Shown here in pieces: positions 1 to 64,000 of a stretch of 64,000 bases of DNA. The stretch lies in the IMG/VR virus record IMGVR_UViG_3300044638_006750, positions 1-64,000 of that record; one strand, given 5' to 3'. Both the position numbers and the translations under genes were made by a program. The notes beneath the pieces were generated by a model. The model ran no database searches, was not told the origin of the DNA, and was given only the letters and a program-made list of their open reading frames with translations. Numbering within the stretch: position 1 is the first letter of the stretch; each line of letters opens with the position of its first letter.

Positions 1-43
1 AAAACTAACCTTCTCAATTTTGCCTAGTGCCTTTTCTTCCATT

Positions 44-1084
44 TTATTCTTTCAACAAAAAGTCATTATTGATAGCTTTAAAACTAACTTCTCCACAAAA
101 GCTCCGAATTACTATTCCTTCACGATCTTGATTTGGTTTTGCAGAGTTGAAGTGTTCGCTATATTTGCCTTTCGCCATCTCTAGTAGATCGGTCTTAGTA
201 TAACTGAAACTTGAGCCTTTGTCAACTATAGGAACAAAATTCAAACCAAGTTGAGAAGTTACAATCAAAGATTTATCTAAACATAACTTCTGACCAGTTC
301 TAATATCTATCACATTAAATATGTAAAGATCAGCATGAGATAATCCTAATGGGTTTTTTTGTATTCCCGGCCCAACAACCTCTCCCTGCAATGCTAGTCT
401 GTGACCCTTTTCCCAAAAGTTCCTTAATCCTTGCTCAATATTATATCTTTCAGATATTTTCCAGAATGAATGGTCATGGGATCTACGATAACTATAATTA
501 CGTCCACAAACATGATAGGTTCCATCTTTAGGGTCAATCAAGAATGAGGAGCTTGTACCATCCAATTTTAAACTAATATAGTATGGGTTTCCAGTTAAGC
601 TCTCAATAAATCCATACTCATCATCTAATTGTACTCGCACTTCATCGGTCTTACTTATGGGCCAACTAAAACTTCGTGCATCGCCCACTATCTGTGCTGG
701 AATTGGCGGCTCATATTTCTGAATACCCAGCAAGTCTGTTACATCATCTCCAATCTTCAACTCGGTAGGATTAGGCAGTACAGATATTGGGAGCAATAGT
801 CCTTGAGAAATTTGTCCTTTTAGTTTAATGCTACGAATTTTTTCTCCTTGAACTCCATTATATTCGCTTGGGTTTTTATCTTTCTTTGTCAGAAATGGTG
901 CTATGGTGGTAGGAACCCAAGAATCTATTTCTATCATAATTACAAGATCATCAATTTTATATTTTCCAACAGCATCAACAACCGTCCATCCACCAATATT
1001 ATAGGCGCATATTTTATCTGCTTCTGGAATTCTAGTAATATCAGATATTCTTTTAATAGATGCAAGTTTTCTCATTGTAGCCAC
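44..1084 (-). CDS. ATP-dependent RNA ligase, Rnl2/DRB0094-like family
   Basis: N-terminal MRKLASIKRI; nucleotidyltransferase motif I KLDGTS; QGEVVGPGIQKN; REGIVIR; terminal SFKAINNDFLLK. Confidence 0.9.
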   Translation of the reverse strand: MATMRKLASIKRISDITRIPEADKICAYNIGGWTVVDAVGKYKIDDLVIMIEIDSWVPTTIAPFLTKKDKNPSEYNGVQGEKIRSIKLKGQISQGLLLPISVLPNPTELKIGDDVTDLLGIQKYEPPIPAQIVGDARSFSWPISKTDEVRVQLDDEYGFIESLTGNPYYISLKLDGTSSSFLIDPKDGTYHVCGRNYSYRRSHDHSFWKISERYNIEQGLRNFWEKGHRLALQGEVVGPGIQKNPLGLSHADLYIFNVIDIRTGQKLCLDKSLIVTSQLGLNFVPIVDKGSSFSYTKTDLLEMAKGKYSEHFNSAKPNQDREGIVIRSFCGEVSFKAINNDFLLKE

Positions 1085-1461
1085 TTAATTGCTTTGTCTA
1101 AAAGCTCTTTTGAGTCTTTAAAAAACCCTAACCCTTTATTACAGGCATTACACAATAGTCCTCTAACTTTTCCTGTGGTATGATCATGATCTACGGCTAC
1201 AACATCCAAAGATTGTCCTTTTCTATGTTCAGGATGTTTCATATCTTTTCCGCATATTCCGCACTGTCCTCTAAATGCCTGCCAGTATATGTAAAACTCT
1301 TCTAAAGTTAAATTATATTTTTTAACTAAACTATGATGTCTTTGCATATCTCTAATAGAAGCAAATTTACGTTTATGGTCAGCGGAATGTCGTCTACATC
1401 GTATTCCATGGGTTAATTTATCACAGTTATCTTCTATACATTTGGTTTGTTTTCTTGGCAT
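1072..1461 (-). CDS. Endonuclease VII domain protein
   Basis: CGIC...AVDHDHTTGKVRGLLCNACNKGLG signature. Confidence 0.9.
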   Translation of the reverse strand: MPRKQTKCIEDNCDKLTHGIRCRRHSADHKRKFASIRDMQRHHSLVKKYNLTLEEFYIYWQAFRGQCGICGKDMKHPEHRKGQSLDVVAVDHDHTTGKVRGLLCNACNKGLGFFKDSKELLDKAIKWLQ

Positions 1462-1475
1462 AAAATCACTTTATA

Positions 1476-1757
1476 TTATGTAATTCCTACAATCCAGCCA
1501 GGACTATCATCAATCCAAATATCGACTACTATGTTTTGTCTTTTAATATAATCTGCTTTGGGTTCATCATGAGAAAAATAAGTTGTCATACCTTCTGGCA
1601 AAGAATTAATGAGTTCATGACGATTTTCATGACTTCTTGCAGTAACACATATCATGTTATGATTATGCTCTTTTGCTAATTGTATTACCCTATTCCAAAA
1701 TACAGGATCGGCAGTATATGTATCATCATAATCTATTGCTATAGTAAGTTTATTCAC
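1476..1757 (-). CDS. Minimal HAD-superfamily phosphatase-like protein
   Basis: IAIDYDDT (DxDxT), VTAR and WIDDSP motifs. Confidence 0.7.
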   Translation of the reverse strand: MNKLTIAIDYDDTYTADPVFWNRVIQLAKEHNHNMICVTARSHENRHELINSLPEGMTTYFSHDEPKADYIKRQNIVVDIWIDDSPGWIVGIT

Positions 1758-2445
1758 TGTAATCCTTTATCAATGGCTTCCCACTGACTACTTGAATTAT
1801 CGTTCCACATTATATCTTTAAATTTAAAAGGAGGTTCAGTATTAGGCCAATATTTCTTTGGATCTATTTCAACATCTTTAAAACGAGACTGACTGTATCT
1901 TAATTGTTCAATTTGAGCAACTAATTCTTTGACTACTCTTTCAAGATTAAGTAGCGACTCTAATACAACATCAATCTTTTGTTTACGCTTGGTTGATTTT
2001 TTAGTTTTCTTTTTCATTAGAGAACGCTTTCATAATATGAAGAAATTGGTCTATATATTCTTTGGTTGTGGTACAACTATCCCCATTATCTATGTATAAC
2101 CAGCCATTTAATCCTGACCAGATATGAAGTTTAGTTGGAGATGTTGTAATCTTAAACTTTCTATCCGAGTATTCTACTATACAAGATAGGAATATGTTTC
2201 CATCGGTTCGTGAATATCTTTCGCTAATCAGTCTCATTTGATTACGCTCATAAAATAGCCAAAACTAACTATCCAACTCAACACCAGAGTAACTATAGAC
2301 ACATTAAAAATCCAGTAGATATCGCCTTTATAATTCCACTCAAAAGCATGAGCAATAGTGAATAGAAGAAAAGTAATCCCCATAGAAAGAGCAAGAGAAA
2401 CAACACATGATAAAGCTATGCTTAGTGATAGTCGTCCTATAAATT

Positions 2446-3813
2446 CTAGCATTTCTTTTTTCTCCAAGGCTTATCTATTTCCCCAGCCATAATACAACCA
2501 TAAGGCTTTATCTCATCAACAATAGCTCCAAGATTAAAGTGTTTTATCTGTTCTTTAACCTTGTTGGCGTCTTTATATGCTGATGGTAATTCCGTAATGT
2601 CTGATTGTCCAGAAAAGAATCTTACGTCAAGTCCGGCTGTTTCTTCTTGTACAATTTGTTCTTTTGTTTTACCTGTTGAATCTAATTTAGACCGTCTATG
2701 GTCTGATCGACTATAGTTACGCCCAGCCCCATGCGGAGCAAACCCAAGATTAGTATGTGTAGTTTCTCCCTTAACAATGAGAATACCATCTCTCATATTC
2801 ATGGGAATTAATCGTAATCCATTATATGAGTCTGGAACAAAAACATCGTCCAAAGGAGTCGCCCCTTTTGCATGATAAAATAGATCATCCTTCTTGAACA
2901 CAAAGTTATGTTCATTCCAGAAAGTTTCAACATCTATTGTTTTAAATACTTTAAGTCTTACTAAGTCGTGTAAAATAGTATGATTAAGTTTTGTCCATTC
3001 TCTTACTATTTGTAAAGCATCCCAATAATCTTGTCCCTCTTTTGTATCAAAAGGAATCCAAGGATGCTTGGAATTGCTACGAGGACTTAATTCTTCTCTA
3101 AACTGTTGAGCCTTATACAATCCTTCTTTGTAAAGATTAGCACCAAATCCTCTACTGCCATGATGAGTTACCATTATGGTATGATTATCACTTTCCCTGA
3201 TTCCTATGAACAGAAAATGATTACCATCTCCTTGCGTACCAAGGTGATATTCGGCATAGTTTATGCTTTTAGCACTATTGAGATAGTAATTGCTACTGAT
3301 TTTATCTTTAAGATCGCTAGGAAGCCATCTGTGGTTCGATATTCGTCCACCTACTCCAAAATGGGTAATTTTAAAAGCGGCCTCCAGAGCCACGCTAGGG
3401 CTTGTAAAACCCAAATCTGTAGCCATCATAGAGCAACAAATGTCTGCACTGTGCATACTAGGATGAATAGCATTTTTTGTAACAACTATTCCTCCAACCG
3501 GAATATCGTTTGGGCCAGATGGACAAGCGTCTGGCATTATTGCAGCATCTACTGCTGTGGGCAAAGTTAGTATACTATTCATAGCAGAAACTACAGCATC
3601 AACATTTTGTTGTTCATGCTCATTATCGGCTATAATATTTTGATGAAAAAATATAGGTTCATTGTATGGATCAATAGTTTTAGGTACTATAGATTCTATG
3701 TATGAAACCATAGCATCGTTAGTCAATTGATTAGCATTAGCATAACCAATTACATCCTTAAACCATTTAGATGGCTTATATCCCAAATTTATAAGAGTTT
3801 GTCCATTAATCAT
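2446..3813 (-). CDS. rtcB: RtcB-family RNA ligase
   Basis: MPDAC, DICC, GDGNHF, HHGSRGFG, HNFV, HAKGAT, HGAGR and AYKD motifs. Confidence 0.92.
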   Translation of the reverse strand: MINGQTLINLGYKPSKWFKDVIGYANANQLTNDAMVSYIESIVPKTIDPYNEPIFFHQNIIADNEHEQQNVDAVVSAMNSILTLPTAVDAAIMPDACPSGPNDIPVGGIVVTKNAIHPSMHSADICCSMMATDLGFTSPSVALEAAFKITHFGVGGRISNHRWLPSDLKDKISSNYYLNSAKSINYAEYHLGTQGDGNHFLFIGIRESDNHTIMVTHHGSRGFGANLYKEGLYKAQQFREELSPRSNSKHPWIPFDTKEGQDYWDALQIVREWTKLNHTILHDLVRLKVFKTIDVETFWNEHNFVFKKDDLFYHAKGATPLDDVFVPDSYNGLRLIPMNMRDGILIVKGETTHTNLGFAPHGAGRNYSRSDHRRSKLDSTGKTKEQIVQEETAGLDVRFFSGQSDITELPSAYKDANKVKEQIKHFNLGAIVDEIKPYGCIMAGEIDKPWRKKKC

Positions 3814-4112
3814 TATACTTCCAGTATATCAGATATTCCTTCTAACAGATTTCTTCGTACATTCTTATTCATATTGGACAAGAGAATGTGTTTCTTAACA
3901 AAGTCCACACCTTGATCCTTAGCTATTTTACCGATTAGATTTCGTCCCCATCCATTAGTTATGCTACGAACATCCTTGAAATCAATCTCTACATTAAAAC
4001 CCAATTCAATTTCTTCAAGCACAGACTTTCGTAATTCTGTAGCAAGTTTTGTGCTGCTCAGATCAGTACCATACATATCTTTAATTTCGTAATAAATCAA
4101 CGGACCTTTCAT
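3813..4112 (-). CDS. STAS-like (DUF4325-type) protein
   Basis: LSS...LR...VEIDFKDVRSIT pattern; about 100 aa. Confidence 0.6.
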   Translation of the reverse strand: MKGPLIYYEIKDMYGTDLSSTKLATELRKSVLEEIELGFNVEIDFKDVRSITNGWGRNLIGKIAKDQGVDFVKKHILLSNMNKNVRRNLLEGISDILEV

Positions 4113-4538
4113 GTTTCCTCTTTGTCAAAGTCTAGTAAGTCTGGATTAATTAAATCTATCATATAATCTTTAGTTAAAGCCAATGCTTCTTCACTTCCAA
4201 TCTCAGTAAGAATTTCCTCAATATCAGCAACTATTTTGTCTACAAATTCACAAACCTCCGTAAAATCACTTCTGTCTAGAGTAGCTAATTCTTTTGGTAT
4301 ATTAATTATCATAGGTATTTCTTAAACATTAGTGGGCCAATACGAACAAACTTATATGGAACCCCGCTATTAAATCGTGTTCCAAAATAAAACAAATTAG
4401 TTATACTCCAGCCCACCCAATCTATTTTCATAAATTTCCTTGTATTGAAAATGCCCCAATCATCTGACGTTGAAACCCTAAATACGGGAAACAGAGGTCA
4501 AGGACATTACCTCCCGGTGATCAAGTCGGTGGCGGCGG

Positions 4539-4793
4539 TTAATTCCGCTCTTGATTAATTATATCCTGTCCCGTATCATAGTCAATGACCGGATTATCAA
4601 AAGACTCTATTAGTCTTTGCAGAGTAACTTTCAAATCTTCTAGGCTTTCTTCCATAATCCTAATGGGTTCTTCTGTCAAACCATTCACCTTACCATTCTC
4701 ATCATAATAGACCTCATGAATAGCATAATAAATAGCATCATCCATATGGGTTCTAGGCTCAATATGTCGGATTATTCTGTGATTCCAACTCAT
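4539..4793 (-). CDS. Phage hypothetical protein
   Basis: MSWNHRII...YAIHEVYYDENG pattern recalled from phage ORFs; not verified. Confidence 0.6.
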   Translation of the reverse strand: MSWNHRIIRHIEPRTHMDDAIYYAIHEVYYDENGKVNGLTEEPIRIMEESLEDLKVTLQRLIESFDNPVIDYDTGQDIINQERN

Positions 4794-4838
4794 AGTAGTT
4801 AACTCTCTTAAAAAGACCTTGTTAAGTGTTATTATGGA

Positions 4839-5471
4839 CTATTTTGTTTCAGCTATAATGTATATGTATGTGTTTTCTTTGTTTCTAATACCCGATAATT
4901 CTGTAAAATATCCTAATTCTGTTATTTTTATAATAGAAAAAATATTAATTAAAGATTCTTCATCAAAAAAATGTATATATTTATTATTTAAAGACAAGAA
5001 CTCGTCTTGTTTTATCTGCTGATAATTTGCTAGTGCATGTTCATATTCTTGGCAGCTTTTAGATCTAGCGGATATAAAAATCTTATTTGAGTGTTGTTCA
5101 ATGAACTGTATGGTTTTTTGCAGACTTTCTGTTTTTATTGTATGTAAAACTCTATGCGATATTAGGAAATCAAATTTTGTTGTTGGTGGTTCCATTTCTT
5201 CTAGATGACCGCAAAAATTTTGTACTTTATAGCCCAAAAGTTTGATAGTATTATGTATAGCAATATTTGATATATCATTAATAATTAAATTGCAAAATAA
5301 ATTGTCTGTAATAAATTTTGCTACCCTTCCTGTTCCACAACCATGATCAAGTATTGTGGGTTTTCCTTGATATTGTTTGATATCGTCTATAAAAGCCATT
5401 AATTGTGGACATATGCGTGTATGTCGATAATTAATATTATTGTGTCTATTTTCCCAAAAATTATGACTCAT
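4839..5471 (-). CDS. Class I SAM-dependent methyltransferase
   Basis: ILDHGCGTGR motif I; FDFLISHRVLH. Confidence 0.85.
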   Translation of the reverse strand: MSHNFWENRHNNINYRHTRICPQLMAFIDDIKQYQGKPTILDHGCGTGRVAKFITDNLFCNLIINDISNIAIHNTIKLLGYKVQNFCGHLEEMEPPTTKFDFLISHRVLHTIKTESLQKTIQFIEQHSNKIFISARSKSCQEYEHALANYQQIKQDEFLSLNNKYIHFFDEESLINIFSIIKITELGYFTELSGIRNKENTYIYIIAETK

Positions 5472-5474
5472 ATA

Positions 5475-6170
5475 TTATAACAGTAAAATTGATGGAACAC
5501 CGCAGCATATCGGTAAGTGACTAGATGTATCATAGTACATTATCGAAATTTTTGATACATCGTAAAAAAGTTTGAAATATTGTAAAATTTGACTATTAAA
5601 CTTATTTATATTTGGTTGAAAGTGTCCGGATTTATTATCTATATAAATAATTTTTTTAGATATTCTATCAATCGTAATACAACCAGCTCCATAGACAAAT
5701 GTTTGGTCTCCAGCTAAAAACTCATGACTATAACCTAGATTAAGATTCCATTTATTGTCTATAATAAAATCTAGTATAGTATTATAGTGTTGATTTTCGT
5801 GCAAATTTATTCTTTGGTTTTCTATGGAAAAATTTATTTTATTTTCTAACTCTTTTTTAATAGAACATTTGATTGGTATCGCATATTTTTTATGAATATC
5901 AATATGTGTTGTTTTAATAAAATTATACTGATCTTTTAGACTATTACTAATAAATGAGGTTTTTGATAATGAGGCTAGTGTTTCTTCACATCTAGTATTC
6001 GTTGGATCTATTTGCCAAGCCTTTAATAACATTGCGAATCTTTCTTCACAGGAAGAACAATAATTATCTGCAAATATAATATAAGGCCAAGCTTCGTTTG
6101 GTTTTAAGTCTAATGCTTGTTTCAGAATAAATTTTGATTGTATTGCCAAATCATGCCAGTTTTTAGACAT
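5475..6170 (-). CDS. Hypothetical protein: helical N-terminus plus C-terminal H..LAG...AG.I...N.SGH..P domain
   Basis: HEFLAGDQTFVYGAGCITID...IDNKSGHFQP. Confidence 0.5.
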   Translation of the reverse strand: MSKNWHDLAIQSKFILKQALDLKPNEAWPYIIFADNYCSSCEERFAMLLKAWQIDPTNTRCEETLASLSKTSFISNSLKDQYNFIKTTHIDIHKKYAIPIKCSIKKELENKINFSIENQRINLHENQHYNTILDFIIDNKWNLNLGYSHEFLAGDQTFVYGAGCITIDRISKKIIYIDNKSGHFQPNINKFNSQILQYFKLFYDVSKISIMYYDTSSHLPICCGVPSILLL

Positions 6171-6287
6171 ACTGAGTATTATTCTTGTATCTTTGTTCCC
6201 ATATCATATGGATATCCGTCCTCTGGATCATCACTATAAATATCTTCATAATGATTGTCCCACCAAGGAATTTTACTATCCGGTAAG

Positions 6288-7796
6288 TTATTTTCTGTAT
6301 TGCTCATTTGTGGGTTTCCATTCGTTTTTAAGAAACTTTAAAGTTGCTGCTACTAAATCTTCTCTATAATAACAGTCTAGCTCTAAATCTGTCAGTTCAT
6401 GATATTTTGAGGGCCAAACTCCATGAAGAACATTCATTAAAGCCTGTCCATATCTCCAGTTGAAATTCTTACTGGTCTGATCTACAAGTTTAACAAACTC
6501 TTCATAGTTCATTTGAAGTATTCTCGTTAAGATTTTTTAATGTATTGATTATGCTCAATAACAAATCAGCATCAAATTCATATTCAAAAGGTAAAAAGAT
6601 CCAACGATTATGCTCTTTAAGCATAAAATATCCATATTCACATTTGTAATGTATATCACTCATCCATTGTAAACTAGGATATTCCATTATTTCTTCTTTT
6701 TATTGTTGAGATTTTTGTCTAAACGATTCAAATATAGATTTTCATGAGTTTTTTCTTCTTGTTCTTTTTGTTTTCTTTTCTTTTTGTGTTCTTTGTTTTC
6801 TTTAAATTGAATCTTAATAGATTTAGTACCAGAATATATCATAAATATAGGTAAAATTAATACAAAACATAAAACAGCATACGAACAATATGATAATATT
6901 ATCAGTAAAAATTGAATAAATAAAACACAGTAGTATGAAAAAGGAGATTCTCTTTGAAAATACTCCATCCATTCTGGTTCAAACATTATCTTAAACTCTC
7001 TCTGATCGCATCCTTGGCATCATCCCAGCCTTGATGGTATGCCGCCTCTAGCCACGTTTTAATTTCTTGCCAGTTGTCTACTGGGTCTTTTGGGTTTTTA
7101 ACCAGATCATCGTAGGCTCGTTCAGAACGTAACGAAAACCCCTCTATTTCATTGAGCCAATCTTCAAAATTTGCCATTAAAAAATCCTTGTTGTATTGAA
7201 GCGAGGTTCTTCAGTCTTACACAAAACCTCGCTAAAAGTCTACGGCTATTGATTAAAGGAATACCCGCGATCCTAACCTTTCGGTTCAATTACAGTATCA
7301 GTATAAGTATTTATTTCTGGAAGTTTAAATTTCTTATACCCTATAAAAACTTGGCTAGTAATAACTCCCATTCCCGCAATGAGAGTAATGATTAAGCCAA
7401 CCGCAAAGATAACAAAATTACTCATTTCACCAGATTTCCTAGACTAAGAATACTTGGAACCCATAACCCAACAAAAATTGCTTGATCACGATTAATATCA
7501 GCGTCTCCCAAAAACCAAAGAGATACACTAAAAACAAAACTAGCAAATGCCGCAACCACAAAATAACTACTACTCTTCATATAATTAATCTTTCTTTAAA
7601 AGGTATTGTTTCTAATCGCCCTAATTATTTTCCGTGCCAACGCAGCACCACCGACAATCCTGCCTTCTGTATAATCATCCAGCCCATAACCAACTGTAGA
7701 TTCTCTCTGTTTTTGAGCGTCTATCGCTTCCAAACACAATTTTTCTACTGTTAGTTTAAGTTTATCATATTTCTCAGTATTTTTCATAAAATTCAA
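6288..7796 (-). CDS. Run of small hypothetical ORFs (6288-6512, 6502-6687, 6687-6986, 6986-7177, 7596-7796)
   Basis: Tightly abutting or overlapping start/stop codons on one strand. Confidence 0.7.
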
Positions 7797-8401
7797 TCGG
7801 CCTGATGTAGTATATCATATGTTTCTAACTCGTCAAGGCACACAAACTTTGTATTACCATACTGTATAGTGCGAGAATCATGCCAATGTCCAAATATCCA
7901 CAAGTCTGGCTGATGGATATTAAACAATTCATTTAATGCCCATCCTGTCATGTTCTCATAAACTCTTTGGTGAGGCAAAAGCATTTGAGCGGCGATACTG
8001 CTAGGACAATCGTGCGTGATAACAATTTTAGGTTTTATTTTTCTGTATAATTCTCTAGCTGCCATAAAGTCTTCGATGGTTAATTGTTCTTTTTCCCACC
8101 AATCAATACCAACGGTACGATATTGTCTATCTATAGAATATGCTCCACGATAAAAAAAGAAATCAATACCACCTAAAGAACATTGTCCATAATCTCCTAA
8201 ATAGTTGGGGAATAAATGAATAATGTCATAATTATCATGATTGCCACCAATAACTTTGTGTCTCTTAAACGATAAATTATTTAGACAATTATATTTAAAG
8301 CCTAGATCCCCTAGTTGAACAGTATAATCTCTTTTTCTAGCTATCTGCTCATACTTGTCATATTTCCCATGAACATCACCTATTACTGTTAGTTGCGTCA
8401 T
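7793..8401 (-). CDS. Calcineurin-like metallophosphoesterase
   Basis: GDVHG, GDLG, GNHD, THD and GHWH motifs. Confidence 0.92.
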   Translation of the reverse strand: MTQLTVIGDVHGKYDKYEQIARKRDYTVQLGDLGFKYNCLNNLSFKRHKVIGGNHDNYDIIHLFPNYLGDYGQCSLGGIDFFFYRGAYSIDRQYRTVGIDWWEKEQLTIEDFMAARELYRKIKPKIVITHDCPSSIAAQMLLPHQRVYENMTGWALNELFNIHQPDLWIFGHWHDSRTIQYGNTKFVCLDELETYDILHQAD

Positions 8402-8686
8402 CTTTTTGATCCAAGATTTCTAATACTTCGTTGCGTCTGTGATGCCATAATCTTGCTAGTCCGGTAAAAGAATCATTATATCCTAGAGCATCTGAATTGT
8501 CAAACGCAAAATCGGCAATAGTTTCTGCTAAGTTAACCATATCTTTTACATCTAGTCTATGCTCTGAATAAGAATTGTATCCATAAACTCTAAATTGAAA
8601 TGGTTTATAATTTAGATGGGGATTATGATGAATCTCTATCATTAGATCATCGTTCACAGAAATAGTTTGTTTTTTATTCATAAAGT

Positions 8687-9373
8687 TTAATTTTCTACAA
8701 TAAACGGATATGTTTTGTCTTCTACTCTACAGCCCCAGCCTAAAGTGCTACCAAATTCTTTTCTCCATTGAAAAATCAGATTAGTTTTAGGACAAAATAC
8801 TCTCATTTTAGGATGTATATAATTAGCAATAACATGATCTATATGAGATCTTTTGACATCTTTAGTATAATCATTATTAGTATCATTATCAATTCTACTG
8901 AAATGATATTCTAAAGCTTCAATCAGGTAGAAGATTTTCCTAGGATTTACTAAGTAGGCATGAAGATTTGTTACTTTGGTATCTCTAGTAGAATATTGAT
9001 TAATATCTACAGAAAAATTACTATCATGCATTGAAGGATAAAAATAAATCATATCCCATACATTATATTGTAAATAATCATTTAATAGACTATTTAGATA
9101 TAAGTTAATTTCACTAATATCTACAAGACGAGCATCGTCTTCCAAAATCAAACAAAGTTCTTGAGTATCATGAGCAATTTTTAATGCTTTGATATGAGAC
9201 AGAAAACAGGATTTCAAAGATTTGTTTTGAAAACCATTACTGCTATCAACAGGAACGGCAGATACAAACTGATAATTTAGATCATAAATTTTTGCCTGAT
9301 CCTCCTGATATTTTCTCCTATCTTTATGGTCTGGATGATTAATAATTAGTATTTTATCTACATATTTTATCAT
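8687..9373 (-). CDS. Glycosyltransferase, family 25-like
   Basis: IIN...DRR, SCFLSH, LILEDDA, HAYLV, HIDH. Confidence 0.8.
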   Translation of the reverse strand: MIKYVDKILIINHPDHKDRRKYQEDQAKIYDLNYQFVSAVPVDSSNGFQNKSLKSCFLSHIKALKIAHDTQELCLILEDDARLVDISEINLYLNSLLNDYLQYNVWDMIYFYPSMHDSNFSVDINQYSTRDTKVTNLHAYLVNPRKIFYLIEALEYHFSRIDNDTNNDYTKDVKRSHIDHVIANYIHPKMRVFCPKTNLIFQWRKEFGSTLGWGCRVEDKTYPFIVEN

Positions 9374-9377
9374 TAAA

Positions 9378-11760
9378 CTAGCCTAATTGTTTGCTCTTGA
9401 TCCATTGTAGTGTTTCAAAAAAACAATTCTCACACATTTGAAGTTCATATTTTTCTCCATCGTGTTTTGACCCATAGCCCCACAATGCCTCTAAAGTAGC
9501 ATATTCACTACCAAAAATATCATTGGTGCAACAAGTCTTACATCTATCACAGTATACTTTGTCTTCAATCTTACGATATTGTTTTTTATATGTCTTCATA
9601 TGGTTTTGCAACCCATCCTAGATTGAGGAGATCATTGGATATTTCTGATGTAACAAAACCCTCAGACACATATCCATCAATACTATTTGATGCTATGCCA
9701 GAACAATACCAGTCCATATAATCCATAGAGTCTCTAACCATATTTAGTTTAGAGTCATCATTGATGAGTTGAGAAACTAATCCTCCAGCATATCTCCAAG
9801 AACAAGTCCATTCATCATCGTTTTTAAAAAATCTATTGTTGCACATAGCAGCATACAAATTTTGAGCATAGGTTTCCCTTTCCCTACACTTGTATCTGAT
9901 CCATTCTGTCTTGAACAGATCATCTTCTAAAGATGCTTTCATTTTCCGTATTTACTTTTCAGTAAATCCACTATTTGGCCTGCCGTGAAAGGAACAGTAT
10001 TACCCCCAAAGTAATATTCTCCAGTTAAATAAATCATATCATCTAGGATTTCTTCACTATTATAGAGTTTAGACCACTTGGGTTTATATTCATCCTTCAT
10101 GTATTCCCAAACACTATTATAAAAATCGCAAACAAGTTGGTGTGCTTTTTCATTCATATGGCAATATTATCCTCTCTGTACGAGTCCAGTTTCAACGCCT
10201 GTATAAAAGTATCAAACAAAACTCTTTCGTGAGATTCAATTAAAACAGCCAAACCTTCCAAAGCATTACTGATTTGATCTTTTGAAAGATCATGCTCTAG
10301 TATACTAGCAGATAAATCTCTAAGATGATCAGCAAAAATACTCGTTTTATTAATTTTATCCTCAAGATCGAATCTATCTTTCATATTTTATGTCCTGCTT
10401 TCTGGTCTATAAAATTTACGAACAGTTTCCCAAGAAGGAAGTTCATAGAAAGGATCTCCTTCATTGACACAAACACCATTTTTATCATAGATATCATAAA
10501 ACGACACATTTCGTCGATCATAGTCTTCCCACGAATCATAATTAGCAATAATCTCAAATAGTGAATTAGACGCTAAACTATGATGGTCATAATGATAAAC
10601 TGCAACGATTTCTGTATTCATATCGGCCTCCAGTGCTAGAGGTAGTATAACACGGTTATCGTCAGTGTCAACCCTAAACTTTAAAAATAATGGGGCCACT
10701 ACGGAGTAGTCAAGTTTTTATTTTGATTGATCCCTTTTTATGTTTCGGTAAATATGGACAATTCAAACATTTATGTCCGCAGCAAATTTTCCGACTGACT
10801 AGAAATTCTTTGGTTAGTGGTTTTGGCATTATATTTTAGACCAATATTGTTGGCCCACATCAAACAAAATATACCTAAAAGCAGATACCATCCGCCTTGT
10901 AATACGACGAAATATACACCGACAGACATAATGCTTAGACCAACTAAACATTCAATCAATCCTTTTTTCATCACAATACCCATCCTCTTTTATAAAGTCC
11001 TGCATAAAGTCAATTAAGTTTTGAAGTTCATTATGATCCAATTGAAATTTATATGCTTTATCGTGCTTGTGAATCCATAAAATATATCCATCTTCTGCTC
11101 TACAGATTTTAAAAATTTGACCCCAAGATTCAAAAGTGTCCAGATATTTCATATATCATTATGTTCAAACACTAAACTATTTAGTATAGCTGATAAGGCT
11201 GTTATATTTCCTATATCCATTTCTATGTTTTTTGCTTCGCCATTGGTTTCCACAATAGACAATAGAAAGGTTTTGTTTCCATACATTCTAAGTGTAATTT
11301 TTTGTCCAGAAACAGTTAAAAATGATGGCATATCTCGTTCCTTTACCAGTGATGAATAGTATTAGCTATAATAAAACCACATGTTATGAAATTAATTAGA
11401 ATAATACTTAATTTTATCCAAAAGGCTGTCCATGCTTCTATCTGTGTAAGAATAGGTATATCTGGAGCATCATAGTCATCTTTGCCAACTCTATGATCTA
11501 TTGCCCTTGCTAAAATTAATAGTTTTCGATATAAGTAATTTCCCATCTTACTGTTGTGTTTGAAAATATTGTTGAATAAATCTAGCAAATTCTAGAAAAT
11601 CATTTGGACTGGATTCTATCACATATTCTTGGCGTATACCATCGTATTCATTAACAATACTTAGTCCATATTGTCCATTCTTAATTGATCTAAAAAGAAT
11701 AGCATTAGATGTATTTGTGTCATTAAAAAAATATGTTTCTGATGTCATTATACCTCCCAA
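9378..11760 (-). CDS. Run of about 11 small hypothetical ORFs
   Basis: Contiguous, translationally coupled minus-strand ORFs of 60-118 aa. Confidence 0.7.
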
Positions 11761-12212
11761 GGAAACACTATCCAGTCTTTATTTTGAGAACGATCTAAAC
11801 TTCTTACCGGATAGTCTACTATAAAGTTCTGTTCAGTATTATAAAATAATGAACAGGTTTTGACAGAGTGGTGTCCGCGACTCATAAATTCTGTTATGAT
11901 TTTAGACATTGTAATACCACTATCACATATATCATCTACTATCAGTATATTACTATTTATAGATAATTTTTCTGCTTCTAATAGTTTAACTTCGTTGTCA
12001 CTATCGTCTCTAGTTTGACAACTCATCATAATCATAGGTTTATCCAGTGAATGACTAAGTTTTATTGCTGGAATAAGACCACCTCTTTTAACTCCAACAA
12101 TATAGTCAGGAATCCATAATTTACCTATTAGTTTATTGCGAATATATTCTACATCATTATCTAGATCTGACCAAGTATAAAACAATTTTGTTGCTGTGTC
12201 TGTGTTTGACAT
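11748..12212 (-). CDS. Type I phosphoribosyltransferase (Gpt/Xpt-like)
   Basis: VGVKRGGLIPA; PRPP motif LIVDDICDSGITM; C-terminal WIVFPWE. Confidence 0.9.
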   Translation of the reverse strand: MSNTDTATKLFYTWSDLDNDVEYIRNKLIGKLWIPDYIVGVKRGGLIPAIKLSHSLDKPMIMMSCQTRDDSDNEVKLLEAEKLSINSNILIVDDICDSGITMSKIITEFMSRGHHSVKTCSLFYNTEQNFIVDYPVRSLDRSQNKDWIVFPWEV

Positions 12213-12401
12213 TTTATTTTGGTTTTTTAAATAAGGATAAAAGATATTCTGTAAGACATTTTAATTCTTCTATTGTCAGATCATTAAGTCTATCAATCAT
12301 CATCCAGTGCTTATCATCATCTCCATAAGGACGATAAATCTCAAGCTGTAAATCTTGGCTCTGCGGATTTTTTACAACCTTAAATTTAACGCTATGACAA
12401 T

Positions 12402-12785
12402 TCATGATACATCAATTTTTTGAGTAAAAACTATGCCTTTGCGTTTTGGTGCTAGTATAGGGTGGTCAAATTTAGTAACCTGAGATACCACCCAACCATA
12501 CTTTAATTTATTTGGTTTCCAACCATAATTTTCATCTGATTTTTCCACCATATGTCTATTATAGTCAGACGCCCATATATGCTCGTCTGGATAACAAAAA
12601 CTATGACTAAAAGTTATTGTTCCAATAATACGAGATTTAAATTGACCATATTTGCCTGGAGTTTCAACTAATGCAAGAGGAACTCCTTCGTAGTTTTTAG
12701 GGAGTGGATATGAGCGTGTCTCAACACATTTCTGACCATTAATTAAAAGTTGGCTCCACGGAGCCTGTATATTTATACCAGTCAT
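12402..12785 (-). CDS. ASCH domain protein
   Basis: INIQAPWSQLLINGQKCVETRS (GxKxxExR). Confidence 0.85.
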   Translation of the reverse strand: MTGINIQAPWSQLLINGQKCVETRSYPLPKNYEGVPLALVETPGKYGQFKSRIIGTITFSHSFCYPDEHIWASDYNRHMVEKSDENYGWKPNKLKYGWVVSQVTKFDHPILAPKRKGIVFTQKIDVS

Positions 12786-14859
12786 TTAATCAAGACTCCA
12801 ATCCAGCAGCAAGTTACTAAAAATATAACATTGATACAAGAAGCTATGATGGTATACTTTAACAGATTGGGTGAATTTACATAAATATAATAGTAGTCAT
12901 TTAAAGCCCTATCTGCTTCCCAAGGAGTATAACATTTGTTAGCAAGCATATCATATACGTCCTGCTTTGTTGCTCCCTCTTCCCAATACATTTTAGCCGC
13001 TTTCAGTAGTTCTATGTCGGTATCAACATTTCTATATTCATAATCCATAAGCAAAAAACCTCCACGATTTCTTGCCGCCTTACAAGAATACAGTTATCTT
13101 ACTCCACCAAAATAAAAGTTTAAAATACATTCTTTAGGATGGTATTTACTAACATGATTTATACTACCGTCATCATTCATAGTCACCGATCCAGTATGCA
13201 AGATATGACCTATTGAATAATCTTCTTTTAGAAGATGTAATTGGCTTTTATCATGAAACCAGTTCCAATAATTGTACTGGACAGGACTTTGATTGTCAAC
13301 AGACAATGCTATCATTACTGTTTGTTCTAGGTTTTTCAATAAATAGTCATGCAATGTCATTGAGTGACCTCAATATGCCACTTATTTCCATGGAGTTCAG
13401 CCACAACACCCATCCCCAATTTTACCAACTCAGATACAATCTCAGCCAACTTTTCAGTTTCATTAAGATAAAGATAAATCATATTTCACCCAAATTGTGT
13501 CCACTTACGTTCAGTAATAATGTCTTTAAACCTTTTCCCGGCAGGAGTTAGTTGAACCATACCATCCACGCAAAAAATACACCCATCCTTATCGCCGGGA
13601 TTATCATAGCGGTCGCCACCTTCCTCATCATAACTATCAAAATAAAGAGTAAGGCCGGTTTTCTTATTAAAAGTATTCTTAAGGGATTGAATTAGACTTT
13701 CATATTGTTCAAAAATTTCTTCTGTAGCCTGTTCATCGTCGTTAGCACATTCATAAATAGGCTCGATAACTTCTTCTGGATTATCCCATGCTAACCATCG
13801 ACCAATACTATACCAACCAACGCTTTTAAAGTGTGGAGCCTTTTCAATAGCCTTAATTTGGGCAGGACAAAGTTTCTTCAAGTCCTTATATTCGATAACA
13901 AAAGATCCAACAGCAAAACTACCCATTCCCATTGTCGGAACTCCTTATTTTAGTAATTTCCCAAGATTCCATATGTTTAGTGGTTTCGTCTGGATGGCAA
14001 GGTAAAAGTTTAACACAATTCCTTCTAGCATCTGTCTCAGACTCACAATCCCTCATAACAATCTGTACAGTAACATAGTGATATTTCATATGGGCCTCCA
14101 AGGTATACGTCTAAGCATACCAGAGTAATCGACATTTGTCAACGGTCGCCTTTAGAGAATCCCAATTTCCATAAAGTCAATGTCAAGATTAAGTTCATCC
14201 CAATCTTTTTGCGTAACATTTCCTATAACCAAATAGTTATCATCTTTAGAATAGTCCTGATTTCTATCATACTTAATATAAAAACCCTCAGATAAACTAG
14301 ATTTCATCTGATTAAGATCAGTAACAATCTCTTGAGCCTCTTTGTGACCAACGATATTACTAAAACATTGAATAAGATTCATTTTTTTCTATTTAGTTTA
14401 CCTTGATATCCTTAATAAATGTCTCAGGCACTCCAAAAGCATTTTTAGCAGTAAACTTTAAAGTAACAGTGTTTCCACTCACCTTAGTATAAAACTCATG
14501 AAATACAAGAGTATCAGGGAAGTTAACCATACTCCTAACAATCTCCTTAGCCTTCAAAATCTTATTAATCTCATTATCATCAATAGCCATAGCAATATTA
14601 GGACGAACCATAATATCTCCAATAGATCCGCCCATAACAACAGCAAACATTACCGCACGAATAAACTTAGTCATTAGTTTTCCTCCACAAATTGGTTAAA
14701 AAAATTAGCAAGCCCCTTAATCTCATCCTTAGTCAACTGCATTTGCAACCATTGCCAAGAAATAACATTGTTAATAGTTAAAGTTGACAAATTCCCGTTC
14801 TGTTCAACATCAAAGTTGTAAATATCTGCCCTATAAGAATCTTTAGTTGCCAAACTCAT
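12782..14859 (-). CDS. Run of small hypothetical ORFs
   Basis: Co-oriented ORFs 12782-13054, 13094-13360, 13486-13932, 13919-14101, 14152-14382, 14393-14674, 14674-14859. Confidence 0.65.
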
Positions 14860-16345
14860 TATTTATTTTCCTCCACCCATTCTCTATAAGCATCACACGC
14901 TTCTTGTATAATTTGAAAATAGCCTATTACACTAACTCCTTCAAATTCATGTCTCATAATATAATTCTCAAAGAGAAATTCATTTCCCTGTGGTTTGCCC
15001 CAAAGTTGTGTTTTTGTGGGTATGTCGCCCATTGTTTATTCATTTCTTTGATTCTTTGGGGATTTGTTTCCCATTTAGATTAATTAATGCTTTGATTATA
15101 CTTTTTAGTAGGCACAATAGCCCTTAGACGGTTATAGATAATGGTCAAATTAGTACGATCAATATGTACTTTTTCATGGAGAGTATCTCCAATAACCCTT
15201 TTAACCAGAGCAATTTCTTTATCGGTCAACAATACATTCTTATACATAAATCCCCTATTTATTACTACTTTTCCTACTACTAGTTATAGACAGTATACCA
15301 GAAGGGATAGGGTCTGTCAAGAGGGTTTATCGGCCATTCGCACTATTGGCCTTTAATCCAATTTTCACCACGGCGTAAGATAATAAGTGAATTTTAATTT
15401 GATTAGTTAACAAATAGATCATATTAGCTAACAAACCAGTTAAACGACTTATTTCTGGGATTCAGAAGAGGTATATTGGTGGGATTGATAGTGGTGATTA
15501 ATAATATATTCTACAATATATTTGGTAGAAATCATAGAAACTATTGTAACTAGCCCCAAAAGAATCAGGTTTTTGATAAAAGGTTTATGAAATTCTACAA
15601 TTTTTGAACTACTCATCATTTTCATCCTTATAAAGAAAATACTCTAAATACGAAACCAATCCCCACATGATGGTTATGCAGAGAAGAATGATAACATGAC
15701 CATATTTAATTAGGGGATCATTATTGTCCATTAAAATACCTCAAGATCGCCCAGTGTATTCCTATGAGGATTGGTATTGCTATTAGGAATATGATTAGTC
15801 TGGTAGTATCATCATGCACAAATGTTGGACATATTGGCCGTCTAACTATTGTCGGGGTCTGTGCTATTATCTGATGAACTAACATAATTGATTAACCATT
15901 GATTAGCTAGGTATACAATACTCTCTACTATTATAATTCCTAGAATCAAAAAACCAATGGTTCGTAAGATGCTAAATATATTCATATTAACTGACTGTAG
16001 GCATCTGGGGCAAATCCGGTGCTTTAGGTGGGACTACTAAAATCTTCATAAGTTATTTTAGGAATATGATGGTCACCAGCATCCACCATATTTTTGATTT
16101 CTATGGTCAAAATACTACTACTTAAATCTGGAGTTGTTAATCTGTGCTTATTTACCAAGTCTTGAACATGAGCACAAATACTCTCACAGCTAATTTCTTT
16201 GTTTAAAACTATTCCTATAATCATACTAACTGACTGACTGTAACCATAAAAACCGATCCCATAATATTAGGTAGTACAAGCATATCCCCTGATAGATAGG
16301 TGGGTGAGAGAAGAGATACCAGGGGTATGCTTATACGTTATATTA

Positions 16346-16693
16346 TCATCTCCAGCTTCTTACTCTATACCACATTCCGTTACGACCTTGAGCACTAGCA
16401 TCTCCTGTTAGGCTCATATTGTTACCGGGAACACATGTGTTACAATTGGCACTAGAACCATAACCTACCCCTTCAAAACTACCAATAGTTCCCCATACAT
16501 GACCAGTAATATTATTAGCTGCCATATAATTTGCTTCTGCTTGACATCTTTCCTGATCATTTCCCGAAACATAATAGTTACTATAACTTTGGACCTTCAT
16601 GGTCGGCTGACTATAGTACCTGGGCCTCGCCGCCTCCGCGACTAAACTAGTACAAAAAATAACGGCAAATGCAACCATAAAAATTCTCATCAT
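16346..16693 (-). CDS. Small secreted Cys-containing protein
   Basis: Signal-peptide-like N-terminus; GGAGG RBS; FEGVGYG...C..C...GDA. Confidence 0.65.
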   Translation of the reverse strand: MMRIFMVAFAVIFCTSLVAEAARPRYYSQPTMKVQSYSNYYVSGNDQERCQAEANYMAANNITGHVWGTIGSFEGVGYGSSANCNTCVPGNNMSLTGDASAQGRNGMWYRVRSWR

Positions 16694-16818
16694 TTATCCT
16701 CCATGATAAAGTAATTCCTTTTAAGAAAAGACCCCCGAGTTTTTTCGGGGGCGATCTTTTCGTTATGATCTATAATCCGACAAGTTGTCCTAACCCTTCA
16801 GATTATCAACCATGATTT

Positions 16819-17037
16819 TCAACGAACAACATCACGAATACGATTGACTGTTTTTCGTCCTACATTTCGCGTAGCCTGTACGGTGCGTCGTGTTACTGTT
16901 ACTGGAACACTAACAACCTCACGGGTAACATTAACAACACGACTTCGTAGCGAACAAGTGCCGTTGACACATTCACCAGCCATAGAGGTTGAGCCAACAC
17001 AAAGTAGTGCGATTACTAATAGAAAATTCTTCATAAA
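16819..17037 (-). CDS. Small secreted protein, planctomycete-style (GECVNGTC...)
   Basis: AAGGAG RBS before MKNFLLVIALL; signal peptide; CxxGxC then Arg/Val-rich tail. Confidence 0.65.
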   Translation of the reverse strand, partial: FMKNFLLVIALLCVGSTSMAGECVNGTCSLRSRVVNVTREVVSVPVTVTRRTVQATRNVGRKTVNRIRDVVR

Positions 17038-18749
17038 AATAACTCCTTGGTTAAAAAGAATGTGCCGTCCTTGGCACGAATCATTCATTTACTAACCTAT
17101 ACTAGAAAGACGGGATTTGTTGTCAATTCCCAAAATCTTAAAGGGTTCTCTAAACTCGCTGACTACGACCACAAAGACCAAATCCGGCAGATTAGCTGAG
17201 ACTAATTGCCGGACTTGATGTTAACCAAACTTAATGGTAGTTATTACAAACTTTTCTTAGGCTTATACCAAAAATTGTATAGAAAGTATGATGATAGTAA
17301 AGCTAACAATACTAATCCACCAACACTATACCAATAAACTAATGGAAAACTATCGTTCATAAAGCACCTCACTTTAAATTACAAAGAACTCAGTGTCGGG
17401 CTTTTTTGCCTTACTAATTTTGGGACGACTACTACATTTAGTAATCTTGCCCCTATGATCCTTATGTTCAAGTTCTAGGAAACTTTTATCTCTACCGTCG
17501 TTATAATCTTTGAATCTAAAAATATAGTTCTTGATTATATCTTCAGGTTTAGTATCCTGATCATATATTTCCCCTTCTATTTCAAAGGATAATATTCTAT
17601 GAAAGATTCTAGGCATGATGTTCATACTCCTGTGTTAGAGTAGCAGGCCCACTAAAATCTTCCCAATTATCTACTAGAATTTCTGGAGCCTCTTTTCGAA
17701 TCTCTGACTCCAAGGCATAATTAGACTCTTTATCTTTTTCCTTTTGCAGATAGTCTCTTAAACGATCTTTTATCTGCATAAAATCTAATTCACCTAAAAT
17801 CTGATCAATATACTTTCTCTGAATCTCCCTACGAGTAACCTGATTAATAACTCTAGCCTTCATAAATCACCTCATGGTTAAAAAGTTAAAAACAATTCGC
17901 CCATGATTCCAATTGTCCCCCGATTACTCAGGTGACGATCAGCTCCGTTGACAAATCACATTATACCATGGTGGTGAGATATGACAATTTGTTTTTTTAT
18001 TTGATTAGTCTATGTCGTCATAGTTATTGAATCTTCTTGGCGATCTCTTAATAAGAATTCTTTCTGGTTCGGACGGACGCATCATGTCTATAACGATACA
18101 GGATGCTCCTATTAAAAAGAGCAGGAGGACGCCACCAAGAATATAAAAACCGGCCATACAGATACCTCTGGTTGAGCTATAATAGATTTCGAACCCTCAG
18201 ACATGTTTGATTTTGTGTCTTCTTGCTCATGTAGTTTACATAGCGCATATCTCTTTAAAAGTTTCTGAGCTTGACAGTGCTTAGCAAAACTTTATGTATT
18301 ATGCAGAGTTGGTATTAAACTACTAAAGAGTAAGAATACAAGATACATATAACTCTATAGTATCTTATGTATCAATCAGCACTCCATTGCAGACACGAGA
18401 CAGAACAGGATAATGAGCATAAGCATAAGAAGTTCCTTGGGTGACAGGTGTGAAAAAGAAAGTAATATACATTGTAATCACCGGACTTCTACGCAAAACT
18501 ACCAGCATTATCAAGACTCTCATACAAACCATCAATATAATCTCTGTCGCCTTGGCTAAGAGACTTATCATTCCAGTTGACATAACTCAGGGCATCTAGT
18601 ATAATTTCCATATCACGAACGTTGAAACGAAAGCTGTTGTATTCAGGATCGTATGTCATAGCTATCTCCGTAAGATGTTTTGTACTGTCGAGCTACACTA
18701 CCAGTATACCATACCTATCGGTCGCCACAAGGTGTTGAGTATAAAGGAT

Positions 18750-19145
18750 TTAGATCAGAAAACCCCAATGGCACAGGGTCTTAATAGTAGTACCCAAACC
18801 AGGAACCAGTTCTAACTTAAAACAGTCTTTATAAGAAGCCCACACATAGGAGGAATGTTCCCAGTTAAGATCAACCTCATAAAGACCAACTTGATTACAA
18901 ACAAAAACAGTTTTACTATATCCCGAATGATACTTAACTTCCATAGGAGTAAGCTCAAGGGCATTTAGTCTTATATTAGTTTCCTCTCGTAGTTCTCTTA
19001 TAGCAGCATCAATAAGAGTCTCATTATCTTCTACGCCTCCGCCAGGCAAACAATATTTCTCAGGCATCCAAGGAGCAGTTGGTCCTCGTTTCAATAGTAA
19101 TAATTTATTAGCACTTATTACAGCAACCGTACTATTTTTTTGCAT
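18750..19145 (-). CDS. NUDIX hydrolase
   Basis: Nudix box GGGVEDNETLIDAAIRELREETN. Confidence 0.92.
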   Translation of the reverse strand: MQKNSTVAVISANKLLLLKRGPTAPWMPEKYCLPGGGVEDNETLIDAAIRELREETNIRLNALELTPMEVKYHSGYSKTVFVCNQVGLYEVDLNWEHSSYVWASYKDCFKLELVPGLGTTIKTLCHWGFLI

Positions 19146-19751
19146 ACCATCCTAGCGTCTGCGGGGTTCGGTACTTAAAAGACACATCATAAGTATAATA
19201 CAAACTATAGCAACCAAATCAATCCTCCAATTCTCTAACTTCCACTATATTTTCTGGGCCAAATTCTCCAAAGAAATCAGGATCACCATAAAGCATATTA
19301 GTAAGATAGTTAGCAATCTCTTCCTTGTTATTAGAAACAAGATCATCCTCAATACCAAGTTCCATAGTAATCTTGATCAACTTCATTTCTTGACCCGCTT
19401 CTTTCTTTTTTGGGTAAACTTTTTCAGTTCCAACCACACAGTACCATTCCCCCACACATTCTCTTCCCCAAACATATTATCAATAGCATCCTCAACATTA
19501 GTAGGAATACTATCGGGATTATCAGCTTCTGGATATACAGTAATCTTAATTAGAGCATTGTAATACTTAACTGTTTTTCTAGTCATACTTCCTTTCTGCA
19601 TAACTCAAAGGGTCCCCAACATTTTGCAGACTATGATTTATAAAGAATAATATAGTCTATTTTTATCTTCCTGAGAATCAATCTCAGTAGATTATTTATT
19701 TGTTACATCGCTTGTTACTATGTACAGTATAACACACGATTCGACTTGACG

Positions 19752-19978
19752 CAAGGTCTTGTGGTTCATGGACTTACGATCATTGGCTGGCTTTACTGGA
19801 CTGACTATGAGCATCATGAGCGAACCCGTTGGATTAGATAGGACAATCTAGGGCTAGAATAACATCCTGACCCTTATTACATTCACTATTATTATTTTTA
19901 CCTAACCCATTGCCACCACTCACCTTACGTCTACTCCATTGTATCGTCATCCCCAACCCCTTGTCTATAGGGAACTTG
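19752..19978. repeat. Extra single 25-bp boxes at the left edge of the element array (19752-19776, 19903-19927, 19954-19978)
   Basis: CAAGG-N15-ACTTA, TAACC-N15-CCTTA, CAACC-N15-ACTTG; same 5-15-5 geometry. Confidence 0.65.
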
Positions 19979-20002
19979 CGAGATTCTTTTACAAAATTTA
20001 CG

Positions 20003-20080
20003 TAAGTCATTGCCACCATTAAACTTACGACTAAATTCGCGGGCCGGGATCTCCCTAAGTCCTTTAGTGGCAACCACTTA
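20003..20080. repeat. 78-bp double-box element, copy 1
   Basis: TAAGT-N15-ACTTA-N28-TAAGT-N15-ACTTA. Confidence 0.9.
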
Positions 20081-20098
20081 CGTCAAATCCACCATCAT

Positions 20099-20141
20099 AA
20101 AAAAGGAGAAGCCGCCCCCCACCCCTGAGGGACGGCTTCCC
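20099..20141 (-). terminator. Rho-independent terminator after the DUF932-like gene
   Basis: Minus strand GGAAGCCGTCCCTCA-GGGG-TGGGGGGCGGCTTCT stem, then CCTTTTTT. Confidence 0.8.
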
Positions 20142-20168
20142 CGAGCCACGCACCACGAAAGGAGAGCG

Positions 20169-21119
20169 TTAGATGGCGTTGGCGAACTGCAATGCAGTGT
20201 CCAATGCCTTGGAGTTGTCGTTCGCATTCTGGCCGAACCAGAGCGAGTCGAGCCGGTTGTCCGACGTGCGACCCTTGCTGTAGTTCAGGTATTCGTTGAA
20301 ACCGTTGTAGGCAGCCCACCACGTTCCACGAACCCCAACCGCAGCCTGCTTCGGACCTTCGACGAGAGTAAGGATCTCGTCCATGATATTGCGGGTGCGA
20401 GTCTTGATCTCCTCGTCCGCAGTACCTTCGATGCCCAGCAGTACCTTGACATACCGACGAACGTCGGCCTGATTGAAGTTCTTCGACGCGAGGAACCGAT
20501 ACTGTTCAGCAGTCGCTTCGAACTCCGCATTGATGTTGTCCATAATGTCACGGACTTGTTCCAGATTGGTCTTGCTGGAGCGGGTGTGACGAATACGGAT
20601 CAGTTTGCTGCCGCTATGCTTGCTGTGAGCAGCGGCGAGCGTGTTGACGCACACAACCCGGATCGGCGTATAGCCGACACGAATGGCGGTTGTGCCGTCG
20701 TGACTGTTCGACAGCAAAATGAACTTGCAAACCTCGTCACCCTTGACGATTTCGCTATTGTCACGGTTGAGTTGGGCAAGCACCCAAACCTTCTGGCCGC
20801 TATGCAGCGAACCGGCAGTGTGCAACTGGCACTCGCCAGCGTCAAGAAACGGCTGGAACCAATCGAACGCATCGCTGTTTTGCAGCGGAGTGTATCGCGG
20901 ACCAACAACCCCCAGAATAGAGTTATCAGTCTTGCGGTACGTTGCACGGGCGGGAACGGGCGTCCCCTCTTGGGTAAACAGGTCTTTCAGACCAACTTCC
21001 CAATCCAGACCAGCGGCGGTAATCGCCTCCGAAACAGTGGGAGCCTCATCCAACTGGTTCCCCAGACCGTGCCACGGGGTCGCACCAACAAACATCATCT
21101 TTTCAACAGCAGCAGGCAT
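20169..21119 (-). CDS. DUF932/DUF945 phage-plasmid protein (TIGR03299-like)
   Basis: PWHGLG, AGLDWEV, LGVVGPRYTPLQN, LLSNSHDG, TPIRVVCVNTL, GTWWAAYNG. Confidence 0.9.
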   Translation of the reverse strand: MPAAVEKMMFVGATPWHGLGNQLDEAPTVSEAITAAGLDWEVGLKDLFTQEGTPVPARATYRKTDNSILGVVGPRYTPLQNSDAFDWFQPFLDAGECQLHTAGSLHSGQKVWVLAQLNRDNSEIVKGDEVCKFILLSNSHDGTTAIRVGYTPIRVVCVNTLAAAHSKHSGSKLIRIRHTRSSKTNLEQVRDIMDNINAEFEATAEQYRFLASKNFNQADVRRYVKVLLGIEGTADEEIKTRTRNIMDEILTLVEGPKQAAVGVRGTWWAAYNGFNEYLNYSKGRTSDNRLDSLWFGQNANDNSKALDTALQFANAI

Positions 21120-21161
21120 ATCTATCCCTTTCGTGTTACTGAACCTTCGTTACGTCCTTCG

Positions 21162-21202
21162 ATTCTACCATCTATTATCGGCATTGTCAAGGGGGTGTCT
21201 TG
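21162..21202 (-). promoter_or_regulatory. sigma70 promoter with nested sigma28-like motif (type example)
   Basis: Minus strand TCAAG-acacccc-c-TTGACA-at-GCCGATAA-tagatgg-TAGAAT; 17-bp -35/-10 spacer. Confidence 0.85.
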
Positions 21203-21222
21203 AGAAAATTTTGTGATTGTCG

Positions 21223-21300
21223 TAAGTCGTTGTGGCGTAAGCACTTACGTTCAGCCGGGGCGCCCCGCCTGATCCTAAGTCCTTGGCGGACTTGGATTTA
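21223..21300. repeat. 78-bp element, copy 2
   Basis: TAAGT-N15-ACTTA-N28-TAAGT-N15-ATTTA. Confidence 0.9.
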
Positions 21301-21781
21301 GGAATGGGGTCTTGTAGCGTTGTTGAAACATTTTGGCTGTTTCTGTAGTGTACGCACATTCATCTGGAATATAGCAATACAATCCATTACATATTGCTTT
21401 GGGATTATCTTCGTATATAGCTTGACGAATCCATTTGAAAGTATCCCCAGAACAAATAAGATCATCTACTACAATATATCTAAAAGGAGAAACTCCTTCA
21501 ATATAAAAATCGCTGTATCGTTTTTCGTCTGGCTTACGAATAACTACAATATTTTTATTTAGCAGTTCTGCTATCTGAGGAACCACCATCAGTCCGCTTA
21601 CACCACAGCAAGCAATACTATCAAATGTATTAGCGATTGGTCGCAAATCACAAACTGCTTTGATAATAATCTTATTCCGGTTCTTGTGGTTCAAAACTCG
21701 ACACGTATGACTAGCACCCTGAATAATCTTGCCATCATCAGTGCGACGAACATCTTCTATAGATTGATTCATAAGATTCAT
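21275..21781 (-). CDS. Type I phosphoribosyltransferase-like protein
   Basis: CGVSG; VIRK; IVVDDLICSGDT PRPP motif. Confidence 0.8.
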   Translation of the reverse strand: MNLMNQSIEDVRRTDDGKIIQGASHTCRVLNHKNRNKIIIKAVCDLRPIANTFDSIACCGVSGLMVVPQIAELLNKNIVVIRKPDEKRYSDFYIEGVSPFRYIVVDDLICSGDTFKWIRQAIYEDNPKAICNGLYCYIPDECAYTTETAKMFQQRYKTPFLNPSPPRT

Positions 21782-21784
21782 AAA

Positions 21785-21864
21785 AACGGATGGTACGATT
21801 CGAACGTACTAGAAAGAAAGGAATAAAGAGATGATAATAACTTGTCCCACCAAGTTGCATCCGT
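21785..21864 (-). ncRNA. tRNA-like RNA with the anticodon arm replaced by a CU-rich single strand
   Basis: Acceptor ACGGATG/CATCCGT; D-like arm ACTTG-GTGGGA-CAAGT; T arm GTACG-TTCGAAT-CGTAC. Confidence 0.7.
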
Positions 21865-21875
21865 CCGAGAGAAGA

Positions 21876-22097
21876 TCAATCGTCAAGTTCGTCAATGTCA
21901 GAGTAGTAACTCTGGAACTCTGTATTGTATGGTTGACTCTCGTCATCATCAGCGTCAGTCATCCATGCTTCATCGGTTCCATCGTCATAGTAGATTTCAT
22001 CTTCAATATAATCAGCATCTTCGGCTAGATTGTGGTAATCGTATTCGTAATCATTCTCTCTCATAATCAACTCTCCTTTGATACCATCATACACCAA
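21876..22097 (-). CDS. Small, very acidic protein
   Basis: D/E/Y-rich; AAGGAGAG RBS before the internal Met (MRENDY). Confidence 0.65.
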   Translation of the reverse strand: MVYDGIKGELIMRENDYEYDYHNLAEDADYIEDEIYYDDGTDEAWMTDADDDESQPYNTEFQSYYSDIDELDD

Positions 22098-22115
22098 TCA
22101 GCCGCTTTTGTCAAG

Positions 22116-22188
22116 TGGGCCTTCTGGGACTCGAACCCAGAACCAATAGATTAAAAGTCTACTGCGCTGCCAATTGCGCCAAAGGCCC
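22116..22188 (-). tRNA. tRNA-Lys(UUU)
   Basis: Cloverleaf GGGCCTT...AAGGCCC-A; anticodon loop CT-TTT-AA. Confidence 0.92.
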
Positions 22189-22225
22189 GTTTAAACATTA
22201 TATCTTATGATTTGTTTTTGTCAAG

Positions 22226-22297
22226 TGACCCCACGGAGAATCGAACTCCGATCTTCGGGATGAAAGCCCGATATACGAACCATTATACTATGGGGCC
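22226..22297 (-). tRNA. tRNA-Glu(UUC)
   Basis: TCGGG-CT-TTC-AT-CCCGA; T loop TTCGATT. Confidence 0.9.
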
Positions 22298-22336
22298 AGC
22301 CTCGCAACTCAACGTCAGCCTCCGAAGCATTAGAAG

Positions 22337-22412
22337 TAGGGCGTGTACGAGTCGAACGTACCTATGACGACCTTATAAGAGTCGCGGATGCTACCGGCTT
22401 ACCTTACGCCCC
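22337..22412 (-). tRNA. tRNA-Ile(UAU)
   Basis: CGACT-CT-TAT-AA-GGTCG; acceptor GGGGCGT/ACGCCCT-A. Confidence 0.8.
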
Positions 22413-22462
22413 GTGTTTTGTATTCTACTCTGTATATCGACCTTTGTCAAGGGAAACTTTAG

Positions 22463-22549
22463 CGGAATCTGAGGGATTCGAACCCCCGGAGGATTTTAAC
22501 CCTCGGCGGTTTAGTAAACCGCTGCCTTAAACCACTCGGCCAAGATTCC
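22463..22549 (-). tRNA. tRNA-Ser(ACU), long variable arm
   Basis: GCGGT-TT-ACT-AA-ACCGC; variable arm GAGGGTTAAAATCCTC; G73. Confidence 0.85.
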
Positions 22550-22551
22550 AA

Positions 22552-22623
22552 CTGGCGAGACAGGATTCGAACCTGTAACCTAGCGGTTAACAGCCGCTTG
22601 CACTACCGTTGTGCTACTCGCCA
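22552..22623 (-). tRNA. tRNA-Asn(GUU)
   Basis: AGCGG-CT-GTT-AA-CCGCT; G73. Confidence 0.92.
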
Positions 22624-22627
22624 ATAA

Positions 22628-22698
22628 TTCCGGGACTACGATTTGAACGTAGAATAAAGGATCCAAAGTCCTCTGTGATACCGTTTCACCATCCCGGA
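22628..22698 (-). tRNA. tRNA-Gln(UUG)
   Basis: GAGGA-CT-TTG-GA-TCCTT; U1-A72. Confidence 0.9.
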
Positions 22699-22699
22699 G

Positions 22700-22771
22700 A
22701 GCCGACGAAAGGATTTGAACCTTCAACCTATTGATTACAAATCAATTGCACTACCGTTGTGCTACATCGGC
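22700..22771 (-). tRNA. tRNA-Thr(UGU)
   Basis: ATTGA-TT-TGT-AA-TCAAT; GCCGATG/CGTCGGC acceptor. Confidence 0.9.
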
Positions 22772-22775
22772 AATC

Positions 22776-22979
22776 TTAGATATCATACTCTTGTCGCCAC
22801 TCCCTGTCAATATCGTTTCTAGTACGGCGACGTTTGGAGCGACTATCGTATGTAGTGTTGACCCGATCCTCTCTGTGTCCCGTAGGCAGTTGCCATTGAG
22901 GCTTGACTTTGATTTTGATTGTGCGTCGGGGTTGTCGAGTATCGTCGTTGTTGTGGTGCATAGTCATGCCATTGTCCAT
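22776..22979 (-). CDS. Small basic protein (W..GH...D.R.KR.RTR family)
   Basis: Paralog at 32986-33156. Confidence 0.6.
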   Translation of the reverse strand: MDNGMTMHHNNDDTRQPRRTIKIKVKPQWQLPTGHREDRVNTTYDSRSKRRRTRNDIDREWRQEYDI

Positions 22980-23208
22980 TTTCGTGCAGATAGAAAACCT
23001 TGTCGATATTAGGATCGTAAGCCATCAAACAGTATTGTATCGGATAAACCGGCTTTGTCAAGACCTGCTTTTGAGGAAGTTTGGGTAACTTGATATCGCC
23101 TTTCTGATAGTCTTTTACACCATTATAAGCCAAACCAAAAATAGCAATCAAAACCCCGAGCCACTGGATCATTCTTTCGCCCCTTCTTGCTGTTCTTCGT
23201 GTCATCAT
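22843..23208 (-). CDS. Hypothetical membrane-anchored protein
   Basis: Hydrophobic WLGVLIAIFGLAY segment; first ORF after a promoter. Confidence 0.6.
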   Translation of the reverse strand: MMTRRTARRGERMIQWLGVLIAIFGLAYNGVKDYQKGDIKLPKLPQKQVLTKPVYPIQYCLMAYDPNIDKVFYLHENGQWHDYAPQQRRYSTTPTHNQNQSQASMATAYGTQRGSGQHYIR

Positions 23209-23263
23209 ACCATATTTATCGGCAATCGTCCAGCCAGGACTTGAGAAGATTTTTGATTTGCTC

Positions 23264-23341
23264 TAAAGTGTTGCGAGATAAGCACTTATGACGAATCCGG
23301 CCGGCCGCCCTTGCCCTAAGTGCTTTAGGGTCAAGGACTTG
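23264..23341. repeat. 78-bp element, copy 3
   Basis: TAAAG-N15-ACTTA-N28-TAAGT-N15-ACTTG. Confidence 0.9.
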
Positions 23342-23343
23342 TG

Positions 23344-23508
23344 TCAAAGGTCTTGCTCAGTCCGTATGTATTCCATAATGTCATCGCAATCCGTACACAC
23401 TGGTTCTCCCATTTCAGAATAATACCAAGGTTCTACATACGCATGATTATCGCACGATGGACATTCCCACAAGTGTCTAATCTTTTTATCGTCAACTATA
23501 ACCCACAT
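23344..23508 (-). CDS. 54-aa zinc-ribbon protein (absent from ORF track)
   Basis: MWVIVDDKKIRHLWECPSCD...PVCTDCDDIMEY...; follows ORF 23511 directly; stop abuts the element. Confidence 0.7.
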   Translation of the reverse strand: MWVIVDDKKIRHLWECPSCDNHAYVEPWYYSEMGEPVCTDCDDIMEYIRTEQDL

Positions 23509-23743
23509 AGTTATTTCTCCATAGTCCAGCCAGCTTTTTGTATCACCTTCGTACTTTTATAGACTTTCGTATCGGGTAGCGCTGTAGCATAATCCTTGAA
23601 TCCTCTTTCATCTACATAGAAATATTCATCCAGTACATCGAACTGATTTGTTTCCCACAAAGCATCTACTGCCGCACCGAACGGCTTTTTACCTGTGGAA
23701 TAAATCAACTCTAAAGTGCCACACTTAATATAGTATTTAGCCA

Positions 23744-24298
23744 TTATATACTCTCATATCTGCAAGCGGTACAGTTACAACTATGTTCAGTCAAACAATC
23801 CCAATCAATTGCTCCCCATATTTCTTCATCAACAAAACCGAAACTTTCAACGCCAAAATCTATTGGAACAAGTATATTGCCGCTTTTGCGTTTGATCCAT
23901 CCAAAGTTAGCACGATGAGCATCTACATAAGATAATCCATGATACTTTTCTAGCGTCCATACAACAGATTGAATATTGATTGAGTTAGAACATTCACTAT
24001 CAAAACATTCTCCGTCACAATATTCTTCATCATAACATTCGGCCATAGGCTTCGCAACCTCAGTGAGATAACCCCACTCCGTCAACTCTCCCGCGTAACG
24101 TATACGTCCAACATCCCCATAAACTTTTGGAGCCATAGCCATATCGGCCAACCCACTCTGAATACGATGGGCAAAGTCAGCGTTGTCTTTATCCTGAAAA
24201 CATTTAAAACCAAGCCTCTTATTCCCAACAATCCTAAAGAAAGTATTCCTACTTCCTGCATCATCATACAATCCAACATAAGAACTAGGCATTATCAA
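23744..24298 (-). CDS. Protein-kinase-like fold protein
   Basis: GFKCF (beta3 Lys), APKVYG, catalytic-loop-like DAHRAN, IDFG. Confidence 0.65.
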   Translation of the reverse strand: MIMPSSYVGLYDDAGSRNTFFRIVGNKRLGFKCFQDKDNADFAHRIQSGLADMAMAPKVYGDVGRIRYAGELTEWGYLTEVAKPMAECYDEEYCDGECFDSECSNSINIQSVVWTLEKYHGLSYVDAHRANFGWIKRKSGNILVPIDFGVESFGFVDEEIWGAIDWDCLTEHSCNCTACRYESI

Positions 24299-24537
24299 CT
24301 CCCAAGGCTAATCACAACAGTATTATCGTACTTTCCAAACTCTACAATAATATCAAAATCATTATCGTCAAGTATAGACTGTAGCGTTTCCTGACTAATA
24401 AGAGTGTCTGTATTGGTACCAAAACTAATATCACTATTAGAAATGGCTTCCATCACACTACCATAGTCCAACTCGTTATAGTCACAAACTTCTCTAAGGT
24501 CGAGATATTCCCAAGCATAACTTTTCATATTTTATCC

Positions 24538-25242
24538 TTAGTGTGCAGGAAACAATACGTTAGCCAGACCCTTGACGCACATATCGCATGATATACTATC
24601 TTTAGTTCCGGTGCAAGTGATAACCGAGCGACCGCGACGGATTTCTGGACAAACCACAAACTTAGTCGCATTGAGAACAACCAGTTTCGGCAACGCTTTC
24701 CGCCATGCGTCGGCCTTTGCCTTGTTTTTCGGACGCTTAGGTGCAACCTTCATATCGCTATCACACCATGCGAACAGTTTGAAACCTTGGGCCAGTGCTT
24801 CGCCCATGTCGTTATCATCATGCACACTAGCGTATACATTCATATACTTTTGCAGACTCACAAGCCGGGAATCGTAGATATGAGTATAGAACCACATATC
24901 GGGCAGCGTATCGCCATCGGCCAGGATACTCTCACAAGCCCATGTCACGTTGGCAACATAGTCTAGGTCAAGTTCACCATTGAGAAACCAATCGCCACGC
25001 TCATGCCACCGAATAGACTTCTCACGACGCTTTGCGTCCAGAATCATAGCACGGATTTTATTCTTCTCGGTCACGACATTAGCAAAACCAGCAGTACGAG
25101 CGTTCTTATACTGCTTCTCAGTTTGCTCTGCATAGCAACCGTTGTCAAGATAATCACAATCAGGAGGACAAGTGTCCCCAACAGGACGAGAAACAACAAC
25201 ACAACCCTTGCCCAACTTATCGTTACCATCTGCCGTTTTCAT
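24538..25242 (-). CDS. Gp88-like Cys-rich protein
   Basis: TCPPDC...GCYA, IRWHERGD, WFYTH, VCPE...TC...CDMC. Confidence 0.6.
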   Translation of the reverse strand: MKTADGNDKLGKGCVVVSRPVGDTCPPDCDYLDNGCYAEQTEKQYKNARTAGFANVVTEKNKIRAMILDAKRREKSIRWHERGDWFLNGELDLDYVANVTWACESILADGDTLPDMWFYTHIYDSRLVSLQKYMNVYASVHDDNDMGEALAQGFKLFAWCDSDMKVAPKRPKNKAKADAWRKALPKLVVLNATKFVVCPEIRRGRSVITCTGTKDSISCDMCVKGLANVLFPAH

Positions 25243-25327
25243 GGTTTTCTCCTAGCGTGTCTCTCGATTCTACACTAGATTATCGGCACAGTCAAGAGGA
25301 AAACTTTAGAGAGAAAAAGATTTGTCG

Positions 25328-25405
25328 TAAAGTCTTATGGGGTCAGCACTTACGACGAACCCGGCCGCCCGAATTTGTTCTAAGTCTTTACCCTTAAAGA
25401 ACTTA
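25328..25405. repeat. 78-bp element, copy 4
   Basis: TAAAG-N15-ACTTA-N28-TAAGT-N15-ACTTA. Confidence 0.9.
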
Positions 25406-25462
25406 GGAGTACTTCACACAGTTTTAAAAACTGCTCAGTAGTTTCAGCATCGTTTTTCATAA

Positions 25463-25534
25463 TAGCCCCAAGAGGAATCGAACCTCTAATACAGGATTAG
25501 AAATCCCGTGTTATATCCGTTTAACTATGGGGCC
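25463..25534 (-). tRNA. tRNA-Arg(UCU)
   Basis: CGGGA-TT-TCT-AA-TCCTG; GGCCCCA/TGGGGCT acceptor. Confidence 0.85.
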
Positions 25535-25806
25535 GCATTGCTATTATAACATAACCCACTCAACGCCGCAAGCCCCCGTGGCGTCCCACGGAGGCATTTG
25601 CGGTTTTATGGTGTTATCGGCTACCATCTCCATAAGTAATATACTCTAGAAGCCCAATAACTTCAAGGTCACCATCCTATTATTGGCTGGTTAGGCTCTT
25701 CTAGGTTGCACCTTTAAGTCTTGCAACGGACTATCATTACGCGGGAGTTATCCCGCCGCACTATGCCTAAAATCTATTTATACTGGCATAGTCCAGTTTG
25801 TTGATG

Positions 25807-26094
25807 TTAGGCGATTGCCTCCTCCTTGGCAACCTTGCCATCGTGAGCGTCACCAGCCTGTTCGGCAGTTACGCCAGTGACGCGGGCACGCCACACCTTA
25901 TAACCTTGCTCGCTAAACGCCTTGACCTCACCAGCCTTGACATTAGCGTGAATGTCGCTGGACAGCGAACCACTCAGGCACTCACGAATCGAATCAACAA
26001 CACTGTCACGATCCAGTTCGTCCGCAACAATATCAACCGCAAAAGAAAACTTCTTCATAGTAATCAACCTTTCCAAAAGTGTTACAGTTACCAA
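25807..26094 (-). CDS. Hypothetical protein
   Basis: GAAAGG RBS before the internal MKKFSF; probable start near 26058. Confidence 0.65.
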   Translation of the reverse strand: MVTVTLLERLITMKKFSFAVDIVADELDRDSVVDSIRECLSGSLSSDIHANVKAGEVKAFSEQGYKVWRARVTGVTAEQAGDAHDGKVAKEEAIA

Positions 26095-26265
26095 TCACAT
26101 ACTACCAGTATACGCTACTGATAGCCACTTGTCAAGTCTGCCATGAAGGTTTCTTTCGTTGGCATCGTGGCAGCCACTTGCTTCGTGTTCCATCATTCTA
26201 CAGTATATTATCGGCATTGTCAAGGCCGAACTTGAGGAGTTACTCAAAAATTTTTTCTTTTGTCC

Positions 26266-26343
26266 TAAGTCGTTTAGCCGTAAGGACTTACGTCGAACCC
26301 GGCCCGCCTGCCTAGTCCTAAGTTCTTTAGGGACAAGGCTTTA
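26266..26343. repeat. 78-bp element, copy 5
   Basis: TAAGT-N15-ACTTA-N28-TAAGT-N15-CTTTA. Confidence 0.9.
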
Positions 26344-26345
26344 GG

Positions 26346-26720
26346 TCATGAAAGATAACCCTCACAACCCAAAGTGGTCAGATCACGCAGCAGTGCCTCT
26401 GCCGCTTCCGGCGTTTTCAGAGTCATCGTATTTCGATTGGTGCCACTATCACGCCACTTACCGAACTGGTCGTAGTGACCAACAATCACATCCGTCCAAT
26501 CCTTGGCTTCTTTCAGACCCCATCCGGTGTGCAGTCGGATAGCCTTGATACAGTGAATACGGTTGTTTGTACTCATACCTCCGGTGATTGTCACCATACG
26601 ACGCTGATTCACACCCAGCGCCATCTCCAAGGCACACACGATCTTCTCGTACATGTCCAGATTGCAGCCGTTGGATACAAGGTTCAGGGCCTCACGCACA
26701 CTCAAATCAATCTTGATCAT
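26346..26720 (-). CDS. Protein with a ribosomal protein bL12 (L7/L12) C-terminal-like domain
   Basis: NRIHCIKAIRLHTGWGLKEAKDW and EAAEALLRDLTTLG match the bL12-CTD pattern KIxxIKxxRxxTGxGLKEAK...EAE.L...L...G. Confidence 0.75.
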   Translation of the reverse strand: MIKIDLSVREALNLVSNGCNLDMYEKIVCALEMALGVNQRRMVTITGGMSTNNRIHCIKAIRLHTGWGLKEAKDWTDVIVGHYDQFGKWRDSGTNRNTMTLKTPEAAEALLRDLTTLGCEGYLS

Positions 26721-27199
26721 ATTCCAAAACTTTCTGTATACTTAGGGTCTATCTCGTAAATGCCGTCAAAATTTCCGTTGCGTTCTTCTAGAACATATAC
26801 CTGTTTGCCATGAGTAATCAAGGTATCATATTCACTATTGTCCCAAATAAACTCGTTGTTGTCACTTTCTCGTCGCCAGTGCGGATCACGAAGTGGATTA
26901 TAGAACAACTTTTCCAGATTGTCAATAGGCAAAATCGGGTAAAAGTCCTTACGCAACATCACCTCATCACACCTTACCCATCCACTCACATCATGCACAC
27001 CAGCCTCAAATACCTGTTTAGCCTTATTCGGCCTATTCCACAACTTACAACCCCTCATCTCCAACTGATATTCAGCAGGATCATAATAGCAAACCTCAAC
27101 AGTCTTTCCTCCCTGCTTAACTTTAATTTGCCAGTGCATATAGTGGGATCCACCACCCAAATGAAATCTCACTTCTCCATACAAAGGTTTCTGTTTCAT
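26717..27199 (-). CDS. Hypothetical protein (VRFHL...HWQIK family)
   Basis: Overlaps the start of 26720; own promoter at about 27208-27235. Confidence 0.7.
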   Translation of the reverse strand: MKQKPLYGEVRFHLGGGSHYMHWQIKVKQGGKTVEVCYYDPAEYQLEMRGCKLWNRPNKAKQVFEAGVHDVSGWVRCDEVMLRKDFYPILPIDNLEKLFYNPLRDPHWRRESDNNEFIWDNSEYDTLITHGKQVYVLEERNGNFDGIYEIDPKYTESFGI

Positions 27200-27436
27200 A
27201 CTTATACTATACTCTATCGTTCAGTTGTTGTCAATAGACCCTATACACTGGCTGACTACATCCACCCTATCCGAATCCGAAGGATTAGACAAGACAGATA
27301 GATTGGGTTATGCCATACTCGGCTTTGCATTTAACCGTGGCTTCTTTGATATCATTCTGCCAGCGGCCCTCATCTATCGTCTGCCTTAGTATACATCTAT
27401 TATCGGCAAGAGTCAAGAGAAGTCTTTAGAAAATCG

Positions 27437-27514
27437 CAAAGTGTTGAACTATAAGCACTTACGACGATTTCGGCCCGCCGAACTTGTCCTAAGTCTTTAT
27501 GTGATCACTAGTTA
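27437..27514. repeat. 78-bp element, copy 6
   Basis: CAAAG-N15-ACTTA-N28-TAAGT-N15-AGTTA. Confidence 0.88.
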
Positions 27515-27636
27515 GCAACATACCACCAATGGCAGTTTGCACAGAAGTGCCATATAATACCATAGTCATGGTCATATTTGTATACTAGAACATCACATTT
27601 GCCACACGGACAAATATCGCTAAGTGTTTTAAGCAT
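27508..27636 (-). CDS. 42-aa Cys-rich peptide (absent from ORF track)
   Basis: MLKTLSDICPCGKC...HFCANCHWWYVAN; overlaps the stop of 27629; its TAG lies inside the element. Confidence 0.55.
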   Translation of the reverse strand: MLKTLSDICPCGKCDVLVYKYDHDYGIIWHFCANCHWWYVAN

Positions 27637-28930
27637 TGTCTCGCACCAATTCTATATACTTGTTCACAAGTTCAGGAGCTGATATCTCATGCAGCCCAAT
27701 CAATTCTTTAACCTTGTTTCTCTGAGCATTACTCATTGCACTCATACGAGAGTTAAGAAAATTCAGAACATAGATAATGGCTTGCTCACGATTCATATCA
27801 CAAGCTTCCACAGTATTTAAGTCTCTAAAGTTTTTAGCCATTAGGATAATCCTCTGGGTAGTCTTTTGCAGGCTTAATCGGTCTGCTCATCACACCATCA
27901 TCTGGCATCCACCACGGAGCATCCATTCGGTCAACCAAGCCGGGAGATTCATGACAAAAAATCAGATGTGGACTGAACGGATCATTCTCAGAATAAGAAT
28001 ACTCTCCAGCCCACACGCCAATATGCTCACCATAGTACCAGATACCCTGCCCGTGCTCTGGTTGCTTCTCAAAGAAACTAATCCATTCCATCAGGAAGTC
28101 TCCTCAGTATTTCCATCCATCAGCTTATTAAATACATTCTCCTGCATCTTCATAAACTGTTTCTGATTGCCCCAATACTCTCCGCGTTCCATATTCTCAC
28201 ATACCAGATTATACAGATAGTTCAGTTCGGTTTTGGTCAGTTCAATCGTTGTAGTTTTCATTACCAATTCTCCGGCATAGGAATCTCACCAAAACTAGTA
28301 TAGCATACGACGCCATGACTGTCAATCTTCATGGTTCCCTCATTAACAAAGGGCGTCCATTCTGGCAAACCATCGTCAAATTCACCATGCGTCCACTGCC
28401 CCCATCCACCCCTATCCTTATCCCACATAAGAACCATAGGACAATCATATCCAGCAACGCAACACAGATACTCATCATCTATAATAGGATCGCCATAATG
28501 CCAATTCATTTTACTTTCTTCTTTTTCTTCTTCTTAGGCTTACTAGGCAACTTAGTCTCTATCTCAATCTCTTCTATTCTAACCGGTCTTAGCGTATTGT
28601 CCATAGCATCAAACCATGCTTCGGCAATCTTTCTGGTTTTACAGACCATCTGGGTTTCTTCATGGATACAACCAGCCCCATACTCACAGATAATAGCGTA
28701 ACCTTTCATTTTCCCCTCCCAATAATCAAGCACTTCTCACCCTTATCTCCATCCATATGGCTCACAGACTCATGAGGACCATAATACCACCTATCCTTAT
28801 CGTTCACATTGAAAACAATCTCGTCAGTCTTCAATCCGACATCATTATATCCACCCTCATATCCAAGCGTAAGAACCCGCATATCGGACGGATAGTTCTT
28901 CAACTGCTCAATAAACTCTGCAATGGTCAT
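27629..28930 (-). CDS. Operon of small hypothetical ORFs (28706-28930, 28506-28733, 28261-28509, 27834-28091, 27629-27841)
   Basis: Coupled ORFs behind a sigma70-like promoter at about 28948-28976. Confidence 0.7.
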
Positions 28931-29011
28931 GATCTCTCCTTTTCCAGCATTCTACCATCTATTTTCTATCTGTCAAGAGTATTAAAATACCGGCTGTTAA
29001 TGGATCGACTT

Positions 29012-29084
29012 ACCAGATAACAGGATTCGAACCTGTAACTCCTCTCATCTCTGAGTGGAACTCTGCCATTTGAGTTATATCCAG
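29012..29084 (-). ncRNA. tRNA-like RNA or pseudo-tRNA with a GAGA-tetraloop stem instead of an anticodon loop
   Basis: D arm ACTC-AAATGGCA-GAGT; T arm ACAGG-TTCGAAT-CCTGT; middle TCC-A-CTCA-GAGA-TGAG-A-GGA. Confidence 0.6.
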
Positions 29085-29456
29085 CGATAGTTTTACGATT
29101 AATGTCCGGTATCACGCATTAACCAACCACAGACCGTCATTTGGTGGTTTCTATCCGACCCCTGTTTGTAACCAGCGAATCTTTTACGCCCCGATTCTAT
29201 AACCCACCAATACTCCGATATTATGAACCCTTGGAGCAAGGTAAACACTGGTGGAAACCGTCCACGGAAATCCTCCCTGCAAATAAGGTGGTATTGCGCA
29301 TATAACCCTATTTGGTCTGGCTCTTGGAACGGTTACTGGTTGTTTGGTATCCGGCTGTTGTTTCAGTGATTCTACCCGATGAAAGATAAAATGCAAGCGC
29401 ATTGTTGCAGTGTTAATTCACTCTATTACCCGATGAAGGATAATACCGGATTGTAT

Positions 29457-29594
29457 TGGAGCGTGACCAAGGATTCGCACCTTAGTAGATTGGTATACTA
29501 TCCTAACGTATAACCCCGTTAGGCAACCCCACGCTGCATAACAGACCGTAGGTTTATCGTACAGGTTATCCCAATCTAGTCGCTAGACTCACGC
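29457..29594 (-). ncRNA. tRNA-like RNA with a pseudoknotted insert, copy A
   Basis: GCGTGA/TCACGC acceptor plus TCCA end; T-like arm TAAGG-TGCGAAT-CCTTG; insert closed by TAGATTGG/CCAATCTA. Confidence 0.72.
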
Positions 29595-29601
29595 ATTATA
29601 T

Positions 29602-29743
29602 TGGTCGTAATGAGGACGCCATCCCCCATAGATTAGCATTACTATACAACGTATAAGCCCGTTGTCAACCCCATCTCTGCCGAGACATGCGGGGTTTATC
29701 GTAATGGCTTATCCTAATCTAGTCCCGTCGCATGGACCTACGA
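29602..29743 (-). ncRNA. tRNA-like RNA with a pseudoknotted insert, copy B
   Basis: TCGTAG/TTACGA stem plus CCA; GTCC/GGAC arm; insert closed by TAGATTAG/CTAATCTA; covaries with copy A. Confidence 0.7.
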
Positions 29744-29836
29744 AAGTTTGTTTTGTCTTACTCAATCATTCTACATCTATTATCGTCACTTGTCAAGAGC
29801 CATCTGTAGGAATTCCAAAAATTTTTTGTATTGATG

Positions 29837-29914
29837 TAACCCTATGATACACAAGCACTTACGACAAACTCGGCGGGCCACCCTCGTCCTAAGTACCCTT
29901 GGGCAAAGCACTTA
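29837..29914. repeat. 78-bp element, copy 7
   Basis: TAACC-N15-ACTTA-N28-TAAGT-N15-ACTTA. Confidence 0.9.
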
Positions 29915-29929
29915 GGGCGAAGGGACGAT

Positions 29930-30409
29930 CTAGGCGTTTACTTCCTCATCGTCTTTGAAAAACTCCTGCATATCATACTCGTTCCACAATGCTACAGGAA
30001 TCATATCCTTACTATTGTAGTCGCAGTAGTTATCAGCACCATTATCCCATATACCACAGAAAGCCATCCCCGGTTCCCAATAGGTTGCTCGTACATTATA
30101 TCCTAATTCTACAAGTTTCTCATATAAACCGACAGGAGGACTCCAGGCACTATCAAAAGAGCAACAAACCTCGTTATCAACCCTAGTGGCTTTCAAACCA
30201 TATCGTTCCTCTTTTTCTGTGCCAACATCGGCCCCAATATCCCACTTGGTTCCCCAGTTGTTGATTTGCCAGTTATACCAATCTTCGCCCTCCGGCAACG
30301 GCAAAAACTCACTACAAGCCTTACCTAGATTGTAGGCTTTCTCAAACCTATCAACCATATCCTTATTAGGATGGGAAACCGTCAACTTGTTCATGCACCA
30401 GTTAGGCAT
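29930..30409 (-). CDS. DUF1281/Api92-like ferredoxin-fold protein
   Basis: MPNWCMN, WYNWQINNWGTKWD, FDSAWSPP, YWEPGMAFCG. Confidence 0.8.
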   Translation of the reverse strand: MPNWCMNKLTVSHPNKDMVDRFEKAYNLGKACSEFLPLPEGEDWYNWQINNWGTKWDIGADVGTEKEERYGLKATRVDNEVCCSFDSAWSPPVGLYEKLVELGYNVRATYWEPGMAFCGIWDNGADNYCDYNSKDMIPVALWNEYDMQEFFKDDEEVNA

Positions 30410-31121
30410 ATAAACCTTTCAGTTTAGGGTTGTGGTCAATGCTTCATAGCGAGCATCACGCTTGGCTGCTTCCAAAGCCTTGCAGAAAAACTGATGAAAG
30501 TCATCCAAGTCAGCATGAATCTCTTGCTCTGTTTTGCCAATAGAAAGAATCATTCTCATAGCAAAAGCAGCGACATGATCCGCAATCAGACTCTTTTCTT
30601 CTTCAGACAGGCTCATTTTTTACCTCTTTAGCGTCAGCGATCCAATCCCCAATATACACTCGTTCTACAAACAATCTATCGCCATACTTCATGTTAGCCA
30701 TACGTATAGCGTCCCATTCGCTAAACGCTTTGACATATCCAACCAGCCGACAGTCTTTGACCACGGCCCAAGTATACATTGTCATTCATCTTCCTCCACG
30801 CCCCCAAACATCTCATCCCACGTTTCTGCGTCAATACCGGTCATGAGAATCTCACGATCATCGGCATTGAGATACGGGAAGCAGTTTTGAATCAAACCGC
30901 CATTCAGCCATTCGTTAGCATCACTCAGTTTTGTGGTAATGCTAAACGGACGACCACCCACACTGATACCGCTAAACACCACATCGTCACCGACAACATT
31001 TCGGTCAACCGCATCAGTCATAGCATATCGAGTCAACATCTTTTTTCTCCTTGTGTTCACCGATTCTATCATGTATTATCGGCTTGTCAAGAGGAAAAAC
31101 CTTAGAAAAAGTTTCGCTATC

Positions 31122-31199
31122 TAAACCCTTGTCGGATAAGGACTTACGTCATGCGGGGCGGCGCGGCCTTACCCTAAGTGCTGCAATAGCAACACCTTA
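31122..31199. repeat. 78-bp element, copy 8
   Basis: TAAAC-N15-ACTTA-N28-TAAGT-N15-CCTTA. Confidence 0.9.
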
Positions 31200-31221
31200 G
31201 GGCTTGGCTCGACATTTGATA

Positions 31222-31629
31222 CTAGAACATCATCGCGGCCAAACCGCTCTTGAACAAAGCACCAGCCAGCAAAGGTCTACGACAGTTGGTAGTACGCTCT
31301 GCGTAGAAGTTACGAACACTGCCATTCGGCATCTTGCAAGTAACAAGATGACTGGTACGCACAAACTGCGGATCATTACGACGATACGCACTACGGGTAT
31401 TCAGTCTTCGGATACTTGCACTGTCCAGAGTATGAACATCCAGAACCTTAGCAAGATAACGCTCAGGATCGCCCTTTGCGGGCTGTTCATAAACAAAGTT
31501 ATACACTTCGCCAACCTTTGCTGTACTCAGTGATCCATGCACACCACCGTACACAGAATACGTCAGGAATGCAATCACAGCAGTAGCAACAACAACAATA
31601 CCACCAATCACAAACGTCAAATCGCTCAT
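31222..31629 (-). CDS. Membrane-anchored hypothetical protein
   Basis: N-terminal TM helix; GAAAGGG RBS; own promoter. Confidence 0.7.
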   Translation of the reverse strand: MSDLTFVIGGIVVVATAVIAFLTYSVYGGVHGSLSTAKVGEVYNFVYEQPAKGDPERYLAKVLDVHTLDSASIRRLNTRSAYRRNDPQFVRTSHLVTCKMPNGSVRNFYAERTTNCRRPLLAGALFKSGLAAMMF

Positions 31630-31763
31630 ATCAACCCTTTCGTTAGAAAAACTAGAACCACAACTCCAACCATTCTACATCTATTATCGTCATTTGTCAA
31701 GCGGAAACTTTAGAAATCTATCCCGTTCAGTTGCGTAAGGCTTGTCCTCTTGTTCTATATCTA

Positions 31764-32324
31764 TTATCGACCAACAGTACCTACCTTCTTTAGAGAATTT
31801 GGGTAGAACTTGAAAAAATCTCGAATGTCGTCGTTGTATGCCATATTGGCATTATCACAAGTCGCATCAAAATAGAGATAATACCCGCTATCTTGTCGAG
31901 TCAGATTTTGCGTATACTTCTTGACATGCTTTTGCTCACTCCATTTTGTCACTAGTCCATTAGGAGTAATAAAAATCATGAACAAAATATCGAAACATTC
32001 AGGCTTGACACCACTGAAAACGCAAATGCTCTTGGAGCCTTTCTTGGTGTGTTTGGGAAACATCTTAGCAGTCTTGACTTCGCAACGAATGTTGTCGTTC
32101 AAAAGAATGTCAAAAGATTTCGTACCACCATGCCTCTTGACATCATATCCGTTTTGACGCAGCCGACGAGCCATCAGTTTCTCGCCGCATTGACCAATAG
32201 CATACGGGTCAAGACGAGAAAGAGTATACGCTAACTTGTTCAGTTTGGGGCAAAAATAGGTTTCCGGCTCCAAACACTTGATTCCGTTCTTGATCTTATG
32301 AAAGTCACGCATCGTGAACATCAT
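31764..32324 (-). CDS. PD-(D/E)xK nuclease-like protein
   Basis: GEKLM...FDILL...CEVKTA. Confidence 0.65.
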   Translation of the reverse strand: MMFTMRDFHKIKNGIKCLEPETYFCPKLNKLAYTLSRLDPYAIGQCGEKLMARRLRQNGYDVKRHGGTKSFDILLNDNIRCEVKTAKMFPKHTKKGSKSICVFSGVKPECFDILFMIFITPNGLVTKWSEQKHVKKYTQNLTRQDSGYYLYFDATCDNANMAYNDDIRDFFKFYPNSLKKVGTVGR

Positions 32325-32403
32325 TATTCTCCTGTAGTTATGGCTATTCTACAAGAGTATCGGCTATTGTCAATAGATTTAGTGAAAAAATTATTTTTTG
32401 TTC

Positions 32404-32481
32404 TAAACCTATGGCAGATAAGAACTTACGACAAATCGGGCCGCTCCGCCTCACCCTAAGTGCTTTAGGGATAAGGCTTTG
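32404..32481. repeat. 78-bp element, copy 9
   Basis: TAAAC-N15-ACTTA-N28-TAAGT-N15-CTTTG. Confidence 0.9.
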
Positions 32482-32985
32482 CGTTCACTCAAAATCCACA
32501 AAAATAACCTGATTATATCCACGAGGCTTGATGGTTAGGCTCTCACCATAGTCATAGGTGTCAGCCTTTACGTTTGTCATACCAACAGCTTTCTTCGCGT
32601 AATATGTAATAGTACGCTGTGAGGCTTCATTGGGTAGATCAAATCCATATCGGTTAACCCAACCATAATTAGCTTCACCACCCAGCGTATCAGTAATTAT
32701 CACATTCACCTTCATCTCCAAACTCCTTATGTTCAAATACAAGATCGCTCATCAAATAGGATACCAGAATCCCAGCAGCCATACCCAAACCGAAAATCAC
32801 ATAACCATCCATGGCTCTTTTCCTTTTAGTTTATAAGATAGGTTGCCACACAACCGCCCAAAAAACTCGCCAGAAACAAGATTTTCTCACTGAAACTCAT
32901 GCTTGCACCATTCTACTTTAGAAAGATTATTCTGTCAAGTGCTGACTACAAGCCATTGTAGCCGAATCCGAAGGATTAGCAGAGA

Positions 32986-33156
32986 CTACCAGCCATCTCC
33001 TATTGCCTTTCGATTGTTCGCCCCGCGAGTCCGAAGACGCTTGGGACGGTTATCGTGCTTACCACTACCTCCAAGGTGGGGGTTGTGACCTTTGCCTATT
33101 TCCCATACTTGACGCACGTTCAATACCAACACCATGTTTTTCTTGCGTTTGCTCAT
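32986..33156 (-). CDS. 56-aa basic protein (absent from ORF track)
   Basis: MSKRKKNMVLVLNVRQVWEIGKGHNPHLGGSGKHDNRPKRLRTRGANNRKAIGDGW; directly behind a promoter. Confidence 0.65.
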   Translation of the reverse strand: MSKRKKNMVLVLNVRQVWEIGKGHNPHLGGSGKHDNRPKRLRTRGANNRKAIGDGW

Positions 33157-33218
33157 GTTCTTTACTCTACCATATTATCGACCAAAGTCAAGCACAACCT
33201 GTAAGAATTTTTTTGTCA

Positions 33219-33296
33219 TAAGTCATTGGCAGCAAAAGACTTAGAACTAATCCGAGCGGCCCCGCTTGCCACAAGTGCTGTAGCAGCAAGGGTTTA
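33219..33296. repeat. 78-bp element, copy 10
   Basis: TAAGT-N15-ACTTA-N28-CAAGT-N15-GTTTA. Confidence 0.88.
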
Positions 33297-33545
33297 CGAT
33301 CAGAAATCTCCAACAGTATTCAAGCGTACAGGCTCGCTCTTGAATGAACATACATTCAGTCCACTAGCAGCCACAACAGTATCGAACATGATACCGAGAA
33401 ACTCCTGCCTTTCAACTGCTGTACTCATATCATGTTCTGGCAACTCTAACAGAAACTCACGATCAACGGCAATCTCATCACCATTATCATTCTCTACGAG
33501 AATATCATAGAAGCGATGCGTGTTCATACTGTGCTCTCCTTGGGT

Positions 33546-33866
33546 TCAATCGTAGTAGGGGCCATCTTCGTTGTAATCAACATAACCGATTGCATCATCG
33601 GCATGGAAATCCTCTCGGTCATCTCCGTAGTAGCCGTAATCCTCATCTGTTCCCCAACCGCATGACGCAAGGCCGGACTCGTGATCTCCGTCCATATCAT
33701 CATTAATATCCTCATCAACCCAGTCCACCTCTCCACTATTATCATCCTCGTCGTAAAAGTCGTTGTAATCGTCATAGTTAGAATCTTCTTCGTCGCCAAC
33801 GTAGGCCATGTCATCGTCCTCATAAGCGTTATCGGGATCGAACAGGGGGTCAGGGTGACTCATCAT
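33546..33866 (-). CDS. Extremely acidic protein (DGDHESGLASCGWGTDEDYG)
   Basis: D/E-dominated; AG-rich RBS; own promoter. Confidence 0.75.
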   Translation of the reverse strand: MMSHPDPLFDPDNAYEDDDMAYVGDEEDSNYDDYNDFYDEDDNSGEVDWVDEDINDDMDGDHESGLASCGWGTDEDYGYYGDDREDFHADDAIGYVDYNEDGPYYD

Positions 33867-34170
33867 CTTCCTCTCTTTCTTGTATCGGCAGTCTACCAGA
33901 AAAACTTTAGGCTGTCAAGCCCTACCAGCCGTTTCGGCGATATTCTTCTCGGAGTTCCTCTTCTTCACGACGCTGACGATCATTCACAGGAGGGCCATAT
34001 CCCAGATCATATGCTTCTCGCGCAGCATCATATCCATCATCAGAATCTTCGTCATTCCATTGGTCGTATCGACTCATCTTTCACTCTCACTTTCTCTACT
34101 TCTTATATCGTCAAGTCTAGCATCTCAACTTTAGCCTGTCAAGAGAAAATCTAAAAATTTTTTGTTGACG

Positions 34171-34248
34171 TAAACTGTTGAGACATAAGGACTTACGTTT
34201 CGCGGGGCCGGCCGGCCTCACCGCAAGTGCTTATGCGGCAAGGCTTTG
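34171..34248. repeat. 78-bp element, copy 11
   Basis: TAAAC-N15-ACTTA-N28-CAAGT-N15-CTTTG. Confidence 0.88.
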
Positions 34249-34915
34249 CGTCAAACCGTAAACTCTACGTCCGGTTCGATCTGGTCACTAATCCCCACCA
34301 CCTCAGCCCAATCGTAAAAATCGACTTGGACACTAGGATCATCAATCGGCTCAACCATCGGCTCAAGAATACCCTGCTCTGCCATCTCGTCAAGGATCCG
34401 GTTTACTGCGTCGAAATCCAGCATACTGTTTTCCTTTGGGGTGGTGAGAACAAAAGCCATCATATGCGGAAAGTGTGTCATTGTCAAGCCCTTATTTCAT
34501 GAGTCTAAGAACAGCCTCCAACCTCGCAATTTCCAGCCTCAATTCAGCCACCTTGCCGAACATCCTAGCCTGTCGATAATTGTCGATATCGTATCGCAGG
34601 CTTATGATCTGATAGTTGATGGTTTCGCGTGTCATGGTCTTCCTTTCTCTAATCTAGTCTACACTCGGCCGTCCTACTTGTCAATACGCTTCTCAAAAAT
34701 TGTGTCCAAATAAATCTCTTTTTCACTGACCACCCATCCATACTCACAACGAGGGGTATACACACCAATATAGACTTTCCCTTTTTCGACTCCCTCAAAT
34801 CCCAGACCATAACCGAACAACCCAGCCAGAAATATCATAGAGAACATAAAAGGTTCCTTTCTATGTATATTATCGGCTAATTCCCGCTAACATCTTTAGC
34901 ACAAATAATTTCACC

Positions 34916-34993
34916 TAAATCCCTATCCTGCAACAACTTACGACCAGCCGGGGCGCGCCCCTGCATCGTAAGTCTTTACGTCGCAAGGGTTTG
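34916..34993. repeat. 78-bp element, copy 12
   Basis: TAAAT-N15-ACTTA-N28-TAAGT-N15-GTTTG. Confidence 0.88.
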
Positions 34994-35091
34994 CGTCAAT
35001 TTTTGTTATTGTAGAACGGACTGATTACACAATAGGCAAAACCGACATATCCGATGATGAACATTAAGGCACTGAACATTTTATAGTCTTT

Positions 35092-35928
35092 CTATTTACA
35101 GGGTTGCAGATCGTATAGGGAACAGTGGACAGTCCTACCGTCATCATACTGTACTGATGCCCAAGCATCTTTTGTACCATAAATCTCATCGGCCAAGACA
35201 CCCATGAAACATTTCACCACAACCTTTTGACCGTCCAGCATCACAGTATCCCCGTATCGAGGGGTGTGTTCAGCAGTAAACATTTTTAGTTTTCGTCCTT
35301 CCATGCAAATGGGCTGATTTCTTCGCCATATGCCGTAATGGCTTCGTACTGAGCCTTCAACGCTTCCACACGCTCTTTGCTGCCCGGCTTGCCAACCTTC
35401 ACGATCATGGTATCGTCTCCACCAATAAGCCGAGGATCGGCCTTCTCGACACGAATTTTGCCGAGCCGACGCAGTGCTTTCCGATTGAACTTCAAAACCT
35501 TTTCAGAAACCACATACCGCTTCTGGTCTGCAACTCCGTAAACGTAGTCGGTATCTTCGGTGATTCGATCATCGGGAATCTCTACCAGCATGGGAATCGC
35601 GATACCCTTGAAAACCATACGGGCCTGACGCTTGGCGTTCTCAATAATGGCAAACTTCGTTTTCATCTTTGTCTCTCTTTCTTGTGTGTGGATTCTAGCA
35701 ACCTGTCTACCGCTTGTCAAGCCCTCAAATCTTCCAGTGGGAGAACTTCAGGGTGAACACTTGTCCAGGGTACTTGCTTGCGATGTACGCTTCGGCGGTT
35801 TCCTTCCGATTGTCGGTAGCCGAAACACCCTGAACCACCTTACCGTCGATGATGACGCTCCAGATTCGACGCTTGCGAATCTTCGGCAGGGAAGCGATGA
35901 AACTGTTGACGCTAGTGACCTTTTCCAT
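35092..35928 (-). CDS. Hypothetical early ORFs (35725-35928, 35286 to about 35666, 35092 to about 35284)
   Basis: AG-rich leaders (AGAAAGAGAGA...ATG). Confidence 0.7.
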
Positions 35929-36052
35929 CTTTTCTCTCTCTTTCTTTCTCTTATATCGACATTATACCATGGATTCTTGAGGTTGCAAGAGAAATCTAGA
36001 AATTTTTGTGTCAAGATTTTTTGACAAAACTTTTGCCTGCTTTTTGAGCATT

Positions 36053-36068
36053 TGGCATACTATTTGCT
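36053..36068 (+). promoter_or_regulatory. sigma54-type -24/-12 motif
   Basis: TGGCATACTATTTGCT (GG-N10-GC). Confidence 0.55.
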
Positions 36069-36077
36069 AGTGCGTCA

Positions 36078-36155
36078 TAAGTTCTTGTGGCTTAAGCACT
36101 TACGTCAAAATTTGCCCGCCCTCCTCGTTGTAAGTCTATATGCGGCAAGCAGTTA
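36078..36155. repeat. 78-bp element, copy 13
   Basis: TAAGT-N15-ACTTA-N28-TAAGT-N15-AGTTA. Confidence 0.9.
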
Positions 36156-36912
36156 CGATTAGTTTTCGCGTCCTACATACCAAGTTTTCCCACTATCGTC
36201 TTTCATTTTTTTCCACCCCATTTTCGCAAAATACCTATCTTGAAGATAGTTGTCAACAAGCCTAAATGTTTGCAAGAAAATCCACCAACCAACCGTAGAG
36301 CCAACAAACCAAGCCCCAATAAACCATATTGCCAAGGTTGCCCACATCTCCACCTCTGCTTCACTCATGTTTCCCCTTTCGGTTTAGGATACGCCCATCC
36401 AAGAAGCGTTTTCACAACAATAATCGTAGAACATATCGTTCAGAACTTCTTCATAGTTCTTATCTTTCAAGAGCCTACGGTCAAGGGTTGAGTCACACTC
36501 AGCATAAAACTTACCCTTTCCTACTTCAAACACAATCGTACAGGCATGAGCCTCACTACCCCAAATCCTAGCCTTAGCATCCACAAACTTCTTCAACATC
36601 TTTTTCTCTCTTTCTTAGTACGATTCTAGTAGATGGTTTCAATGTTGTCAAGCCCCACAAGCCACTTCCCACTCATGGGGCATATAGCCTTTTTGCAGTT
36701 CGGTTGTGCTGCACTCGCATTGCACACCGGCCAGATCGACCACCCATACATCACCCTCGTCGAAGTACCAATCAACAATCTTTCCAGTGATTCCACCAAG
36801 CCGAACCTTGTCACCAATCTCGTACATTCTAGCCTTTCTTTCTTGTTGCCTGTATTCTATACATCTATTATCGACTTGTCAACAGTGAAAACTGAAGAAA
36901 TTTTTTTAGACT

Positions 36913-36990
36913 TAAAGTGTTGGTGTGTAAGTAGTTACGTCAAATCGGAGCGGCCGGCCTCGCCGTAAGTTCTTTACGGACAAGGCTTTA
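36913..36990. repeat. 78-bp element, copy 14
   Basis: TAAAG-N15-AGTTA-N28-TAAGT-N15-CTTTA. Confidence 0.88.
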
Positions 36991-36992
36991 TG

Positions 36993-37292
36993 TCAACCCA
37001 CAACCATACGGTCTTCAAACGGTGTACCATCGTTCAGGTACCACTCATAGTTCTTCTGGTATACCTGTACGGGTGAATACTGGTTGATACGCTTCTTCGT
37101 GGTGTGTGTACGCCATCCACCACTATTCAGCATCACAGTATCATCGGGATAGATTACTACAACATTCGTACCGTGCAACTCGATTGCAACGCTACCATCT
37201 GCTTGAATGTAGGCATAGGTGTTGTTGCCAACCTTTCGTTGTCCACGATTACGCTTACCCAAAACCATCTTCGTTGCTTCTGCGTGTGTCAT
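36993..37292 (-). CDS. Phage hypothetical protein (LHG...LNSGGWRT.TTK.RIN family)
   Basis: Motif recalled from phage early proteins (unverified); stop abuts the element. Confidence 0.7.
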   Translation of the reverse strand: MTHAEATKMVLGKRNRGQRKVGNNTYAYIQADGSVAIELHGTNVVVIYPDDTVMLNSGGWRTHTTKKRINQYSPVQVYQKNYEWYLNDGTPFEDRMVVG

Positions 37293-37703
37293 TTTTTCTT
37301 TCAGTTAAAAAGGTTTTCCAGCCATTCACGATACATCTCGCCCATCGCACAAAAAACTTCATGCAGAATATAGGTGAGTCCTGCACATGCACACAGTAGA
37401 GCCAAATCCACAAAAGTCATTTCTTTTTCCTCTTTGGAGAGTCTAGTATATCGTCTCTCGCTGGTCCTGTCAATACTCTCCACAATCTTCGACAACTTCT
37501 TCTCCAATCACTTCGCAGTGTTCGCAGCACTTCGGGCAAATACCATAATCCACTTGGGCGAAGGTCATCTCACAGCCGCAGCAATCCGAAGTGAAGTAGA
37601 CCCGAATGACGTTTTCCATGGTTTTCCTTTCCTCTTGTGTTGTGTCTATTATACTTATCGGCATATTCCTGTCAATACCTTAAAAAGATTTTTATACAAG
37701 CCA

Positions 37704-37781
37704 TAAGTGGTTGTCAGATAAGCACTTACGTCAAACGCGGCGCGCCCCGCTTTTCGTAAGTCTTTATGGGCTAAGGTTTTA
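37704..37781. repeat. 78-bp element, copy 15
   Basis: TAAGT-N15-ACTTA-N28-TAAGT-N15-TTTTA. Confidence 0.9.
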
Positions 37782-38371
37782 CGTTATAGAGCGGATGCTC
37801 TCCCGATACCTGAACCGCAGTTCAGTAGCAGCAGCCCGAATCACCTCGCATAGCACCTCTTTTAGAGCACCCTTCGCATGGGGGAGTTGAAGCTGTGCCT
37901 CACGCAGAGTCAACTGAATCGTGCTGGTTTGCATAGTGTCGAATGATGGCTGAAAATAGCTGGTATTCATCTGTTCTCTCTTTCTGTGGTTGTATCCTAC
38001 CGTATCCACGCTTGGCTGTCAAGTCGTGTAGGCATTGGTAAGCCGATGATACTTAGCCCACAACTCATCTACCACGAACTGCACAACCCGATCATGAGAA
38101 CCACGGCAAACGTAGTATCCCATGTGAATGTCGAACAGGGCATACGTCCCATCCGTTTGGGGGTGGAACGTGAAGCCACACTTGTAGGCGTAGGCGTTGA
38201 TCTTACCCTTGATCGTCGAAGTCTTAGGAGGCTTTCTCATTTTCTTCTCTCTCTTTCTCTCTTACTTCTTATATCGACATTATACCAGCCCCTACTTGAG
38301 TTTGCAAGAGAAAAATCTAGATTTTTATGTCAAGAAATTTTGACAAAATTTTTCTGTATTTTGAGTATGTT

Positions 38372-38387
38372 TGGCACACCAATTGCT
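38372..38387 (+). promoter_or_regulatory. sigma54-type -24/-12 motif
   Basis: TGGCACACCAATTGCT (GG-N10-GC), near consensus. Confidence 0.6.
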
Positions 38388-38396
38388 ATATCGTCA

Positions 38397-38474
38397 TAAC
38401 CCTATATCTCATAAGTACTTACGTCGAATCCGAGCCGCCCCGCTAGTCGTAAGTCTTTATCAGATCACCACTTA
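38397..38474. repeat. 78-bp element, copy 16
   Basis: TAACC-N15-ACTTA-N28-TAAGT-N15-ACTTA. Confidence 0.9.
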
Positions 38475-38476
38475 GG

Positions 38477-38578
38477 TCACATGTGGTCATTATAGATTAT
38501 TTCGATCTGCCTAAACACATAGAACAACAGCATAGTGATGGTGGAAGCAAAACACAGGTCGATAATCAGCCTAATCAT
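38477..38578 (-). CDS. 33-aa membrane peptide (absent from ORF track)
   Basis: AAGGAG RBS; MIRLIIDLCFASTITMLLFYVFRQIEIIYNDHM; stop abuts the element. Confidence 0.6.
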   Translation of the reverse strand: MIRLIIDLCFASTITMLLFYVFRQIEIIYNDHM

Positions 38579-38630
38579 GAGCAACTCCTTTTTCGGTATT
38601 CTACACTATGGATTCTGAACAATCAAGCCC

Positions 38631-39391
38631 TTAGCAAGCGTAGATAAAAACTTTTTCATTCACACAACGATTACTAATCGTCACAATCCAATTCTTTCCG
38701 CTTCCGTCTTCTCTCATGATGCTATTCACCAGCCCGCAGTGAGCGTTGCCCTTGGGGTCGATCACACCAATATACTTACCAGCAGTCATAGCAGCGAAAA
38801 TCTTGCTCAGGTTGTTGTTGTGCTTGGTCATGTTCTTTTCTCCTTAGTGATTGTATTCTATAAGATTATTCTAGGCTGTCAATACTGTACGCTTGTTTAG
38901 AGAATCGTACCATCACCACGAATACGATACATGATACCGCCGATACTGTACAGAACAATACCCTCTCCGAGATGCTGAACAAACGTAGCCGAGTAGCCGT
39001 GTCGAGCAACCAACCGTCGAACCGTATTTTGCACTTGAATCGTCATTTTATTTCTCTCTTTCTTATACGTATATTCTATCAAGATTTTTTAGCGTGTCAA
39101 TACTGATCAGTAGTACAGTCCGTCAGCAACCACCTCACCGTTCTCATTCACCTCGATAAACTCTCCCTCATCGCCCATCGGGAAAAAATACTGAATATAT
39201 CCGTACTCGTCGTTCAGAGCCTCTTCGAGCAACTCGCCACCGATGCGAGCAATCCCAACCAAGGTATCGGGAGAAGTGCTATCCGCACCGTACAGGAACT
39301 CAACCAACTCGTCTCGGGTGTTCAAGGTAACCATTTTTATCATCTCCTCTTGTGTTGAACGTATTATACATATCGGCTTTTCTCGTGTCAA
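38631..39391 (-). CDS. Three small ORFs, each behind its own sigma70-like promoter (39107-, 38897-, 38631-)
   Basis: TTGACA and TAGAAT/TATAAT at about 39363-39391, 39073-39100 and 38855-38882. Confidence 0.7.
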
Positions 39392-39423
39392 TACCTTAGA
39401 AAAAAATTTTTCTGTAATTATCC

Positions 39424-39501
39424 TAAGTCCTTATTTATCAAACACTTACGAACAATCGGGCGGATTAAAATCGTCGTAAGTACTTATGCCCCAACAACTT
39501 A
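39424..39501. repeat. 78-bp element, copy 17 (right edge)
   Basis: Perfect TAAGT-N15-ACTTA-N28-TAAGT-N15-ACTTA; contains TATCAAACACTTA. Confidence 0.92.
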
Positions 39502-39619
39502 GGGGGGTTTTTCTGTTTTAGTAAGGATATCGGCGTTTTTTGTGTCGAGGCGGCGGTGGTGCAAACATAGTAGGGGGCTATTATATGAATATGTACTACC
39601 TAAACCTTAAAGGTTGCCC

Positions 39620-41215
39620 TTATTTCCTTATACGATACTCTCCAACCAGAGACGCTTGTTTCGATACTGGATCGAATACCACTACCTTTATAACATTGTC
39701 TCCTCTACGAAACCAGATTCTATTCAAACTTATATTAAAACCATGATACGCCGATCCTAAACTATACTTTAATGCTTGTCGATACTGATTGGCCCACTGA
39801 CCAGCCACGAGCCTATCGTTTATAAGAATTCTTACTACTACAGGAGAACTTCCGCTTCTATCACTATACGCCCATCCTGCAATTCTACTAGTAGTTAATA
39901 GTCCTACACGAACCACAGGAGGAGGAATTACAACCTTTGTCGTAGCAATGGTGCTCCACGACCCGCTCTGAGAGTCCATAGCCTTTATATTTATAACATG
40001 GTCTCCTACTACCAGACCTCCCAGATTAAAAATAAAAGTTCCATCAGACCCAGATATTTTTGAAGTAACCAGAGTATCATCTATCCATAGCTGCAAATTA
40101 AGCGGATTAGTACCGTCTGGATCTTTGACCCATCCACTAACAATTTTTAATGTTTGATAATTAATGCCACCAATTGGAGCTTGATTATGAACGTATGGTA
40201 TTCCCAAGAGACTGTCAACAGCCGCTTCTATATTTAGTTTTCCACCAGTAGCCACCTTTCCAAATAATTCCGGTAATTTATCGACCGCCCCAAAGATCAC
40301 ACCCTTAACTTCTGCAACACTTAATGGTTGGATGCTATTTAATAGTGCTACGGCTCCGGTTACAAATGGAGCAGCCATGCTAGTTCCGCTTAAATATCCA
40401 TAACTATTCCATGGCAACGTAGAATATATCATACTTCCCGGAGCAGCTAAATCTACTGTGGTTGAACCATAGTTAGAAAACCCTGCAAGATTTACTTTAT
40501 CATAACTTAAAGCCCCGACACTAATAATATTATCTATATCATAGCAACTAGGATATCTTAATGTAATATCATTATTACTACCATTATTTCCAGCAGCAAC
40601 AGTCAACACAATTCCACTATCATTTAATTTTTGAATTTCTCCATACAACATATTACTAAAGCCAGTTCCCCCACCCCAGCTAGCATTAGCCACAACCACA
40701 TTAACCCCATAAACATTTTTCATCATCAGAGCATACTCCATTGCTCGAATTGCCCCACCAGTGTCTCCGATTCCTCTGTCATCCATGAATTTTAAACTCA
40801 TGATACTAACTTTCCAATTTACTCCAGCAATACCTAACGAATTATCTCCTACTGCACCAATTATACCAGCAACATGAGTGCCATGTCCATAATTATCTTG
40901 TACGTTGCTAGTATTATTAGAAAAATTCCACCCATAAATATCATCTATATAACCATTATTTTCATTATCTATACCGTCACCAGCTATTTCAAAAGGGTTT
41001 ATCCATAAATTATCTTTAAGATCCTGGTGCGTCAAATCTGTTCCACTATCTATAACAGCGACTACTACATTTTTAGAACCGGTTGATTGACTCCATGATC
41101 CAAAGGATGATATACTCTGTAACCCCCACTGATTATTTAGTAAAGGGTCGTTAGAAGAAACAGATAACAGGGCCCTAGTCTCTAATTGCTCTAATCCTAG
41201 AACTTTTTTGTTCAT
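39620..41215 (-). CDS. S8 subtilisin-like serine protease with a Planctomycete extracellular N-terminal motif
   Basis: VAVIDSG, HGTHVAG and GTSMAAP triad; AAGN; start MNKKVLGLEQLETRALLS with AAGGA RBS. Confidence 0.92.
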   Translation of the reverse strand: MNKKVLGLEQLETRALLSVSSNDPLLNNQWGLQSISSFGSWSQSTGSKNVVVAVIDSGTDLTHQDLKDNLWINPFEIAGDGIDNENNGYIDDIYGWNFSNNTSNVQDNYGHGTHVAGIIGAVGDNSLGIAGVNWKVSIMSLKFMDDRGIGDTGGAIRAMEYALMMKNVYGVNVVVANASWGGGTGFSNMLYGEIQKLNDSGIVLTVAAGNNGSNNDITLRYPSCYDIDNIISVGALSYDKVNLAGFSNYGSTTVDLAAPGSMIYSTLPWNSYGYLSGTSMAAPFVTGAVALLNSIQPLSVAEVKGVIFGAVDKLPELFGKVATGGKLNIEAAVDSLLGIPYVHNQAPIGGINYQTLKIVSGWVKDPDGTNPLNLQLWIDDTLVTSKISGSDGTFIFNLGGLVVGDHVINIKAMDSQSGSWSTIATTKVVIPPPVVRVGLLTTSRIAGWAYSDRSGSSPVVVRILINDRLVAGQWANQYRQALKYSLGSAYHGFNISLNRIWFRRGDNVIKVVVFDPVSKQASLVGEYRIRK

Positions 41216-41276
41216 GGTCGTGTCCTTACGAAAAGTTATGATAAATCTGAACTTCTCGCAATTTATCAGAAAAATT

Positions 41277-41708
41277 TCAGGTGTCAATCGGATTTAAAAT
41301 CATATGCATTCCACCGTCAATAAAGCCAATTTTGCCATAAAAATCCACAAGATTAGGATTACAATTTAACTTAACCTTATAGCACTTATTCCTTTTTGCC
41401 ACCCGAATACAATGATCCACAATTTCTTTTCCGTATCCTTTTCCTCGTTGTGATGGATGAACGCCCACATCCTCAATATGACAACACAACTGATTATATC
41501 TTAACTTACATTCCATAATAGTTGAGGCCGTAGCCACAATATTATCTTCTACCAAACCCACCCACGTTAAAATATTGGTTGGTCTCGACTCTAAAGCAAA
41601 TTTAATACTTTCCTCATTAGATAGTGAGACCCCGCTATTATTTAGCGAGGCCACACATTCTAAATACTGAGAGATATTATCAGAAGGCTCTAATATTTTG
41701 ATATCCAT
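41277..41708 (-). CDS. GNAT, glucosamine-6-phosphate N-acetyltransferase (GNA1-like)
   Basis: HIEDVGVHPSQRGKGYGK; CYKVKLNC; FYGKIGF; next to glmS. Confidence 0.8.
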   Translation of the reverse strand: MDIKILEPSDNISQYLECVASLNNSGVSLSNEESIKFALESRPTNILTWVGLVEDNIVATASTIMECKLRYNQLCCHIEDVGVHPSQRGKGYGKEIVDHCIRVAKRNKCYKVKLNCNPNLVDFYGKIGFIDGGMHMILNPIDT

Positions 41709-42009
41709 AGTTCCACATCGGATAATTTGGGATAACATTTACATAAGTTCTCTGACAACCAAAAATGCACCTTCTTTCCTGCACAACATAATTAACATAT
41801 GGAGGAGCAACATATAAAGGAGCAGCTACCACAGGATTATAATAGTAATAGGTTGTTACCGGTTGATAGACCGTACTATAGACTGGAGTTACAACTGTTT
41901 GAGGAACATAAGTAGTAACAGGCACAACAACCTGCTGACCATAAACAGAGCTACAACAAAACACTAATACTAAACTTAATAACAGATTCTTCATAGAGAT
42001 TCCTTTCAT
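41680..42009 (-). CDS. Secreted Val/Pro/Tyr-rich small protein
   Basis: Signal peptide followed by VVPVTTYVP-type low complexity. Confidence 0.6.
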   Translation of the reverse strand: MKGISMKNLLLSLVLVFCCSSVYGQQVVVPVTTYVPQTVVTPVYSTVYQPVTTYYYYNPVVAAPLYVAPPYVNYVVQERRCIFGCQRTYVNVIPNYPMWNYGYQNIRAF

Positions 42010-43832
42010 TCTACGGTTACGCTTTTGGCTAAATTACGTGGTTTATCCACATTGCATCCTCTTAATACCGCACTATAATATGCAAATAATTGCAAAGGCA
42101 TAATAGATATTAAAGGAGATAGCGGATCAATAATTCTTGGAACTATAATATCATAGTCGGATACTGATGACTTGTCATTCCCAACAGTAATAATCTTTCC
42201 TTCTCTTGCCTTGATCTCCTGTATATTGCTATAAATTTTGTCATAATAATTTTTATGGTTAGAAATAACAATCACAGGCATATTCTTATCAATTAATGCT
42301 ATAGGCCCATGTTTCATTTCTGCCGCAGGATATCCCTCAGCATGAACATAGCTAATTTCTTTTAATTTTAACGCTCCTTCAAGAGCCACAGGAAAATTAT
42401 ATTGACGCCCTAAATATAAACAATTCTTTGATTTGACAAAACGCTTGGCTAATTGATTAATATAATTTCCATTCAAAGACTCTCTCATAATATCTGGCAA
42501 TGCTCGCAAATCATTCAATAGAGCTTTTCGATATTCTATATCTAATGATCTATTAGTTTTATTTTGTTCTATCCACAAACTCAGCATTAATAATGATACT
42601 ACCTGAGTTGTAAATGCTTTTGTGCTAGCCACACCAATTTCCATACCAGCTCTGAGAAATACCCCACAATCTGTAAGATGAACCATAGAAGAATTAGGAG
42701 TATTACAAATACCAATTACAAAAGCCCCCTTACTTTTAGCTAATTCTAAAGCGCTTATAGTATCAGCAGTTTCCCCACTTTGACTAATCCCAATAATCAC
42801 ATCATCCTGCATAATAAATGGTTTACGATATCTGAATTCACTAGCATATTCCACACTAACTTTAATATGACAAAATTCTTCAAGATAATACTTTGCTAAT
42901 AATCCAGCGTGCCAGCTAGTTCCACAACCTAATATGGTTATGTGTTTGGCATTGGCTAGTCTTTCTTCGTATCCTAAAAGTCCCCCAAGAACTATGCGAT
43001 ATCCATCAATTCGCCCACTAGTACAATCTTCTATGCAACGTGGTTGTTCGTATATTTCTTTTAACATAAAGTGATCAAACTCACCCTTCTCTAGATTGAA
43101 TAGTTGATAATGCAATTTTCGTATATTACAAGGAGACAAAATAGTACCATCCATATTCATTAATTCTATTTTATTAGATATCTTACAAATGGTATTGTCT
43201 TCTAAAACTATAATTTGATCACAATGCTCATGAATAGCAATTCCGTCAGAGGCCACAAAAAATTCATTTCCCTTTTCTCCCACAACCAATGGACTTCCCT
43301 TCTTTGCACAAACCAAAGTATCAGGAGTTGTACTATCTAATAAAACGATAGCATATGCCCCTGTGACTCTTTCAGAAGCTAGTTTAACAGCTTCGCACAG
43401 ATCTTTCGCCTCTTTAATTAAATAGTCATAAATTAAGTATAAAAATACCTCACTATCAGTATCACTCTTAAAATAATAACCCTTCTGCAAAAGTTCCTCT
43501 TTCAGAGTTAAATAGTTTTCAATAATACCATTATGAACAATACTTAAACGATTATCTTTAGTATTATGAGGATGAGCATTTCTTGAACATGGTTTTCCAT
43601 GAGTTGCCCAGCGTGTATGACCTATACCAATTCGTGCCGTGACACTATTTTCCTTAGTCACTATTCCTTCTAGATCAGCCACACAACCAGCCTGTTTATG
43701 GGTTTTTATCTGATGGAACAATATGTAACTAATACCGGCGCTATCATAGCCCCGATATTCTAGTTTTTTTAATCCTTCAAGCAAAAAGGGCAAGCATTTC
43801 TGCCCGCCCTTGTATGCGACGATCCCACACAT
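42006..43832 (-). CDS. glmS: Glutamine--fructose-6-phosphate transaminase
   Basis: MCGIV, EYRGYDSAG, HTRWATHG, SQSGETADT, VASTKAFT, KPRNLAKSVTVE. Confidence 0.97.
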   Translation of the reverse strand: MCGIVAYKGGQKCLPFLLEGLKKLEYRGYDSAGISYILFHQIKTHKQAGCVADLEGIVTKENSVTARIGIGHTRWATHGKPCSRNAHPHNTKDNRLSIVHNGIIENYLTLKEELLQKGYYFKSDTDSEVFLYLIYDYLIKEAKDLCEAVKLASERVTGAYAIVLLDSTTPDTLVCAKKGSPLVVGEKGNEFFVASDGIAIHEHCDQIIVLEDNTICKISNKIELMNMDGTILSPCNIRKLHYQLFNLEKGEFDHFMLKEIYEQPRCIEDCTSGRIDGYRIVLGGLLGYEERLANAKHITILGCGTSWHAGLLAKYYLEEFCHIKVSVEYASEFRYRKPFIMQDDVIIGISQSGETADTISALELAKSKGAFVIGICNTPNSSMVHLTDCGVFLRAGMEIGVASTKAFTTQVVSLLMLSLWIEQNKTNRSLDIEYRKALLNDLRALPDIMRESLNGNYINQLAKRFVKSKNCLYLGRQYNFPVALEGALKLKEISYVHAEGYPAAEMKHGPIALIDKNMPVIVISNHKNYYDKIYSNIQEIKAREGKIITVGNDKSSVSDYDIIVPRIIDPLSPLISIMPLQLFAYYSAVLRGCNVDKPRNLAKSVTVE

Positions 43833-43845
43833 TCCTTGTGCCTAT

Positions 43846-44193
43846 TTAATTAGACGTTGGTTGAGCACTAGCATTTACCACACTAGCAGCCCTATTCTTC
43901 GGACGCCTACCCTTTGGTTTTTCAATATGCAGCTTTCGCCTTTGGCGTCTAACCATAGCAGTTGTAATATTTTGGCCACAAATTTGGCTTAGTTTAACGG
44001 CCAATTCGTCGTCACTATAAAGCTGCTGGTTGTTTTGAATAAATTCTAGATCCGTTTGGGTCCATTTCTTGTAGGTAGCCATATTAAGTAATCTCCTTGT
44101 AAAAAATCCATCAAACCTACAGTATAGTATCTTTTTGCTAATATTATGCAAGATGTTGGGTAAATTTTTATTTTTAAAGGTTCTTATTGACAA
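43846..44193 (-). CDS. Small HTH-like protein (probable start MATYKKW at about 44082)
   Basis: KWTQTDLEFI...SDDELAVKL...MVRRQRRKL; AAGGAG RBS. Confidence 0.6.
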   Translation of the reverse strand: MSIRTFKNKNLPNILHNISKKILYCRFDGFFTRRLLNMATYKKWTQTDLEFIQNNQQLYSDDELAVKLSQICGQNITTAMVRRQRRKLHIEKPKGRRPKNRAASVVNASAQPTSN

Positions 44194-44380
44194 AAAGTGT
44201 ACAAAAAAATATTATAGTCTATACTAACTACTGGAGAGGAAACTCTTATGAGCAATTTTGACGATATTAAAATAGTACCATCAGTTCTTGATGTTAAAGC
44301 TTTTGCTACAGAAGATGGCATTGTCACCCAGGAAGAACTACAACTAGAAGAAGGAAAAAGTATAGCAGAGCTTTTACAAG

Positions 44381-45013
44381 ATGAAGAAAAAAAGAAAAGC
44401 GAGCAAAACGAACCTACCGAATAATGTTACCGAAGAAGAATTTCTAAGAGTACTTGATAACATTAGTAAACGATTAGGCCATAAATTTAAATTCGGCTAT
44501 CATAGCTACGAGGATATGTATCAGCAGGCAGCCATCTTTGCCCTAGAAGGATTGGAGAAATATGACCAAAAAAGACCTTTGGAAAACTTCCTGTGGACTC
44601 ACGTTAGAAATCGTTTATTCAACTATAAAAGGGATAATTATAAAAGACCAGATAAACCATGTTTAACCTGTCCTTTTTATGACAAACATTTCCAGAACTC
44701 CAATAACCAATGTACAGAATTTGCCAACCAGATGGACTGTGAGCTTTATAAGAAGTGGTATAATAGAAATGATAGTAAAAAGAACATTATGAAACCCACA
44801 ACCATAGAAGACCAATCATTGCTTCGTAATAAAGACAATGAAGACTTCCAGTACATAATGGGCAATAAAGAACTGATCCAAAAACTAGAAGAACACCTAC
44901 AAGGCGAGTATAGGGAAATTTATTTACGTTTGAAGCATGGAACAAAGGTTCATAAGGCCGATATTAAAAAATTACAGAAATATATACAGGAAATAATAGC
45001 CGACTATGAATAA
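44381..45013 (+). CDS. Phage sigma-factor-like protein with a Cys-rich insert
   Basis: Region-2-like YEDMYQQAAIFALEGLEKYD...LENFLWTHVRNRL; CLTC...C...C insert. Confidence 0.65.
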   Translation: MKKKRKASKTNLPNNVTEEEFLRVLDNISKRLGHKFKFGYHSYEDMYQQAAIFALEGLEKYDQKRPLENFLWTHVRNRLFNYKRDNYKRPDKPCLTCPFYDKHFQNSNNQCTEFANQMDCELYKKWYNRNDSKKNIMKPTTIEDQSLLRNKDNEDFQYIMGNKELIQKLEEHLQGEYREIYLRLKHGTKVHKADIKKLQKYIQEIIADYE

Positions 45014-45809
45014 AAAACGTGGACAGCTATCATTAGATGAAGAAAAGTTTATAAGAGAAAATGTATCCTCTTTATCTATAGAAACCATAGCGGATCAGCT
45101 AAATCGTAGTACAGCTCCAATCAAACGCTATATTGAAGAACAAAAGCTATTCGTATCGCCGGACGAAAAAAGAGACGACGAAACTCTTAGATATAAGCTG
45201 CGATCAAAAACCTTTTGGGAGGAGATACAGCGTCAATTTGACGAATCTAGCGGGGAATTAAAGTATTTCGAGGATACATGGATAGGTCTTATAAAACAGT
45301 TCAGAGAAGACGTTTTACCGGCAGAAGAACTACAAATCAAACAATTTATAACTATCGATATTTTGATTAATCGTAGCATGAAAGAACGTAAACGTCATAT
45401 TACGGATACCGAAAAACTACAAAAACTGGTGGATGATGAATATGCTAAACCAGAAGATCAAAGAGATATTCCAAAACTGGCCAACCTTGAGACACAACTT
45501 GGGTTTGCCCGCAACAGTATCGCTAATTATACTAATGAATATACCAAGCTGCTTAATGAACAGCAAAAGATTAGCAAAGATCTTAAGGCAACTCGTGAAC
45601 AACGAATCAAAAGAGTAGAAGACGGCAAAAGTAGCTGGGTAGGATTAATACGAATGCTAGAAGAAGAAGAAATCCGAGAAAAAGAAGGACGCCAGATGGA
45701 GATTTTGGCTCTAGCAACAGAAAAAGCCAAACAAAAGATGTTTGAGCTACATCAGTATAACGATGGATCCTTGGATAAACCCTTTTTAACACCGGAGAGT
45801 GTGGACTAA
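45006..45809 (+). CDS. Coiled-coil protein with N-terminal HTH (possible terminase small subunit)
   Basis: HTH-like N-terminus; lies upstream of the terminase; inference only. Confidence 0.4.
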   Translation: MNKKRGQLSLDEEKFIRENVSSLSIETIADQLNRSTAPIKRYIEEQKLFVSPDEKRDDETLRYKLRSKTFWEEIQRQFDESSGELKYFEDTWIGLIKQFREDVLPAEELQIKQFITIDILINRSMKERKRHITDTEKLQKLVDDEYAKPEDQRDIPKLANLETQLGFARNSIANYTNEYTKLLNEQQKISKDLKATREQRIKRVEDGKSSWVGLIRMLEEEEIREKEGRQMEILALATEKAKQKMFELHQYNDGSLDKPFLTPESVD

Positions 45810-45810
45810 T

Positions 45811-46824
45811 ATGAAAACTCAGAAACACAATCATATAGCTATGGTAACAGGAGTTACTGGTCAAGACGGATCATATTTATCTGAATGGTTATTATCTAAA
45901 GGATATACTGTAATTGGATTATACAGACGAAGCAGCTCTAATAACTTTCATAGACTAAATAATATAATCCATAACCCTAATTTTCAACTAGAAGAATTCG
46001 ACCTCACGGATCCATCAGACGTATCTCAAAGCATAAACAGATTTCAACCAGAAGAGTTCTATAATTTAGCTGCTCAAAGTCATGTAGCCACCAGCTTTAA
46101 GCAACCTAGTACAACAATGGAAATCAATGCCACAGGAGTCATAAATATCCTGGAAGCTATCAGAAATTATTCCTCTGCTACAAAATTCTATCAGGCTAGT
46201 ACTAGTGAAATGTTCGGTAGAAATGTATCTGTAAATTATGCTACAAATGAAACATATCAAAACGAAAATACTGAACTTTTACCACAAAGTCCATACGGAG
46301 TATCCAAAGTAGCTGCTCATAGAATGGTACAAATTTATAGAGAAGGCTACGGAATATTTGGTTGTTCAGGTATTTTATTCAATCATGAAAGTCCTCGTCG
46401 TGGAGAAAATTTTGTTACTCGTAAAATTACTAAATATATTGGTAAATTAATTAATAACATTAATAGTGAAGGCTCTTTAAAACTAGGAAATATTAATATT
46501 CATAGAGACTGGGGACATGCCAAGGATTATGTAAGAGCAATGTGGATGATGATGCAGCATGATGTTCCTGATGACTATGTTATAGCTACGGGTGAAACCA
46601 GAACAGTATTAGATTTTCTTAAAGCTGCTTTTAATCATGTAAATCTAGACTACAAAGAATATGTAGAAATAGATCCATCTTTGTATAGGCCAGCAGAAGT
46701 TGAATATTTAAAGGGTTTGCCAGACAAGGCCAAAGATGTATTGGGATGGGAACCAGAAATATCATTTGATGAATTAGTAGTAGATATGGTAGAGTCCGAT
46801 ATTAAAAGTTATAGCTATGTATAG
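45811..46824 (+). CDS. gmd: GDP-mannose 4,6-dehydratase
   Basis: TGVTGQDGSYL, YNLAAQSHV, FYQASTSEMFG, PQSPYGVSK, LFNHESPRRGENFVTRKI, RDWGHAKDYV. Confidence 0.96.
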   Translation: MKTQKHNHIAMVTGVTGQDGSYLSEWLLSKGYTVIGLYRRSSSNNFHRLNNIIHNPNFQLEEFDLTDPSDVSQSINRFQPEEFYNLAAQSHVATSFKQPSTTMEINATGVINILEAIRNYSSATKFYQASTSEMFGRNVSVNYATNETYQNENTELLPQSPYGVSKVAAHRMVQIYREGYGIFGCSGILFNHESPRRGENFVTRKITKYIGKLINNINSEGSLKLGNINIHRDWGHAKDYVRAMWMMMQHDVPDDYVIATGETRTVLDFLKAAFNHVNLDYKEYVEIDPSLYRPAEVEYLKGLPDKAKDVLGWEPEISFDELVVDMVESDIKSYSYV

Positions 46825-47083
46825 AAATTTTGAAGATCCAATTTATAAGAAATGGAGAAAAGACGTTTATAAAAGGGATCATTTTACTTGCCAATGGCCA
46901 GGATGTGTTAACAATAAGAAGTTAAATGCTCATCATATTAAAACATGGGCTAATTTTCCAGGGTTAAGATATGATGTTAATAACGGTATTACGCTATGTA
47001 AACAGCATCACAAAATGATACAAGGAATGGAAGATTCTTACGAAGCTGTATTTTTACGAATCATACAACAGAAAAAAATATGA
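46817..47083 (+). CDS. HNH endonuclease
   Basis: WRKDVYKRDHFTCQ...LNAHHI...NGITLCKQHH. Confidence 0.9.
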   Translation: MYRNFEDPIYKKWRKDVYKRDHFTCQWPGCVNNKKLNAHHIKTWANFPGLRYDVNNGITLCKQHHKMIQGMEDSYEAVFLRIIQQKKI

Positions 47084-47559
47084 TAGATTATAACAATATA
47101 AAAATTATCGTTGATACACGAGAACAGCAACCGTGGGATTTTCCTAGACACGAAGTAGCATCCAGAAAGTTAGATACTGGAGATTACTCAATGGAGGGTT
47201 TTGAGCACTTGTTATGTATTGAACGTAAAAAAAGCGTAAGTGAAATAGCTAATAATATCACAGAAAAAAGATTTAAAGATGTTATTAACAGGATGACAAC
47301 TTATAAATATCCCTTCATACTTTTAGAGTTCGATCTAGAGGATGTGTTGCAGTATCCAATAGGCTCCAATGTTCCCAAAAAAATGTGGGATAAACTAAAA
47401 ATTTCACCAGCATTTATTTTAAAGCATCTAACAGAATTACAGGTTTATTTTAATATTAAGGTTTTATTTTGTGGATGTCCATCTAATGCAGAAAAAATGG
47501 CTATCGCTATCATGAGAAGAGTTTATGAGCTTGAAGGCAAGTCAGAAAAAGATATTTGA
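47080..47559 (+). CDS. ERCC4/XPF-family nuclease
   Basis: IVDTREQ, LDTGDYS, IERK. Confidence 0.88.
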   Translation: MIDYNNIKIIVDTREQQPWDFPRHEVASRKLDTGDYSMEGFEHLLCIERKKSVSEIANNITEKRFKDVINRMTTYKYPFILLEFDLEDVLQYPIGSNVPKKMWDKLKISPAFILKHLTELQVYFNIKVLFCGCPSNAEKMAIAIMRRVYELEGKSEKDI

Positions 47560-49567
47560 AGATGCTTGGCTAGGACTTGGCGATTTATCGCTACTGTCTT
47601 TAAGTTCAAACAATCCGATGATACACAGATCAGAAAAGGATATAGAAAATCCGGATCTGCATTTGTTAAGACTATTGCGAGATCCAAAATACATAGGATC
47701 TACATGCAATCTTTTATTTAATATAGAATTACATCCTATTCAAGTTTTAATTTTGCAAGAATTTTGGACACGAGCATTTCCTATGTATATTGCTAGTCGT
47801 GGTTGGGGTAAGTCGTTTCTTTTGGCTTTATATTCTTTATTACGATGTACTTTTTATCCTGGTACAAAAATAGTTATTGTGGGCGCAGCTTTTAGACAGA
47901 GTAAGATTATATTTGAATACATGGAAACTATGTGGCGCAATAGTCCAATTTTAAGAAGTATATACAATGGCAATGATGATGGACCACGCCGTGACGTTGA
48001 TAGATGTACTATTCGCTTGGGCGACAGCTGGACTATTGCTGTTCCTATGGGCGATGGGAGTAAAATCAGAGGTCTTAGAGCGCATATCATTATTGCAGAC
48101 GAATTTGCATCTATTAGCCCCGACATCTATGAAACTGTAGTATCAGGCTTCGCTGCTGTTTCTGCTAGTCCGATCCAAAACGTAAAGGAACAAGCTAAAA
48201 AAGCCGCTATGATTGAGGCAGGATTATGGAATGAGGAACTAGAAATACTTAATGACAAAATGGGTAATCAAGCAATCATATCTGGTACTGCTGATTATTC
48301 CTTTAAACATTTCGCCCAATATTGGAATAGATATAAAGCTATTATAGAAAGTAAAGGCAATATTCAAAAACTAGAAGAAATTTTTAAGGGTGAAGTTCCT
48401 AGTAATTTTAATTGGAAAGATTATTCTATTATTCGTATTCCATATGAATTAATACCGAAAGGTTTCATGGATGATAAACAGGTTAGTAGAGCTAAAGCTA
48501 CTATTCATACCGGTATATATAACATGGAGTATGGAGCTTGTTTTACAGCTGATAGTGATGGATTCTTCAAGAGAAGCCTTATAGAAAGTTGTGTTGTTAA
48601 TGATACTAAACCAATAATTATCAATTCAAATCCTATAGTTTTCGACGCAGTGATACATGGTAATTCTTCTAGACAGTATATTTATGGTGTTGATCCAGCA
48701 TCCGAACAAGATAATTTTAGTATCGTAATTCTTGAAGTTTATCAAGATCATGCTCGTGTTGTATATTGTTGGACAACCAATCGCAATAATTTTAAAGAAA
48801 GACAAAAAACAGGATTAGTTAAAGAATATGATTTCTATGGTTTTTGTGCCAGAAAAATACGCAATCTTATGAAGATTTTTCCATGCTCTCGTATTGGTAT
48901 GGATGCTCAGGGTGGTGGTGTCGCTATTGAAGAAGCTTTACACGATCCTTCTAAGCTAGAAGAAGGAGAAACATTAATTTGGCCAGCTATTAACTATGAT
49001 AAGAGCAGAGATACAGATTCACAACCGGGACAACATCTAATAGAATTAGTACAGTTCGCCAAGGCGGACTGGACAAGCCAAGCTAATCACGGATTAAGAA
49101 AAGACTTAGAAGACAAAACATTATTATTCCCAAGATTTGATGGATTAACATTAGGTTTGGCATTAGACGCAGAAGGTAAAGATATTATGACTACTGATTT
49201 GACCCATAATATTTATGATAGTTTAAGCGAATGCATACTAGAAATAGAAGAACTTAAAAACGAATTGACTACTATAGTGATGACACAAACAAGCACCGGA
49301 CCAAACGCTAGAGACAGATGGGATACTCCAGAAGTTAAACTACCAAACGGTAAAAAGGGTAGACTCAGAAAAGATAGATATAGTTCTCTTGTGATAGCCA
49401 ATATGTTGGCCAGACAATCCAGAATATCACTAGCTCCGATAGAATATGATCTCATAGGAGATAATCGCAGAAATGTTGTCAATCAAACAGGAGCTTTATA
49501 CAAAGGACCAGAATGGTTTACTTCAGCAGTAAACGATGATATATATAAGGGAATCTATAGAGAATAG
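47525..49567 (+). CDS. terL: Terminase large subunit
   Basis: Walker A ASRGWGKS; RGLRAHIIIADE Walker B; nuclease motifs GVDPAS and KDRYSS. Confidence 0.92.
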   Translation: MSLKASQKKIFEDAWLGLGDLSLLSLSSNNPMIHRSEKDIENPDLHLLRLLRDPKYIGSTCNLLFNIELHPIQVLILQEFWTRAFPMYIASRGWGKSFLLALYSLLRCTFYPGTKIVIVGAAFRQSKIIFEYMETMWRNSPILRSIYNGNDDGPRRDVDRCTIRLGDSWTIAVPMGDGSKIRGLRAHIIIADEFASISPDIYETVVSGFAAVSASPIQNVKEQAKKAAMIEAGLWNEELEILNDKMGNQAIISGTADYSFKHFAQYWNRYKAIIESKGNIQKLEEIFKGEVPSNFNWKDYSIIRIPYELIPKGFMDDKQVSRAKATIHTGIYNMEYGACFTADSDGFFKRSLIESCVVNDTKPIIINSNPIVFDAVIHGNSSRQYIYGVDPASEQDNFSIVILEVYQDHARVVYCWTTNRNNFKERQKTGLVKEYDFYGFCARKIRNLMKIFPCSRIGMDAQGGGVAIEEALHDPSKLEEGETLIWPAINYDKSRDTDSQPGQHLIELVQFAKADWTSQANHGLRKDLEDKTLLFPRFDGLTLGLALDAEGKDIMTTDLTHNIYDSLSECILEIEELKNELTTIVMTQTSTGPNARDRWDTPEVKLPNGKKGRLRKDRYSSLVIANMLARQSRISLAPIEYDLIGDNRRNVVNQTGALYKGPEWFTSAVNDDIYKGIYRE

Positions 49568-49623
49568 GTGTATTTACTAAGTAATCCGATTACAATAATA
49601 TTACAATGGCATTATAAATTAAT

Positions 49624-51828
49624 ATGAGCAAAAGAATACCAAAAAATAGTTCAATTCCTGACGCCACACCAGAAAAGTCAGAAGCATACGTCACATGGGG
49701 TGATGACCTTAGTAGTAAGCAGGATGCTCTCAATAAATCGTCAGAATCTTTAGACGAATATACAGGCATACAAAAAGCCGAAGGTTCTAGGCGTTACCGT
49801 TTAGACTATTCTAATCTTGATACAAATACAGGTGGTAGACCGGGATTAACCCGTGCTGATTACTACTATTTTAGGCCAGATGAAGAAGTTCCTTCTCAGG
49901 TCAAGAACGTTATTAAAAAAGCAGAAGATATTTATCAAAGAGTCGGATTAGTTAAAAACGTTATCGATTTGATGGCAGACTTTGCCGTTCAAGGAATAAG
50001 ACCTGTTCATAAGAATAAAAGAATCGAAAGATTTTATAGACAATGGTTTAAAAAAGTTGGAGCTAAAGAACGTAGCGAGAGATTTTTAAATAACTTATAC
50101 AAAACAGGTAATTTAGTTATTAATAGACAAACCGCTAAATTAAGCGTTAAAGTTGCAGATCATCTATATAAAGCTGTTTCCAGTCCAGACTTAATCGTTC
50201 AAGATGTAGATCAATTAAAAATAGAAAAACGAGAGATTCCTTGGAAATATACTTTTATAGATCCTTTTTATGTAGATGTATCCGGAGGAGCATTAGCTTC
50301 TTTCGTATCTAATAAAACCTATCAATTAAGTCTACCAGCCGCACTGAGAAAATTAATAAATAGTCCCAAAAATGATGCCGAAAAAAAGATTGTCGAATCA
50401 TTACCTCCTCAGATAATAGAAGCAGCAAAAAATAAAAAACCCTATTTATTAGATTCTGATAAGACAGTAGTATATCACTATAAAAAAGACGATTGGCAAG
50501 CATGGGCCTATCCCATGATTTATGCGATTATGGATGATATTATTGTTATAGAAAAACTAAAGCTAGCAGATATGGCGGCTCTTGATGGCGCTATATCAAA
50601 TATTAGAATTTTTAAGCTAGGTAATCTAGAACATAAAATTGCTCCAACAAAAGCTGCTACTGCCAAGCTAGCTCAAATTTTAGGCAATAACGTTGGTGGA
50701 GGCACCATGGATTTAGTTTGGGGTCCAGACATCGAACTAATCGAATCTAAAACCACAGTACATCAATTCCTTGGAGAAGGCAAATATGTTCCGCATTTGA
50801 ATTCTGTATATGCTGGACTAGGTATTCCTCCAACTCTAACTGGTACATTCGGAGCAGCTGGAACGACGAATAATTTCATTAGTTTAAAGACTCTAACACA
50901 AAGACTACAGTATGGTAGAGATGTCATTATAGATTTTTGGGAAAAAGAAATGGCATTGGTACAGAAAGCTATGGGATTCAGATACTCAGCTAAGATTGAA
51001 TTTGATAGAATGGATTTAAGTAATGAAGATAGCGAGAAAGCTTTACTAATTCAATTAGCAGATAGAAATCTGATTTCTGATGAAATGTTACAGAATAGAT
51101 TTGGTTTCGATCCAGATATGGAAAAGACTAGACTAAATAGAGAATCTAGAGATAGGAATAGTGAACGTATGGTAAGAAAATCTGGTCCGTGGCACGATCC
51201 ACAAATAGAAAATGCTCTGAAGAAAATAGCATTACAAGGTGGTACTGTTACTCCTAGTCAGGTGGGTCTAGACCTAGACAAAAAGAAGAGCGGAGAAAAA
51301 ACGGCACTAGAAATGAAAACAGCGTCGTTGCCGAATGCTAACCCAACGCAGTTGGCAAAAGATTCGCCAGAATCTTTGCCAGGAGTACCGGGTCAAGGTC
51401 GCCCCAAGAACTCAAAAGATTCTTCGCCACGAAAAACGAAAGTGTTTAAACCACAAACTGGCGCCACGCTAATGGTATGGGCGAATGAAGCACAAGAAAA
51501 AATTAGTGATATTATTAATCCTATATTATTAGAGTTTTACAAAAAGAAAAATCTACGATCATTATCTAGTGAAGAGTCAAAAGAATTAGAAGAGGTCAAG
51601 GCCAAAGTATTGTTCTCAACAGCACCATTTTCACAATTAGACCAAGCTAATATCATGAAAGCATTTGGTATTATTAATGAAGAACAGCAAAAAATTATAT
51701 TTCTGGGGTATAATAATTGGCTCAAAGACCTTTCTGCACAACTTAACAAAACTTTAACAGTAGAAGAACAGAAACAGGCCAAAGCTTCATTCTACTCATA
51801 TTTGTATACAGAGAATAATGGAGAATAA
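49624..51828 (+). CDS. Portal protein
   Basis: Follows terL; size; LVKNVIDLMADF; low-complexity tail containing GRP. Confidence 0.75.
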   Translation: MSKRIPKNSSIPDATPEKSEAYVTWGDDLSSKQDALNKSSESLDEYTGIQKAEGSRRYRLDYSNLDTNTGGRPGLTRADYYYFRPDEEVPSQVKNVIKKAEDIYQRVGLVKNVIDLMADFAVQGIRPVHKNKRIERFYRQWFKKVGAKERSERFLNNLYKTGNLVINRQTAKLSVKVADHLYKAVSSPDLIVQDVDQLKIEKREIPWKYTFIDPFYVDVSGGALASFVSNKTYQLSLPAALRKLINSPKNDAEKKIVESLPPQIIEAAKNKKPYLLDSDKTVVYHYKKDDWQAWAYPMIYAIMDDIIVIEKLKLADMAALDGAISNIRIFKLGNLEHKIAPTKAATAKLAQILGNNVGGGTMDLVWGPDIELIESKTTVHQFLGEGKYVPHLNSVYAGLGIPPTLTGTFGAAGTTNNFISLKTLTQRLQYGRDVIIDFWEKEMALVQKAMGFRYSAKIEFDRMDLSNEDSEKALLIQLADRNLISDEMLQNRFGFDPDMEKTRLNRESRDRNSERMVRKSGPWHDPQIENALKKIALQGGTVTPSQVGLDLDKKKSGEKTALEMKTASLPNANPTQLAKDSPESLPGVPGQGRPKNSKDSSPRKTKVFKPQTGATLMVWANEAQEKISDIINPILLEFYKKKNLRSLSSEESKELEEVKAKVLFSTAPFSQLDQANIMKAFGIINEEQQKIIFLGYNNWLKDLSAQLNKTLTVEEQKQAKASFYSYLYTENNGE

Positions 51829-53329
51829 TTTTATGAAAATATTTGAACAAGAAAAACTAGACGGATTGGAAGAAAAAATTAAAGCCTCGGCCTCGATCAT
51901 TTATGCTTCTTATGCCGAGCCATGCTCATCCTCCAGTAAAACAAAACATATTAAAAGTTTAGCTTCTGTTAATGATTTAGATCTTTACTATGTTCAATCT
52001 ATTCTTGTTACTTCAAACTGGAATAAAAATGACGATATTTTTGACAAAGCAGAAGTATGGGAAGCCAAAAACACTCCAGAAGATAAGCCGACCAACTTAG
52101 AACACAATGAGAATGATATAGTTGGCCACATAACATCTAATTGGCCAGTAACTATGGATGGTCTTTTAATAGATGAATCCACACCAGTAGAAAATCTTCC
52201 CGATACCTATCACATACTCACAGGATCGGTTATTTATACTGGTTATACAACACCAGATCTAAAAGAGAGATCTGCAAAATTAATAGCCGAAATAGAAAAC
52301 GGCAATAAATATGTTAGTATGGAATGCTTTTTTAAGGGGTTTGATTATGGTCTCTTAAATAAGAGTACTGGAGAATATAAAGTTCTTAGTCGCAATGAAG
52401 CTACTGCATATTTAACAAAATACCTTAGAGCATATGGTGGTATGGGCGAACATGACAACTATAAAATAGGTCGTGTTTTAAGAAATATCACCTTTTCGGG
52501 CAAAGGGTTTGTTGACAAACCAGCAAATCCAGATAGTATAATTTTTACTAAAGATAACTTATTGAATAAAAATGATAATATCATTTTGGAAAAAAATGAC
52601 AATTTTGAATTATCAGGTGTATCTAAACAACAGTCCAACCTTAATCAAGTGGAGAATAGTACAATGAAAGAAGAAACATCAGTTGCAGAAGTTGTACCAG
52701 CAACAGAAACCCCAACCGCTCCCGTAGAAGAAGTAACTGTAACTGAAGTAGCTTCTGTATCCACGGAAGAGGTCAACGATTCCATCAAGGCCAAAGAAGA
52801 AGAAATTCAAAGTTTAACACAAACTATCTCTGAGCTTAATGATGCAATTGCTAAGACAAAACATGACATGTCTAAGAAAGACGAAGAAATGAAGAAGATG
52901 AAGGCTGAACTTGATACTGCTCTCGAAGCAGTTGCAGCTTATAAGAAAGCTGAAGAAGAAGCCATGAAGAAAGAAAAGAAAATGAAGAGAGTCGCTCAGC
53001 TTACCGAAAAGGGAGTAGAGAGCGAACTAGCTTTATCCACAGTAGAGAAATTCGAAGCTGTAGATGATGAAGCTTTTGAAGCAATCGTAGCTTTAGCTGG
53101 TAAAATGCCTCCTTGGCTTAAAGATAAGACCAAAGAGGAAGATGATACTGAAGAAAAAGCTAAGAAAAAGGCTTCAGAAACAACAGTTGATCCTGCTGTT
53201 CTAGAGACTGCTGAAGTTGAAGCAAATGTTAATCTATCAGTTGGAGAAGCTGAAGTTGAGAATGCTGTTTCGTCTACACGTGCAGCTCTAGTAGATTTTG
53301 TTAATAGCAGATTAGGCACATCCAAATAA
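51818..53329 (+). CDS. Prohead protease-scaffold fusion
   Basis: NKNDDIF, PTNLEH, VSMEC and G.V.KPAN protease-like motifs; acidic coiled-coil C-terminal half. Confidence 0.75.
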   Translation: MENNFMKIFEQEKLDGLEEKIKASASIIYASYAEPCSSSSKTKHIKSLASVNDLDLYYVQSILVTSNWNKNDDIFDKAEVWEAKNTPEDKPTNLEHNENDIVGHITSNWPVTMDGLLIDESTPVENLPDTYHILTGSVIYTGYTTPDLKERSAKLIAEIENGNKYVSMECFFKGFDYGLLNKSTGEYKVLSRNEATAYLTKYLRAYGGMGEHDNYKIGRVLRNITFSGKGFVDKPANPDSIIFTKDNLLNKNDNIILEKNDNFELSGVSKQQSNLNQVENSTMKEETSVAEVVPATETPTAPVEEVTVTEVASVSTEEVNDSIKAKEEEIQSLTQTISELNDAIAKTKHDMSKKDEEMKKMKAELDTALEAVAAYKKAEEEAMKKEKKMKRVAQLTEKGVESELALSTVEKFEAVDDEAFEAIVALAGKMPPWLKDKTKEEDDTEEKAKKKASETTVDPAVLETAEVEANVNLSVGEAEVENAVSSTRAALVDFVNSRLGTSK

Positions 53330-53351
53330 CCCTTTAATCGGAGATTCAAAA

Positions 53352-53807
53352 ATGGCTCTAAAACCAGATCGTATCGAACTTCTATCAGATGTTTCATTTT
53401 TCATGAATTCCACTGCTACTCGTGGTGGTGTTGCTAGTGTGGTTGTTTCCAGTAGTGGTGTTGGCGTCTCCATGGATGATGCTAATGCTGTTGTAGCTTA
53501 TGCTGCCAATGCTTCTGGAGCTAAACCAGTTGGTATTCTACTCAATGACGTTGTTGATCTTGATCTAACAAGACAACACATCAATTGGCACAAAGACGAA
53601 GTACAAGTTGGAGGTAAGGTTACACTATTGCGTCAAGGTCAAGTAACTACTAATCTTGTTGGTGGTACTCCATCAGCCGGTGCCGATGCTTATGTTGCCA
53701 ACAGTGGCTATATCAGCACAACACAGGCTACAGGTGCCGTCAAGATTGGTCAGTTCTTAAGTGCAGTAGATTCCAACGGTTACGCTAAAGTTTCAGTAAA
53801 TCTATAA
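53352..53807 (+). CDS. Capsid decoration/cement protein
   Basis: Small beta-rich protein between scaffold and capsid genes. Confidence 0.6.
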   Translation: MALKPDRIELLSDVSFFMNSTATRGGVASVVVSSSGVGVSMDDANAVVAYAANASGAKPVGILLNDVVDLDLTRQHINWHKDEVQVGGKVTLLRQGQVTTNLVGGTPSAGADAYVANSGYISTTQATGAVKIGQFLSAVDSNGYAKVSVNL

Positions 53808-53837
53808 TTCATTTTCATCACAAAGGGAGATTATACA

Positions 53838-54863
53838 ATGGCAGGCAACAACAAAACTTTTCAACCCAACTCGGAACTAACTGATCTTTTAGTTCGTTCC
53901 GGCTCGATGAATAGAGAAACATCTTTGGCAGCAACTCACGAGTTTGCTAAGGCTCTCGAACTACCTCTAAGACAAGCCCTTTTAAGTGGCAATATCCTAG
54001 ACGGTATTTTCGAGCCAATCAGACTTGCTCAAAGTGCTACTCCAGAGTTTCCACTTGACTTTCTTGCTCCTGGCACAGAGAAGGACTTTGTGGCTTACAC
54101 AATTCCTAATCATGGCTATATTCCAGAACGTCATGTCGAAGGTGATTACGTCATGGTACCAACCTACGACATTGGCGCTAGTATCGACTGGCTACTAAAG
54201 TATGCTCGTGATGCTCGCTGGGACGTAGTTGGTCGTGCTATGGAAGTTCTAGAAGGTCAATTTGTCAAGAAGATGAACGATGACGGCTGGCACACCATCC
54301 TTGCTGCTGGTGTTGACCGCAACATCGTTGTTTATGACAGTGACGCTTCTGCTGGTCAGTTTACTAAGAGATTAGTAAGCTTGATGAAGACAGTTATGCG
54401 TAGAAATGGTGGCGGTAACTCTGCTAGCAATAACAGAGGTATTCTCACCGATCTATATGTCTCTCCAGAAAGTATGGAAGACATCCGTAATTGGGGCTTG
54501 GATCTCGTTGACGATATTACTCGTCGTGAGATTTATACAGCTGCTGACGGTGCTGTTAACAGAATCTTTGGCGTGAACCTCCATGATCTAGATGAACTCG
54601 GCGTTGGCCAAGAGTATCAGCTATTCTATAGCAACACTCTCAATGGTACTCTACCAGATAATGGTGCAGCTGATGACAAGGTAGAAATTGTTGTCGGTCT
54701 CGACTTACGCAAGAGCGATTCCTTTATCATGCCAGTTCGTGAAGAAGTTCAAATCTTCGAAGACGAAACATTACATCGTCAGAAGAGAGCTGGTTTCTAT
54801 GGCTGGGCCGAACAGGGTTTTGCTGTTCTAGACAATCGTAGAGTTCTAGTTGGCGCTCTCTAA
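53838..54863 (+). CDS. Major capsid protein
   Basis: 341 aa; strong RBS; position; followed by a terminator; C-terminal GFYGWAEQGFAVLD. Confidence 0.82.
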   Translation: MAGNNKTFQPNSELTDLLVRSGSMNRETSLAATHEFAKALELPLRQALLSGNILDGIFEPIRLAQSATPEFPLDFLAPGTEKDFVAYTIPNHGYIPERHVEGDYVMVPTYDIGASIDWLLKYARDARWDVVGRAMEVLEGQFVKKMNDDGWHTILAAGVDRNIVVYDSDASAGQFTKRLVSLMKTVMRRNGGGNSASNNRGILTDLYVSPESMEDIRNWGLDLVDDITRREIYTAADGAVNRIFGVNLHDLDELGVGQEYQLFYSNTLNGTLPDNGAADDKVEIVVGLDLRKSDSFIMPVREEVQIFEDETLHRQKRAGFYGWAEQGFAVLDNRRVLVGAL

Positions 54864-54894
54864 TAGTGTCAATTATGACTAGATCATAAGAAGT

Positions 54895-54928
54895 AAGGGC
54901 TGGCGTCAAACCCAGCCCTTCTTTTTTA
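54895..54928 (+). terminator. Rho-independent terminator
   Basis: AAGGGCTGG-N8-CCAGCCCTT then CTTTTTT. Confidence 0.85.
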
Positions 54929-54997
54929 TACATAGGTATGGTGTATAGTCTTTCAATGGACTATTATTTATCTAGATAAACTCAAAAGGATCCTATT

Positions 54998-55516
54998 ATG
55001 GCTTGGCAAGATACTATTACATCTATTGTAAGAGTTATGATAAATGATCTGGATTCGACCAGCTATAAATATTCTGATGAAAGAATACAACACGTAGCCG
55101 CTACTGCTGCTACATATGTTCAGTTTGATGTTGTTTTAGATCATTCCTATGAGGTTGATGTGGTGAATGATATTATAAGTCCTGACCCCACCATAGATAA
55201 TGATAGTATTTTTATTAGTCTATTAGCTCTTAAAACTGCATGTATTATAGACCAGAGTAATTTTAGAACCAAAGCAGCCATGGAAGGAATTAGGGCTAGT
55301 TTGGGTCCAGCACAATTAGCTGTTGCTAATAGTTTATCAGGATGGAAAGAAATATTGGAGCATGGACCATGTAAACTATATCAAGAATTTACAGAGCATT
55401 GGGACGTATCTAATGCCAGTGCCGTTAGGGCTATTCTTAGTCCGTTTGTTGGTAATAAATTTGATCCTTTTATGTTACCCTATAATGAAGATAGAAGTAG
55501 AGACCTATACTCTTAA
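54998..55516 (+). CDS. Head-tail adaptor-like protein
   Basis: VRVMIND...YSDERI pattern; position after the capsid gene. Confidence 0.6.
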   Translation: MAWQDTITSIVRVMINDLDSTSYKYSDERIQHVAATAATYVQFDVVLDHSYEVDVVNDIISPDPTIDNDSIFISLLALKTACIIDQSNFRTKAAMEGIRASLGPAQLAVANSLSGWKEILEHGPCKLYQEFTEHWDVSNASAVRAILSPFVGNKFDPFMLPYNEDRSRDLYS

Positions 55517-55524
55517 GGATATTT

Positions 55525-56910
55525 ATGGCAGCAGTATTATATAATTTTCCTATAGAAAATGGATCGGCTTTAGAAATTACTTTCAGATATGTGGACGTAT
55601 CTCTAAATCCTATTAACATATCTAACTATGCTGTTTATCTTCGTATGAGGACAAATGATGGTCAGATTATATCTTTTAGTAATTGTGAGCGAAGTCCTAA
55701 CTATAGTTTAACTACGCACAATGGCTATGCCTTACTAAAGATACCAGCTAAGACGACTCAGAATTATAACTTTCTCAATGCTGTTTACGACTTAGAACTA
55801 CAACATCCTAATGAACAATATCCGGGTAGCGGATATACTCTAGAAAGAATAGCATATGGAACTATTGATATTATACAAAAAAGCGTCCCGGTAAATGTTC
55901 CTCTAGATTTGTGTAAAATCCAATATCCCGATAATCAGTGCGAAGATTTGTGTTGTGATACGAGAATACTTGATCCTTTCGACTATTCATATACAGGTAA
56001 TAGAATAAATATATTAGATAATAGTTCAGGTATTAGTACTATTAATGTTTACGATTCTGGTACAATAGAAAATATAGAAGTAGCACTCAATAACCTGAAT
56101 CACTCTGCGCCACAAGATCTGAGAATATTCTTGCAACCACCCAGTGGAGACAAAATATTACTTGCTGGTCACAATAAAATACTAAATAATAGACCAGATT
56201 TTAATTTTACATTCTCAAACAAAGCCACGCAAGACACATACCTGTATAATGTTAGTAATTTTGGTTATACAAATATTATGGATAAAACAGATATTATTAA
56301 GCTTAACAATGAAACCCTATTGTCTTCTTTAAATCATTTAATAGGAACTATTCCAGTTGGTAATTGGTCTCTGATTATTTTTGATGACGATGTACCAGTT
56401 AGTGGATATCTAGAATCTTGGAATTTGATCCTGACCATGCAAGACGTGGCTCCTACGCCCACTCCCACTAATACTCCTACTTTAACTCCTACAAGAACAA
56501 ATACCCCCACTCCAACAAATACTCCAACTCCTAGCGTTACATCGTCTAATACTCCCACTCCTACAGTAACACAAACACCGACCGTAACTCCGTCTGTATC
56601 CGCTCCTATGAGTTGTGGTACTCAAGCATTTAGCGGAGGATTTGGAACCACAGTAAATAATTATATTATGCCGTCTAATGAGGGAGAGGTAGAGTTTTTC
56701 TATGATGCATATACCATTCCTGATTCTTTCAGTGTTCAGATAGAAGGTGGAGGACAAACATTCGTCAATACCGGTCCGGTCTCTGGTTCTGGTTCCATAA
56801 CTTTCTGCAAACCATCTGGGGTTACTCAAATATCAGTAACCGTTGTTGGTTCAGATCAAAATACTGGATGGACCTATACATTAGGGTGTCCAGATAATCC
56901 GTGTACTTAA
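55525..56910 (+). CDS. Putative virion protein with a proprotein-convertase P-like domain and a Pro/Thr linker
   Basis: LNH...DLRIFLQPPSG...GNWSLIIFD...G.LESWNL; (PT)n repeat at about 56450-56600. Confidence 0.7.
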   Translation: MAAVLYNFPIENGSALEITFRYVDVSLNPINISNYAVYLRMRTNDGQIISFSNCERSPNYSLTTHNGYALLKIPAKTTQNYNFLNAVYDLELQHPNEQYPGSGYTLERIAYGTIDIIQKSVPVNVPLDLCKIQYPDNQCEDLCCDTRILDPFDYSYTGNRINILDNSSGISTINVYDSGTIENIEVALNNLNHSAPQDLRIFLQPPSGDKILLAGHNKILNNRPDFNFTFSNKATQDTYLYNVSNFGYTNIMDKTDIIKLNNETLLSSLNHLIGTIPVGNWSLIIFDDDVPVSGYLESWNLILTMQDVAPTPTPTNTPTLTPTRTNTPTPTNTPTPSVTSSNTPTPTVTQTPTVTPSVSAPMSCGTQAFSGGFGTTVNNYIMPSNEGEVEFFYDAYTIPDSFSVQIEGGGQTFVNTGPVSGSGSITFCKPSGVTQISVTVVGSDQNTGWTYTLGCPDNPCT

Positions 56911-57115
56911 ATGACAAAAATAAATAATATTAATTTTCACACCAGATCATTATCTATAGAATTAGGATTCTATAATAGACTACAAAATGTAGATACTATA
57001 TCTAATACGGTAACAATCGTATCCGATAAAAATATAGAAACACTACCCATATCCAAAGTCGAGAGCGTTACCTTCATACCAGAAAAACAAATAGTTCAAA
57101 CAGTCAGATAGTACC

Positions 57116-58030
57116 ATGACCGCAGTACTAATTTATGTTTTTTACACAGACATATGGGACGAGTTATACACGCTACTGCTACCACTAAAAGACAATATAG
57201 CTATAGATATTGCTTTATGTCAGGATAATGATAATAGTAAAATTTTACAAGATTTACAGTCTTTTAACCTTATTCAGATTAGATATGTTGAGAATAAAGG
57301 TGCTGACATAGGTCCATTTTTATTACAGATACAAGATTTAGATTCTGACAAATATCCATATTTTATTAAGTTGCATAGTAAAAAATCTAAAATTAAAAAT
57401 TTTGAATGGAGATATGTATTGTTTAATACCCTTATAGGGTCAAAGGATATTTTTCAAAAAAATATTGACTTACTATCTAGCAATCCAATGGTTGGAGCTA
57501 TAACCGATCCCACTATGATTATGACTAGATTAGCAAATAATAAAAACCATATAAAAATATTATGTCATACATTAAACATTAAAACTACAGATAACAGATT
57601 CATGGCTGGTAGTATGTTTGCAAGTAGGACTAAGATTTTTCAAAAGTATTTTACCAAATCATTCATAGACCATGTGTATCCTTTACTAGAAACTGGTAAA
57701 GTCTGCGATATTCAGAAGGGGACATTTTGTCATGCTATGGAGCGTATTTTCGGCAAGATTATACATAATGAAAAATTAGTAATAAGTTATCATAGAGAAG
57801 ACCCTTTGCTGACTATTTATAATGTTGAACACAAAAAGAAATTCAGTATATACAAGTGCTATAATAACTACTGCTATACTAGATCTAATAAAAATTTAAT
57901 TTTTGGCTATATATATAGTATCATTAATGACGATTCTGTTGTTCTGAATTGGACCTATCTGAAAGACTATCAGAACTATATTCGAAGATATGATAAACAG
58001 ACTAATGGGCTATTTATCGGTGTATCTTAA
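57116..58030 (+). CDS. Rhamnan synthesis F (RgpF)-like protein
   Basis: ENKGADIGPF, KLHSKKS, FMAGSMF, HAMER. Confidence 0.8.
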   Translation: MTAVLIYVFYTDIWDELYTLLLPLKDNIAIDIALCQDNDNSKILQDLQSFNLIQIRYVENKGADIGPFLLQIQDLDSDKYPYFIKLHSKKSKIKNFEWRYVLFNTLIGSKDIFQKNIDLLSSNPMVGAITDPTMIMTRLANNKNHIKILCHTLNIKTTDNRFMAGSMFASRTKIFQKYFTKSFIDHVYPLLETGKVCDIQKGTFCHAMERIFGKIIHNEKLVISYHREDPLLTIYNVEHKKKFSIYKCYNNYCYTRSNKNLIFGYIYSIINDDSVVLNWTYLKDYQNYIRRYDKQTNGLFIGVS

Positions 58031-58061
58031 CTCATACCATTAATTTTAGTAAAGGAATTTT

Positions 58062-60197
58062 ATGAGTGATATTATTACACCAGAACTCAAATCCATGTTC
58101 AATGGTGCGATAGACAGTATTTTAAAAGAGGGTGCTCTCAGTATACCATGCAAGTTAAAATATGCTGGTACAAGTCAAACCTTATGTCCTAATTGCATAT
58201 ATGATCCCTTATCTAAAAGATCTGCAAATAAATTCAAAACGTCAGGAGGCGTACCTTTTGGAGATGGCCAGATTTGTCCAGTTTGTTCTGGCAGAGGGTT
58301 GTCACAGTCTGATTCTGAAGAAACTGTTCATCTTGGAGTAATTTTTGATAGCAAATATTTCTTAAAATGGGGATCCGATACCATAAGAATACCTGATGGC
58401 GTAATACAAACTATATGCTCGTCTTCTTTTATTGATAAACTAAAAAATGCTTCAGAAATTATTGTGACTGTCAACAATAACCTATACAAATATACCAGAT
58501 TAACAGAACCACAACCGGCTGGTTTTGGAGACACAAATTATATACTCACTTTGTGGCAAAGACAATGAATATTAAGCTAACAATTCTTGAGAGCGACGGA
58601 CAAATAGCTCAGAGCATAGTTTCTGCATTAAAGCCTCAAGTAGAGACGTTAGTTAATAAATCTATTAAGACTTTACAAAATGATATCCAGCAAGATTTTG
58701 AAAGCGCTCTTAAATCTGAGCCAGAGTATGAGTCTCTAAAGTCTGGTCGTCTTAAATATGAATTTGGTCTTCCTCAAGATGTTAATATAGATGAGGTAGT
58801 ATCTATTATGAGTAATAGTATTAAGATACAAGTTACTCCAAGCATGAATCCTACAAGGATCAATATGGGTATTACGATTAGTATATTTGATAAAAGCGGA
58901 GAGCCAGCAATATCGTCAGACAATGCTTTCATGACTGATGAGAAAAGAGGATATTCTCTGCCGTGGCTTGAATGGTTATTGTTCAAAGGAACTAGACCAT
59001 TGGTTAAAAACTTTACAGTTAAAATTGGTCCTAATAAATTTTCCAGAACAGGTATGGCCTTGATGATTGATAGTAATAAAAACTGGAAAGTTCCTAGCGA
59101 GTTTGCCGGTAGTCCATCTAACAACTGGGCCACAAGAGCACTAGATAAAATAGAAGATAAAATCAAAGACAAAATTGGTAAAATTTTAAGAGGATAAAAC
59201 TATGACAACCCCAACACCTACACCAACAGCAGAATGTGGATGCTGTATTAATCAAAATTACACTCATTTTTTCCATATAGATAAATATGCTAAATATACG
59301 ATATTATCACAATTAGAAGACAATTTTAAATCATTTTTAGATACAGCTTTTTTGAATATTGGGGCTTTTACCAATATAGATAGACCAACAGGCACTCTGT
59401 ATGGTGGTAACATGGCCAAACTAAATTCTGTAAGCGATCCTGCTTTACCAAGTGGATCAGCATGGGAAACTTCTAAAAAAGATTGGATATGGGAGGACTG
59501 CTGCACATATTCGGGAGCTACTCCAATAGACATTTCAGGAGTATATGTAAACAACATTTTTTACCCAGAGCCAACAGGAGCATCGCCCTATACTTATAAT
59601 TTGAACTATCCTCTTGGTCGTGTTACTTTTGCTTCTGGAATACCTCTTAACTCTAATGTTGAAATGTCGTATTCGTACAGAAATGTACAAGTATATAAAT
59701 CTAATGAATCAGCATGGTTCAAGGAACTACAGTATGCTTCATATGATCCGACTAAATTCAATAATATTAAGCAAATTACAAGTAATCATAGAGTTCAGAT
59801 GCCATCTATAGTACTAGAATTTTTGCCAGGAATGGATATGAAACCCTATGAAATAGGCTCAACATCCAATATTATATATCAAGATTTAATGCTAAATATT
59901 TTAACAGAAAGCTATTCTGATAGAGCAATAATATTAGATATATTAGTACAACAAAAAGATAGGCCAATATATCTATATGATATTAACAAAGTGGTCAACG
60001 ACGGAGTTTATCCATTAAATTATGATGGGTCTATTAATCCGTCCGGCTTATCATATACTGACTTAGTAGAAAATACAGATTACAAATTAACAATAGTGTA
60101 TATTAAGAAAGCTGACGTTATAGACCTTAACAATTACGGTCAAAACCTATATATTGGCAACCTTAGATATAGGTTAGAAATTTTCCCTTGGTATTAA
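58062..60197 (+). CDS. Neck/tail-completion genes (58062-58568, about 58565-59197, 59202-60197)
   Basis: Position between head genes and tail tube; function by synteny only. Confidence 0.5.
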
Positions 60198-60259
60198 ATT
60201 ATTGGTGTAAGATATACTGACGATACATCTTCCACATTTCTTAACATGGAGACGATACA

Positions 60260-61438
60260 ATGGCTAAACGTATATTTTTCGGTTCTAGTGCCTTAGCTGT
60301 TAGGCCAACATATGTCGCTAGCTTCGACAGTAATGGTATTGAGCAGTTGGAGACTGGCGCAGGCGCTAATGACAATAAATGGTTTGTACCAAAAGGTATT
60401 CAAAGCGTTGGTTTTTCAACTAGTGCTGCATTCGAACCAATGTTCCAATTAGGCCAAACAGAAGTTTATGGTCGTATGGAAAGCCAGAGTCCTCAGGTAG
60501 AATGCACAATTAGCAAAGCTATCGATGGTACACAACCTCTTTATACCACTCTTAATGGTGGCCATGGAATAGCTAATAATAAAGCCCCTGCTGAATTAGC
60601 TTCTAATTCTGTAGAAATAGCACTAGGTATTTACGCAGAGTCTGTTCCTTATGCTAGTGGTGCTACTCAAGCCGCGGTATTTTGCAGCGGCATGTATGTT
60701 TCGAACGTTCAAATTCAGCTTCCTTTAGATGGTGTTGCTACAGAACAAGTTACTCTTGTTGGAGATACCAGAAAATGGCTAGATAGTAGTAATCCTATTG
60801 CTGATAGTCTAGGAGATAATACTAGAGATGTTATTGGTAGTGGTAGTGCCGCATCGTCATATCAAAGATGGACATTAGATAAAACCAATAGTAAGTTGCC
60901 AATTGGCGTATCCGGCTTCCCATTACAAAGTGTTAATGTTACAATGTCTATTGGTCGTGAAGTAATTCAAGAACTAGGTACCAGAGGAAAGTATTGTCGT
61001 TATGCAACCTTTCCATTTGAAGTAACTAGTGAATTTGAAGTTATTGCTGGTAAACATCGTAGCGGTACCGATGGAGTATCTGGTAATGACGTAGCACTAG
61101 TGGCTCCAGACTATGACTTTAAAAACCATGCTGGTTATGCTTGTGCTTCTGCTACTATTTATGATGTTACTCCTGGCTCAGACACTAATAGTATTGATGG
61201 TGGCGGTATTGACAAAGGTTGGAGAGATCAAGAAATCAAAGTTAAGTTATGCGGTGCTACTGCTAACGATTATCTATGGATTGATCTTGGTACAAAAAAT
61301 AGAGCTACTGCTGTAAACTATGCCGGTGGTGATACTGGTGGTGGTAACGTTACATTAACGTATAGCTTCCAGAATTATAACTATCTACAGCTAGATGGTG
61401 CTGGCAGTTATGCTACAGAGCCATATAGTTTTGCTTAA
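60260..61438 (+). CDS. Major tail (tube) protein
   Basis: GIQSVGFST...MFQLGQ.EVY; GGAG RBS; followed by a hairpin. Confidence 0.6.
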   Translation: MAKRIFFGSSALAVRPTYVASFDSNGIEQLETGAGANDNKWFVPKGIQSVGFSTSAAFEPMFQLGQTEVYGRMESQSPQVECTISKAIDGTQPLYTTLNGGHGIANNKAPAELASNSVEIALGIYAESVPYASGATQAAVFCSGMYVSNVQIQLPLDGVATEQVTLVGDTRKWLDSSNPIADSLGDNTRDVIGSGSAASSYQRWTLDKTNSKLPIGVSGFPLQSVNVTMSIGREVIQELGTRGKYCRYATFPFEVTSEFEVIAGKHRSGTDGVSGNDVALVAPDYDFKNHAGYACASATIYDVTPGSDTNSIDGGGIDKGWRDQEIKVKLCGATANDYLWIDLGTKNRATAVNYAGGDTGGGNVTLTYSFQNYNYLQLDGAGSYATEPYSFA

Positions 61439-61478
61439 TTAGTTTAGTTGACATAATCTTATAGATTTTTATCATAAT

Positions 61479-61512
61479 AAGCCAATCGGCGGGCAGTCCC
61501 GCCTTTTGGCTT
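61479..61512 (+). terminator. Hairpin/terminator after the tail tube gene
   Basis: AAGCCAA-tc-GGCGGG-cagt-CCCGCC-tt-TTGGCTT. Confidence 0.7.
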
Positions 61513-61545
61513 GTTGTGTTTCAGGAAATTAAAAAGGATATTATA

Positions 61546-63928
61546 ATGGACGAGTTATTAAATATTATCGGTCGTTTGTATGTTGATTTATATCATTCTC
61601 AAAAGCTATTAGACGTATTACAAGAACAGCTTAAAAATAAAGATAAAGAAATAGCGGACTTGAAGAAGACCAAGAATGAATAAGGCTGATCTAGAATCTA
61701 TTTTATATAGAGTAATTTCTAAAAAAAGCTTTTTTACATTTAAAAATAAAAGATATTGTTTAACTGCTGCTTCGTTTGATATAAAACAAAGAGCATTAGA
61801 AATATATTATGATACTATATCAGATGAAAAATATAATGGTTGGTTGAGAGAAAGCAATCTAATTAATTTACTTATTCATTATGGGTATTGGACTCCTTTT
61901 ACAGAAAATCTAATAAAAGATCTTAATAAACAGGTTGATAAAACTAAAATTAGTTTGTATGAGAACAGACTTAATAGTAAAATGGTTACTAGTATACGCA
62001 AACAATTAAAGCAATTATATAATCAGTTAGATAAAATACTCAGTCAAAAACAAGAATTATATCAGCATACTTTAGAAGGCTATGCTAATAGTATTCGTAA
62101 TGAATATATTTTATGTAATTGTTTACTAGATGAAAAAAATAATAAAGTATTGTCTTTTAATAGCAATTCTTCATATATTCTTTTTAATGGACTTGTTGCC
62201 GCCAGCAACGAGAAAATGATTACCGTTTCTCAACTTAGAGAGTTGGCAAGAGACAATCTATGGAAGTCCATATGGAACTGTAATAAAAGTAATCCATTTG
62301 GAGAAAAAGGAGCAATATATCTTTCGGACGATCAACGAGGTCTGATTAATTTTTCAATTATGTATGATTCGGTGTATGATCATACGGAATGCCCGGAAGA
62401 TTTTGTTATAGACGATGATGACATGTTGGACGGATGGATTTTGTATCAGAAAGAAAAAGTTAAGAGAGACAAAACAAGGGATGCTTTAAGCAAGACACAT
62501 AAGAATGCTCAGGAAGTTTTTATAATGGCTCAAAATCAAGAAGATCTAGAGAGAATATCTGATCTTAACGATGACATCTCTAAGGGGATTATTAAGTCTA
62601 GAATTAATGCCACCAAACAGAATGGAATAATTGATGAATTGGACCTACCAGATGTTAGGTCGGATATTGATCAACAGCTTGCTAGTAAAGCAGGAAATTA
62701 TAATAGGAAATAATTATGAAACATAATAAAAAAGATGAAGATTTAGATGATCTAATTTATAGTATCACTAAAAAATTTCAGACAACCATGATTGGAGCAT
62801 TAGCTAAGTTTGAAGAATCTTTTGGATACTTATGGGATAACGATACCGAAAATGGTAAAGCATACTATAAGTTATGGCAACAAACACGAAACAATATACT
62901 TAATAATGGAAATAATCAATTGAGATCGGCACTAGACGAATTGGAAGACTATGCCTATAATAAAGAAAAGGGCTATAAGTACCATTATAAATTCTATTTC
63001 AATAACAACAGACCAGAGGATAAAGGAGACCAATATGACAGGTAGAACTTTTAAGGCCACAATCGACTCTAAGGAAACAGAAATTTTTGTAAGAAGTCCG
63101 AGTCTCCAGGACCAGAGAGAAGCTCAGAAACTATATAATCAGGCTTTTACAGATGCCATTAAGTCAAAAGCTGTTGTTAGAGCAAAGATGGATGATGTAT
63201 TAACAGAACAGGGTTTATGGAATAATGAGAAGCAGGCCAGACTGTCGGAACTACAACAAACCCTACTGGAGTCTGAAAGAAGACTTGCTCAGGGTGGTAT
63301 TAGTCTTAAAGAGGCCAAAAGTATCGCTATGAACATGAAAGGTGTTCGTGATGATATCAGAGAACTAATTAGCGCCAGATCATCTCTGGATAATCATAGT
63401 GCAGAAGGTCAAGCTGATAATACTAGGTTTAATTATCTAGTATCAGCATGTGTGGTGTATAATGATACTAAAGAGCCGGTTTTTAAGAATATGGAAGATT
63501 ACCTAAATAGAGCTACTGAACAAGTAGCAGTACTTGGTGCTCAAAATTTGGCTAATATGCTATATGGTTTGGATAGTGACTATGAAAATAATTTACCAGA
63601 AAACAAATTTTTAAAGAAGTATAAGTTTGTTGATGATAAATTACGACTAATAGACAAACAAGGCAGACTCATAGACGAAGAGGGAAGACTAATAGATGAA
63701 AGCGGAAGATTTATCAATGACAAAGGAGAATTTGTTGATAAATTCGGAAATAGAGTTGATTTTGACGGCAACTATGTGGTTGAATTTAAGCCATTCCTAG
63801 ACGATGACGGAAACCCAATCGTAGAAGAGACTAACAATGCAGCAGTTTCACAACAACCACCAGAAGTCAAGTTATCAGCTCCTCCAGAAAATCTCAAGAC
63901 TGAAGAATCAGCTGGTACTCCAGCTTAG
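61546..63928 (+). CDS. Tail-assembly-region hypothetical ORFs (61546-61683, 61676-62713, 62716-63045, 63035-63928)
   Basis: Coupled ORFs after the tail tube; chaperone role is inference. Confidence 0.55.
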
Positions 63929-63963
63929 TTTTTGCTTGTATTGTTTTCTTATTACCGTAAATG

Positions 63964-64000
63964 AACCGGCTCGATTATTATCTGGGCCGGTTTTTTATTT
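63964..64000 (+). terminator. Rho-independent terminator
   Basis: AACCGGCTC...GGGCCGGTT then TTTTATTT. Confidence 0.8.

What the first reader, a model, noticed from the sequence alone, without database searches (positions are those of the whole stretch)
15326..39400. Nested dual promoters: sigma70 plus a sigma28/FliA-like motif
Seen: many early promoters (TTGACA-17-TAGAAT) carry GCCGATAA or GNCGATAW inside the spacer and TAAAG/TCAAG/TAAGG upstream at a near-constant distance (first four bases, N16-17, then GNCGATA). Examples near 21175, 22435, 23216, 25280, 26208, 27400, 31076, 31684, 37656 and 39370. At about 15326, 31764, 33882 and 34870 the motif occurs with no TTGACA inside it, so it appears independently conserved. 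Known: the sigma28 consensus is TAAA-N15-GCCGATAA; spacing here is 1-2 bp longer. Inference: early genes can be fired by the housekeeping sigma or by a flagellar/developmental sigma, which would suit both swimmer and sessile stages of a dimorphic Planctomycete. A phage-encoded factor is an alternative reader.
Basis: partly seen in the sequence, partly recalled or inferred. Interest (0 to 1): 0.72.

Follow-up and report, generated by a model that had tools for sequence, protein, structure and literature searches.

The report
Sigma-28-like second promoter class in phage
An uncultured, very abundant freshwater jumbo phage carries, beside its ordinary housekeeping-type early promoters, about twenty copies of a second two-part promoter signal that matches the bacterial flagellar sigma-28 consensus except for a spacer 1-2 bp longer; which protein reads it is still open.

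Summary
The window is the first 64 kb of a 232.7-kb lake-water jumbo phage. T[AC]A[AG]G-N15/16-GNCGATA occurs 18 times on the minus (early) strand, against 0.09 expected. The gap is sharply fixed. The motif is conserved, on one strand only, in related phage genomes.

It is an independent element, not a spacer quirk. Its internal spacing holds while its position relative to the TTGACA/TAGAAT promoters takes four registers, and 28 of 104 pooled sites have no sigma70-like partner. In orthologous promoters both halves are kept while the spacer sequence drifts.

Both halves, and their tolerated variants, match E. coli FliA sites, but the gap is N15/16, not N14.

The reader of the motif is unresolved:
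- ORF 44381 goes with a different, family-wide late motif, GTGTAT.
- A second phage sigma at 165 kb has a sigma70/RpoS-like -35 helix.
- Both sigmas also occur in relatives that almost lack the motif.

I favour a host FliA-type sigma (about 0.4) over an unrecognised phage factor (about 0.33). The Planctomycete and dimorphic-host story has no support. No RNA data exist.

The parts
39370..39398 (-). Bipartite site TAAGG-N16-GCCGATAT. The -10-like half abuts the TATAAT of a TTGACA promoter (register B).
38271..38299 (-). TCAAG-N16-GTCGATAT. The upstream half lies inside the spacer of TTGCAA..TATAAT, and the -10-like half lies just after TATAAT (register C).
37655..37682 (-). TAAGG-N15-GCCGATAA, register B.
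35953..35980 (-). TCAAG-N15-GTCGATAT, register C. The orthologous promoter in relative G001 is register A.
34870..34898 (-). Stand-alone TAAAG-N16-GCCGATAA, 22 nt upstream of the ATG at 34847. No sigma70-like pair.
34105..34133 (-). TAAAG-N16-GACGATAT, register C (inside and after TTGACA..TAGACT).
33882..33909 (-). TAAAG-N15-GCCGATAC, register C.
31764..31792 (-). Stand-alone TAAAG-N16-GTCGATAA, 80 nt upstream of the next dual promoter.
31684..31712 (-). TAAAG-N16-GACGATAA nested in TTGACA-N17-TAGAAT (register A).
31076..31104 (-). TAAGG-N16-GCCGATAA, register A.
27400..27428 (-). TAAAG-N16-GCCGATAA, register A (TTGACT..TATACT).
26208..26235 (-). TCAAG-N15-GCCGATAA, register A.
25280..25308 (-). 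TAAAG-N16-GCCGATAA, register A. The promoter is conserved in four relatives.
23216..23244 (-). Stand-alone TCAAG-N16-GCCGATAA, exactly 7 nt before the ATG at 23208. The same 7-nt gap is found in three relatives, so a leaderless mRNA is predicted.
22434..22461 (-). TAAAG-N15-GTCGATAT, register A, upstream of tRNA-Ile.
21175..21203 (-). TCAAG-N16-GCCGATAA, register A, upstream of the 316-aa ORF starting at 21119.
15327..15355 (-). TAAAG-N16-GCCGATAA with a TTGACA..TATACT promoter starting 6 bp after the octamer (register D). Conserved in G002.
10656..10683 (-).
19938..39391 (-). Field of near-consensus sigma70-type early promoters. They have TTGACA-N16-18-TAGAAT/TATAAT, often TGn-extended, with A/T-rich upstream tracts. 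The region has about 44% G+C, against about 34% elsewhere.
44381..45013 (+). Phage sigma no. 1, 210 aa. It has Sigma70 region 2, four invariant cysteines and a C-terminal helical part. It heads the plus-strand structural module and has its own TTGACA-N17-TATTAT promoter near 44187-44215.
49567..49573 (+). GGTGTAT, the candidate late/middle promoter core. It lies directly after the terminase stop codon and 57 nt before the portal ATG.
54940..54946 (+). GGTGTAT after a terminator hairpin, upstream of the gene starting at 54998. Conserved in relatives.

Best explanation
The motif is a second promoter class of the sigma28 (FliA/WhiG) type. Its consensus is (c)T[A/C]AAG(ttt)-N15/16-G[C/T/A]CGATA[A/T]. 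These promoters are laid over, or placed beside, the sigma70-type promoters of the phage's early region.

Each site would recruit RNA polymerase carrying a sigma28-like factor and start transcription about 8 nt after the -10-like octamer. In nested sites that is about 12 nt upstream of the sigma70 start. In the other registers it is 6-9 nt away. At stand-alone sites it is the only start, and in one case it falls on the A of the ATG, giving a leaderless mRNA.

I think the most likely reader is a FliA-type sigma of the unknown host whose preferred spacer is 1-2 bp longer than the textbook value. Early genes could then be fired by either host holoenzyme.

Shown: the motif is real, has fixed spacing, is strand-specific, lies upstream of genes, is independent of the sigma70 register, is conserved in relatives, and resembles FliA sites. 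Inferred: that it is a promoter, and who reads it.
For: Statistics and spacing:
- Searches give the counts against shuffles and the sharp gap histogram.
- Pooled early regions of six genomes hold 104 sense sites at N15/16. Any other gap has 3 or fewer, and the antisense strand has 1 or fewer.
- Five relatives carry 11-19 sites each, all on one strand. The reversed-pattern control gives 0-2.

Independence from the sigma70 promoters:
- The -35 start relative to the G of GNCGATA is -7..-10 in 53 sites, -13/-14 in 8, -28..-30 in 9, +8/+14 in 6, and absent in 28.
- Orthologous promoters keep both halves and the gap length while the spacer sequence changes. They also switch register between genomes.

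Consensus without circularity:
- Anchoring only on TMAAG-N17/18-CGA gives G 82%, not-G, C, G, A, T 90%, A 77%, A/T.

Promoter-like position:
- Most own-genome sites lie 7-55 nt upstream of a start codon, and a few lie further.
- The stand-alone site at 23216 has a 7-nt gap to the ATG in four genomes. This fits P. aeruginosa fliC, where GCCGATAA spans -15 to -8 (PMC12784957).

Resemblance to known sigma28 sites:
- The published consensus is TAAAGTTT-N11-GCCGATAA (PMC7286023).
- E. coli FliA ChIP-seq sites use the same variants: TAAAG/TCAAG/TAAGG and GCC/GAC/GTC-GATAA (PMC4203485).

Against the recognisable phage sigmas as readers:
- The sigma no. 1 family and the GTGTAT motif persist in relatives without the bipartite motif.
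- Sigma no. 2 has an invariant TREAVRQ helix. This resembles RpoS TRERVRQ, not FliA ESRVSQ.
- The complete genomes G220 and G222 carry sigma no. 2, and G220 also sigma no. 1, at the same divergence as motif-rich genomes. Yet they have 0-1 sites.

Against a sigma70 -10 reading:
- The base that would be the -7 T is T in only 42% of sites.
Against: - The gap (TAAAG-N15/16, with N16 twice as common) is longer than every documented sigma28 consensus. The canonical gap is N14, and Chlamydia uses N14/15.
- A survey of 201 Verrucomicrobiota genomes also peaked at N14. This rests on a hand tally of the first 70 listed matches.
- The host is unknown, so it cannot be shown to have fliA.
- No transcript data exist.
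- Dependence of stand-alone promoters on a conditionally active host sigma is unusual for a lytic programme.
- I know of no precedent (own knowledge).
- Phages commonly place their own middle promoters among early ones.
Confidence: 0.4

Rival explanations
1. The motif is a phage 'middle' promoter class read by a phage-encoded factor. That factor could be one of the two recognisable sigmas with an unexpected specificity. More likely it is an unrecognised sigma-like or sigma-appropriating protein encoded in the extra early module of the motif-rich clade. The likeness to sigma28 sites would then reflect descent or convergence.
For: - Placing a second promoter class among early promoters on the same strand is the classic T4 and SPO1 layout (own knowledge).
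- The non-canonical spacer suggests a non-canonical reader.
- The phage encodes two sigma-family proteins.
- Sigma no. 2 has a strong region 4, and WhiG/FliA models are among its better C-terminal hits.
- Sigma no. 2 is absent from the motif-less relative G006.
- Motif-rich genomes are about 50 kb larger than the motif-poor G220 and G222, and carry a G+C-richer early module.
Against: - Sigma no. 1 and sigma no. 2 occur, at the same level of divergence, in complete genomes that almost lack the motif.
- The -35 helix of sigma no. 2 is of the sigma70/RpoS type.
- Sigma no. 1 goes with GTGTAT.
- No further sigma-like ORF was found with the region 2, region 4, region 4_2 or FliA/WhiG models. The only extra hit was a small HTH protein that G220 also has.
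- An unrelated factor would have to copy sigma28 specificity, including its tolerated variants.
Confidence: 0.33
2. The two conserved words are an operator or activator site for a DNA-binding regulator that modulates the sigma70 promoters. They are not a promoter.
For: - About 70% of sites overlap a sigma70-type promoter. A protein bound there would occlude or assist RNA polymerase.
- A conserved small HTH protein is encoded downstream of one such promoter at 205.3-205.6 kb.
Against: - The element is asymmetric. Its two halves are unlike each other, so it is neither a dyad nor a direct repeat.
- It is strictly co-oriented with transcription.
- It takes four different registers relative to the sigma70 hexamers. 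No single occlusion or activation geometry fits this.
- 28 of 104 sites have no sigma70-like promoter to regulate, yet these lie just upstream of start codons.
- The sequence equals a known sigma consensus.
Confidence: 0.1
3. The motif has no function of its own. The words hitch-hike in a promoter cassette that was copied many times within the early region.
For: Many register-A promoters share further words, such as tttcc(t)c before TTGACA and ATAGATG before TAGAAT. This would be expected of copies.
Against: - Spacer sequences differ between sites and between orthologues, while the two halves and their distance are kept.
- The motif moves relative to TTGACA, and it occurs without it.
- It is kept across genomes whose proteins are only 46-63% identical.
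Confidence: 0.04

Closest known systems
Sigma28 (FliA / SigD / WhiG) promoters of late flagellar and chemotaxis genes, consensus TAAAGTTT-N11-GCCGATAA
   Same: - Both halves match, including flanks: P. aeruginosa has TCTAAAG, the phage has cTAAAGttt.
- The CGA core is invariant.
- The tolerated variants are the same: TCAAG and TAAGG, and GAC/GTC-GATA.
- The position corresponding to a sigma70 -7 T is not conserved.
- Sites lie just upstream of genes.
   Different: - The gap between TAAAG and G is 15-16 bp instead of 14.
- The carrier is a phage early region, not a flagellar regulon.
- Most copies overlap a sigma70-type promoter.
- Reading by sigma28 has not been tested.
Chlamydia sigma28 promoters (TAAAGWWY-N11/12-RYCGAWRN)
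   Same: They show that sigma28-type promoters can use a gap one base longer, and that A or T is tolerated at the second -10 position.
   Different: The phage optimum is a further base longer (N16 about twice as common as N15). Position 1 is G in 82% of sites.
Overlapping early and middle promoters of T4 (MotA/AsiA) and the SPO1 sigma cascade (gp28, gp33/34)
   Same: A second promoter class sits among host-type early promoters on the same strand. Phage-encoded sigma genes are present (own knowledge).
   Different: - The motif is not a MotA box plus a sigma70 -10. The would-be -7 T is T in only 42% of sites.
- Neither recognisable phage sigma tracks the motif.
T4 gp55-type late promoters (one short -10-like element read by a small phage sigma)
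   Same: The GTGTAT[A/T] element upstream of the portal and other non-early genes is a short single element. It co-occurs with the small sigma ORF 44381 across the family.
   Different: The sequence is different (T4: TATAAATA, own knowledge). This is a separate promoter class from the finding. The link to ORF 44381 rests on co-occurrence only.

Membership tests
Sigma28/FliA-dependent promoter | -35 element TAAAG(TTT) | tested here: met
   The upstream half is TAAAG in 55 sites, TCAAG in 45 and TAAGG in 4, out of 113 relaxed sites. It is preceded by C and often followed by TTT. The same variants occur in E. coli FliA sites.
Sigma28/FliA-dependent promoter | -10 element GCCGATAA with a CGA core | tested here: met
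   Anchoring only on TMAAG-N17/18-CGA gives G 82%, C/T/A, C, G, A, T 90%, A 77%, A/T 68%.
Sigma28/FliA-dependent promoter | Fixed spacer of 11 bp between the two octamers, equal to TAAAG-N14-G | tested here: not met
   The gap is N15 (32 sites) or N16 (72 sites), and N14 is essentially absent. Published sites have N14, and Chlamydia N14/15. Verrucomicrobiota peak at N14.
Sigma28/FliA-dependent promoter | Co-oriented with, and shortly upstream of, the transcribed gene | tested here: met
   23 of 24 genome hits lie on the gene strand. Most are 7-55 nt from a start codon.
Sigma28/FliA-dependent promoter | Transcription starts about 8 nt after the -10 octamer and depends on the sigma28 holoenzyme | not testable with these tools
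The host is unknown.
Sigma70-type (housekeeping) promoter | TTGACA-N17+/-1-TATAAT-like hexamers upstream of genes | tested here: met
   14 exact TTGACA-N16-18-TAGAAT (0.05 expected). The genome has 28 with TANAAT, 25 of them on the minus strand.
T4-type middle promoter (activator box plus sigma70 -10) | A sigma70 -10 hexamer with a conserved -7 T as the downstream half | tested here: not met
   If GATAAT were the hexamer, its last T is T in only 62 of 146 sites.
Sigma-70 family sigma factor (ORF 44381) | Region 2 and region 4 domains | tested here: inconclusive
   Sigma70_r2 scores 25.5 bits against a cut-off of 24. No region 4 hit was found. The AF2 model (pLDDT 72) gives only weak whole-length Foldseek matches to sigma factors, with E of 0.02 or more.
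FliA/WhiG subfamily (phage sigma no. 2, genome 165192-165782, minus strand) | Score above the family cut-off, and a FliA-type -35 recognition helix (ESRVSQ; P. aeruginosa S224 and Q228) | tested here: not met
   TIGR02479 scores 21.9 bits against a cut-off of 189.6. The helix is TREAVRQ in all family members aligned, matching RpoS TRERVRQ. It does pass the general sigma-70 model TIGR02937 (47.5 against 42.9).

The most novel reading that the evidence does not exclude
A globally abundant clade of aquatic jumbo phages has wired about 20 early promoters per genome to its host's flagellar/developmental sigma factor (FliA/WhiG type) as well as to the housekeeping sigma. Infection would then start equally well in motile (sigma28-active) cells. 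The host lineage would use a sigma28 promoter geometry, with a +2 bp spacer, that has not been described.
Probability: 0.3. Interest if true: 0.8.

Novelty: new variant of a known kind. Interest (0 to 1): 0.6.

Why it matters
If a host sigma28-type factor reads these sites, this would be, as far as I know, the first phage whose early programme is systematically dual-wired to a host alternative sigma. It would tie infection to the host's motility or developmental state. It would also reveal a sigma28 promoter geometry outside the textbook one.

If a phage factor reads them, there is an unrecognised sigma or sigma-appropriation system that copies sigma28 specificity.

Either way the phage group is extremely common in lakes: its putative capsid protein has more than 5,400 distinct relatives. 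It now has three separable promoter classes (TTGACA/TAGAAT, TAAAG/GNCGATA and GTGTAT). That gives a ready map for reading its temporal programme from metatranscriptomes.

Tried and rejected
- Host identification failed. Megablast against cultured phages found nothing. The terminase and Pol III alpha give only distant hits of 24-34% to Bacillus and other phages. The nearest GlmS relatives are scattered over phyla. Two MAG labels on sigma no. 2 homologues (Caulobacteraceae, Paceibacterota) are probably binning noise. The 'moraphage' paper (PMC12619734) describes a different, Bacteroidota-linked lineage.
Verrucomicrobiota served as the only PVC proxy.
- RNA evidence is absent.
- Complex prediction with both sigmas and a stand-alone promoter was not folded. 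It is not evidence either way.
- A GCCGATAG word upstream of sigma no. 2 is not conserved in relatives, so autoregulation was dropped.
- A conserved TTGACA..TAAAAT about 300 nt upstream of sigma no. 2 lies in a conserved coding stretch (LTEAWVLGKI). It cannot be counted as a promoter.
- The small HTH protein at 205.3-205.6 kb was considered as a clade-specific reader. The motif-poor G220 also has it.
- Searching contigs from the look-up of encoding contigs as whole records is not possible.

Full report
**What the window is.** The window is bases 1-64000 of a 232,683-bp IMG/VR virus record rated complete. It was assembled from lake-water metagenomes.
- Genes run on the minus strand from about 44 kb down to 1, and on round the record end from 232 kb down to 130 kb. 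A short plus-strand block at 185-192 kb interrupts this.
- Genes run on the plus strand from 44 to 130 kb. This module holds terminase, portal, a putative capsid protein and a 4,284-aa ORF.
- G+C is about 34%, but about 44% between 20 and 40 kb.
- No cultured phage is close.
- The clade is very common. There are 385 IMG/VR contigs with a related terminase and more than 5,400 distinct relatives of the putative capsid protein.

All elements lie on the minus strand.
- TTGACA-N16-18-TAGAAT occurs 14 times exactly (0.05 expected). GCCGATAA occurs 11 times (1.5 expected).
- T[AC]A[AG]G-N15/16-GNCGATA occurs 18 times on the minus strand and once on the plus strand. Block-wise dinucleotide shuffles give 0.09 per strand.
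- The whole genome has 24 hits, 23 of them on the minus strand. The gap histogram is sharp: N15 = 9, N16 = 15, and 3 or fewer for every other gap from 8 to 25.

**The motif is an independent element.** I pooled 375 kb of early regions from this genome and five relatives of 190-238 kb. Their terminases are about 80% identical to ours and their sigma no. 1 proteins 59-63%.
- There are 104 sense-strand sites at N15/16. Any other gap has 3 or fewer, and the antisense strand has 1 or fewer.
- Each relative carries 11-19 sites, all on one strand. A reversed-pattern control gives 0-2.
- The motif keeps its internal distance while its register to the sigma70-like hexamers changes:
  - A, just after TTGACA inside the spacer: 53 sites.
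  - B, abutting the -10 hexamer: 8 sites.
  - C, TAAAG inside the spacer and GNCGATA just after the -10 hexamer: 9 sites.
  - D, upstream of a TTGACA: 6 sites.
  - No sigma70-like pair at all: 28 sites. A few of these are register C with a weaker TTGCAA -35.
- Orthologous promoters keep both halves and the gap length while the spacer sequence drifts. Upstream of the ORF at 23208, four genomes read T[A/C]AAG-16 unrelated bases-G[C/T]CGATAA.
- Orthologous genes carry the motif in different registers in different genomes.
- This rules out simple cassette copying. It also makes a single operator geometry hard to fit.

**The consensus.** I anchored only on TMAAG-N17/18-CGA, so the other positions were free.
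- This gives 146 sites, against 23-41 at wrong gaps.
- The -10-like half reads G (82%), not-G (C 40%, T 28%, A 28%), C, G, A, T (90%), A (77%), A/T (68%).
- The upstream half is TAAAG (55), TCAAG (45) or TAAGG (4). It is usually preceded by C and often followed by TTT.

**Promoter-like position.**
- Most of the genome's 23 minus-strand sites lie 7-55 nt before a start codon; a few lie further. One precedes tRNA-Ile.
- At 23216 exactly 7 nt separate GYCGATAA from the ATG, in this genome and in three relatives.
- In the P. aeruginosa fliC open complex, GCCGATAA spans -15 to -8 (PMC12784957). The same geometry would put +1 on the A of the ATG here, giving a leaderless mRNA.
- By the same rule the second start lies about 12 nt upstream of the sigma70 start in register A. 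It lies about 6 nt upstream in B and about 9 nt downstream in C (inference from the sequences).

**Comparison with sigma28.**
- The published consensus is TAAAGTTT-N11-GCCGATAA (PMC7286023). P. aeruginosa has TCTAAAG at -36 to -30.
- The ChIP-seq-defined E. coli FliA sites use the same variants as the phage: TAAAG, TCAAG and TAAGG, and GCCGATAA, GACGATAA (fliC) and GTCGATAA (PMC4203485).
- The position that would be a sigma70 -7 T is T in only 42% of phage sites. This argues against a sigma70 -10. It fits sigma28, which reads -11A but does not flip -7.
- The one clear difference is the gap: N14 in E. coli and Pseudomonas, N14/15 in Chlamydia (PMC8762339), and N15/16 here.
- A survey of 201 Verrucomicrobiota genomes peaked at N14. 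By hand tally of the first 70 listed matches, N14 = 16, N15 = 4 and N16 = 3. This is approximate.

**Who reads it: the phage sigmas.** The phage encodes two sigma-family proteins.

Sigma no. 1 is ORF 44381 (210 aa).
- It has a Sigma70 region 2 hit only, four invariant cysteines and a helical C-terminus. Its model gives weak whole-length fold matches to sigma factors.
- It heads the structural module and has its own TTGACA-N17-TATTAT promoter.
- Its family is large and viral, with 1,353 clusters.

A third promoter class goes with sigma no. 1.
- GGTGTAT/GTGTAT is the most enriched word in non-early intergenic regions.
- 24 of 26 GGTGTAT copies in the genome point the same way as the genes.
- All 52 distinct portal upstream regions among relatives carry GTGTA[TA] 42-73 nt before the start. 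Random windows do so in 3.5% of cases.
- Distant relatives keep sigma no. 1, the synteny and a GTGTAT upstream of late genes (L173, and L175/L176 = G006). They have no bipartite motif in the 10-kb early flank, or in 130 kb of G006.
- So sigma no. 1 goes with GTGTAT, not with the finding.

Sigma no. 2 lies at genome 165192-165782 on the minus strand (196 aa), outside the window.
- It has a strong region 4 (45.7 bits) and passes the general sigma-70 model. WhiG, RpoD and FliA models hit its C-terminal half weakly.
- Its recognition helix is TREAVRQ in all eight family members aligned. RpoS has TRERVRQ. E. coli FliA has ESRVSQ, and the S and Q residues of that helix contact the -35 element in P. 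aeruginosa.
- This predicts a TTGACA-like -35, not TAAAG.

Co-occurrence of the sigmas and the motif:

| Genome | Size / completeness | Sigma no. 1 | Sigma no. 2 | Bipartite hits | Consensus TTGACA promoters |
|---|---|---|---|---|---|
| G220 | 178 kb, complete | 60% identical | 51% identical | 0 | 7 |
| G222 | 161 kb, complete | not tested | 54% identical | 1 | 3 |
| G001-G005 | 192-238 kb | 59-63% identical | 46-50% identical | 11-19 each | not counted |
| G009, G225 | 153 kb; 126 kb | not tested | present | 15 and 17 | 16 each |
| G000 (this phage) | 233 kb | own | own | 24 | 28 |

- Neither recognisable phage sigma tracks the motif.
- No other sigma-like ORF was found. The only further hit is a 94-aa HTH protein at 205.3-205.6 kb, and G220 also has it.

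**Weighing the readings.**
- The motif copies sigma28 specificity in detail. It lives only where host-type sigma70 promoters live, and it is uncoupled from the phage sigmas. This favours a host FliA-type sigma.
- Against that stand the spacer, the unknown host, the lack of any transcript data and the lack of precedent (own knowledge).
- A clade-specific, unrecognised phage factor therefore remains a serious rival.
- I put the host sigma at about 0.4, a phage factor at about 0.33, a regulator site at about 0.1 and no function at about 0.04.

**What is not supported.**
- The phage tRNAs all decode A/U-ending codons. This is compatible with a host richer in G+C than the phage, but it says no more than that.

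**What could not be done.**
- RNA reads were not available.
- The protein-DNA complex job was not folded.
- Planctomycete genomes could not be reached.

Noticed in passing
window 25735-25797 (minus strand): A Pistol self-cleaving ribozyme (RF02679) scores 53.7 bits against a gathering score of 34.5. It lies in the early region between tRNA-Arg and the next ORFs.
   Followed up: no
genome 165192-165782, minus strand (L136:15192-15782), outside the window: A second phage sigma-70-family protein of 196 aa. It has a strong region 4, and its -35 helix is TREAVRQ, as in RpoS and sigma70. It is conserved in most large relatives.
   Followed up: yes
window 49567-49573 and 54940-54946 (plus strand); also 58019, 110158, 153140, 157655, 160284 in the genome: A third promoter-like class, GGTGTAT[A/T], often followed 5-7 nt later by TATAC. 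It lies upstream of non-early genes. All 52 distinct portal upstream regions of relatives carry it.
   Followed up: yes
window about 21200-21300 and other early intergenic regions (minus strand): Conserved words such as ACGTAAGT..CTTACG, GACTTAGG and GACTTACGACAA, plus G+C-rich palindromes, lie 40-90 nt upstream of the -35 hexamers. They are enriched about fivefold in early intergenic DNA and are kept in relatives. They are probably terminator or processing hairpins.
   Followed up: partly
window 38240-38270, 35928-35952, 34077-34104 and others (minus strand): Long GA-only leaders of the AAGAAAGAGAGA type lie directly before many early start codons.
   Followed up: no
window 20000-40000: The promoter-dense early module has about 44% G+C, against about 34% for the rest of the genome. 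The regions fetched from complete relatives of 161-178 kb (G220, G222) show no such G+C-rich stretch, few consensus promoters and almost no bipartite motif.
   Followed up: partly
window 22115-22771, 25463-25534, 29011-29085 (minus strand): There are nine tRNA genes. All identified anticodons read A/U-ending codons, and they include tRNA-Ile(TAT). The gene at 29011 has an irregular anticodon loop ('gaga') according to ARAGORN.
   Followed up: no
window 64020 onward (plus strand), to genome 76874: A 4,284-aa ORF follows the head genes. It is probably a very long tape-measure protein.
   Followed up: no
genome 165783-165832 and the equivalent place in about 20 relatives: A conserved word tAGGACTtt lies 20-35 nt upstream of the start of sigma no. 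2 in most relatives. Its meaning is unknown.
   Followed up: no
window 39620-43832 (minus strand) and 45799-46824 (plus strand): Host-like metabolic and surface genes flank the sigma gene: a subtilase, GlmS (glutamine-fructose-6-phosphate aminotransferase) and a GDP-mannose 4,6-dehydratase. The dehydratase position is kept in distant relatives.
   Followed up: no

What the first reader, a model, noticed from the sequence alone, without database searches (positions are those of the whole stretch)
20003..39501. 17 copies of a rigidly spaced 78-bp double-palindrome element partition the early region
Seen: copies start at 20003, 21223, 23264, 25328, 26266, 27437, 29837, 31122, 32404, 33219, 34171, 34916, 36078, 36913, 37704, 38397 and 39424. 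Each has two 25-bp inverted-repeat boxes (consensus TAAGTnnTTr-N5-yAAnnACTTA) separated by exactly 28 bp of GC-rich, variable sequence. Lengths are invariant in all 17 although the inner bases diverge. The box period of 53 bp is about 5 helical turns, so both boxes face the same side of the helix. I saw none outside 19.7-39.5 kb. Known: each half-site matches the 3' part of the IHF consensus WATCAANNNNTTR (perfect at 39436-39448, TATCAAACACTTA), and four half-sites in two inverted pairs is also the layout of integron attC sites. Inference: a dsDNA protein-binding scaffold, for example IHF/HU-type bending to boost the adjacent promoter, a phage regulator operator, a recombination site, or a decoy array titrating a host protein. 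I recognise no named element with this geometry.
Basis: partly seen in the sequence, partly recalled or inferred. Interest (0 to 1): 0.92.

Follow-up and report, generated by a model that had tools for sequence, protein, structure and literature searches.

The report
Repeated double-operator modules before phage promoters
Seventeen copies of a rigid 78-bp, four-half-site DNA motif sit just upstream of strong host-type promoters in the early-gene array of an uncultivated 233-kb phage, and the motif recurs in many related phage contigs. It behaves like a protein-binding control site, not an RNA hairpin, IHF site or integron site, and no named element matches it.

Summary
There are exactly 17 gap-free, co-oriented copies at the stated coordinates, plus three solo half-elements at 18.7-19.9 kb. 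The genes here lie on the minus strand, so each element follows a gene end. It is followed, 20-42 bp later, by a near-consensus sigma70-type promoter.

The element is widespread. I collected 365 unique copies from about 95 IMG/VR phage contigs, with the ACTTA-N28-TAAGT spacing essentially invariant. It was absent from isolate bacterial genomes.

No base-pair covariation exists for any hairpin model, so the symmetry reflects four independently conserved 16-bp half-sites (TnGnCnTAAGTCCTTR). The distance from element to -35 clusters at 20, 30-31, 41-42, 53 and 64 bp, roughly one helical turn apart. Element-linked promoters also carry a private spacer motif, CCGATAAT. Solo boxes overlap a -35 hexamer or a transcription start.

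My best reading is a double operator for a phage-encoded dimeric DNA-binding regulator that acts on the adjacent promoter. The repeated module also serves as a junction for cassette shuffling, as PeSLs do in T4-type phages. The IHF and attC readings fail their tests. The binding protein is not identified; a conserved small helical/AT-hook protein at the head of the array is the lead candidate.

The parts
39424..39501 (-). 78-bp double-palindrome element, copy 1 (first after the S8 subtilase gene)
   Evidence: Followed by promoter TTGACA-17-TATAAT at 39363-39391.
38397..38474 (-). element copy 2
   Evidence: Downstream promoter TTGCAA-17-TATAAT (TG-extended) at 38279-38307.
37704..37781 (-). 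element copy 3
   Evidence: The upstream ORF's stop codon is the element's first TAA. Promoter at 37648-37675 with spacer GCCGATAAG.
36913..36990 (-). element copy 4
   Evidence: Promoter at 36854-36882 with spacer GTCGATAAT.
36078..36155 (-). element copy 5
   Evidence: Promoter TTGCAA-16-TATAAT at 35961-35988. Its downstream flank is a paralogue of that of copy 2.
34916..34993 (-). element copy 6
   Evidence: Only a degenerate promoter follows (about 34862-34890), but it keeps the CCGATAAT spacer motif.
34171..34248 (-). element copy 7
   Evidence: Promoter at 34114-34142.
33219..33296 (-). element copy 8
   Evidence: Promoter TTGACT-16-TAGAGT at about 33164-33191.
32404..32481 (-). element copy 9
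   Evidence: Promoter at 32346-32373 with spacer GCCGATACT.
31122..31199 (-). element copy 10
   Evidence: Promoter at 31063-31090 with spacer GCCGATAAT.
29837..29914 (-). element copy 11
   Evidence: Promoter at 29768-29796 with spacer GACGATAAT; linker about 40 bp.
27437..27514 (-). element copy 12
   Evidence: Promoter at 27388-27416 with spacer GCCGATAAT; short 20-bp linker.
26266..26343 (-). element copy 13
   Evidence: Promoter at 26195-26223 with spacer GCCGATAAT; 42-bp linker.
25328..25405 (-). element copy 14 (58 nt after tRNA-Arg)
   Evidence: Promoter at 25267-25295 with spacer GCCGATAAT.
23264..23341 (-). element copy 15
   Evidence: Weak -35 (TGGACG) and TATGAT at about 23204-23232, with CCGATAA in the spacer.
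21223..21300 (-). element copy 16
   Evidence: The upstream ORF (21275-21781) reads 26 nt into the element. Promoter at 21162-21190 with spacer GCCGATAAT.
20003..20080 (-). element copy 17 (last; just after the only canonical terminator)
   Evidence: Promoter TAGACA-18-TACAAT at 19938-19967.
19899..19931 (.). solo box (single 25-bp palindrome with flanks), starting 6 nt after the -10 of the 19938-19967 promoter, so it covers the transcription start
   Evidence: PWM score 13; sequence context.
19748..19780 (.). solo box whose right arm overlaps a -35-like TTGCGT (17 bp before TATACT)
   Evidence: PWM score 25-30; nhmmer half-hit; context.
18724..18756 (.). solo box whose right arm overlaps a -35-like TTGTGG of a promoter with CCGATA spacer and TG-extended TATACT
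   Evidence: PWM score 20-21; context.
20105..20142 (-). the only strong intrinsic terminator in the array (17-bp stem plus T-run), just upstream of copy 17
   Evidence: Terminator-like sites are otherwise not enriched (15 found against 14.3 expected).
43846..44193 (-). candidate trans-acting factor (tentative): small protein (likely start ATG at 44082) with a three-helix domain, an invariant RRQRRK and an AT-hook-like RGR(P/R). It is the first gene of the leftward transcription direction.
   Evidence: Conserved in 322 IMG/VR stretches. In many of them the array starts 0.3-2 kb downstream on the same strand. No direct evidence of binding.

Best explanation
Each 78-bp element is the core of a roughly 90-bp double operator in duplex DNA. 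It has four 16-bp half-sites (TnGnCnTAAGTCCTTR) arranged as two 37-bp palindromic boxes whose centres lie 53 bp apart, on one face of the helix. A conserved GC-rich 16-bp centre separates the boxes.

I propose that a phage-encoded dimeric DNA-binding protein binds it as two dimers (or one tetramer). The best candidate is the conserved small helical/AT-hook protein encoded at 43846-44193 (-).

The element is one part of a composite module of about 170 bp: stop codon of the preceding gene, element, A/T-rich linker, then a near-consensus sigma70-type promoter with the private spacer motif CCGATAAT.

The promoters are already near consensus, and solo boxes overlap -35 hexamers or transcription starts. 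I therefore favour negative or switch-type control: timed shut-off or clamping of RNA polymerase at one class of early promoters, possibly also blocking read-through from the upstream unit. I do not favour simple activation.

Because the module is repeated 17 times in direct orientation, it also acts as a junction for homologous recombination that shuffles, inserts and deletes gene cassettes.

Shown: the anatomy, the family-wide conservation, the lack of covariation, the phasing, the promoter association and the breakpoints at modules. Inferred: that a protein binds, which protein it is, and the sign of regulation.
For: (1) Rigid geometry across the family. ACTTA-N28-TAAGT occurs 348 times in 958 kb of related loci, against 6 or fewer at any other spacing from 10 to 49.

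(2) Position-specific conservation in 365 unique copies from about 95 contigs whose loci range from 31 to 58% GC.

(3) No covariation. Observed pairing equals the product of the marginals for box-A, box-B and long-hairpin models. The top mutual-information pairs are all adjacent bases. RNAalifold finds only the invariant ACTTA/TAAGT pairing. Pair counts do not exceed shuffles: 69.1% against 70.3%, and 69.5% against 71.3%.

(4) All 17 window copies are followed by a promoter or promoter remnant. In the family, 193 of 350 have a promoter scoring at least 10/12 within 110 nt downstream on the sense strand. The same test gives 4 upstream on the sense strand and 27 antisense.

(5) The offset from element end to -35 peaks at 20, 30-31, 41-42, 53 and 64. 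Rayleigh R is 0.59 at a period of 10.5-11.5, against 0.28 for the 99.9th percentile of the null.

(6) The spacer motif CGATA is present in 189 of 241 element-linked promoters, against 113 of 861 other strong promoters in the same loci.

(7) Solo boxes overlap a -35 (18724, 19748) or the transcription start (19899) in the window. Across the family they cluster at three positions relative to promoters.

(8) The element is absent from isolate genomes. A scan of 185,579 species found it only on small MAG contigs that carry arrays, plus one chance hit.

(9) The candidate protein has a confident three-helix core (pLDDT about 90-93 over residues 11-60). Its top Foldseek neighbours are HTH/Myb/winged-helix DNA-binding domains, though none is significant. 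AT_hook matches appear in 11 of 21 members. Of 53 loci with at least 3 kb of downstream flank, 35 have an array downstream of this gene on the same strand.

(10) Recombination junctions between L125 and L128 fall at E+40, E+57, E-2 and E+126..136, and a whole cassette insertion is flanked by the repeated module. Cassette order differs among relatives.
Against: There is no binding data of any kind, because the phage is uncultivated.

The consensus is self-complementary. Sense-strand RNA folds at -14 to -32 kcal/mol with a mean z of -2.0, so an RNA or cruciform role cannot be excluded by thermodynamics alone.

The phasing peaks could partly reflect a few homologous linker designs inherited by many phages, or 10-11-bp duplications, rather than many independent events. 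Linker clustering could not separate the classes.

Within the window the offsets spread over 27-32, which is looser than strict face-of-helix coupling.

Foldseek matches for the candidate protein are not significant (best E 0.78). Its link to the array may be mere synteny within one clade. Eighteen of the 53 loci with at least 3 kb of downstream flank show no element in that flank, although three of those contigs have arrays further away.

No boxes were found near the candidate's own promoter.
Confidence: 0.5

Rival explanations
1. The element is only a recombination substrate, a PeSL-like mobile regulatory cassette. The module is conserved because it is copied and homogenised (duplication, gene conversion) and because it carries a promoter. 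No dedicated binding protein exists, and the palindromes are historical baggage or a former terminator.
For: Breakpoints between relatives fall inside the module, and one cassette insertion is flanked by it. One indel is bounded by repeated promoter/RBS sequence. Cassette order is shuffled. The array is 92-93% identical between two phages whose backbones are 68-80% identical, and its GC content differs from that of the backbone. PeSLs are described as doing exactly this (PMC4122927, PMC2839356).
Against: Homogenisation predicts even similarity within a genome. It does not predict the same invariant positions interleaved with free positions in 365 copies from about 95 contigs. It also does not explain the exact N28 spacing, the fourfold half-site symmetry, the helical phasing to the promoter, or solo boxes overlapping promoter cores.
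Confidence: 0.15
2. The element works as RNA at the 3' end of each early transcript. It could be a protective hairpin, an RNase III or RNase E processing site like those between T7 early genes, or an unconventional terminator.
For: It lies right after stop codons and is always in the sense orientation. The consensus can form a long imperfect hairpin of about 22 bp. Sense-strand folds are more stable than shuffles (mean z -2.0, against -1.1 for the antisense strand). Some symmetric positions favour G-U on the sense strand, for example e32-e47. Canonical terminators are otherwise missing from the array.
Against: There is no compensatory change at any variable stem position in 365 copies. Individual copies fold into different structures. 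No U-tract follows any stable stem. There is no Rfam match even at E up to 1. Box A would pair better on the antisense strand and box B on the sense strand. An RNA role does not explain phasing to the downstream -35, or solo boxes upstream of or overlapping promoters.
Confidence: 0.15
3. The element is a binding array for a conserved host protein such as IHF, HU, Fis or another nucleoid protein. It would serve either to bend DNA and boost the promoter, or as a decoy that titrates the host factor.
For: Every half-site contains yAA-N4-TTA, the 3' part of the IHF consensus (332 of 365 copies). An A5T5 tract follows the element. The promoters are host sigma70-type.
Against: The WATC part of the IHF consensus is not conserved: full matches occur in 37 of 365 copies, and 1 of 17 in the window. 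The invariant bases (A21 C22 and G57 T58) fall in IHF's N4. IHF sites are asymmetric rather than nested palindromes. The element is absent from isolate bacterial genomes, so the putative host factor would have no such sites of its own. The same half-site is kept in contigs whose loci range from 31 to 58% GC, which is easier to explain if the binder travels with the phage.
Confidence: 0.1
4. The element is a site-specific recombination site, making this an integron-like or dif/lox-like cassette system. Each box would be a recombinase core site, with two arms around a 5-7-bp spacer.
For: The layout of four half-sites in two inverted pairs resembles attC. Each box resembles a tyrosine-recombinase core site. 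Cassettes are bounded by the elements, and their order is shuffled.
Against: The central spacers of the boxes are the least conserved positions (0.03-0.3 bits), so partner sites would lack overlap identity. attC is defined by conserved structure with variable sequence, which is the opposite of what is seen here. No GTTRRRY box is present. No integrase, resolvase or transposase domain was found among about 124 ORFs covering the window. Junctions fall at different places in the module, as expected for homologous rather than site-specific exchange.
Confidence: 0.05

Closest known systems
PeSL (promoter-early stem-loop) cassettes of T4-type phages (Arbiol 2010, PMC2839356; Comeau 2014, PMC4122927)
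   Same: Both are composite, repeated intergenic modules in a hyperplastic region of small ORFan genes. Each has a palindromic unit, then an A/T-rich stretch, then a sigma70-like promoter, then SD and start codon. Both are found at indel and exchange junctions between related phages.
   Different: The PeSL palindrome is a short terminator-type stem-loop with variable sequence. Here it is a rigid 78-90-bp array of four sequence-conserved half-sites, without a U-tract and without covariation. It is phased to the promoter, and the promoter has its own conserved spacer motif. The phages are unrelated to T4: the best cultured terminase match is 24% identical, to Bacillus siphoviruses.
Stoperators of cluster-A mycobacteriophages (L5 gp71 type; PMC9283540)
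   Same: Both have many copies of one protein-binding site spread through short intergenic spaces, with orientation strictly correlated with the direction of transcription. Sites occur both at promoters and between genes.
   Different: Stoperators are 13-bp asymmetric sites bound by a monomeric immunity repressor of temperate phages, and they occur genome-wide. Here the sites are double palindromes of about 90 bp, confined to one 20-kb array, always upstream of a promoter, in what looks like a lytic large phage. No integrase or repressor was seen in the window.
phi29 p4 binding regions (PMC3100819)
   Same: In phi29, each regulatory region holds two imperfect inverted repeats, each an independent dimer site. 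The sites lie upstream of or overlap the -35 of host-RNAP promoters. Recognition combines a few base contacts with A-tract shape. The same protein represses strong early promoters and activates a weak late one.
   Different: phi29 has only two such regions, with a different sequence (CTTTTT-N15-AAAATG). There is no GC-rich centre and no repeated cassette array.
Integron attC sites
   Same: Both have four half-sites in two inverted pairs, bound gene cassettes, and share a similar length range.
   Different: attC conserves structure, not sequence. It recombines as a folded single strand, carries R''/R' boxes (RYYYAAC/GTTRRRY) and needs IntI. None of these features is found here.
REP/BIME and REPIN elements of bacterial chromosomes
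   Same: Both are extragenic palindromic units, often in pairs, located after gene ends.
   Different: REP elements are chromosomal and occur in both orientations. They are hairpin-forming, and compensatory change has been reported for REPINs (own knowledge). They are mobilised by RAYT transposases. Here there is no covariation and no such transposase in the window. The orientation is strict, promoter coupling is obligatory, and the element is restricted to phages.
RNase III processing sites between T7 early genes
   Same: Both are repeated, sequence-related structured elements of 60-80 nt between early genes.
   Different: The T7 sites act as RNA within one long transcript from upstream promoters. 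Here each element is followed by its own promoter and shows no support for a conserved RNA fold.

Membership tests
Integron attC | Secondary structure conserved through compensatory changes while the sequence varies (R''/R' and L''/L' pairing) | tested here: not met
   Sequence is conserved instead. Pairing at variable positions equals chance in 365 copies. There is no excess over shuffles.
Integron attC | R' box GTTRRRY and R'' box RYYYAAC at the ends | tested here: not met
   GTTRRRY occurs in 22 of 365 copies at scattered positions, and in 1 of 17 in the window.
Integron attC | Adjacent integron integrase (IntI) and attI | tested here: not met
   No Phage_integrase or recombinase family was found among about 124 ORFs of the window. 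The other 169 kb of the contig were not examined.
IHF binding site | Asymmetric consensus WATCAANNNNTTR | tested here: not met
   Full consensus is present in 37 of 365 family copies and 1 of 17 window copies. Only the CAANNNNTTR part is general.
IHF binding site | Binding and bending by IHF | not testable with these tools
   Needs EMSA or footprinting.
PeSL (T4-type promoter-early stem-loop) | Sigma70-like early promoter preceded by an A/T-rich region and followed by SD and start codon | tested here: met
   Seen in 17 of 17 window copies, three of them weak or degenerate, and in 193 of 350 family copies at 10/12 or better.
PeSL (T4-type promoter-early stem-loop) | Short terminator-type stem-loop just upstream of the promoter | tested here: not met
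   It is replaced by a 78-bp four-half-site array. There is no U-tract and no structure conservation.
PeSL (T4-type promoter-early stem-loop) | Located in hyperplastic regions and at indel or exchange junctions between close relatives | tested here: met
   Cassette order differs among five relatives. Junctions fall at E+40, E+57, E-2 and E+126..136, and one cassette insertion is flanked by the module. This is a small sample.
PeSL (T4-type promoter-early stem-loop) | Occurs in T4-like myoviruses | tested here: not met
   Terminase is only 24% identical to its best cultured matches, Bacillus siphoviruses. There is no nucleotide similarity to any of 50,697 phage records apart from tRNA.
Mycobacteriophage-type stoperator | Short asymmetric site (13 bp) bound by a monomeric immunity repressor | tested here: not met
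   The sites are nested palindromes of about 90 bp. No repressor or integrase was identified.
Mycobacteriophage-type stoperator | Many intergenic copies, orientation tied to the direction of transcription | tested here: met
   All 17 window copies are co-oriented with the genes. In the family, 193 promoters lie on the sense side against 27 on the antisense side.
Intrinsic (Rho-independent) terminator | GC-rich stem-loop immediately followed by a U-tract | tested here: not met
   The scan finds no enrichment (15 against 14.3 expected), and the elements are not called as terminators, apart from partial chance stems.
Known RNA family (Rfam 15) | Match to a curated covariance model | tested here: not met
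   No match at the elements, at gathering score or at E up to 1.
REP/BIME/REPIN | Hairpin-forming palindromic units in bacterial chromosomes, with an associated RAYT transposase | tested here: not met
   Absent from isolate genomes. No covariation. No Y1/HUH transposase family in the window.

The most novel reading that the evidence does not exclude
A large, uncultivated and apparently freshwater clade of big phages (at least 322 contigs encode the marker protein) runs its early-gene array with a previously undescribed cis-element. The element is a roughly 90-bp nested-palindrome double operator, helically phased to a private class of sigma70 promoters and read by one small phage-encoded helical/AT-hook protein. 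A single factor would then switch or insulate some 17 transcription units at once. The same repeated module would also be the junction at which gene cassettes are exchanged between phages. That would combine the logic of stoperators, phi29 p4 and PeSLs in one element.
Probability: 0.3. Interest if true: 0.8.

Novelty: new variant of a known kind. Interest (0 to 1): 0.62.

Why it matters
If the model holds, this is a compact, portable and strongly conserved regulatory part. It would pair a near-consensus sigma70 promoter with a long, high-information double operator whose binder is probably a protein of about 75 residues. It would show how a large lytic phage coordinates or shuts down dozens of small early genes, and how it keeps tandem strong promoters from interfering with one another.

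It also gives a second, independent example, outside the T4 group, of repeated regulatory modules acting as junctions for cassette shuffling in a horizontally exchanged, compositionally distinct accessory-gene island.

The element is a sharp sequence marker (23 fixed bases, essentially no false positives in 596 Gb of genomes). It can be used to recognise this phage clade, and to flag phage contigs mis-binned into MAGs.

Tried and rejected
- RNA or cruciform structure. RNAalifold on both strands, per-copy folds with shuffles, mutual information with APC on 365 copies, observed-against-expected pairing for three models and the pair-count tool on two models all gave no support.
- Rfam, at gathering score and at E up to 1: nothing at the elements.
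- Intrinsic terminators: not enriched.
- IHF consensus and attC R boxes: not conserved.
- Target-site duplication (the flanking GAC...GAC): rejected, because these bases are conserved parts of the half-site and do not covary.
- ECF-type or other alternative promoter within the element: the spacing does not fit (inspection of the consensus).
- Recombinase, transposase or HU/IHF genes in the window: none found in Pfam scans of about 124 ORFs. One search listed only 25 of 27 families.
- Close cultured relatives: none.
- Cassette proteins as binder candidates (F0, F2, F3 and others): no informative Pfam or PHROG hits.
- Separating linker classes into independent lineages by k-mer clustering: failed, because nearly all linkers merged into one cluster. 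The phasing statistic therefore cannot be fully corrected for shared ancestry.
- PDB profile search for the candidate protein: no hit. Foldseek: only non-significant HTH-type neighbours.
- A box near the candidate gene's own promoter: none found.

Full report
CONTEXT. The window is the first 64 kb of a 232,683-bp IMG/VR contig, IMGVR_UViG_3300044638_006750; the coordinates coincide. It is a phage. A terminase, a portal and other structural genes run on the plus strand from 44 kb. Everything from 1 to 44 kb is transcribed leftward on the minus strand. No cultured phage is close: only tRNA matches at the DNA level, and the terminase is 24% identical to Bacillus siphoviruses. The stretch from 20 to 40 kb is a compositional island, at 43-49% GC against 30-37% on either side. 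It holds about 45 small, mostly unannotatable ORFs, nine tRNA genes and a Pistol ribozyme.

The 17 copies align without gaps. A profile HMM finds exactly these 17 in the window, with E-values from 1e-13 to 2e-20. The core ACTTA-N28-TAAGT is far above chance, since 0 of 100 shuffles reach the observed count. All copies have the same orientation.

Read on the coding (minus) strand, the order is as follows. First comes the end of a gene, whose stop codon is often the TGA at -4..-2 or the element's own first TAA. Then come the element, GACAA plus an A5T5-like tract, and a promoter.

Three further solo boxes (half-elements) lie at 18724, 19748 and 19899.

A WIDESPREAD FAMILY. In those 958 kb the profile finds 426 sites, of which 365 are unique, full-length and in register, from about 95 contigs. 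The inner spacing is 28 bp in 348 cases and anything else in at most 6.

A 23-base pattern scanned over one genome for each of 185,579 bacterial and archaeal species found only 12 stretches. Eleven were contigs from metagenome bins of eight different taxa, ten of them short and one of 141 kb, and all eleven carried elements (six showed two or more in the stretch held). The twelfth was a chance match on a complete chromosome that the profile rejects.

In relatives that share the S8 subtilase gene (44-65% amino-acid identity), the array starts at the same place, right after that gene, and continues for at least 10 kb.

ANATOMY. The family profile shows nested dyad symmetry. Four half-sites share the consensus TnGnCnTAAGTCCTTR and are arranged forward-reverse, then forward-reverse. 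Each pair forms a 37-bp palindromic box with about 5 free central bases. The box centres are 53 bp apart. The 16 bp between the boxes are GC-rich, with G36, C42 and C43 well conserved.

The inner half-sites are nearly invariant (ACTTA and TAAGT at 97% or more). The outer ones alternate among a few dinucleotide variants. Within a half-site the conserved blocks TAA and CCTT lie half a turn apart, which is what a reading head in the major groove plus a contact in the adjacent A/T minor groove would give. This last point is inference.

NOT A BASE-PAIRED STRUCTURE. RNAalifold finds only the invariant ACTTA/TAAGT pairing on the sense strand and nothing on the other. Individual copies fold into different shapes. 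In 365 copies the strongest mutual information is always between adjacent bases. For each of three models (box A hairpin, box B hairpin, one long hairpin), the fraction of canonical pairs at every position equals the product of the column frequencies. The pair-count tool gives 69.1% and 69.5% paired, against 70.3% and 71.3% in shuffles, with covariation scores below the shuffled mean.

The palindromy is therefore a property of four independently conserved half-sites. That is the signature of a symmetric protein on duplex DNA. There is no Rfam match and no terminator signature.

COUPLING TO A SPECIAL CLASS OF PROMOTERS. The array contains about 40 near-consensus sigma70-type promoters on the minus strand, against about 36 weak matches expected on both strands together, but only 17 elements. 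Every element is followed by a promoter or a promoter remnant, whereas most promoters have no element.

Element-linked promoters share a spacer motif, (G)CCGATAAT. Family-wide it is present in 189 of 241 element-linked promoters, against 113 of 861 other strong promoters in the same loci.

The distance from the end of the element to the -35 hexamer is not free. It peaks at 20, 30-31, 41-42, 53 and 64 bp. Rayleigh R is 0.59 at periods of 10.5-11.5 bp and falls to 0.11 at 20 bp. The 99.9th percentile of the null is 0.28. The same peaks appear when promoters are anchored on the -35 plus the spacer motif. The linker classes have different sequence make-up, but they are few and inherited. The effective number of independent events is therefore smaller than the counts suggest, and I treat the phasing as good but not conclusive evidence.

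Solo boxes add to the picture. In the window one starts 6 nt after a -10 hexamer, and two overlap -35-like hexamers. In the family they cluster just downstream of starts, over the -35, or about 60 bp upstream, as box B does in a full module.

WHAT IT MOST LIKELY DOES. The simplest account is a double operator for a phage-encoded dimeric regulator that communicates with RNA polymerase at the adjacent promoter. The promoters are already close to consensus and have UP-like tracts, so an activator seems unnecessary. Operator positions over the -35 and the start site suggest repression.

I therefore favour timed shut-off or clamping of one class of early promoters, perhaps with a roadblock for transcription arriving from upstream. 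The array has essentially no intrinsic terminators other than the one at 20105-20142. The sign of regulation is inference.

The precedents are phi29 p4, where two inverted-repeat sites per region repress strong early promoters and activate a weak late one (PMC3100819), and the oriented intergenic stoperators of mycobacteriophages (PMC9283540).

A CANDIDATE BINDER. At the head of the leftward transcription direction lies a small ORF, 43846-44193 (-), with a likely start at 44082. It sits divergent from a sigma70_r2-like gene (44381-45010, +). It is conserved in 322 IMG/VR stretches. Its core is Y-KKW...FI..N...D..LA..LS..TG.N.T..MVRRQRRKL...K.RGRP.K.

AlphaFold gives three confident helices followed by a disordered basic tail. 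Foldseek neighbours are HTH, Myb or winged-helix DNA-binding domains, but none is significant. AT_hook matches occur in 11 of 21 members.

In many contigs the array begins 0.3-2 kb downstream of this gene on the same strand. Of 53 loci with at least 3 kb of downstream flank, 35 show elements, and three of the remaining 18 are known to have arrays further away. This makes it the lead candidate, no more: synteny within one clade would give the same picture.

A SECOND, EVOLUTIONARY ROLE. Cassette order differs among relatives, and element positions shift between homologous genes. Between L125 and L128, alignment blocks end at E+40, E+57, E-2 and E+126..136, and a two-gene cassette is inserted between two copies of the element-plus-promoter module. 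Between L128 and L129, a one-gene indel is bounded by repeated promoter/RBS sequence.

The array is 92-93% identical between those two phages, although their backbones are 68-80% identical. Its GC content is 42-44% whatever the backbone. The array thus behaves as a horizontally exchanged island in which repeated regulatory modules serve as recombination junctions, as proposed for PeSLs in T4-type phages (PMC2839356, PMC4122927). The junction positions vary within the module and no recombinase was found. Homologous recombination is therefore more likely than site-specific exchange.

COMPARISON AND NOVELTY. The module works like a PeSL in position and in evolutionary role, and like an operator or stoperator array in its likely mechanism, but it is a member of neither. 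The short terminator hairpin of PeSLs is replaced by a long, rigid, sequence-specific four-half-site array phased to a private promoter class. Stoperators are short asymmetric monomer sites of temperate phages. The attC, IHF-site, REP/REPIN, terminator and Rfam memberships were each tested and not met. I found no description of this element in two full-text searches aimed at repeated intergenic or palindromic elements in phages. I rate it a new variant of a known kind: repeated phage regulatory cassettes and operator arrays.

LIMITS. There is no experiment and no cultured host. Only 64 of 233 kb were examined. The phasing statistic is not corrected for shared ancestry. The binder is unproven.

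Noticed in passing
window 25735-25797 (-): Pistol self-cleaving ribozyme (Rfam RF02679, 53.7 bits against a gathering score of 34.5). It lies between a small ORF (25807-26094) and tRNA-Arg (25463-25534), inside one cassette of the array.
   Followed up: no
window 22115-22771, 25463-25534, 29011-29085 (-): Nine tRNA genes lie inside the array, each group with its own strong promoters. The one at 29011-29085 is called with a four-base anticodon (gaga) by ARAGORN and scores only 37.8 bits in Rfam. It may be a frameshift-suppressor-like or a degenerate tRNA.
   Followed up: no
window 20000-40000; L121, L123, L125, L128, L129: The array is a GC island (42-49% against 30-38% for the backbone) in every relative examined. 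It is more similar between two phages (92-93%) than their backbones are (68-80%), which suggests the whole early array is exchanged horizontally.
   Followed up: partly
promoter spacers, e.g. window 21168-21184, 25273-25289, 26201-26217, 27394-27410, 31069-31084: Element-linked promoters carry a conserved spacer motif (G)CCGATAAT between -35 and -10 (78% of them, against 13% of other strong promoters). Its role is unknown: it could be a second operator or a feature read by a modified RNA polymerase.
   Followed up: partly
linkers downstream of the elements, e.g. window 26224-26265; L026, L039, L111: A CTCAAG/CTAAAG motif sits about 8 nt upstream of the -35 in most modules. In the 41-42-bp linkers an inverted copy creates a small palindrome, TTGAG-N5-CTCAA.
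   Followed up: no
window 43846-45806: This is the divergent control region. A small helical/AT-hook protein faces leftward. A sigma70 region-2-like protein (44381-45010) and a 267-aa protein with an N-terminal HTH-like stretch (45006-45806) face rightward at the head of the structural genes. The latter two are probably the phage's own late-transcription factors.
   Followed up: partly
window 1-19700 (-): About 50 tightly packed, overlapping small genes with no elements and low GC. They include RNA ligase (44-1084) and RtcB (2446-3813); endonuclease VII, NUDIX, a phosphoribosyltransferase and GDP-mannose dehydratase also scored in the same Pfam scan, which took in seven ORFs at 43.8-47.6 kb and did not give positions. 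This looks like a separate, later operon fed by the promoters that carry the solo boxes.
   Followed up: no
window 39620-43832 (-): Between the candidate regulator and the array lie GlmS-like glutamine-fructose-6-phosphate aminotransferase (42006-43832), a GNAT acetyltransferase (41277-41738) and an S8 subtilase (39620-41287). In many relatives these are absent and the array follows the regulator gene directly.
   Followed up: partly
window 36078-35930 and 38397-38250 (-): The flanks downstream of element copies 5 and 2 are paralogous (about 74% over 230 bp). They carry a different promoter design (TTGACA, then TTGCAA-N16/17-TATAAT with TG), which indicates duplication of a whole module within the array.
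   Followed up: no
Genome-contig loci L132-L142: Contigs with arrays of the element (ten of 1-21 kb, one of 141 kb) sit in MAGs labelled Gammaproteobacteria, Alphaproteobacteria, Rhodobacteraceae, Flavobacteriales, Methylococcaceae, Hyphomicrobium, Planctomycetota and an unclassified bacterium. They are almost certainly phage contigs mis-binned. Several record titles point to lake metagenomes.
   Followed up: partly

What the first reader, a model, noticed from the sequence alone, without database searches (positions are those of the whole stretch)
21785..21864. tRNA scaffold displaying an antisense to the phage's own early-gene leaders
Seen: a perfect 7-bp acceptor stem, a D-like hairpin and a canonical T arm, but the anticodon arm is replaced by unpaired UAUUAUCAUCUCUUUAUUCCUUUCUUUCUA. 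That tract is the complement of an AG-rich leader plus AUG. The mRNA leader of ORF 35928 (AGAAAGAAAG-AGAGAGAAA-AGAUG) pairs 10+5 nt perfectly with it. Similar leaders precede genes starting at 33866, about 35666, 36599, 38240 and about 39046. Inference: a tRNA-stabilised antisense RNA that shuts off early or host translation initiation. Alternatively it is a cis element, because the PRTase ATG (21781) starts only a few nt after its 3' end.
Basis: partly seen in the sequence, partly recalled or inferred. Interest (0 to 1): 0.8.

Follow-up and report, generated by a model that had tools for sequence, protein, structure and literature searches.

The report
Phage tRNA-shaped RNA displaying anti-RBS tract
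A family of freshwater jumbo phages carries one conserved tRNA-shaped RNA whose anticodon arm is replaced by an exposed pyrimidine tract that matches the tail of 16S rRNA and pairs with ribosome-binding sites; it is a real, undescribed RNA, but its function is still inferred.

Summary
Window 21864..21785 (minus strand) folds into a 7-bp acceptor stem, a D-like hairpin and a canonical T arm. A 30-nt unpaired CU-rich tract stands where the anticodon arm should be.

Eighty-seven related phage loci carry exactly one copy each, always between a small acidic ORF and a phosphoribosyltransferase (PRTase) gene. Across 51 distinct sequences, 99.5% of base-pair cells pair and 14 of 17 pairs show compensatory changes. 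ARAGORN and Rfam 15 do not recognise the element.

The tract is more than pyrimidine-rich. The octamer UCCUUUCU occurs in 40 of 51 sequences, against about 1 expected. It equals the last 8 nt of many bacterial 16S 3' tails and is complementary to the family's commonest RBS words (GAAAGG, AGAAAGG).

However, the tract does not co-vary with leaders across 25 genomes, and its anti-AUG triplet is already lost in the closest relative.

The PRTase ATG lies 3-4 nt after the acceptor stem in 42 of 60 variants. This points to excision by the tRNA-processing enzymes.

Best reading (about 0.35): a tRNA-derived RNA cut out of an early operon, whose exposed tract pairs with purine-rich ribosome-binding sites. 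No expression data could be obtained.

The parts
22086..22114 (-). Sigma-70-like promoter (TTGACA-N17-TATGAT) overlapping the 3' end of tRNA-Lys. It drives the operon: acidic ORF, tRNA-like element, PRTase.
21876..22064 (-). Small, very acidic ORF (62 aa) with SD AAAGGAG. It is the conserved upstream neighbour of the element.
21865..21875 (-). CU-rich 5' flank (UCUUCUCUCGG) between the stop codon and the acceptor stem. This would be the RNase P leader. It is CU-rich in most clades and U-rich in others.
21858..21864 (-). Acceptor stem, 5' strand (ACGGAUG).
   Evidence: 6 of 7 pairs show compensatory changes
21840..21857 (-). Invariant C8, a variable base, then the D-like hairpin ACUUG-GUGGGA-CAAGU. 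The loop GGUGGGAC is almost invariant.
21810..21839 (-). Unpaired 30-nt pyrimidine-rich tract in place of the anticodon arm and variable loop.
21815..21822 (-). Conserved core octamer UCCUUUCU. It is present in 40 of 51 distinct family members, against 1.1 expected from composition.
21793..21809 (-). T arm GUACG-UUCGAAU-CGUAC with a canonical T loop (U54 U55 C56 R57 A58) and an invariant closing G-C pair.
21786..21792 (-). Acceptor stem, 3' strand (CAUCCGU).
21782..21785 (-). Discriminator U plus UUU. No CCA is encoded, as in the phage's genuine tRNAs.
21275..21781 (-). Type I phosphoribosyltransferase-like gene (168 aa) with no SD. It starts 4 nt after the acceptor stem.
35926..35960 (-). Candidate target: all-purine leader plus ATG of ORF 35928. 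It follows the promoter at 35988-35961.
36825..36853 (-). Candidate target: leader containing AGAAAGAAAGG (11 nt perfectly complementary to the tract), plus the ATG at 36827.
33864..33889 (-). Candidate target: leader AAGAAAGAGAGGAAG plus the ATG at 33866.
38238..38278 (-). Candidate target: long purine leader plus the ATG at 38240.
36597..36622 (-). Candidate target: leader AAGAAAGAGAGAAAAAG plus the ATG at 36599.

Best explanation
The element is a tRNA-derived small RNA gene at the downstream edge of the phage's tRNA cluster. It is co-transcribed from an early sigma-70-type promoter with the acidic ORF and the PRTase gene.

Proposed mechanism:
1. The element keeps exactly the parts that RNase P, RNase Z-type 3' processing and the CCA-adding enzyme recognise. 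These are the 7-bp acceptor stem stacked on the T arm, and the D-loop/T-loop elbow. It is therefore most likely cut out of the operon transcript like a tRNA.
2. Excision yields a stable RNA of about 80-95 nt. It also leaves a PRTase mRNA with only a 2-3-nt leader.
3. The payload is the single-stranded pyrimidine tract that replaces the anticodon arm. Its conserved core UCCUUUCU copies the 3' end of many 16S rRNAs. It would therefore base-pair with extended purine-rich ribosome-binding sites (AGAAAGGA and relatives), competing with the ribosome for them.
4. In the window the best partners are the all-purine leaders of a dozen promoter-proximal genes at 33.9-39.1 kb. This would give delayed translational repression of those genes, and possibly of host mRNAs.

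Shown: the fold, its conservation, its single-copy synteny, the conserved octamer, the complementarity and the spacing.
Inferred: excision, stability, pairing in vivo, and any effect on translation.
For: Structure and family:
- The three helices have 99.5% pairing, and 14 of 17 pairs show compensatory changes.
- A covariance model finds exactly one copy in the window (84.5 bits) and one per locus in 87 loci (72-98 bits). Genuine tRNAs are the next-best hits, at 25-40 bits.
- The T loop is UUCGAAU or UUCAAAU, and the D loop contains the GG of a tRNA elbow.
- No CCA is encoded, as in the phage's own tRNAs.
- N73 is U in 45 of 60 variants, usually followed by U.

Payload:
- UCCUUUCU occurs in 40 of 51 distinct tracts, against 1.1 expected. 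The helices around it have changed sequence several times.
- The same 8 nt end the mature 16S tails of Listeria, Streptococcus, Neisseria and Deinococcus (PMC6288834).
- The commonest words in 482 family leaders are GAAAGG, AGGAGA, AAGGAG, AAAGGA and AGAAAG.
- In several clades a short stem closes the tract into a loop, or a covarying extra hairpin precedes it.

Pairing:
- Real tracts beat composition shuffles in 25 of 25 genomes.
- In the window, 10 of the 28 best ATG-start partners fall in the 5.4-kb early cluster.

Precedent: engineered tRNA scaffolds with the anticodon arm replaced are processed and stable in bacteria (PMC3753655).
Against: - No expression or processing data exist. No RNA run holds the window. 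The one metatranscriptome contig that matches a relative covers only the PRTase ORF.
- There is no genome-specific co-variation between the tract and early leaders, or between the tract and the acidic gene's own leader. A first weak signal (p = 0.02) was not replicated.
- Any contiguous CU run pairs with purine-rich RBSs, so the complementarity is generic.
- In about half the family, the 5' part of the core is predicted to pair with an AAGGA just upstream. This would mask part of the proposed seed.
- The element has no promoter or terminator of its own.
- Five relatives lack it yet keep the PRTase gene.
- The host, and hence its 16S tail, is unknown.
Confidence: 0.35

Rival explanations
1. Cis-acting punctuation only. 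The tRNA-like fold is a processing signal, like tRNA punctuation and t-elements in organelles. Its job is to separate the acidic-ORF mRNA from the PRTase mRNA. It gives the SD-less PRTase gene a nearly leaderless 5' end, or couples its translation to that of the upstream ORF. The excised RNA has no function of its own.
For: - The element is always in the same intergenic slot, including 12 contigs found by a DNA pattern that did not require the PRTase gene.
- The ATG lies 3-4 nt after the acceptor stem in 42 of 60 variants.
- The stop codon of the acidic ORF lies 4-16 nt before the stem.
- The PRTase gene has no SD in any relative.
- There is no promoter or terminator between the two ORFs.
Against: - It does not explain why a 25-42-nt payload is kept, with a conserved octamer (40 of 51 against 1.1 expected) and in half the family a covarying extra hairpin.
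- A bare acceptor/T minihelix would be enough for processing.
- Relatives without the element still have an SD-less PRTase start, so the gene does not depend on the element.
Confidence: 0.25
2. Decoy or sponge. The exposed tract acts as a stable copy of the 16S 3' tail, or simply as a pyrimidine-rich single strand. It would titrate a protein that binds or cuts such RNA. Candidates are ribosomal protein S1, a factor that binds the anti-SD tail, or a defence endoribonuclease that cuts pyrimidine motifs or anticodon loops.
For: - The core octamer is identical to the last 8 nt of common 16S tails.
- The element sits inside a tRNA cluster of the kind phages are thought to carry against tRNA-targeting defences.
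- No co-variation with mRNA leaders is seen, as expected if the partner is a host component.
Against: - No candidate partner protein lies next to the element.
- The PRTase is an ordinary type I PRTase fold rather than a PyrR-like RNA binder.
- The anti-SD core CCUCC itself is not copied.
- Precedents such as MazF toxins cutting UCCUU in 16S rRNA and phage RNA mimics of antitoxins are recalled from memory and were not tested here.
Confidence: 0.15
3. Cis feedback on the upstream gene. The tract folds back onto the ribosome-binding site of the acidic ORF on the same transcript and limits its translation.
For: Within the operon, the acidic gene's RBS is the best partner of the tract in most relatives: 46 of 102 top-two sites fall there. 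In the L020, L029 and L050 clades, 9-12 contiguous pairs are possible.
Against: - There is no co-variation between the tract and the same genome's acidic-gene leader. Own-genome mean is -13.3 kcal/mol against -13.0 permuted (p = 0.12).
- In the window itself only about 6 contiguous pairs form (-10.4 kcal/mol).
- The RBS is simply the most purine-rich site in the operon.
Confidence: 0.08
4. A decaying tRNA pseudogene with no function.
For: ARAGORN and the Rfam tRNA model do not call it. It lies at the edge of a tRNA cluster.
Against: - Compensatory changes occur in 14 of 17 pairs across relatives whose PRTase proteins are only 55-60% identical.
- The D and T loops are invariant, and the octamer is conserved.
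- A decaying gene would not keep these features.
Confidence: 0.02

Closest known systems
Canonical tRNA (Rfam RF00005)
   Same: It shares the 7-bp acceptor stem stacked on a 5-bp T stem, the T loop UUCRAAU, the closing G53-C61 pair and a D loop with GG. It lies in a tRNA gene cluster and, like the phage's own tRNAs, encodes no CCA.
   Different: It has no anticodon arm, C rather than U at position 8, a 5-bp D stem with a 6-nt loop, and no conserved aminoacylation identity elements. It scores below threshold with ARAGORN and Rfam.
Engineered 'tRNA scaffold' for recombinant RNA (Ponchon and Dardel; PMC3753655)
   Same: The architecture is the same: acceptor stem, D arm and T arm are kept, and the anticodon stem-loop is replaced by a payload. 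The scaffold is recognised by cellular processing enzymes and protects the payload.
   Different: This one is natural. The payload is unstructured rather than a hairpin, and the element is embedded in an operon next to a start codon.
tRNA-like processing signals: mitochondrial tRNA punctuation, plant mitochondrial t-elements, mascRNA from MALAT1, gammaherpesvirus 68 tRNA-miRNA units (from general knowledge)
   Same: These are tRNA-shaped modules inside longer transcripts. RNase P and RNase Z cut them and so define the ends of the neighbouring RNAs.
   Different: They are eukaryotic or organellar, and they carry no conserved single-stranded payload. Processing of the phage element has not been shown.
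SD-targeting bacterial small RNAs with C/U-rich seeds (RsaE/RoxS, RNAIII and other Rsa RNAs with UCCC motifs; from general knowledge)
   Same: They present an unpaired pyrimidine motif that mimics the anti-SD, pairs with ribosome-binding sites and blocks initiation.
   Different: Those RNAs are independent transcripts with their own terminator, and their seeds sit in hairpin loops. None is tRNA-shaped, and none is known from a phage tRNA cluster.
Phage T4 stable RNAs 'species 1 and 2' (rnaC, rnaD) in the T4 tRNA cluster (recalled from memory, details uncertain)
   Same: They are small stable RNAs of unknown function, encoded and co-processed with phage tRNAs.
   Different: No sequence or structural similarity was tested. 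They are not described as carrying a pyrimidine tract.
T4 RegB endoribonuclease (functional analogy only; from general knowledge)
   Same: It is a phage device that switches off early mRNAs by attacking their Shine-Dalgarno regions.
   Different: It is a protein nuclease that cuts GGAG, not an RNA that pairs.
tmRNA tRNA-like domain and bacterial Y-RNA-like YrlA
   Same: They are tRNA mimics that keep the acceptor/T-arm elbow but lack a normal anticodon arm.
   Different: The element has no tag ORF, no pseudoknots, no Ro-binding stem and no G3-U70 pair. ARAGORN and Rfam find no match.

Membership tests
tRNA (RF00005) | Cloverleaf with an anticodon stem-loop | tested here: not met
   The region between the D and T arms is an unpaired 25-42-nt tract, or a short non-anticodon hairpin plus tract.
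tRNA (RF00005) | Detection by tRNA finders or the Rfam model at threshold | tested here: not met
   ARAGORN does not call it in the window or in 10 relatives. Rfam gives no tRNA hit, even at E<=10 on 131 nt.
tRNA (RF00005) | 7-bp acceptor stem, 5-bp T stem, T loop UUCRAAU, GG in the D loop | tested here: met
   A model built from the family picks real tRNAs as its next-best hits, at 25-40 bits.
tRNA (RF00005) | U8 and conserved aminoacylation identity elements | tested here: not met
   Position 8 is an invariant C. Pair 3:70 is G-C in 50 of 51 sequences. N73 varies among U, A, C and G.
tmRNA | tRNA-like domain plus tag reading frame and pseudoknots | tested here: not met
   ARAGORN, which also searches for tmRNA, finds none, and Rfam gives no hit. 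The element is only about 80-95 nt.
Any Rfam 15 family | Score at or near a family's gathering threshold | tested here: not met
   The best hit on the element is 18 bits against a threshold of 80, for an unrelated sRNA on the opposite strand.
tRNA-like processing signal (punctuation / t-element kind) | tRNA-shaped module inside a polycistronic transcript, flanked closely by mRNAs | tested here: met
   There is one promoter upstream of the acidic ORF and none between the ORFs. The stop codon is 4-16 nt before the element, and the ATG is mostly 3-4 nt after it.
tRNA-like processing signal (punctuation / t-element kind) | Cleavage by RNase P and RNase Z at its ends | not testable with these tools
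   No read-level RNA data cover the element.
Anti-SD (SD-sequestering) small RNA | Conserved unpaired pyrimidine motif complementary to ribosome-binding sites | tested here: met
   UCCUUUCU occurs in 40 of 51 tracts. The top leader words are GAAAGG, AAGGAG, AAAGGA and AGAAAG. Real tracts beat shuffles in 25 of 25 genomes.
Anti-SD (SD-sequestering) small RNA | Seed and target co-vary across relatives | tested here: not met
   Own-genome and other-genome values are indistinguishable (p = 0.28 and 0.53; p = 0.12). The motif and the RBS words are both conserved, so the test has little power.
Anti-SD (SD-sequestering) small RNA | Discrete stable transcript that represses its targets | not testable with these tools
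   No expression data are available, and the host is unknown.

The most novel reading that the evidence does not exclude
The RNA is a phage-made, tRNA-shaped stand-in for the 3' tail of 16S rRNA. It would be released in quantity by the tRNA-processing enzymes. It could occupy Shine-Dalgarno regions across the cell and so reprogramme which mRNAs the ribosome can start on. Alternatively, it could draw off a host factor or defence nuclease that recognises the anti-SD tail. Either way, it would be a natural counterpart of the laboratory 'tRNA scaffold'.
Probability: 0.2. Interest if true: 0.85.

Novelty: new variant of a known kind. Interest (0 to 1): 0.62.

Why it matters
Phage tRNA clusters are usually read as codon supplements or as spare parts against tRNA-cutting defences. 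This is a cluster member that has plainly stopped being a tRNA. It is nevertheless held under strong selection, with a payload that looks like the ribosome's own mRNA-binding tail.

If the RNA is excised and acts by pairing, it would be the first natural example of a tRNA body used as a carrier for a regulatory RNA in a bacterial virus. It would also be a new way for a phage to time or redirect translation.

If it is only a processing mark, it would extend the organellar 'tRNA punctuation' principle to phage operons.

Either way it defines a clean, testable new RNA family: 87 members, one per genome, with well-defined ends and a short conserved motif to mutate.

Tried and rejected
- tRNA or tmRNA: ARAGORN and Rfam do not recognise the element, even on a 131-nt search space.
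- Known phage DNA: megablast and blastn against 50,697 phage records match only tRNA-Thr.
- Antisense ORF: the + strand ORF 21831-22028 has a perfect RBS and ATG, but it is simply the complement of the tract. Its ATG is lost in L002 and absent in other clades. Rejected.
- 'Plus AUG' complementarity: the CAU is not conserved. Rejected as chance.
- Terminator: the only terminator-like call is the T arm itself, within chance expectation.
- Internal promoter: none is found between the ORFs.
- Co-variation of tract with leaders: three tests were run. Against the acidic gene's own leader, p = 0.12. Against nearby leaders, p = 0.02. Against a larger matched set of early regions from 25 genomes, p = 0.28-0.79. 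The weak signal did not hold.
- PyrR-like autoregulation by the PRTase: the model (pLDDT 85) matches orotate and adenine PRTases best. The PRPP-binding motif is intact. Nothing suggests RNA binding.
- Host or cellular homologues: a pattern scan of 185,579 genomes gave 24 matches, and none is a member by the covariance model.
- Expression: two run searches and one read-laying run gave no coverage of the element.
- Ancestor tRNA: ungapped comparison with the nine phage tRNAs was uninformative.
- Literature: six full-text searches found no description of such an element.

Full report
**What is there.**
On the minus strand, window 21864..21785 reads as follows:
- a 7-bp acceptor stem (ACGGAUG with CAUCCGU);
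- two bases (C, A);
- a hairpin ACUUG-GUGGGA-CAAGU;
- a 30-nt stretch with almost no purines;
- a T arm GUACG-UUCGAAU-CGUAC;
- the 3' acceptor strand and a discriminator U.

The minimum-free-energy fold is exactly this three-helix shape with the middle unpaired. On its own it is only modestly better than shuffles (z = -1.9). ARAGORN finds nine tRNAs in the window but not this one. Rfam 15 gives nothing, even when only 131 nt are searched at E<=10.

**Where it comes from.**
The window is part of a 232.7-kb viral contig from a freshwater sample (L001 is identical). It has no DNA relatives among 50,697 deposited phage genomes, apart from a tRNA-Thr.

**Is it real?**
I used the downstream 168-aa ORF as bait and fetched 80 related viral loci whose proteins are 58-100% identical.
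- In 75 of them the same element sits directly upstream of that ORF.
- The 51 distinct sequences align into the same three helices. Of the pair cells, 99.5% are standard pairs, and 14 of 17 pairs show changes on both sides.
- The covariation score is 0.555 against 0.20 ± 0.01 in shuffles (0 of 500 reach it). Controls with slid partners pair only 30-42%.
- RNAalifold predicts the same structure unaided.
- The acceptor stem occurs as ACGGAUG, GUGGAUG, GUGUGUG, AUGGACG, GCGGAUG and UUGAGUG, each with its matching partner strand. The D and T stems vary in the same way.
- The D loop (GGUGGGAC), C8, the T loop and the closing G-C pairs are invariant or nearly so.

A covariance model built from the alignment gave these results:
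- one copy in the 64-kb window (84.5 bits);
- one copy per locus in 87 loci (72-98 bits);
- genuine tRNAs as the next-best hits, at 25-40 bits.

The scaffold is therefore tRNA-like by an objective measure, but it forms a clearly separate family. A decaying pseudogene is excluded.

**Context.**
The element always lies at the downstream edge of a conserved tRNA cluster (Thr, Gln, Asn, Ser ... Lys). It sits between a small, very acidic ORF and the bait ORF.

A DNA pattern scan that did not require the bait gene found 71 viral contigs, each with a single copy. All 12 contigs new to the set again have the bait gene immediately downstream. The same pattern gave 24 matches in 185,579 bacterial and archaeal genomes, and none is a member by the model. 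Five relatives lack the element (L018, L046, L048, L061, L070) but keep the downstream gene.

The downstream gene is a divergent type I phosphoribosyltransferase:
- it matches phrog_2068 at 5e-12 and gives weak adenine-PRTase hits;
- its PRPP-loop motif is intact;
- its AlphaFold model (pLDDT 85) matches orotate and adenine PRTases best, not the RNA-binding PyrR.

In the window, one sigma-70-like promoter (22114-22086) precedes the acidic ORF. No promoter or credible terminator lies between the two ORFs, and the next promoter is at 21190. The element is therefore transcribed inside an operon.

**The payload.**
The region between the D and T arms is 25-42 nt long. It is 73% pyrimidine overall and 79% in the last 15 nt. 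It is more than a pyrimidine run:
- UCCUUUCU is present in 40 of 51 distinct sequences, where composition-matched shuffles give 1.1 (maximum 6);
- UCCUUUCUU is present in 34, against 0.3 expected.

The set was collected through the protein, so it is not biased toward the motif. The motif has stayed fixed while the helices around it changed sequence repeatedly.

In about half the family, a short extra hairpin precedes the tract. It shows compensatory variants: AAGC/GCUU, AGGC/GCCU, AAUC/GAUU, AAGGA/UCCUU and GGAA/UUCC. In another clade, a CCC...GGG stem closes the tract into a loop.

The octamer equals the last eight bases of the mature 16S 3' tail GAUCACCUCCUUUCU. This tail is reported for Listeria, Streptococcus, Neisseria and Deinococcus (PMC6288834, Table 1). 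Correspondingly, the commonest words in 482 promoter-proximal leaders of this phage family are GAAAGG, AGGAGA, AAGGAG, AAAGGA and AGAAAG. This suggests, but does not prove, that the unknown host has a tail of that type. The tract is thus both a partial copy of the anti-SD tail and the complement of the family's typical extended ribosome-binding site.

The window carries an unusually dense array of TTGACA-N17-TAGAAT promoters on the minus strand: 81 in 17 kb, against 44 expected. About a dozen of them, between 33.9 and 39.1 kb, are followed within about 8-10 nt by all-purine leaders that run up to the ATG. Exact matches to AGAAAGRRAG cluster there.

Predicted duplexes with the tract reach -15 to -20 kcal/mol, with 10-11 contiguous pairs for ORFs 35928 and 36827. 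Ten of the 28 best partners among 480 ATG-started ORFs lie in this 5.4-kb cluster.

Against composition-matched shuffles of the tract in the window:
- the mean energy is better (p about 0.01);
- the top-ten mean is better (p about 0.03);
- the single best duplex is not better (p = 0.29).

Across 25 genomes, the real tract beats its shuffles every time (mean z = -1.67). Much of that reflects keeping the pyrimidines contiguous.

- Against the acidic gene's own leader: none (p = 0.12).
- Against the few leaders near the element: a weak signal (p = 0.02).
- To follow this up I fetched 80 early-region loci with an early protein and matched 25 distinct tracts by contig to 4-22 leaders each. Own-genome and other-genome values were indistinguishable. 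The longest perfect complement was 9.68 against 9.56 nt (p = 0.28). The top-three energy was -16.56 against -16.58 kcal/mol (p = 0.53).

So the complementarity is family-wide and generic, not tuned genome by genome. The CAU that would pair with the AUG is lost in the closest relative. The + strand ORF with a perfect RBS at 21831 is only the mirror image of the tract and is not conserved.

**Evidence for a cis or processing role.**
- In 60 distinct variants, the PRTase ATG lies 3-4 nt after the acceptor stem in 42 (range 1-13).
- The discriminator is U in 45, and the next base is usually U.
- The acidic ORF's stop codon lies 4-16 nt before the stem.
- None of the phage's genuine tRNAs encodes CCA, so they depend on endonucleolytic 3' processing and CCA addition. 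The element has the same layout.
- The PRTase gene has no SD in any relative, with or without the element.

Cutting after the discriminator would leave a PRTase mRNA with a 2-3-nt leader. A folded element would otherwise bury the start region. This supports excision by RNase P and RNase Z-type enzymes, which recognise the acceptor/T-arm stack and the elbow (established enzymology). It does not explain the conserved payload.

**Expression.**
No RNA run holds the window. For the commonest clade, two metatranscriptomes hold fragments. Laid on the locus, these give only cross-matches to tRNA segments and one 170-nt contig inside the PRTase ORF, with nothing on the element. These are assembled contigs, so absence means little. 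The question remains open.

**Conclusion.**
The element is a genuine, previously uncatalogued tRNA-derived RNA family, specific to one lineage of freshwater jumbo phages.

The account that fits the most facts has two parts:
1. The element is excised like a tRNA from an early operon transcript. This also frees the PRTase mRNA.
2. It persists as a stable carrier for a single-stranded anti-RBS tract, which can compete with the ribosome for purine-rich initiation regions.

I put this at about 0.35. The rivals are a pure processing mark (0.25), a decoy for a protein that recognises the 16S tail or pyrimidine-rich RNA (0.15), and feedback on the upstream gene (0.08).

[quoted passage not shown] The closest natural analogues are organellar and viral tRNA-like processing signals and SD-targeting small RNAs with pyrimidine seeds. 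Those comparisons rest on general knowledge, not on tests run here.

Noticed in passing
window 25735-25797 (-): Rfam finds a Pistol self-cleaving ribozyme (53.7 bits, gathering score 34.5, full-length). It lies between tRNA-Arg and the ORF at 25807-26094.
   Followed up: no
window 29011-29085 (-): A tRNA gene that ARAGORN reports with a four-base anticodon 'gaga' and no amino-acid assignment. Rfam scores it as tRNA at only 37.8 bits. It could be a frameshift-type or otherwise unusual tRNA.
   Followed up: no
window 20169-21119 (-): The DUF932 gene is 55-56% G+C in a neighbourhood of 35-40%. It carries long spurious ORFs on both strands, which suggests recent acquisition.
   Followed up: no
window 28000-45000, mostly (-): There is a very dense array of sigma-70-like promoters, consensus TTGACA-N17-TAGAAT: 81 against 44 expected. 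Promoters also sit between tRNA genes and overlap them (22810, 22450, 22224, 22114).
   Followed up: partly
window 35960-35929, 38278-38241, 34113-34078 (-); also L097, L119, L144, L145: A sub-class of early leaders begins with gtcgatat(a), followed by a long purine tract. It is conserved in relatives, so it may be a distinct regulatory leader family.
   Followed up: partly
L007, L018, L045, L061 near locus position 4490: In some relatives the PRTase reading frame has a stop two or three codons before the window's stop (…LLNPSP*KT). The C-terminal tail is therefore variable or read through.
   Followed up: no
window 21876-22064 (-): The upstream ORF encodes an extremely acidic 62-aa protein rich in D, E and Y. 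It has no family match in Pfam, PHROGs or NCBIfam. It is conserved next to the element and might be a nucleic-acid mimic.
   Followed up: no

Follow-up and report, generated by a model that had tools for sequence, protein, structure and literature searches.

A serine tRNA gene with the anticodon ACU in a freshwater jumbo phage, in other uncultured viruses and in bacteria

Background

Why would a phage carry a serine tRNA with the anticodon ACU? Anticodons that start with A are treated as universally absent from split codon boxes, and the usual reason given is that A34, or inosine in its place, would misread the codons of the neighboring amino acid. One review calls this anticodon "universally missing" and adds that the ANN anticodons 'prohibited' in bacteria are absent from phages as well (PMC8007984), so a tRNA-Ser(ACU) is a notable exception. 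The original prediction for this locus held that A34 anticodons other than Arg-ACG are very rare, which agrees with a literature that treats them as essentially absent. A 2019 survey of viral tRNAs has no discussion of ACT, and the only mention of tRNA-Ser(ACU) that we found in the literature is an uncommented table entry for the chlorovirus ATCV-1 (PMC4810235). What is new here is a phage accessory tRNA, itself a known type, that bears an anticodon class thought to be excluded.

The gene and its genome

The window analyzed here is the first 64 kb of an IMG/VR virus record of 232,683 bp. Its source is a 233-kb freshwater jumbo phage with 35% GC, 10 tRNA genes and one tmRNA, and its protein genes include those for a large terminase, a portal and an RtcB RNA ligase. 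Metagenomes of lakes and fresh water from 20 studies contain DNA almost identical to it. There is no close relative among cultured phages, the terminase being at most 29% identical to any of theirs, and a DNA search of the region against them matched only the tRNA-Thr. The gene, its parts and its context are listed below, the tRNA-Arg(UCU) and the RNA ligase as context only.

22463 to 22549, minus strand: tRNA-Ser(ACU) gene, class II, 87 nt, CCA not encoded (ARAGORN, Rfam, sequence, covariation)
22513 to 22515, minus strand: anticodon ACT, within the loop TTACTAA at 22511-22517; A34 is position 22515 (T on the plus strand)
22115 to 22771, minus strand: cluster of seven tRNA genes, Thr(UGU), Gln(UUG), Asn(GUU), Ser(ACU), Ile(UAU), Glu(UUC) and Lys(UUU) (ARAGORN and Rfam)
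25463 to 25534, minus strand: tRNA-Arg(UCU), the AGA reader in the other half of the AGN box, about 3 kb from the cluster (ARAGORN; Rfam 65 bits)
2446 to 3813, minus strand: RtcB-type RNA ligase, a tRNA repair enzyme (PHROG 1075 'tRNA splicing ligase', E=1.6e-91)

The gene was first described as a well-formed class II tRNA-Ser with the loop UU-ACU-AA, and ARAGORN, Rfam and the sequence all bear this out, on the minus strand. The ARAGORN call, tRNA-Ser(act), spans 22462-22549(-), and RF00005 matches 22463-22549(-) over the full model (1-71) at 55 bits (E=4e-9; gathering score 29). Read on the minus strand, the acceptor stem is a perfect 7 bp (GGAATCT/AGATTCC) with a discriminator G, the D stem has 3 bp, and an anticodon stem of 5 bp (GCGGT/ACCGC) encloses the 7-nt loop TTACTAA. 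The variable arm is long, with its own 4-bp stem, and the T arm has the loop TTCGAAT. The long stemmed variable arm, G73 and the G1-C72/G2-C71 start of the acceptor stem are all features of a class II tRNA-Ser. The identity elements read by SerRS are the long variable arm and the acceptor end, not the anticodon. No SerRS and no CCA-adding enzyme were found in the phage genome; since the phage encodes neither and SerRS ignores the anticodon, host enzymes presumably add CCA and charge the tRNA with serine.

Ser(ACU) is the fourth of the seven genes in the cluster, and the cluster order is repeated in related viral contigs. Its neighbor tRNA-Ile(UAU), at 22336-22412 (-), recurs in the phage clade, in 24 of 130 ACT loci among the matches listed, and would read AUA without lysidine; the review gives this anticodon too as lost in prokaryotes (PMC8007984). 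The tRNA-Thr(UGU), at 22711-22774, shares 93.8% identity across 64 nt with the tRNA-Thr of rV5-like coliphages and has 118 matching records, some of them deposited as Campylobacter phages.

The surroundings have other peculiarities. From about 20000 to 40000 the GC content rises to 0.43-0.46, from 0.32-0.37 on either side, and codon usage differs: CGT stands at 20.8 against 4.0 and AGA at 6.7 against 24 per 1000 codons and AAT/AAY is 0.47 against 0.81. This island contains the tRNAs, a ribozyme and numerous small ORFs and may be a mosaic or acquired region. The ribozyme is a full-length Pistol (RF02679, 53.7 bits against a gathering score of 34.5) at 25735-25797 (-), about 200 nt from the tRNA-Arg(UCU). 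A tRNA-like gene at 29011-29085 (-) has an anticodon loop of 8 nt, in which ARAGORN reads the four-base anticodon 'gaga'; it reaches only 37.8 bits against the Rfam tRNA model, several of its stem positions are G-U or mismatched, and the gene may be either a degenerate tRNA or one of the frameshift type. At 42006-43832 (-) lies the gene of a 608-aa protein with an end-to-end match to PHROG 13807 (E about 1e-202) and a glutamine amidotransferase/GlmS-like N-terminus. The tmRNA, with the tag peptide GANQLALAA, lies outside the window at genome position 217291-217643 (-).

The anticodon in close relatives and in reads

Is the A at position 34 real? Read support upholds it: Logan contigs from two independent lake-water DNA runs have no alternative base at 22515, and in one lake-water DNA run (X1) contigs cover the tRNA-Ser(ACU) gene with zero differences. 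The relatives agree. We scanned IMG/VR with a pattern for the anticodon arm in which the three anticodon bases were left free, and ACT was found in 29 of the 29 matches listed. A second scan used only the 5' half of the tRNA, which leaves the entire anticodon arm free; it added five further contigs, all five with ACT, for a total of 34 of 34 among the matches listed. The orthologous proteins of these 34 relatives are only about 64% identical to those of the window. The tRNA is nearly unchanged in them, with compensatory changes in the T and acceptor stems. A comparison with relatives had been proposed along with the original prediction, and ACT is indeed kept in them; the large family and the occurrence in bacteria described below were not foreseen there.

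The wider viral family

A generic serine pattern, with the D arm fixed, the anticodon stem free and the loop given as YTACTAA, finds tRNA-Ser(ACT) in at least 118 viral contigs of IMG/VR, mostly phage-like and uncultured. ARAGORN confirms tRNA-Ser(act) in 130 of the 133 loci listed, and among these matches the 130 genes comprise 71 distinct sequences, 27 anticodon-stem variants and 37 clusters at 90% identity. The invariance of ACT in this set carries no weight because the pattern requires it, but the covariation of the stems does count. With 63 sequences aligned, pairing holds in 98.8% of cells, and 18 of the 24 pairs have compensatory changes at both positions. Covariation scores 0.656; shuffled alignments score 0.186 (none of 500 shuffles reaches the observed value) and slid partners at most 0.14. 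The stem of the variable arm is paired in 100% of the 63 homologues, and most copies have the discriminator G. The tRNA-Ser(ACU) gene is real and strongly selected.

How common is A34 among such genes? A joint scan that allowed R at position 34 gave about 22 ACT loci among the 80 viral matches listed. This implies A34 in about one in four of the viral tRNA-Ser genes of AGY type that have this D arm, subject to redundancy among the contigs. Frequencies from such listings are rough, and the counts are lower bounds. Ser(GCT) adjoins Ser(ACT) in only 2 of the 130 loci listed, so ACT fills the AGY slot in these tRNA sets.

The collection of cultured phages holds no close copy for the four ACT tRNA types that were queried, and the nearest tRNA-Ser homologues are of the TGA or GCT types, at no more than 81.5% identity. 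One tRNA-Ser(ACT) locus lies on a contig labelled as a giant-virus MAG (L253, IMGVR_UViG_GVMAG-S-1035192-18_000001). It recalls the chlorovirus ATCV-1, a freshwater virus listed with the same anticodon; however, ATCV-1 is a virus of eukaryotes, and its putative tRNA-Ser(ACU) is a single entry in a table that also lists other doubtful anticodons (PMC4810235).

Other tRNAs with A34 were seen on some ACT-bearing contigs. The related viral contig L020 has a second A34 serine tRNA, Ser(AGA), at 5034-5119 (-), near the Ser(ACU) gene and in the same cluster; it would match UCU, the other abundant U-ending serine codon. ARAGORN also calls Leu(aag) or Phe(aaa) in L204, L218, L219, L220, L226, L238, L264 and L265. 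These calls look atypical, the 'Leu' being 77 nt with C33 and two of the 'Phe' 96-97 nt.

Bacterial carriers

Bacterial and archaeal genomes were scanned with the same arm, and among the 121 matches listed 111 were tRNA-Ser(UGA), four were GCT and one was ACT. The ACT copy (L064) is on a contig of 60% GC from a Lake Baikal MAG labelled Planctomycetaceae, where its neighbors are molybdenum-cofactor genes, a peptidase and a redoxin. Ser(GCU), Ser(GGA) and Ser(CGA) are encoded in the MAG as well. Its ACU tRNA is unlike its own GCU tRNA, from which it differs in the anticodon stem and the variable arm, and has the D arm, the anticodon arm and a T-stem mismatch in common with the phage copies. This sharing of sequence points to an exchange of tRNA-Ser(ACU) between phages and cells, which could have gone in either direction. 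Identity between the remaining tRNAs of the phage and those of the MAG is only 64-76%, and an assignment of the host by tRNA similarity failed.

The exact arm is present in 6 of the 31 closest relatives of the Baikal MAG. We rejected the idea that ACU is a general trait of its phylum, the exact arm being found in 1 of 401 genomes sampled. All five relatives that were tested keep Ser(GCU) together with a full-scoring TadA. Five metagenome contigs are syntenic with the Baikal contig, and all have the ACT gene at the same site, with flanks 82-91% identical. A second lineage has a different ACT tRNA amid ordinary bacterial genes on a contig of 962 kb and 44% GC. The conserved syntenic site and this second locus lead us to conclude that the gene is stably inherited in at least two bacterial lineages. 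In all, at least 120 metagenome contigs carry ACT. The bacterial carriers have about 60% GC and prefer AGC (AGT/AGY is 0.30 in the Baikal contig), and because of that preference codon supply fails to explain why these GC-rich cells retain the gene.

What the tRNA may read

On balance we lean, with no great margin of confidence, towards a functional accessory tRNA-Ser whose A34 is unmodified and reads AGU by a Watson-Crick pair. After CCA addition and serylation by the host, A34 would stay as it is, and A:U pairing at AGU would replace the G:U wobble of tRNA-Ser(GCU). An AT-rich and AGU-rich phage would thereby gain a dedicated supply for AGU, and AGC would be left to the host tRNA. That A34 is left unmodified, that the tRNA is charged and that it benefits AGU decoding are all inferred.

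Codon usage is the main evidence. Among the serine codons of the phage AGT makes up 27% and AGC 12%, a 2.2-fold difference, and the codons that match the anticodons of the phage tRNAs are all within the top 19 by usage. Viral contigs with ACT have 18.5 AGT per 1000 codons and those with GCT 10.4 (p=1.5e-6), a comparison that serves as a proxy for phage against host codon usage. The ACT contigs are also poorer in GC, with a median of 0.41 against 0.45, and 4 of 109 exceed 50% GC against 39 of 98 GCT contigs. The differences persist after collapse to tRNA clusters (p=0.002-0.005), although the p-values overstate independence even then, the contigs being mutually related. The ORFs behind these counts were called mechanically. 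Once the T/C preference of the other NNY codons is regressed out, the AGT excess specific to ACT contigs is small (+0.04 +/- 0.02), and in the phage itself every other two-codon NNY pair has a higher share of T than AGY, where AGT/AGY is 0.69. A match between this tRNA and AGU usage had been proposed for late genes in particular. The general form of that proposal is supported, both by the excess of AGT over AGC and by the AGT-richness of ACT contigs relative to GCT contigs, but the late-gene form is not: the structural module has 21.0 AGT per 1000 codons and the rest 20.9.

Why should the serine tRNA have A34 in these clusters? The tRNAs of the queuosine family found there (Asn, Tyr, Asp, His) have G34 in all cases. 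Queuosine balances the reading of U and C in those tRNAs, and serine has no such modification. That G34 is kept in the one group and A34 appears in the other would fit such balancing.

The difficulty for an AGU decoder is misreading. Unmodified A34 can read more than U in some systems, and therefore it may also misread AGA and AGG. We considered whether a co-carried tRNA-Arg(UCU) acts as a guard for AGA and found no specific support for this, as it accompanies ACT and GCT tRNAs equally, in 23% of cases each.

Alternative explanations

The dedicated AGU decoder must be weighed against several other accounts. One, which we regard as unlikely, is that A34 lets the tRNA escape an anticodon nuclease of the host or of a competitor that cuts tRNA-Ser(GCU), so that AGY codons can still be decoded in the infected cell. 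There is precedent for phage tRNAs whose altered anticodon loops protect them from defences that cleave tRNA, and mycobacteriophages avoid the serine anticodons that are cut by VapC toxins (PMC10264068). The RtcB ligase and the tmRNA of this phage suggest pressure on its translation machinery, though the ligase is circumstantial genomic context for tRNA-Ser(ACU) and any connection between the two putative at most. Evasion might also explain better than codon supply why the gene is retained in GC-rich bacteria that prefer AGC. On the other hand, it does not predict a tie to AT-rich and AGT-rich genomes, and an A34 tRNA would not restore the decoding of AGC. A nuclease specific for tRNA-Ser(GCU) was not found in the literature on phage tRNAs and tRNA-cleaving defences that we consulted. 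Nor, to our knowledge, has one been described elsewhere.

An equally doubtful account, also considered in the original prediction, is that A34 becomes inosine. Editing would fall to the TadA of the host, to a relaxed form of that enzyme or to one not yet recognised, and one tRNA would then serve both AGU and AGC, which would explain why phage sets have ACT in place of GCT. All bacterial carriers tested have TadA, and the loop UUACUAA agrees with the TadA motif YUACGAA at 6 of 7 positions; when TadA is overexpressed about 30% of the edited sites lie off the core motif (PMC12255301), and its specificity is widened in some Firmicutes (PMC11472039). The seventh position is the problem. The loop has U36 where TadA needs G36, the single-position mutations tested in the motif, with its core UACG, abolish or nearly abolish editing (PMC12255301), and G36 is kept even in the relaxed S. 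pyogenes motif YUAMGRA (PMC11472039). Inosine at position 34 also pairs with A, and an ICU anticodon would be harmful because it would put serine at AGA, which is the main arginine codon of the phage (62%) and behaves as arginine. Carrier bacteria keep tRNA-Ser(GCU), which would be redundant beside an ICU tRNA. We also rejected a TadA encoded by the phage itself, the only deaminase in the genome being of the ComEB/dCMP type. A metatranscriptome contig that spans the tRNA (X19 record 14) has A, not G, at position 34 and 0 differences, which argues slightly against editing; the consensus includes the neighboring tRNA, so it derives from precursor RNA or from DNA, and either origin is compatible with editing of the mature tRNA.

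We think it very improbable that the tRNA works outside translation, for example by acting as a decoy, yielding regulatory fragments or marking a site for recombination. It has been suggested that 'missing' tRNA species may have non-canonical roles (PMC8007984). The present gene, however, sits within an ordinary cluster of decoding tRNAs and its presence tracks AGT usage, and 63 diverse copies keep the stems, the 7-nt loop with U33 and A37 and the serine identity features.

Still harder to sustain is the idea that unmodified A34 reads all four AGN codons, with AGA and AGG recoded or mistranslated as serine. A34 can decode whole four-codon boxes in some mycoplasmas and organelles. Here, though, AGA at aligned orthologous positions swaps mainly with AGG, CGA and CGT (Arg 72 against Ser 20), AGG exchanges with arginine and lysine codons, and the phage owns a tRNA-Arg(UCU) for a codon that supplies 62% of its arginines. 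These exchanges largely refute the recoding of AGR to serine, and the genetic code of the phage is standard.

Finally, a sequencing error, a recent or singleton G>A change in a GCU family, or a decaying pseudogene, for which we found no supporting point, can be set aside with near certainty, given ACT in 34 of 34 relatives listed, the lack of a read variant in independent runs, the at least 118 viral and at least 120 metagenome contigs with ACT, the strong compensatory covariation and a gene kept at its syntenic bacterial site despite flanks only 82-91% identical.

Comparison with known systems

The closest known tRNA is the bacterial tRNA-Ser(GCU). It too is class II, with a long variable arm, G73, U33, C35, U36, A37 and A38, and in Bacteroidota and others (L051, L061, L073, L099) its anticodon arm is identical except for G34. 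The wobble base is what sets the two apart, G34 there and A34 here, and carrier bacteria keep both as separate genes.

The codon-compensating tRNA clusters of the T4/T5 type in large lytic phages (PMC10264068, PMC6409571) are a second likeness: Ser(ACU) too is clustered, its neighbors serve mostly A/U-ending codons that abound in the phage, and its carriers are AT-rich. The T4/T5-type sets use anticodons that are also present in cells, whereas Ser(ACU) breaks the ANN rule (PMC8007984). Gene-encoded A34 is also found in the tRNAs that TadA edits, tRNA-Arg(ACG) in nearly all bacteria and tRNA-Leu(AAG) in S. pyogenes and O. oeni (PMC11472039), and the loop of tRNA-Arg(ACG) has 6 of 7 positions in common with that of Ser(ACU). 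But those tRNAs serve four-codon boxes in which I34 is harmless, and they have G36; Ser(ACU) has U36 and serves a split box in which I34 would misread arginine codons.

The phage tRNAs that escape nucleases, such as the T5 tRNA-Lys that faces PARIS (PMC11464382) and those of mycobacteriophages (PMC10264068), resemble Ser(ACU) in having an altered anticodon loop, and the present genome also has an RNA repair ligase. In those cases the anticodon is kept, neighboring bases of the loop change and the nuclease is known, whereas in Ser(ACU) it is the wobble base that differs.

Conclusions

We tentatively suggest, as a possibility rather than an expectation, that these genes make up a large class of A34 tRNAs for split boxes that has been overlooked, that is found both in uncultured phages and in several lineages of bacteria, that has some property specific to A34 and that was spread by exchange between phages and cells. 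If this is true, the rule that such anticodons are universally excluded is contradicted. Retention in cells at 60% GC, beside tRNA-Ser(GCU) and TadA, would then suggest a property that the G34 tRNA lacks: it might decode U strictly, bear a modification of A34 that is new, or resist a toxin that targets tRNA.

An exception that is natural, abundant and under selection, in viruses and in cells with TadA, makes the rule testable. It raises the questions of whether A34 is unmodified, how AGA and AGG escape misreading and which advantage makes up for the danger. Some of the tRNA repertoire of viruses is overlooked when only cultured phages are surveyed, and a natural U-specific decoder could serve the engineering of codon-specific translation.
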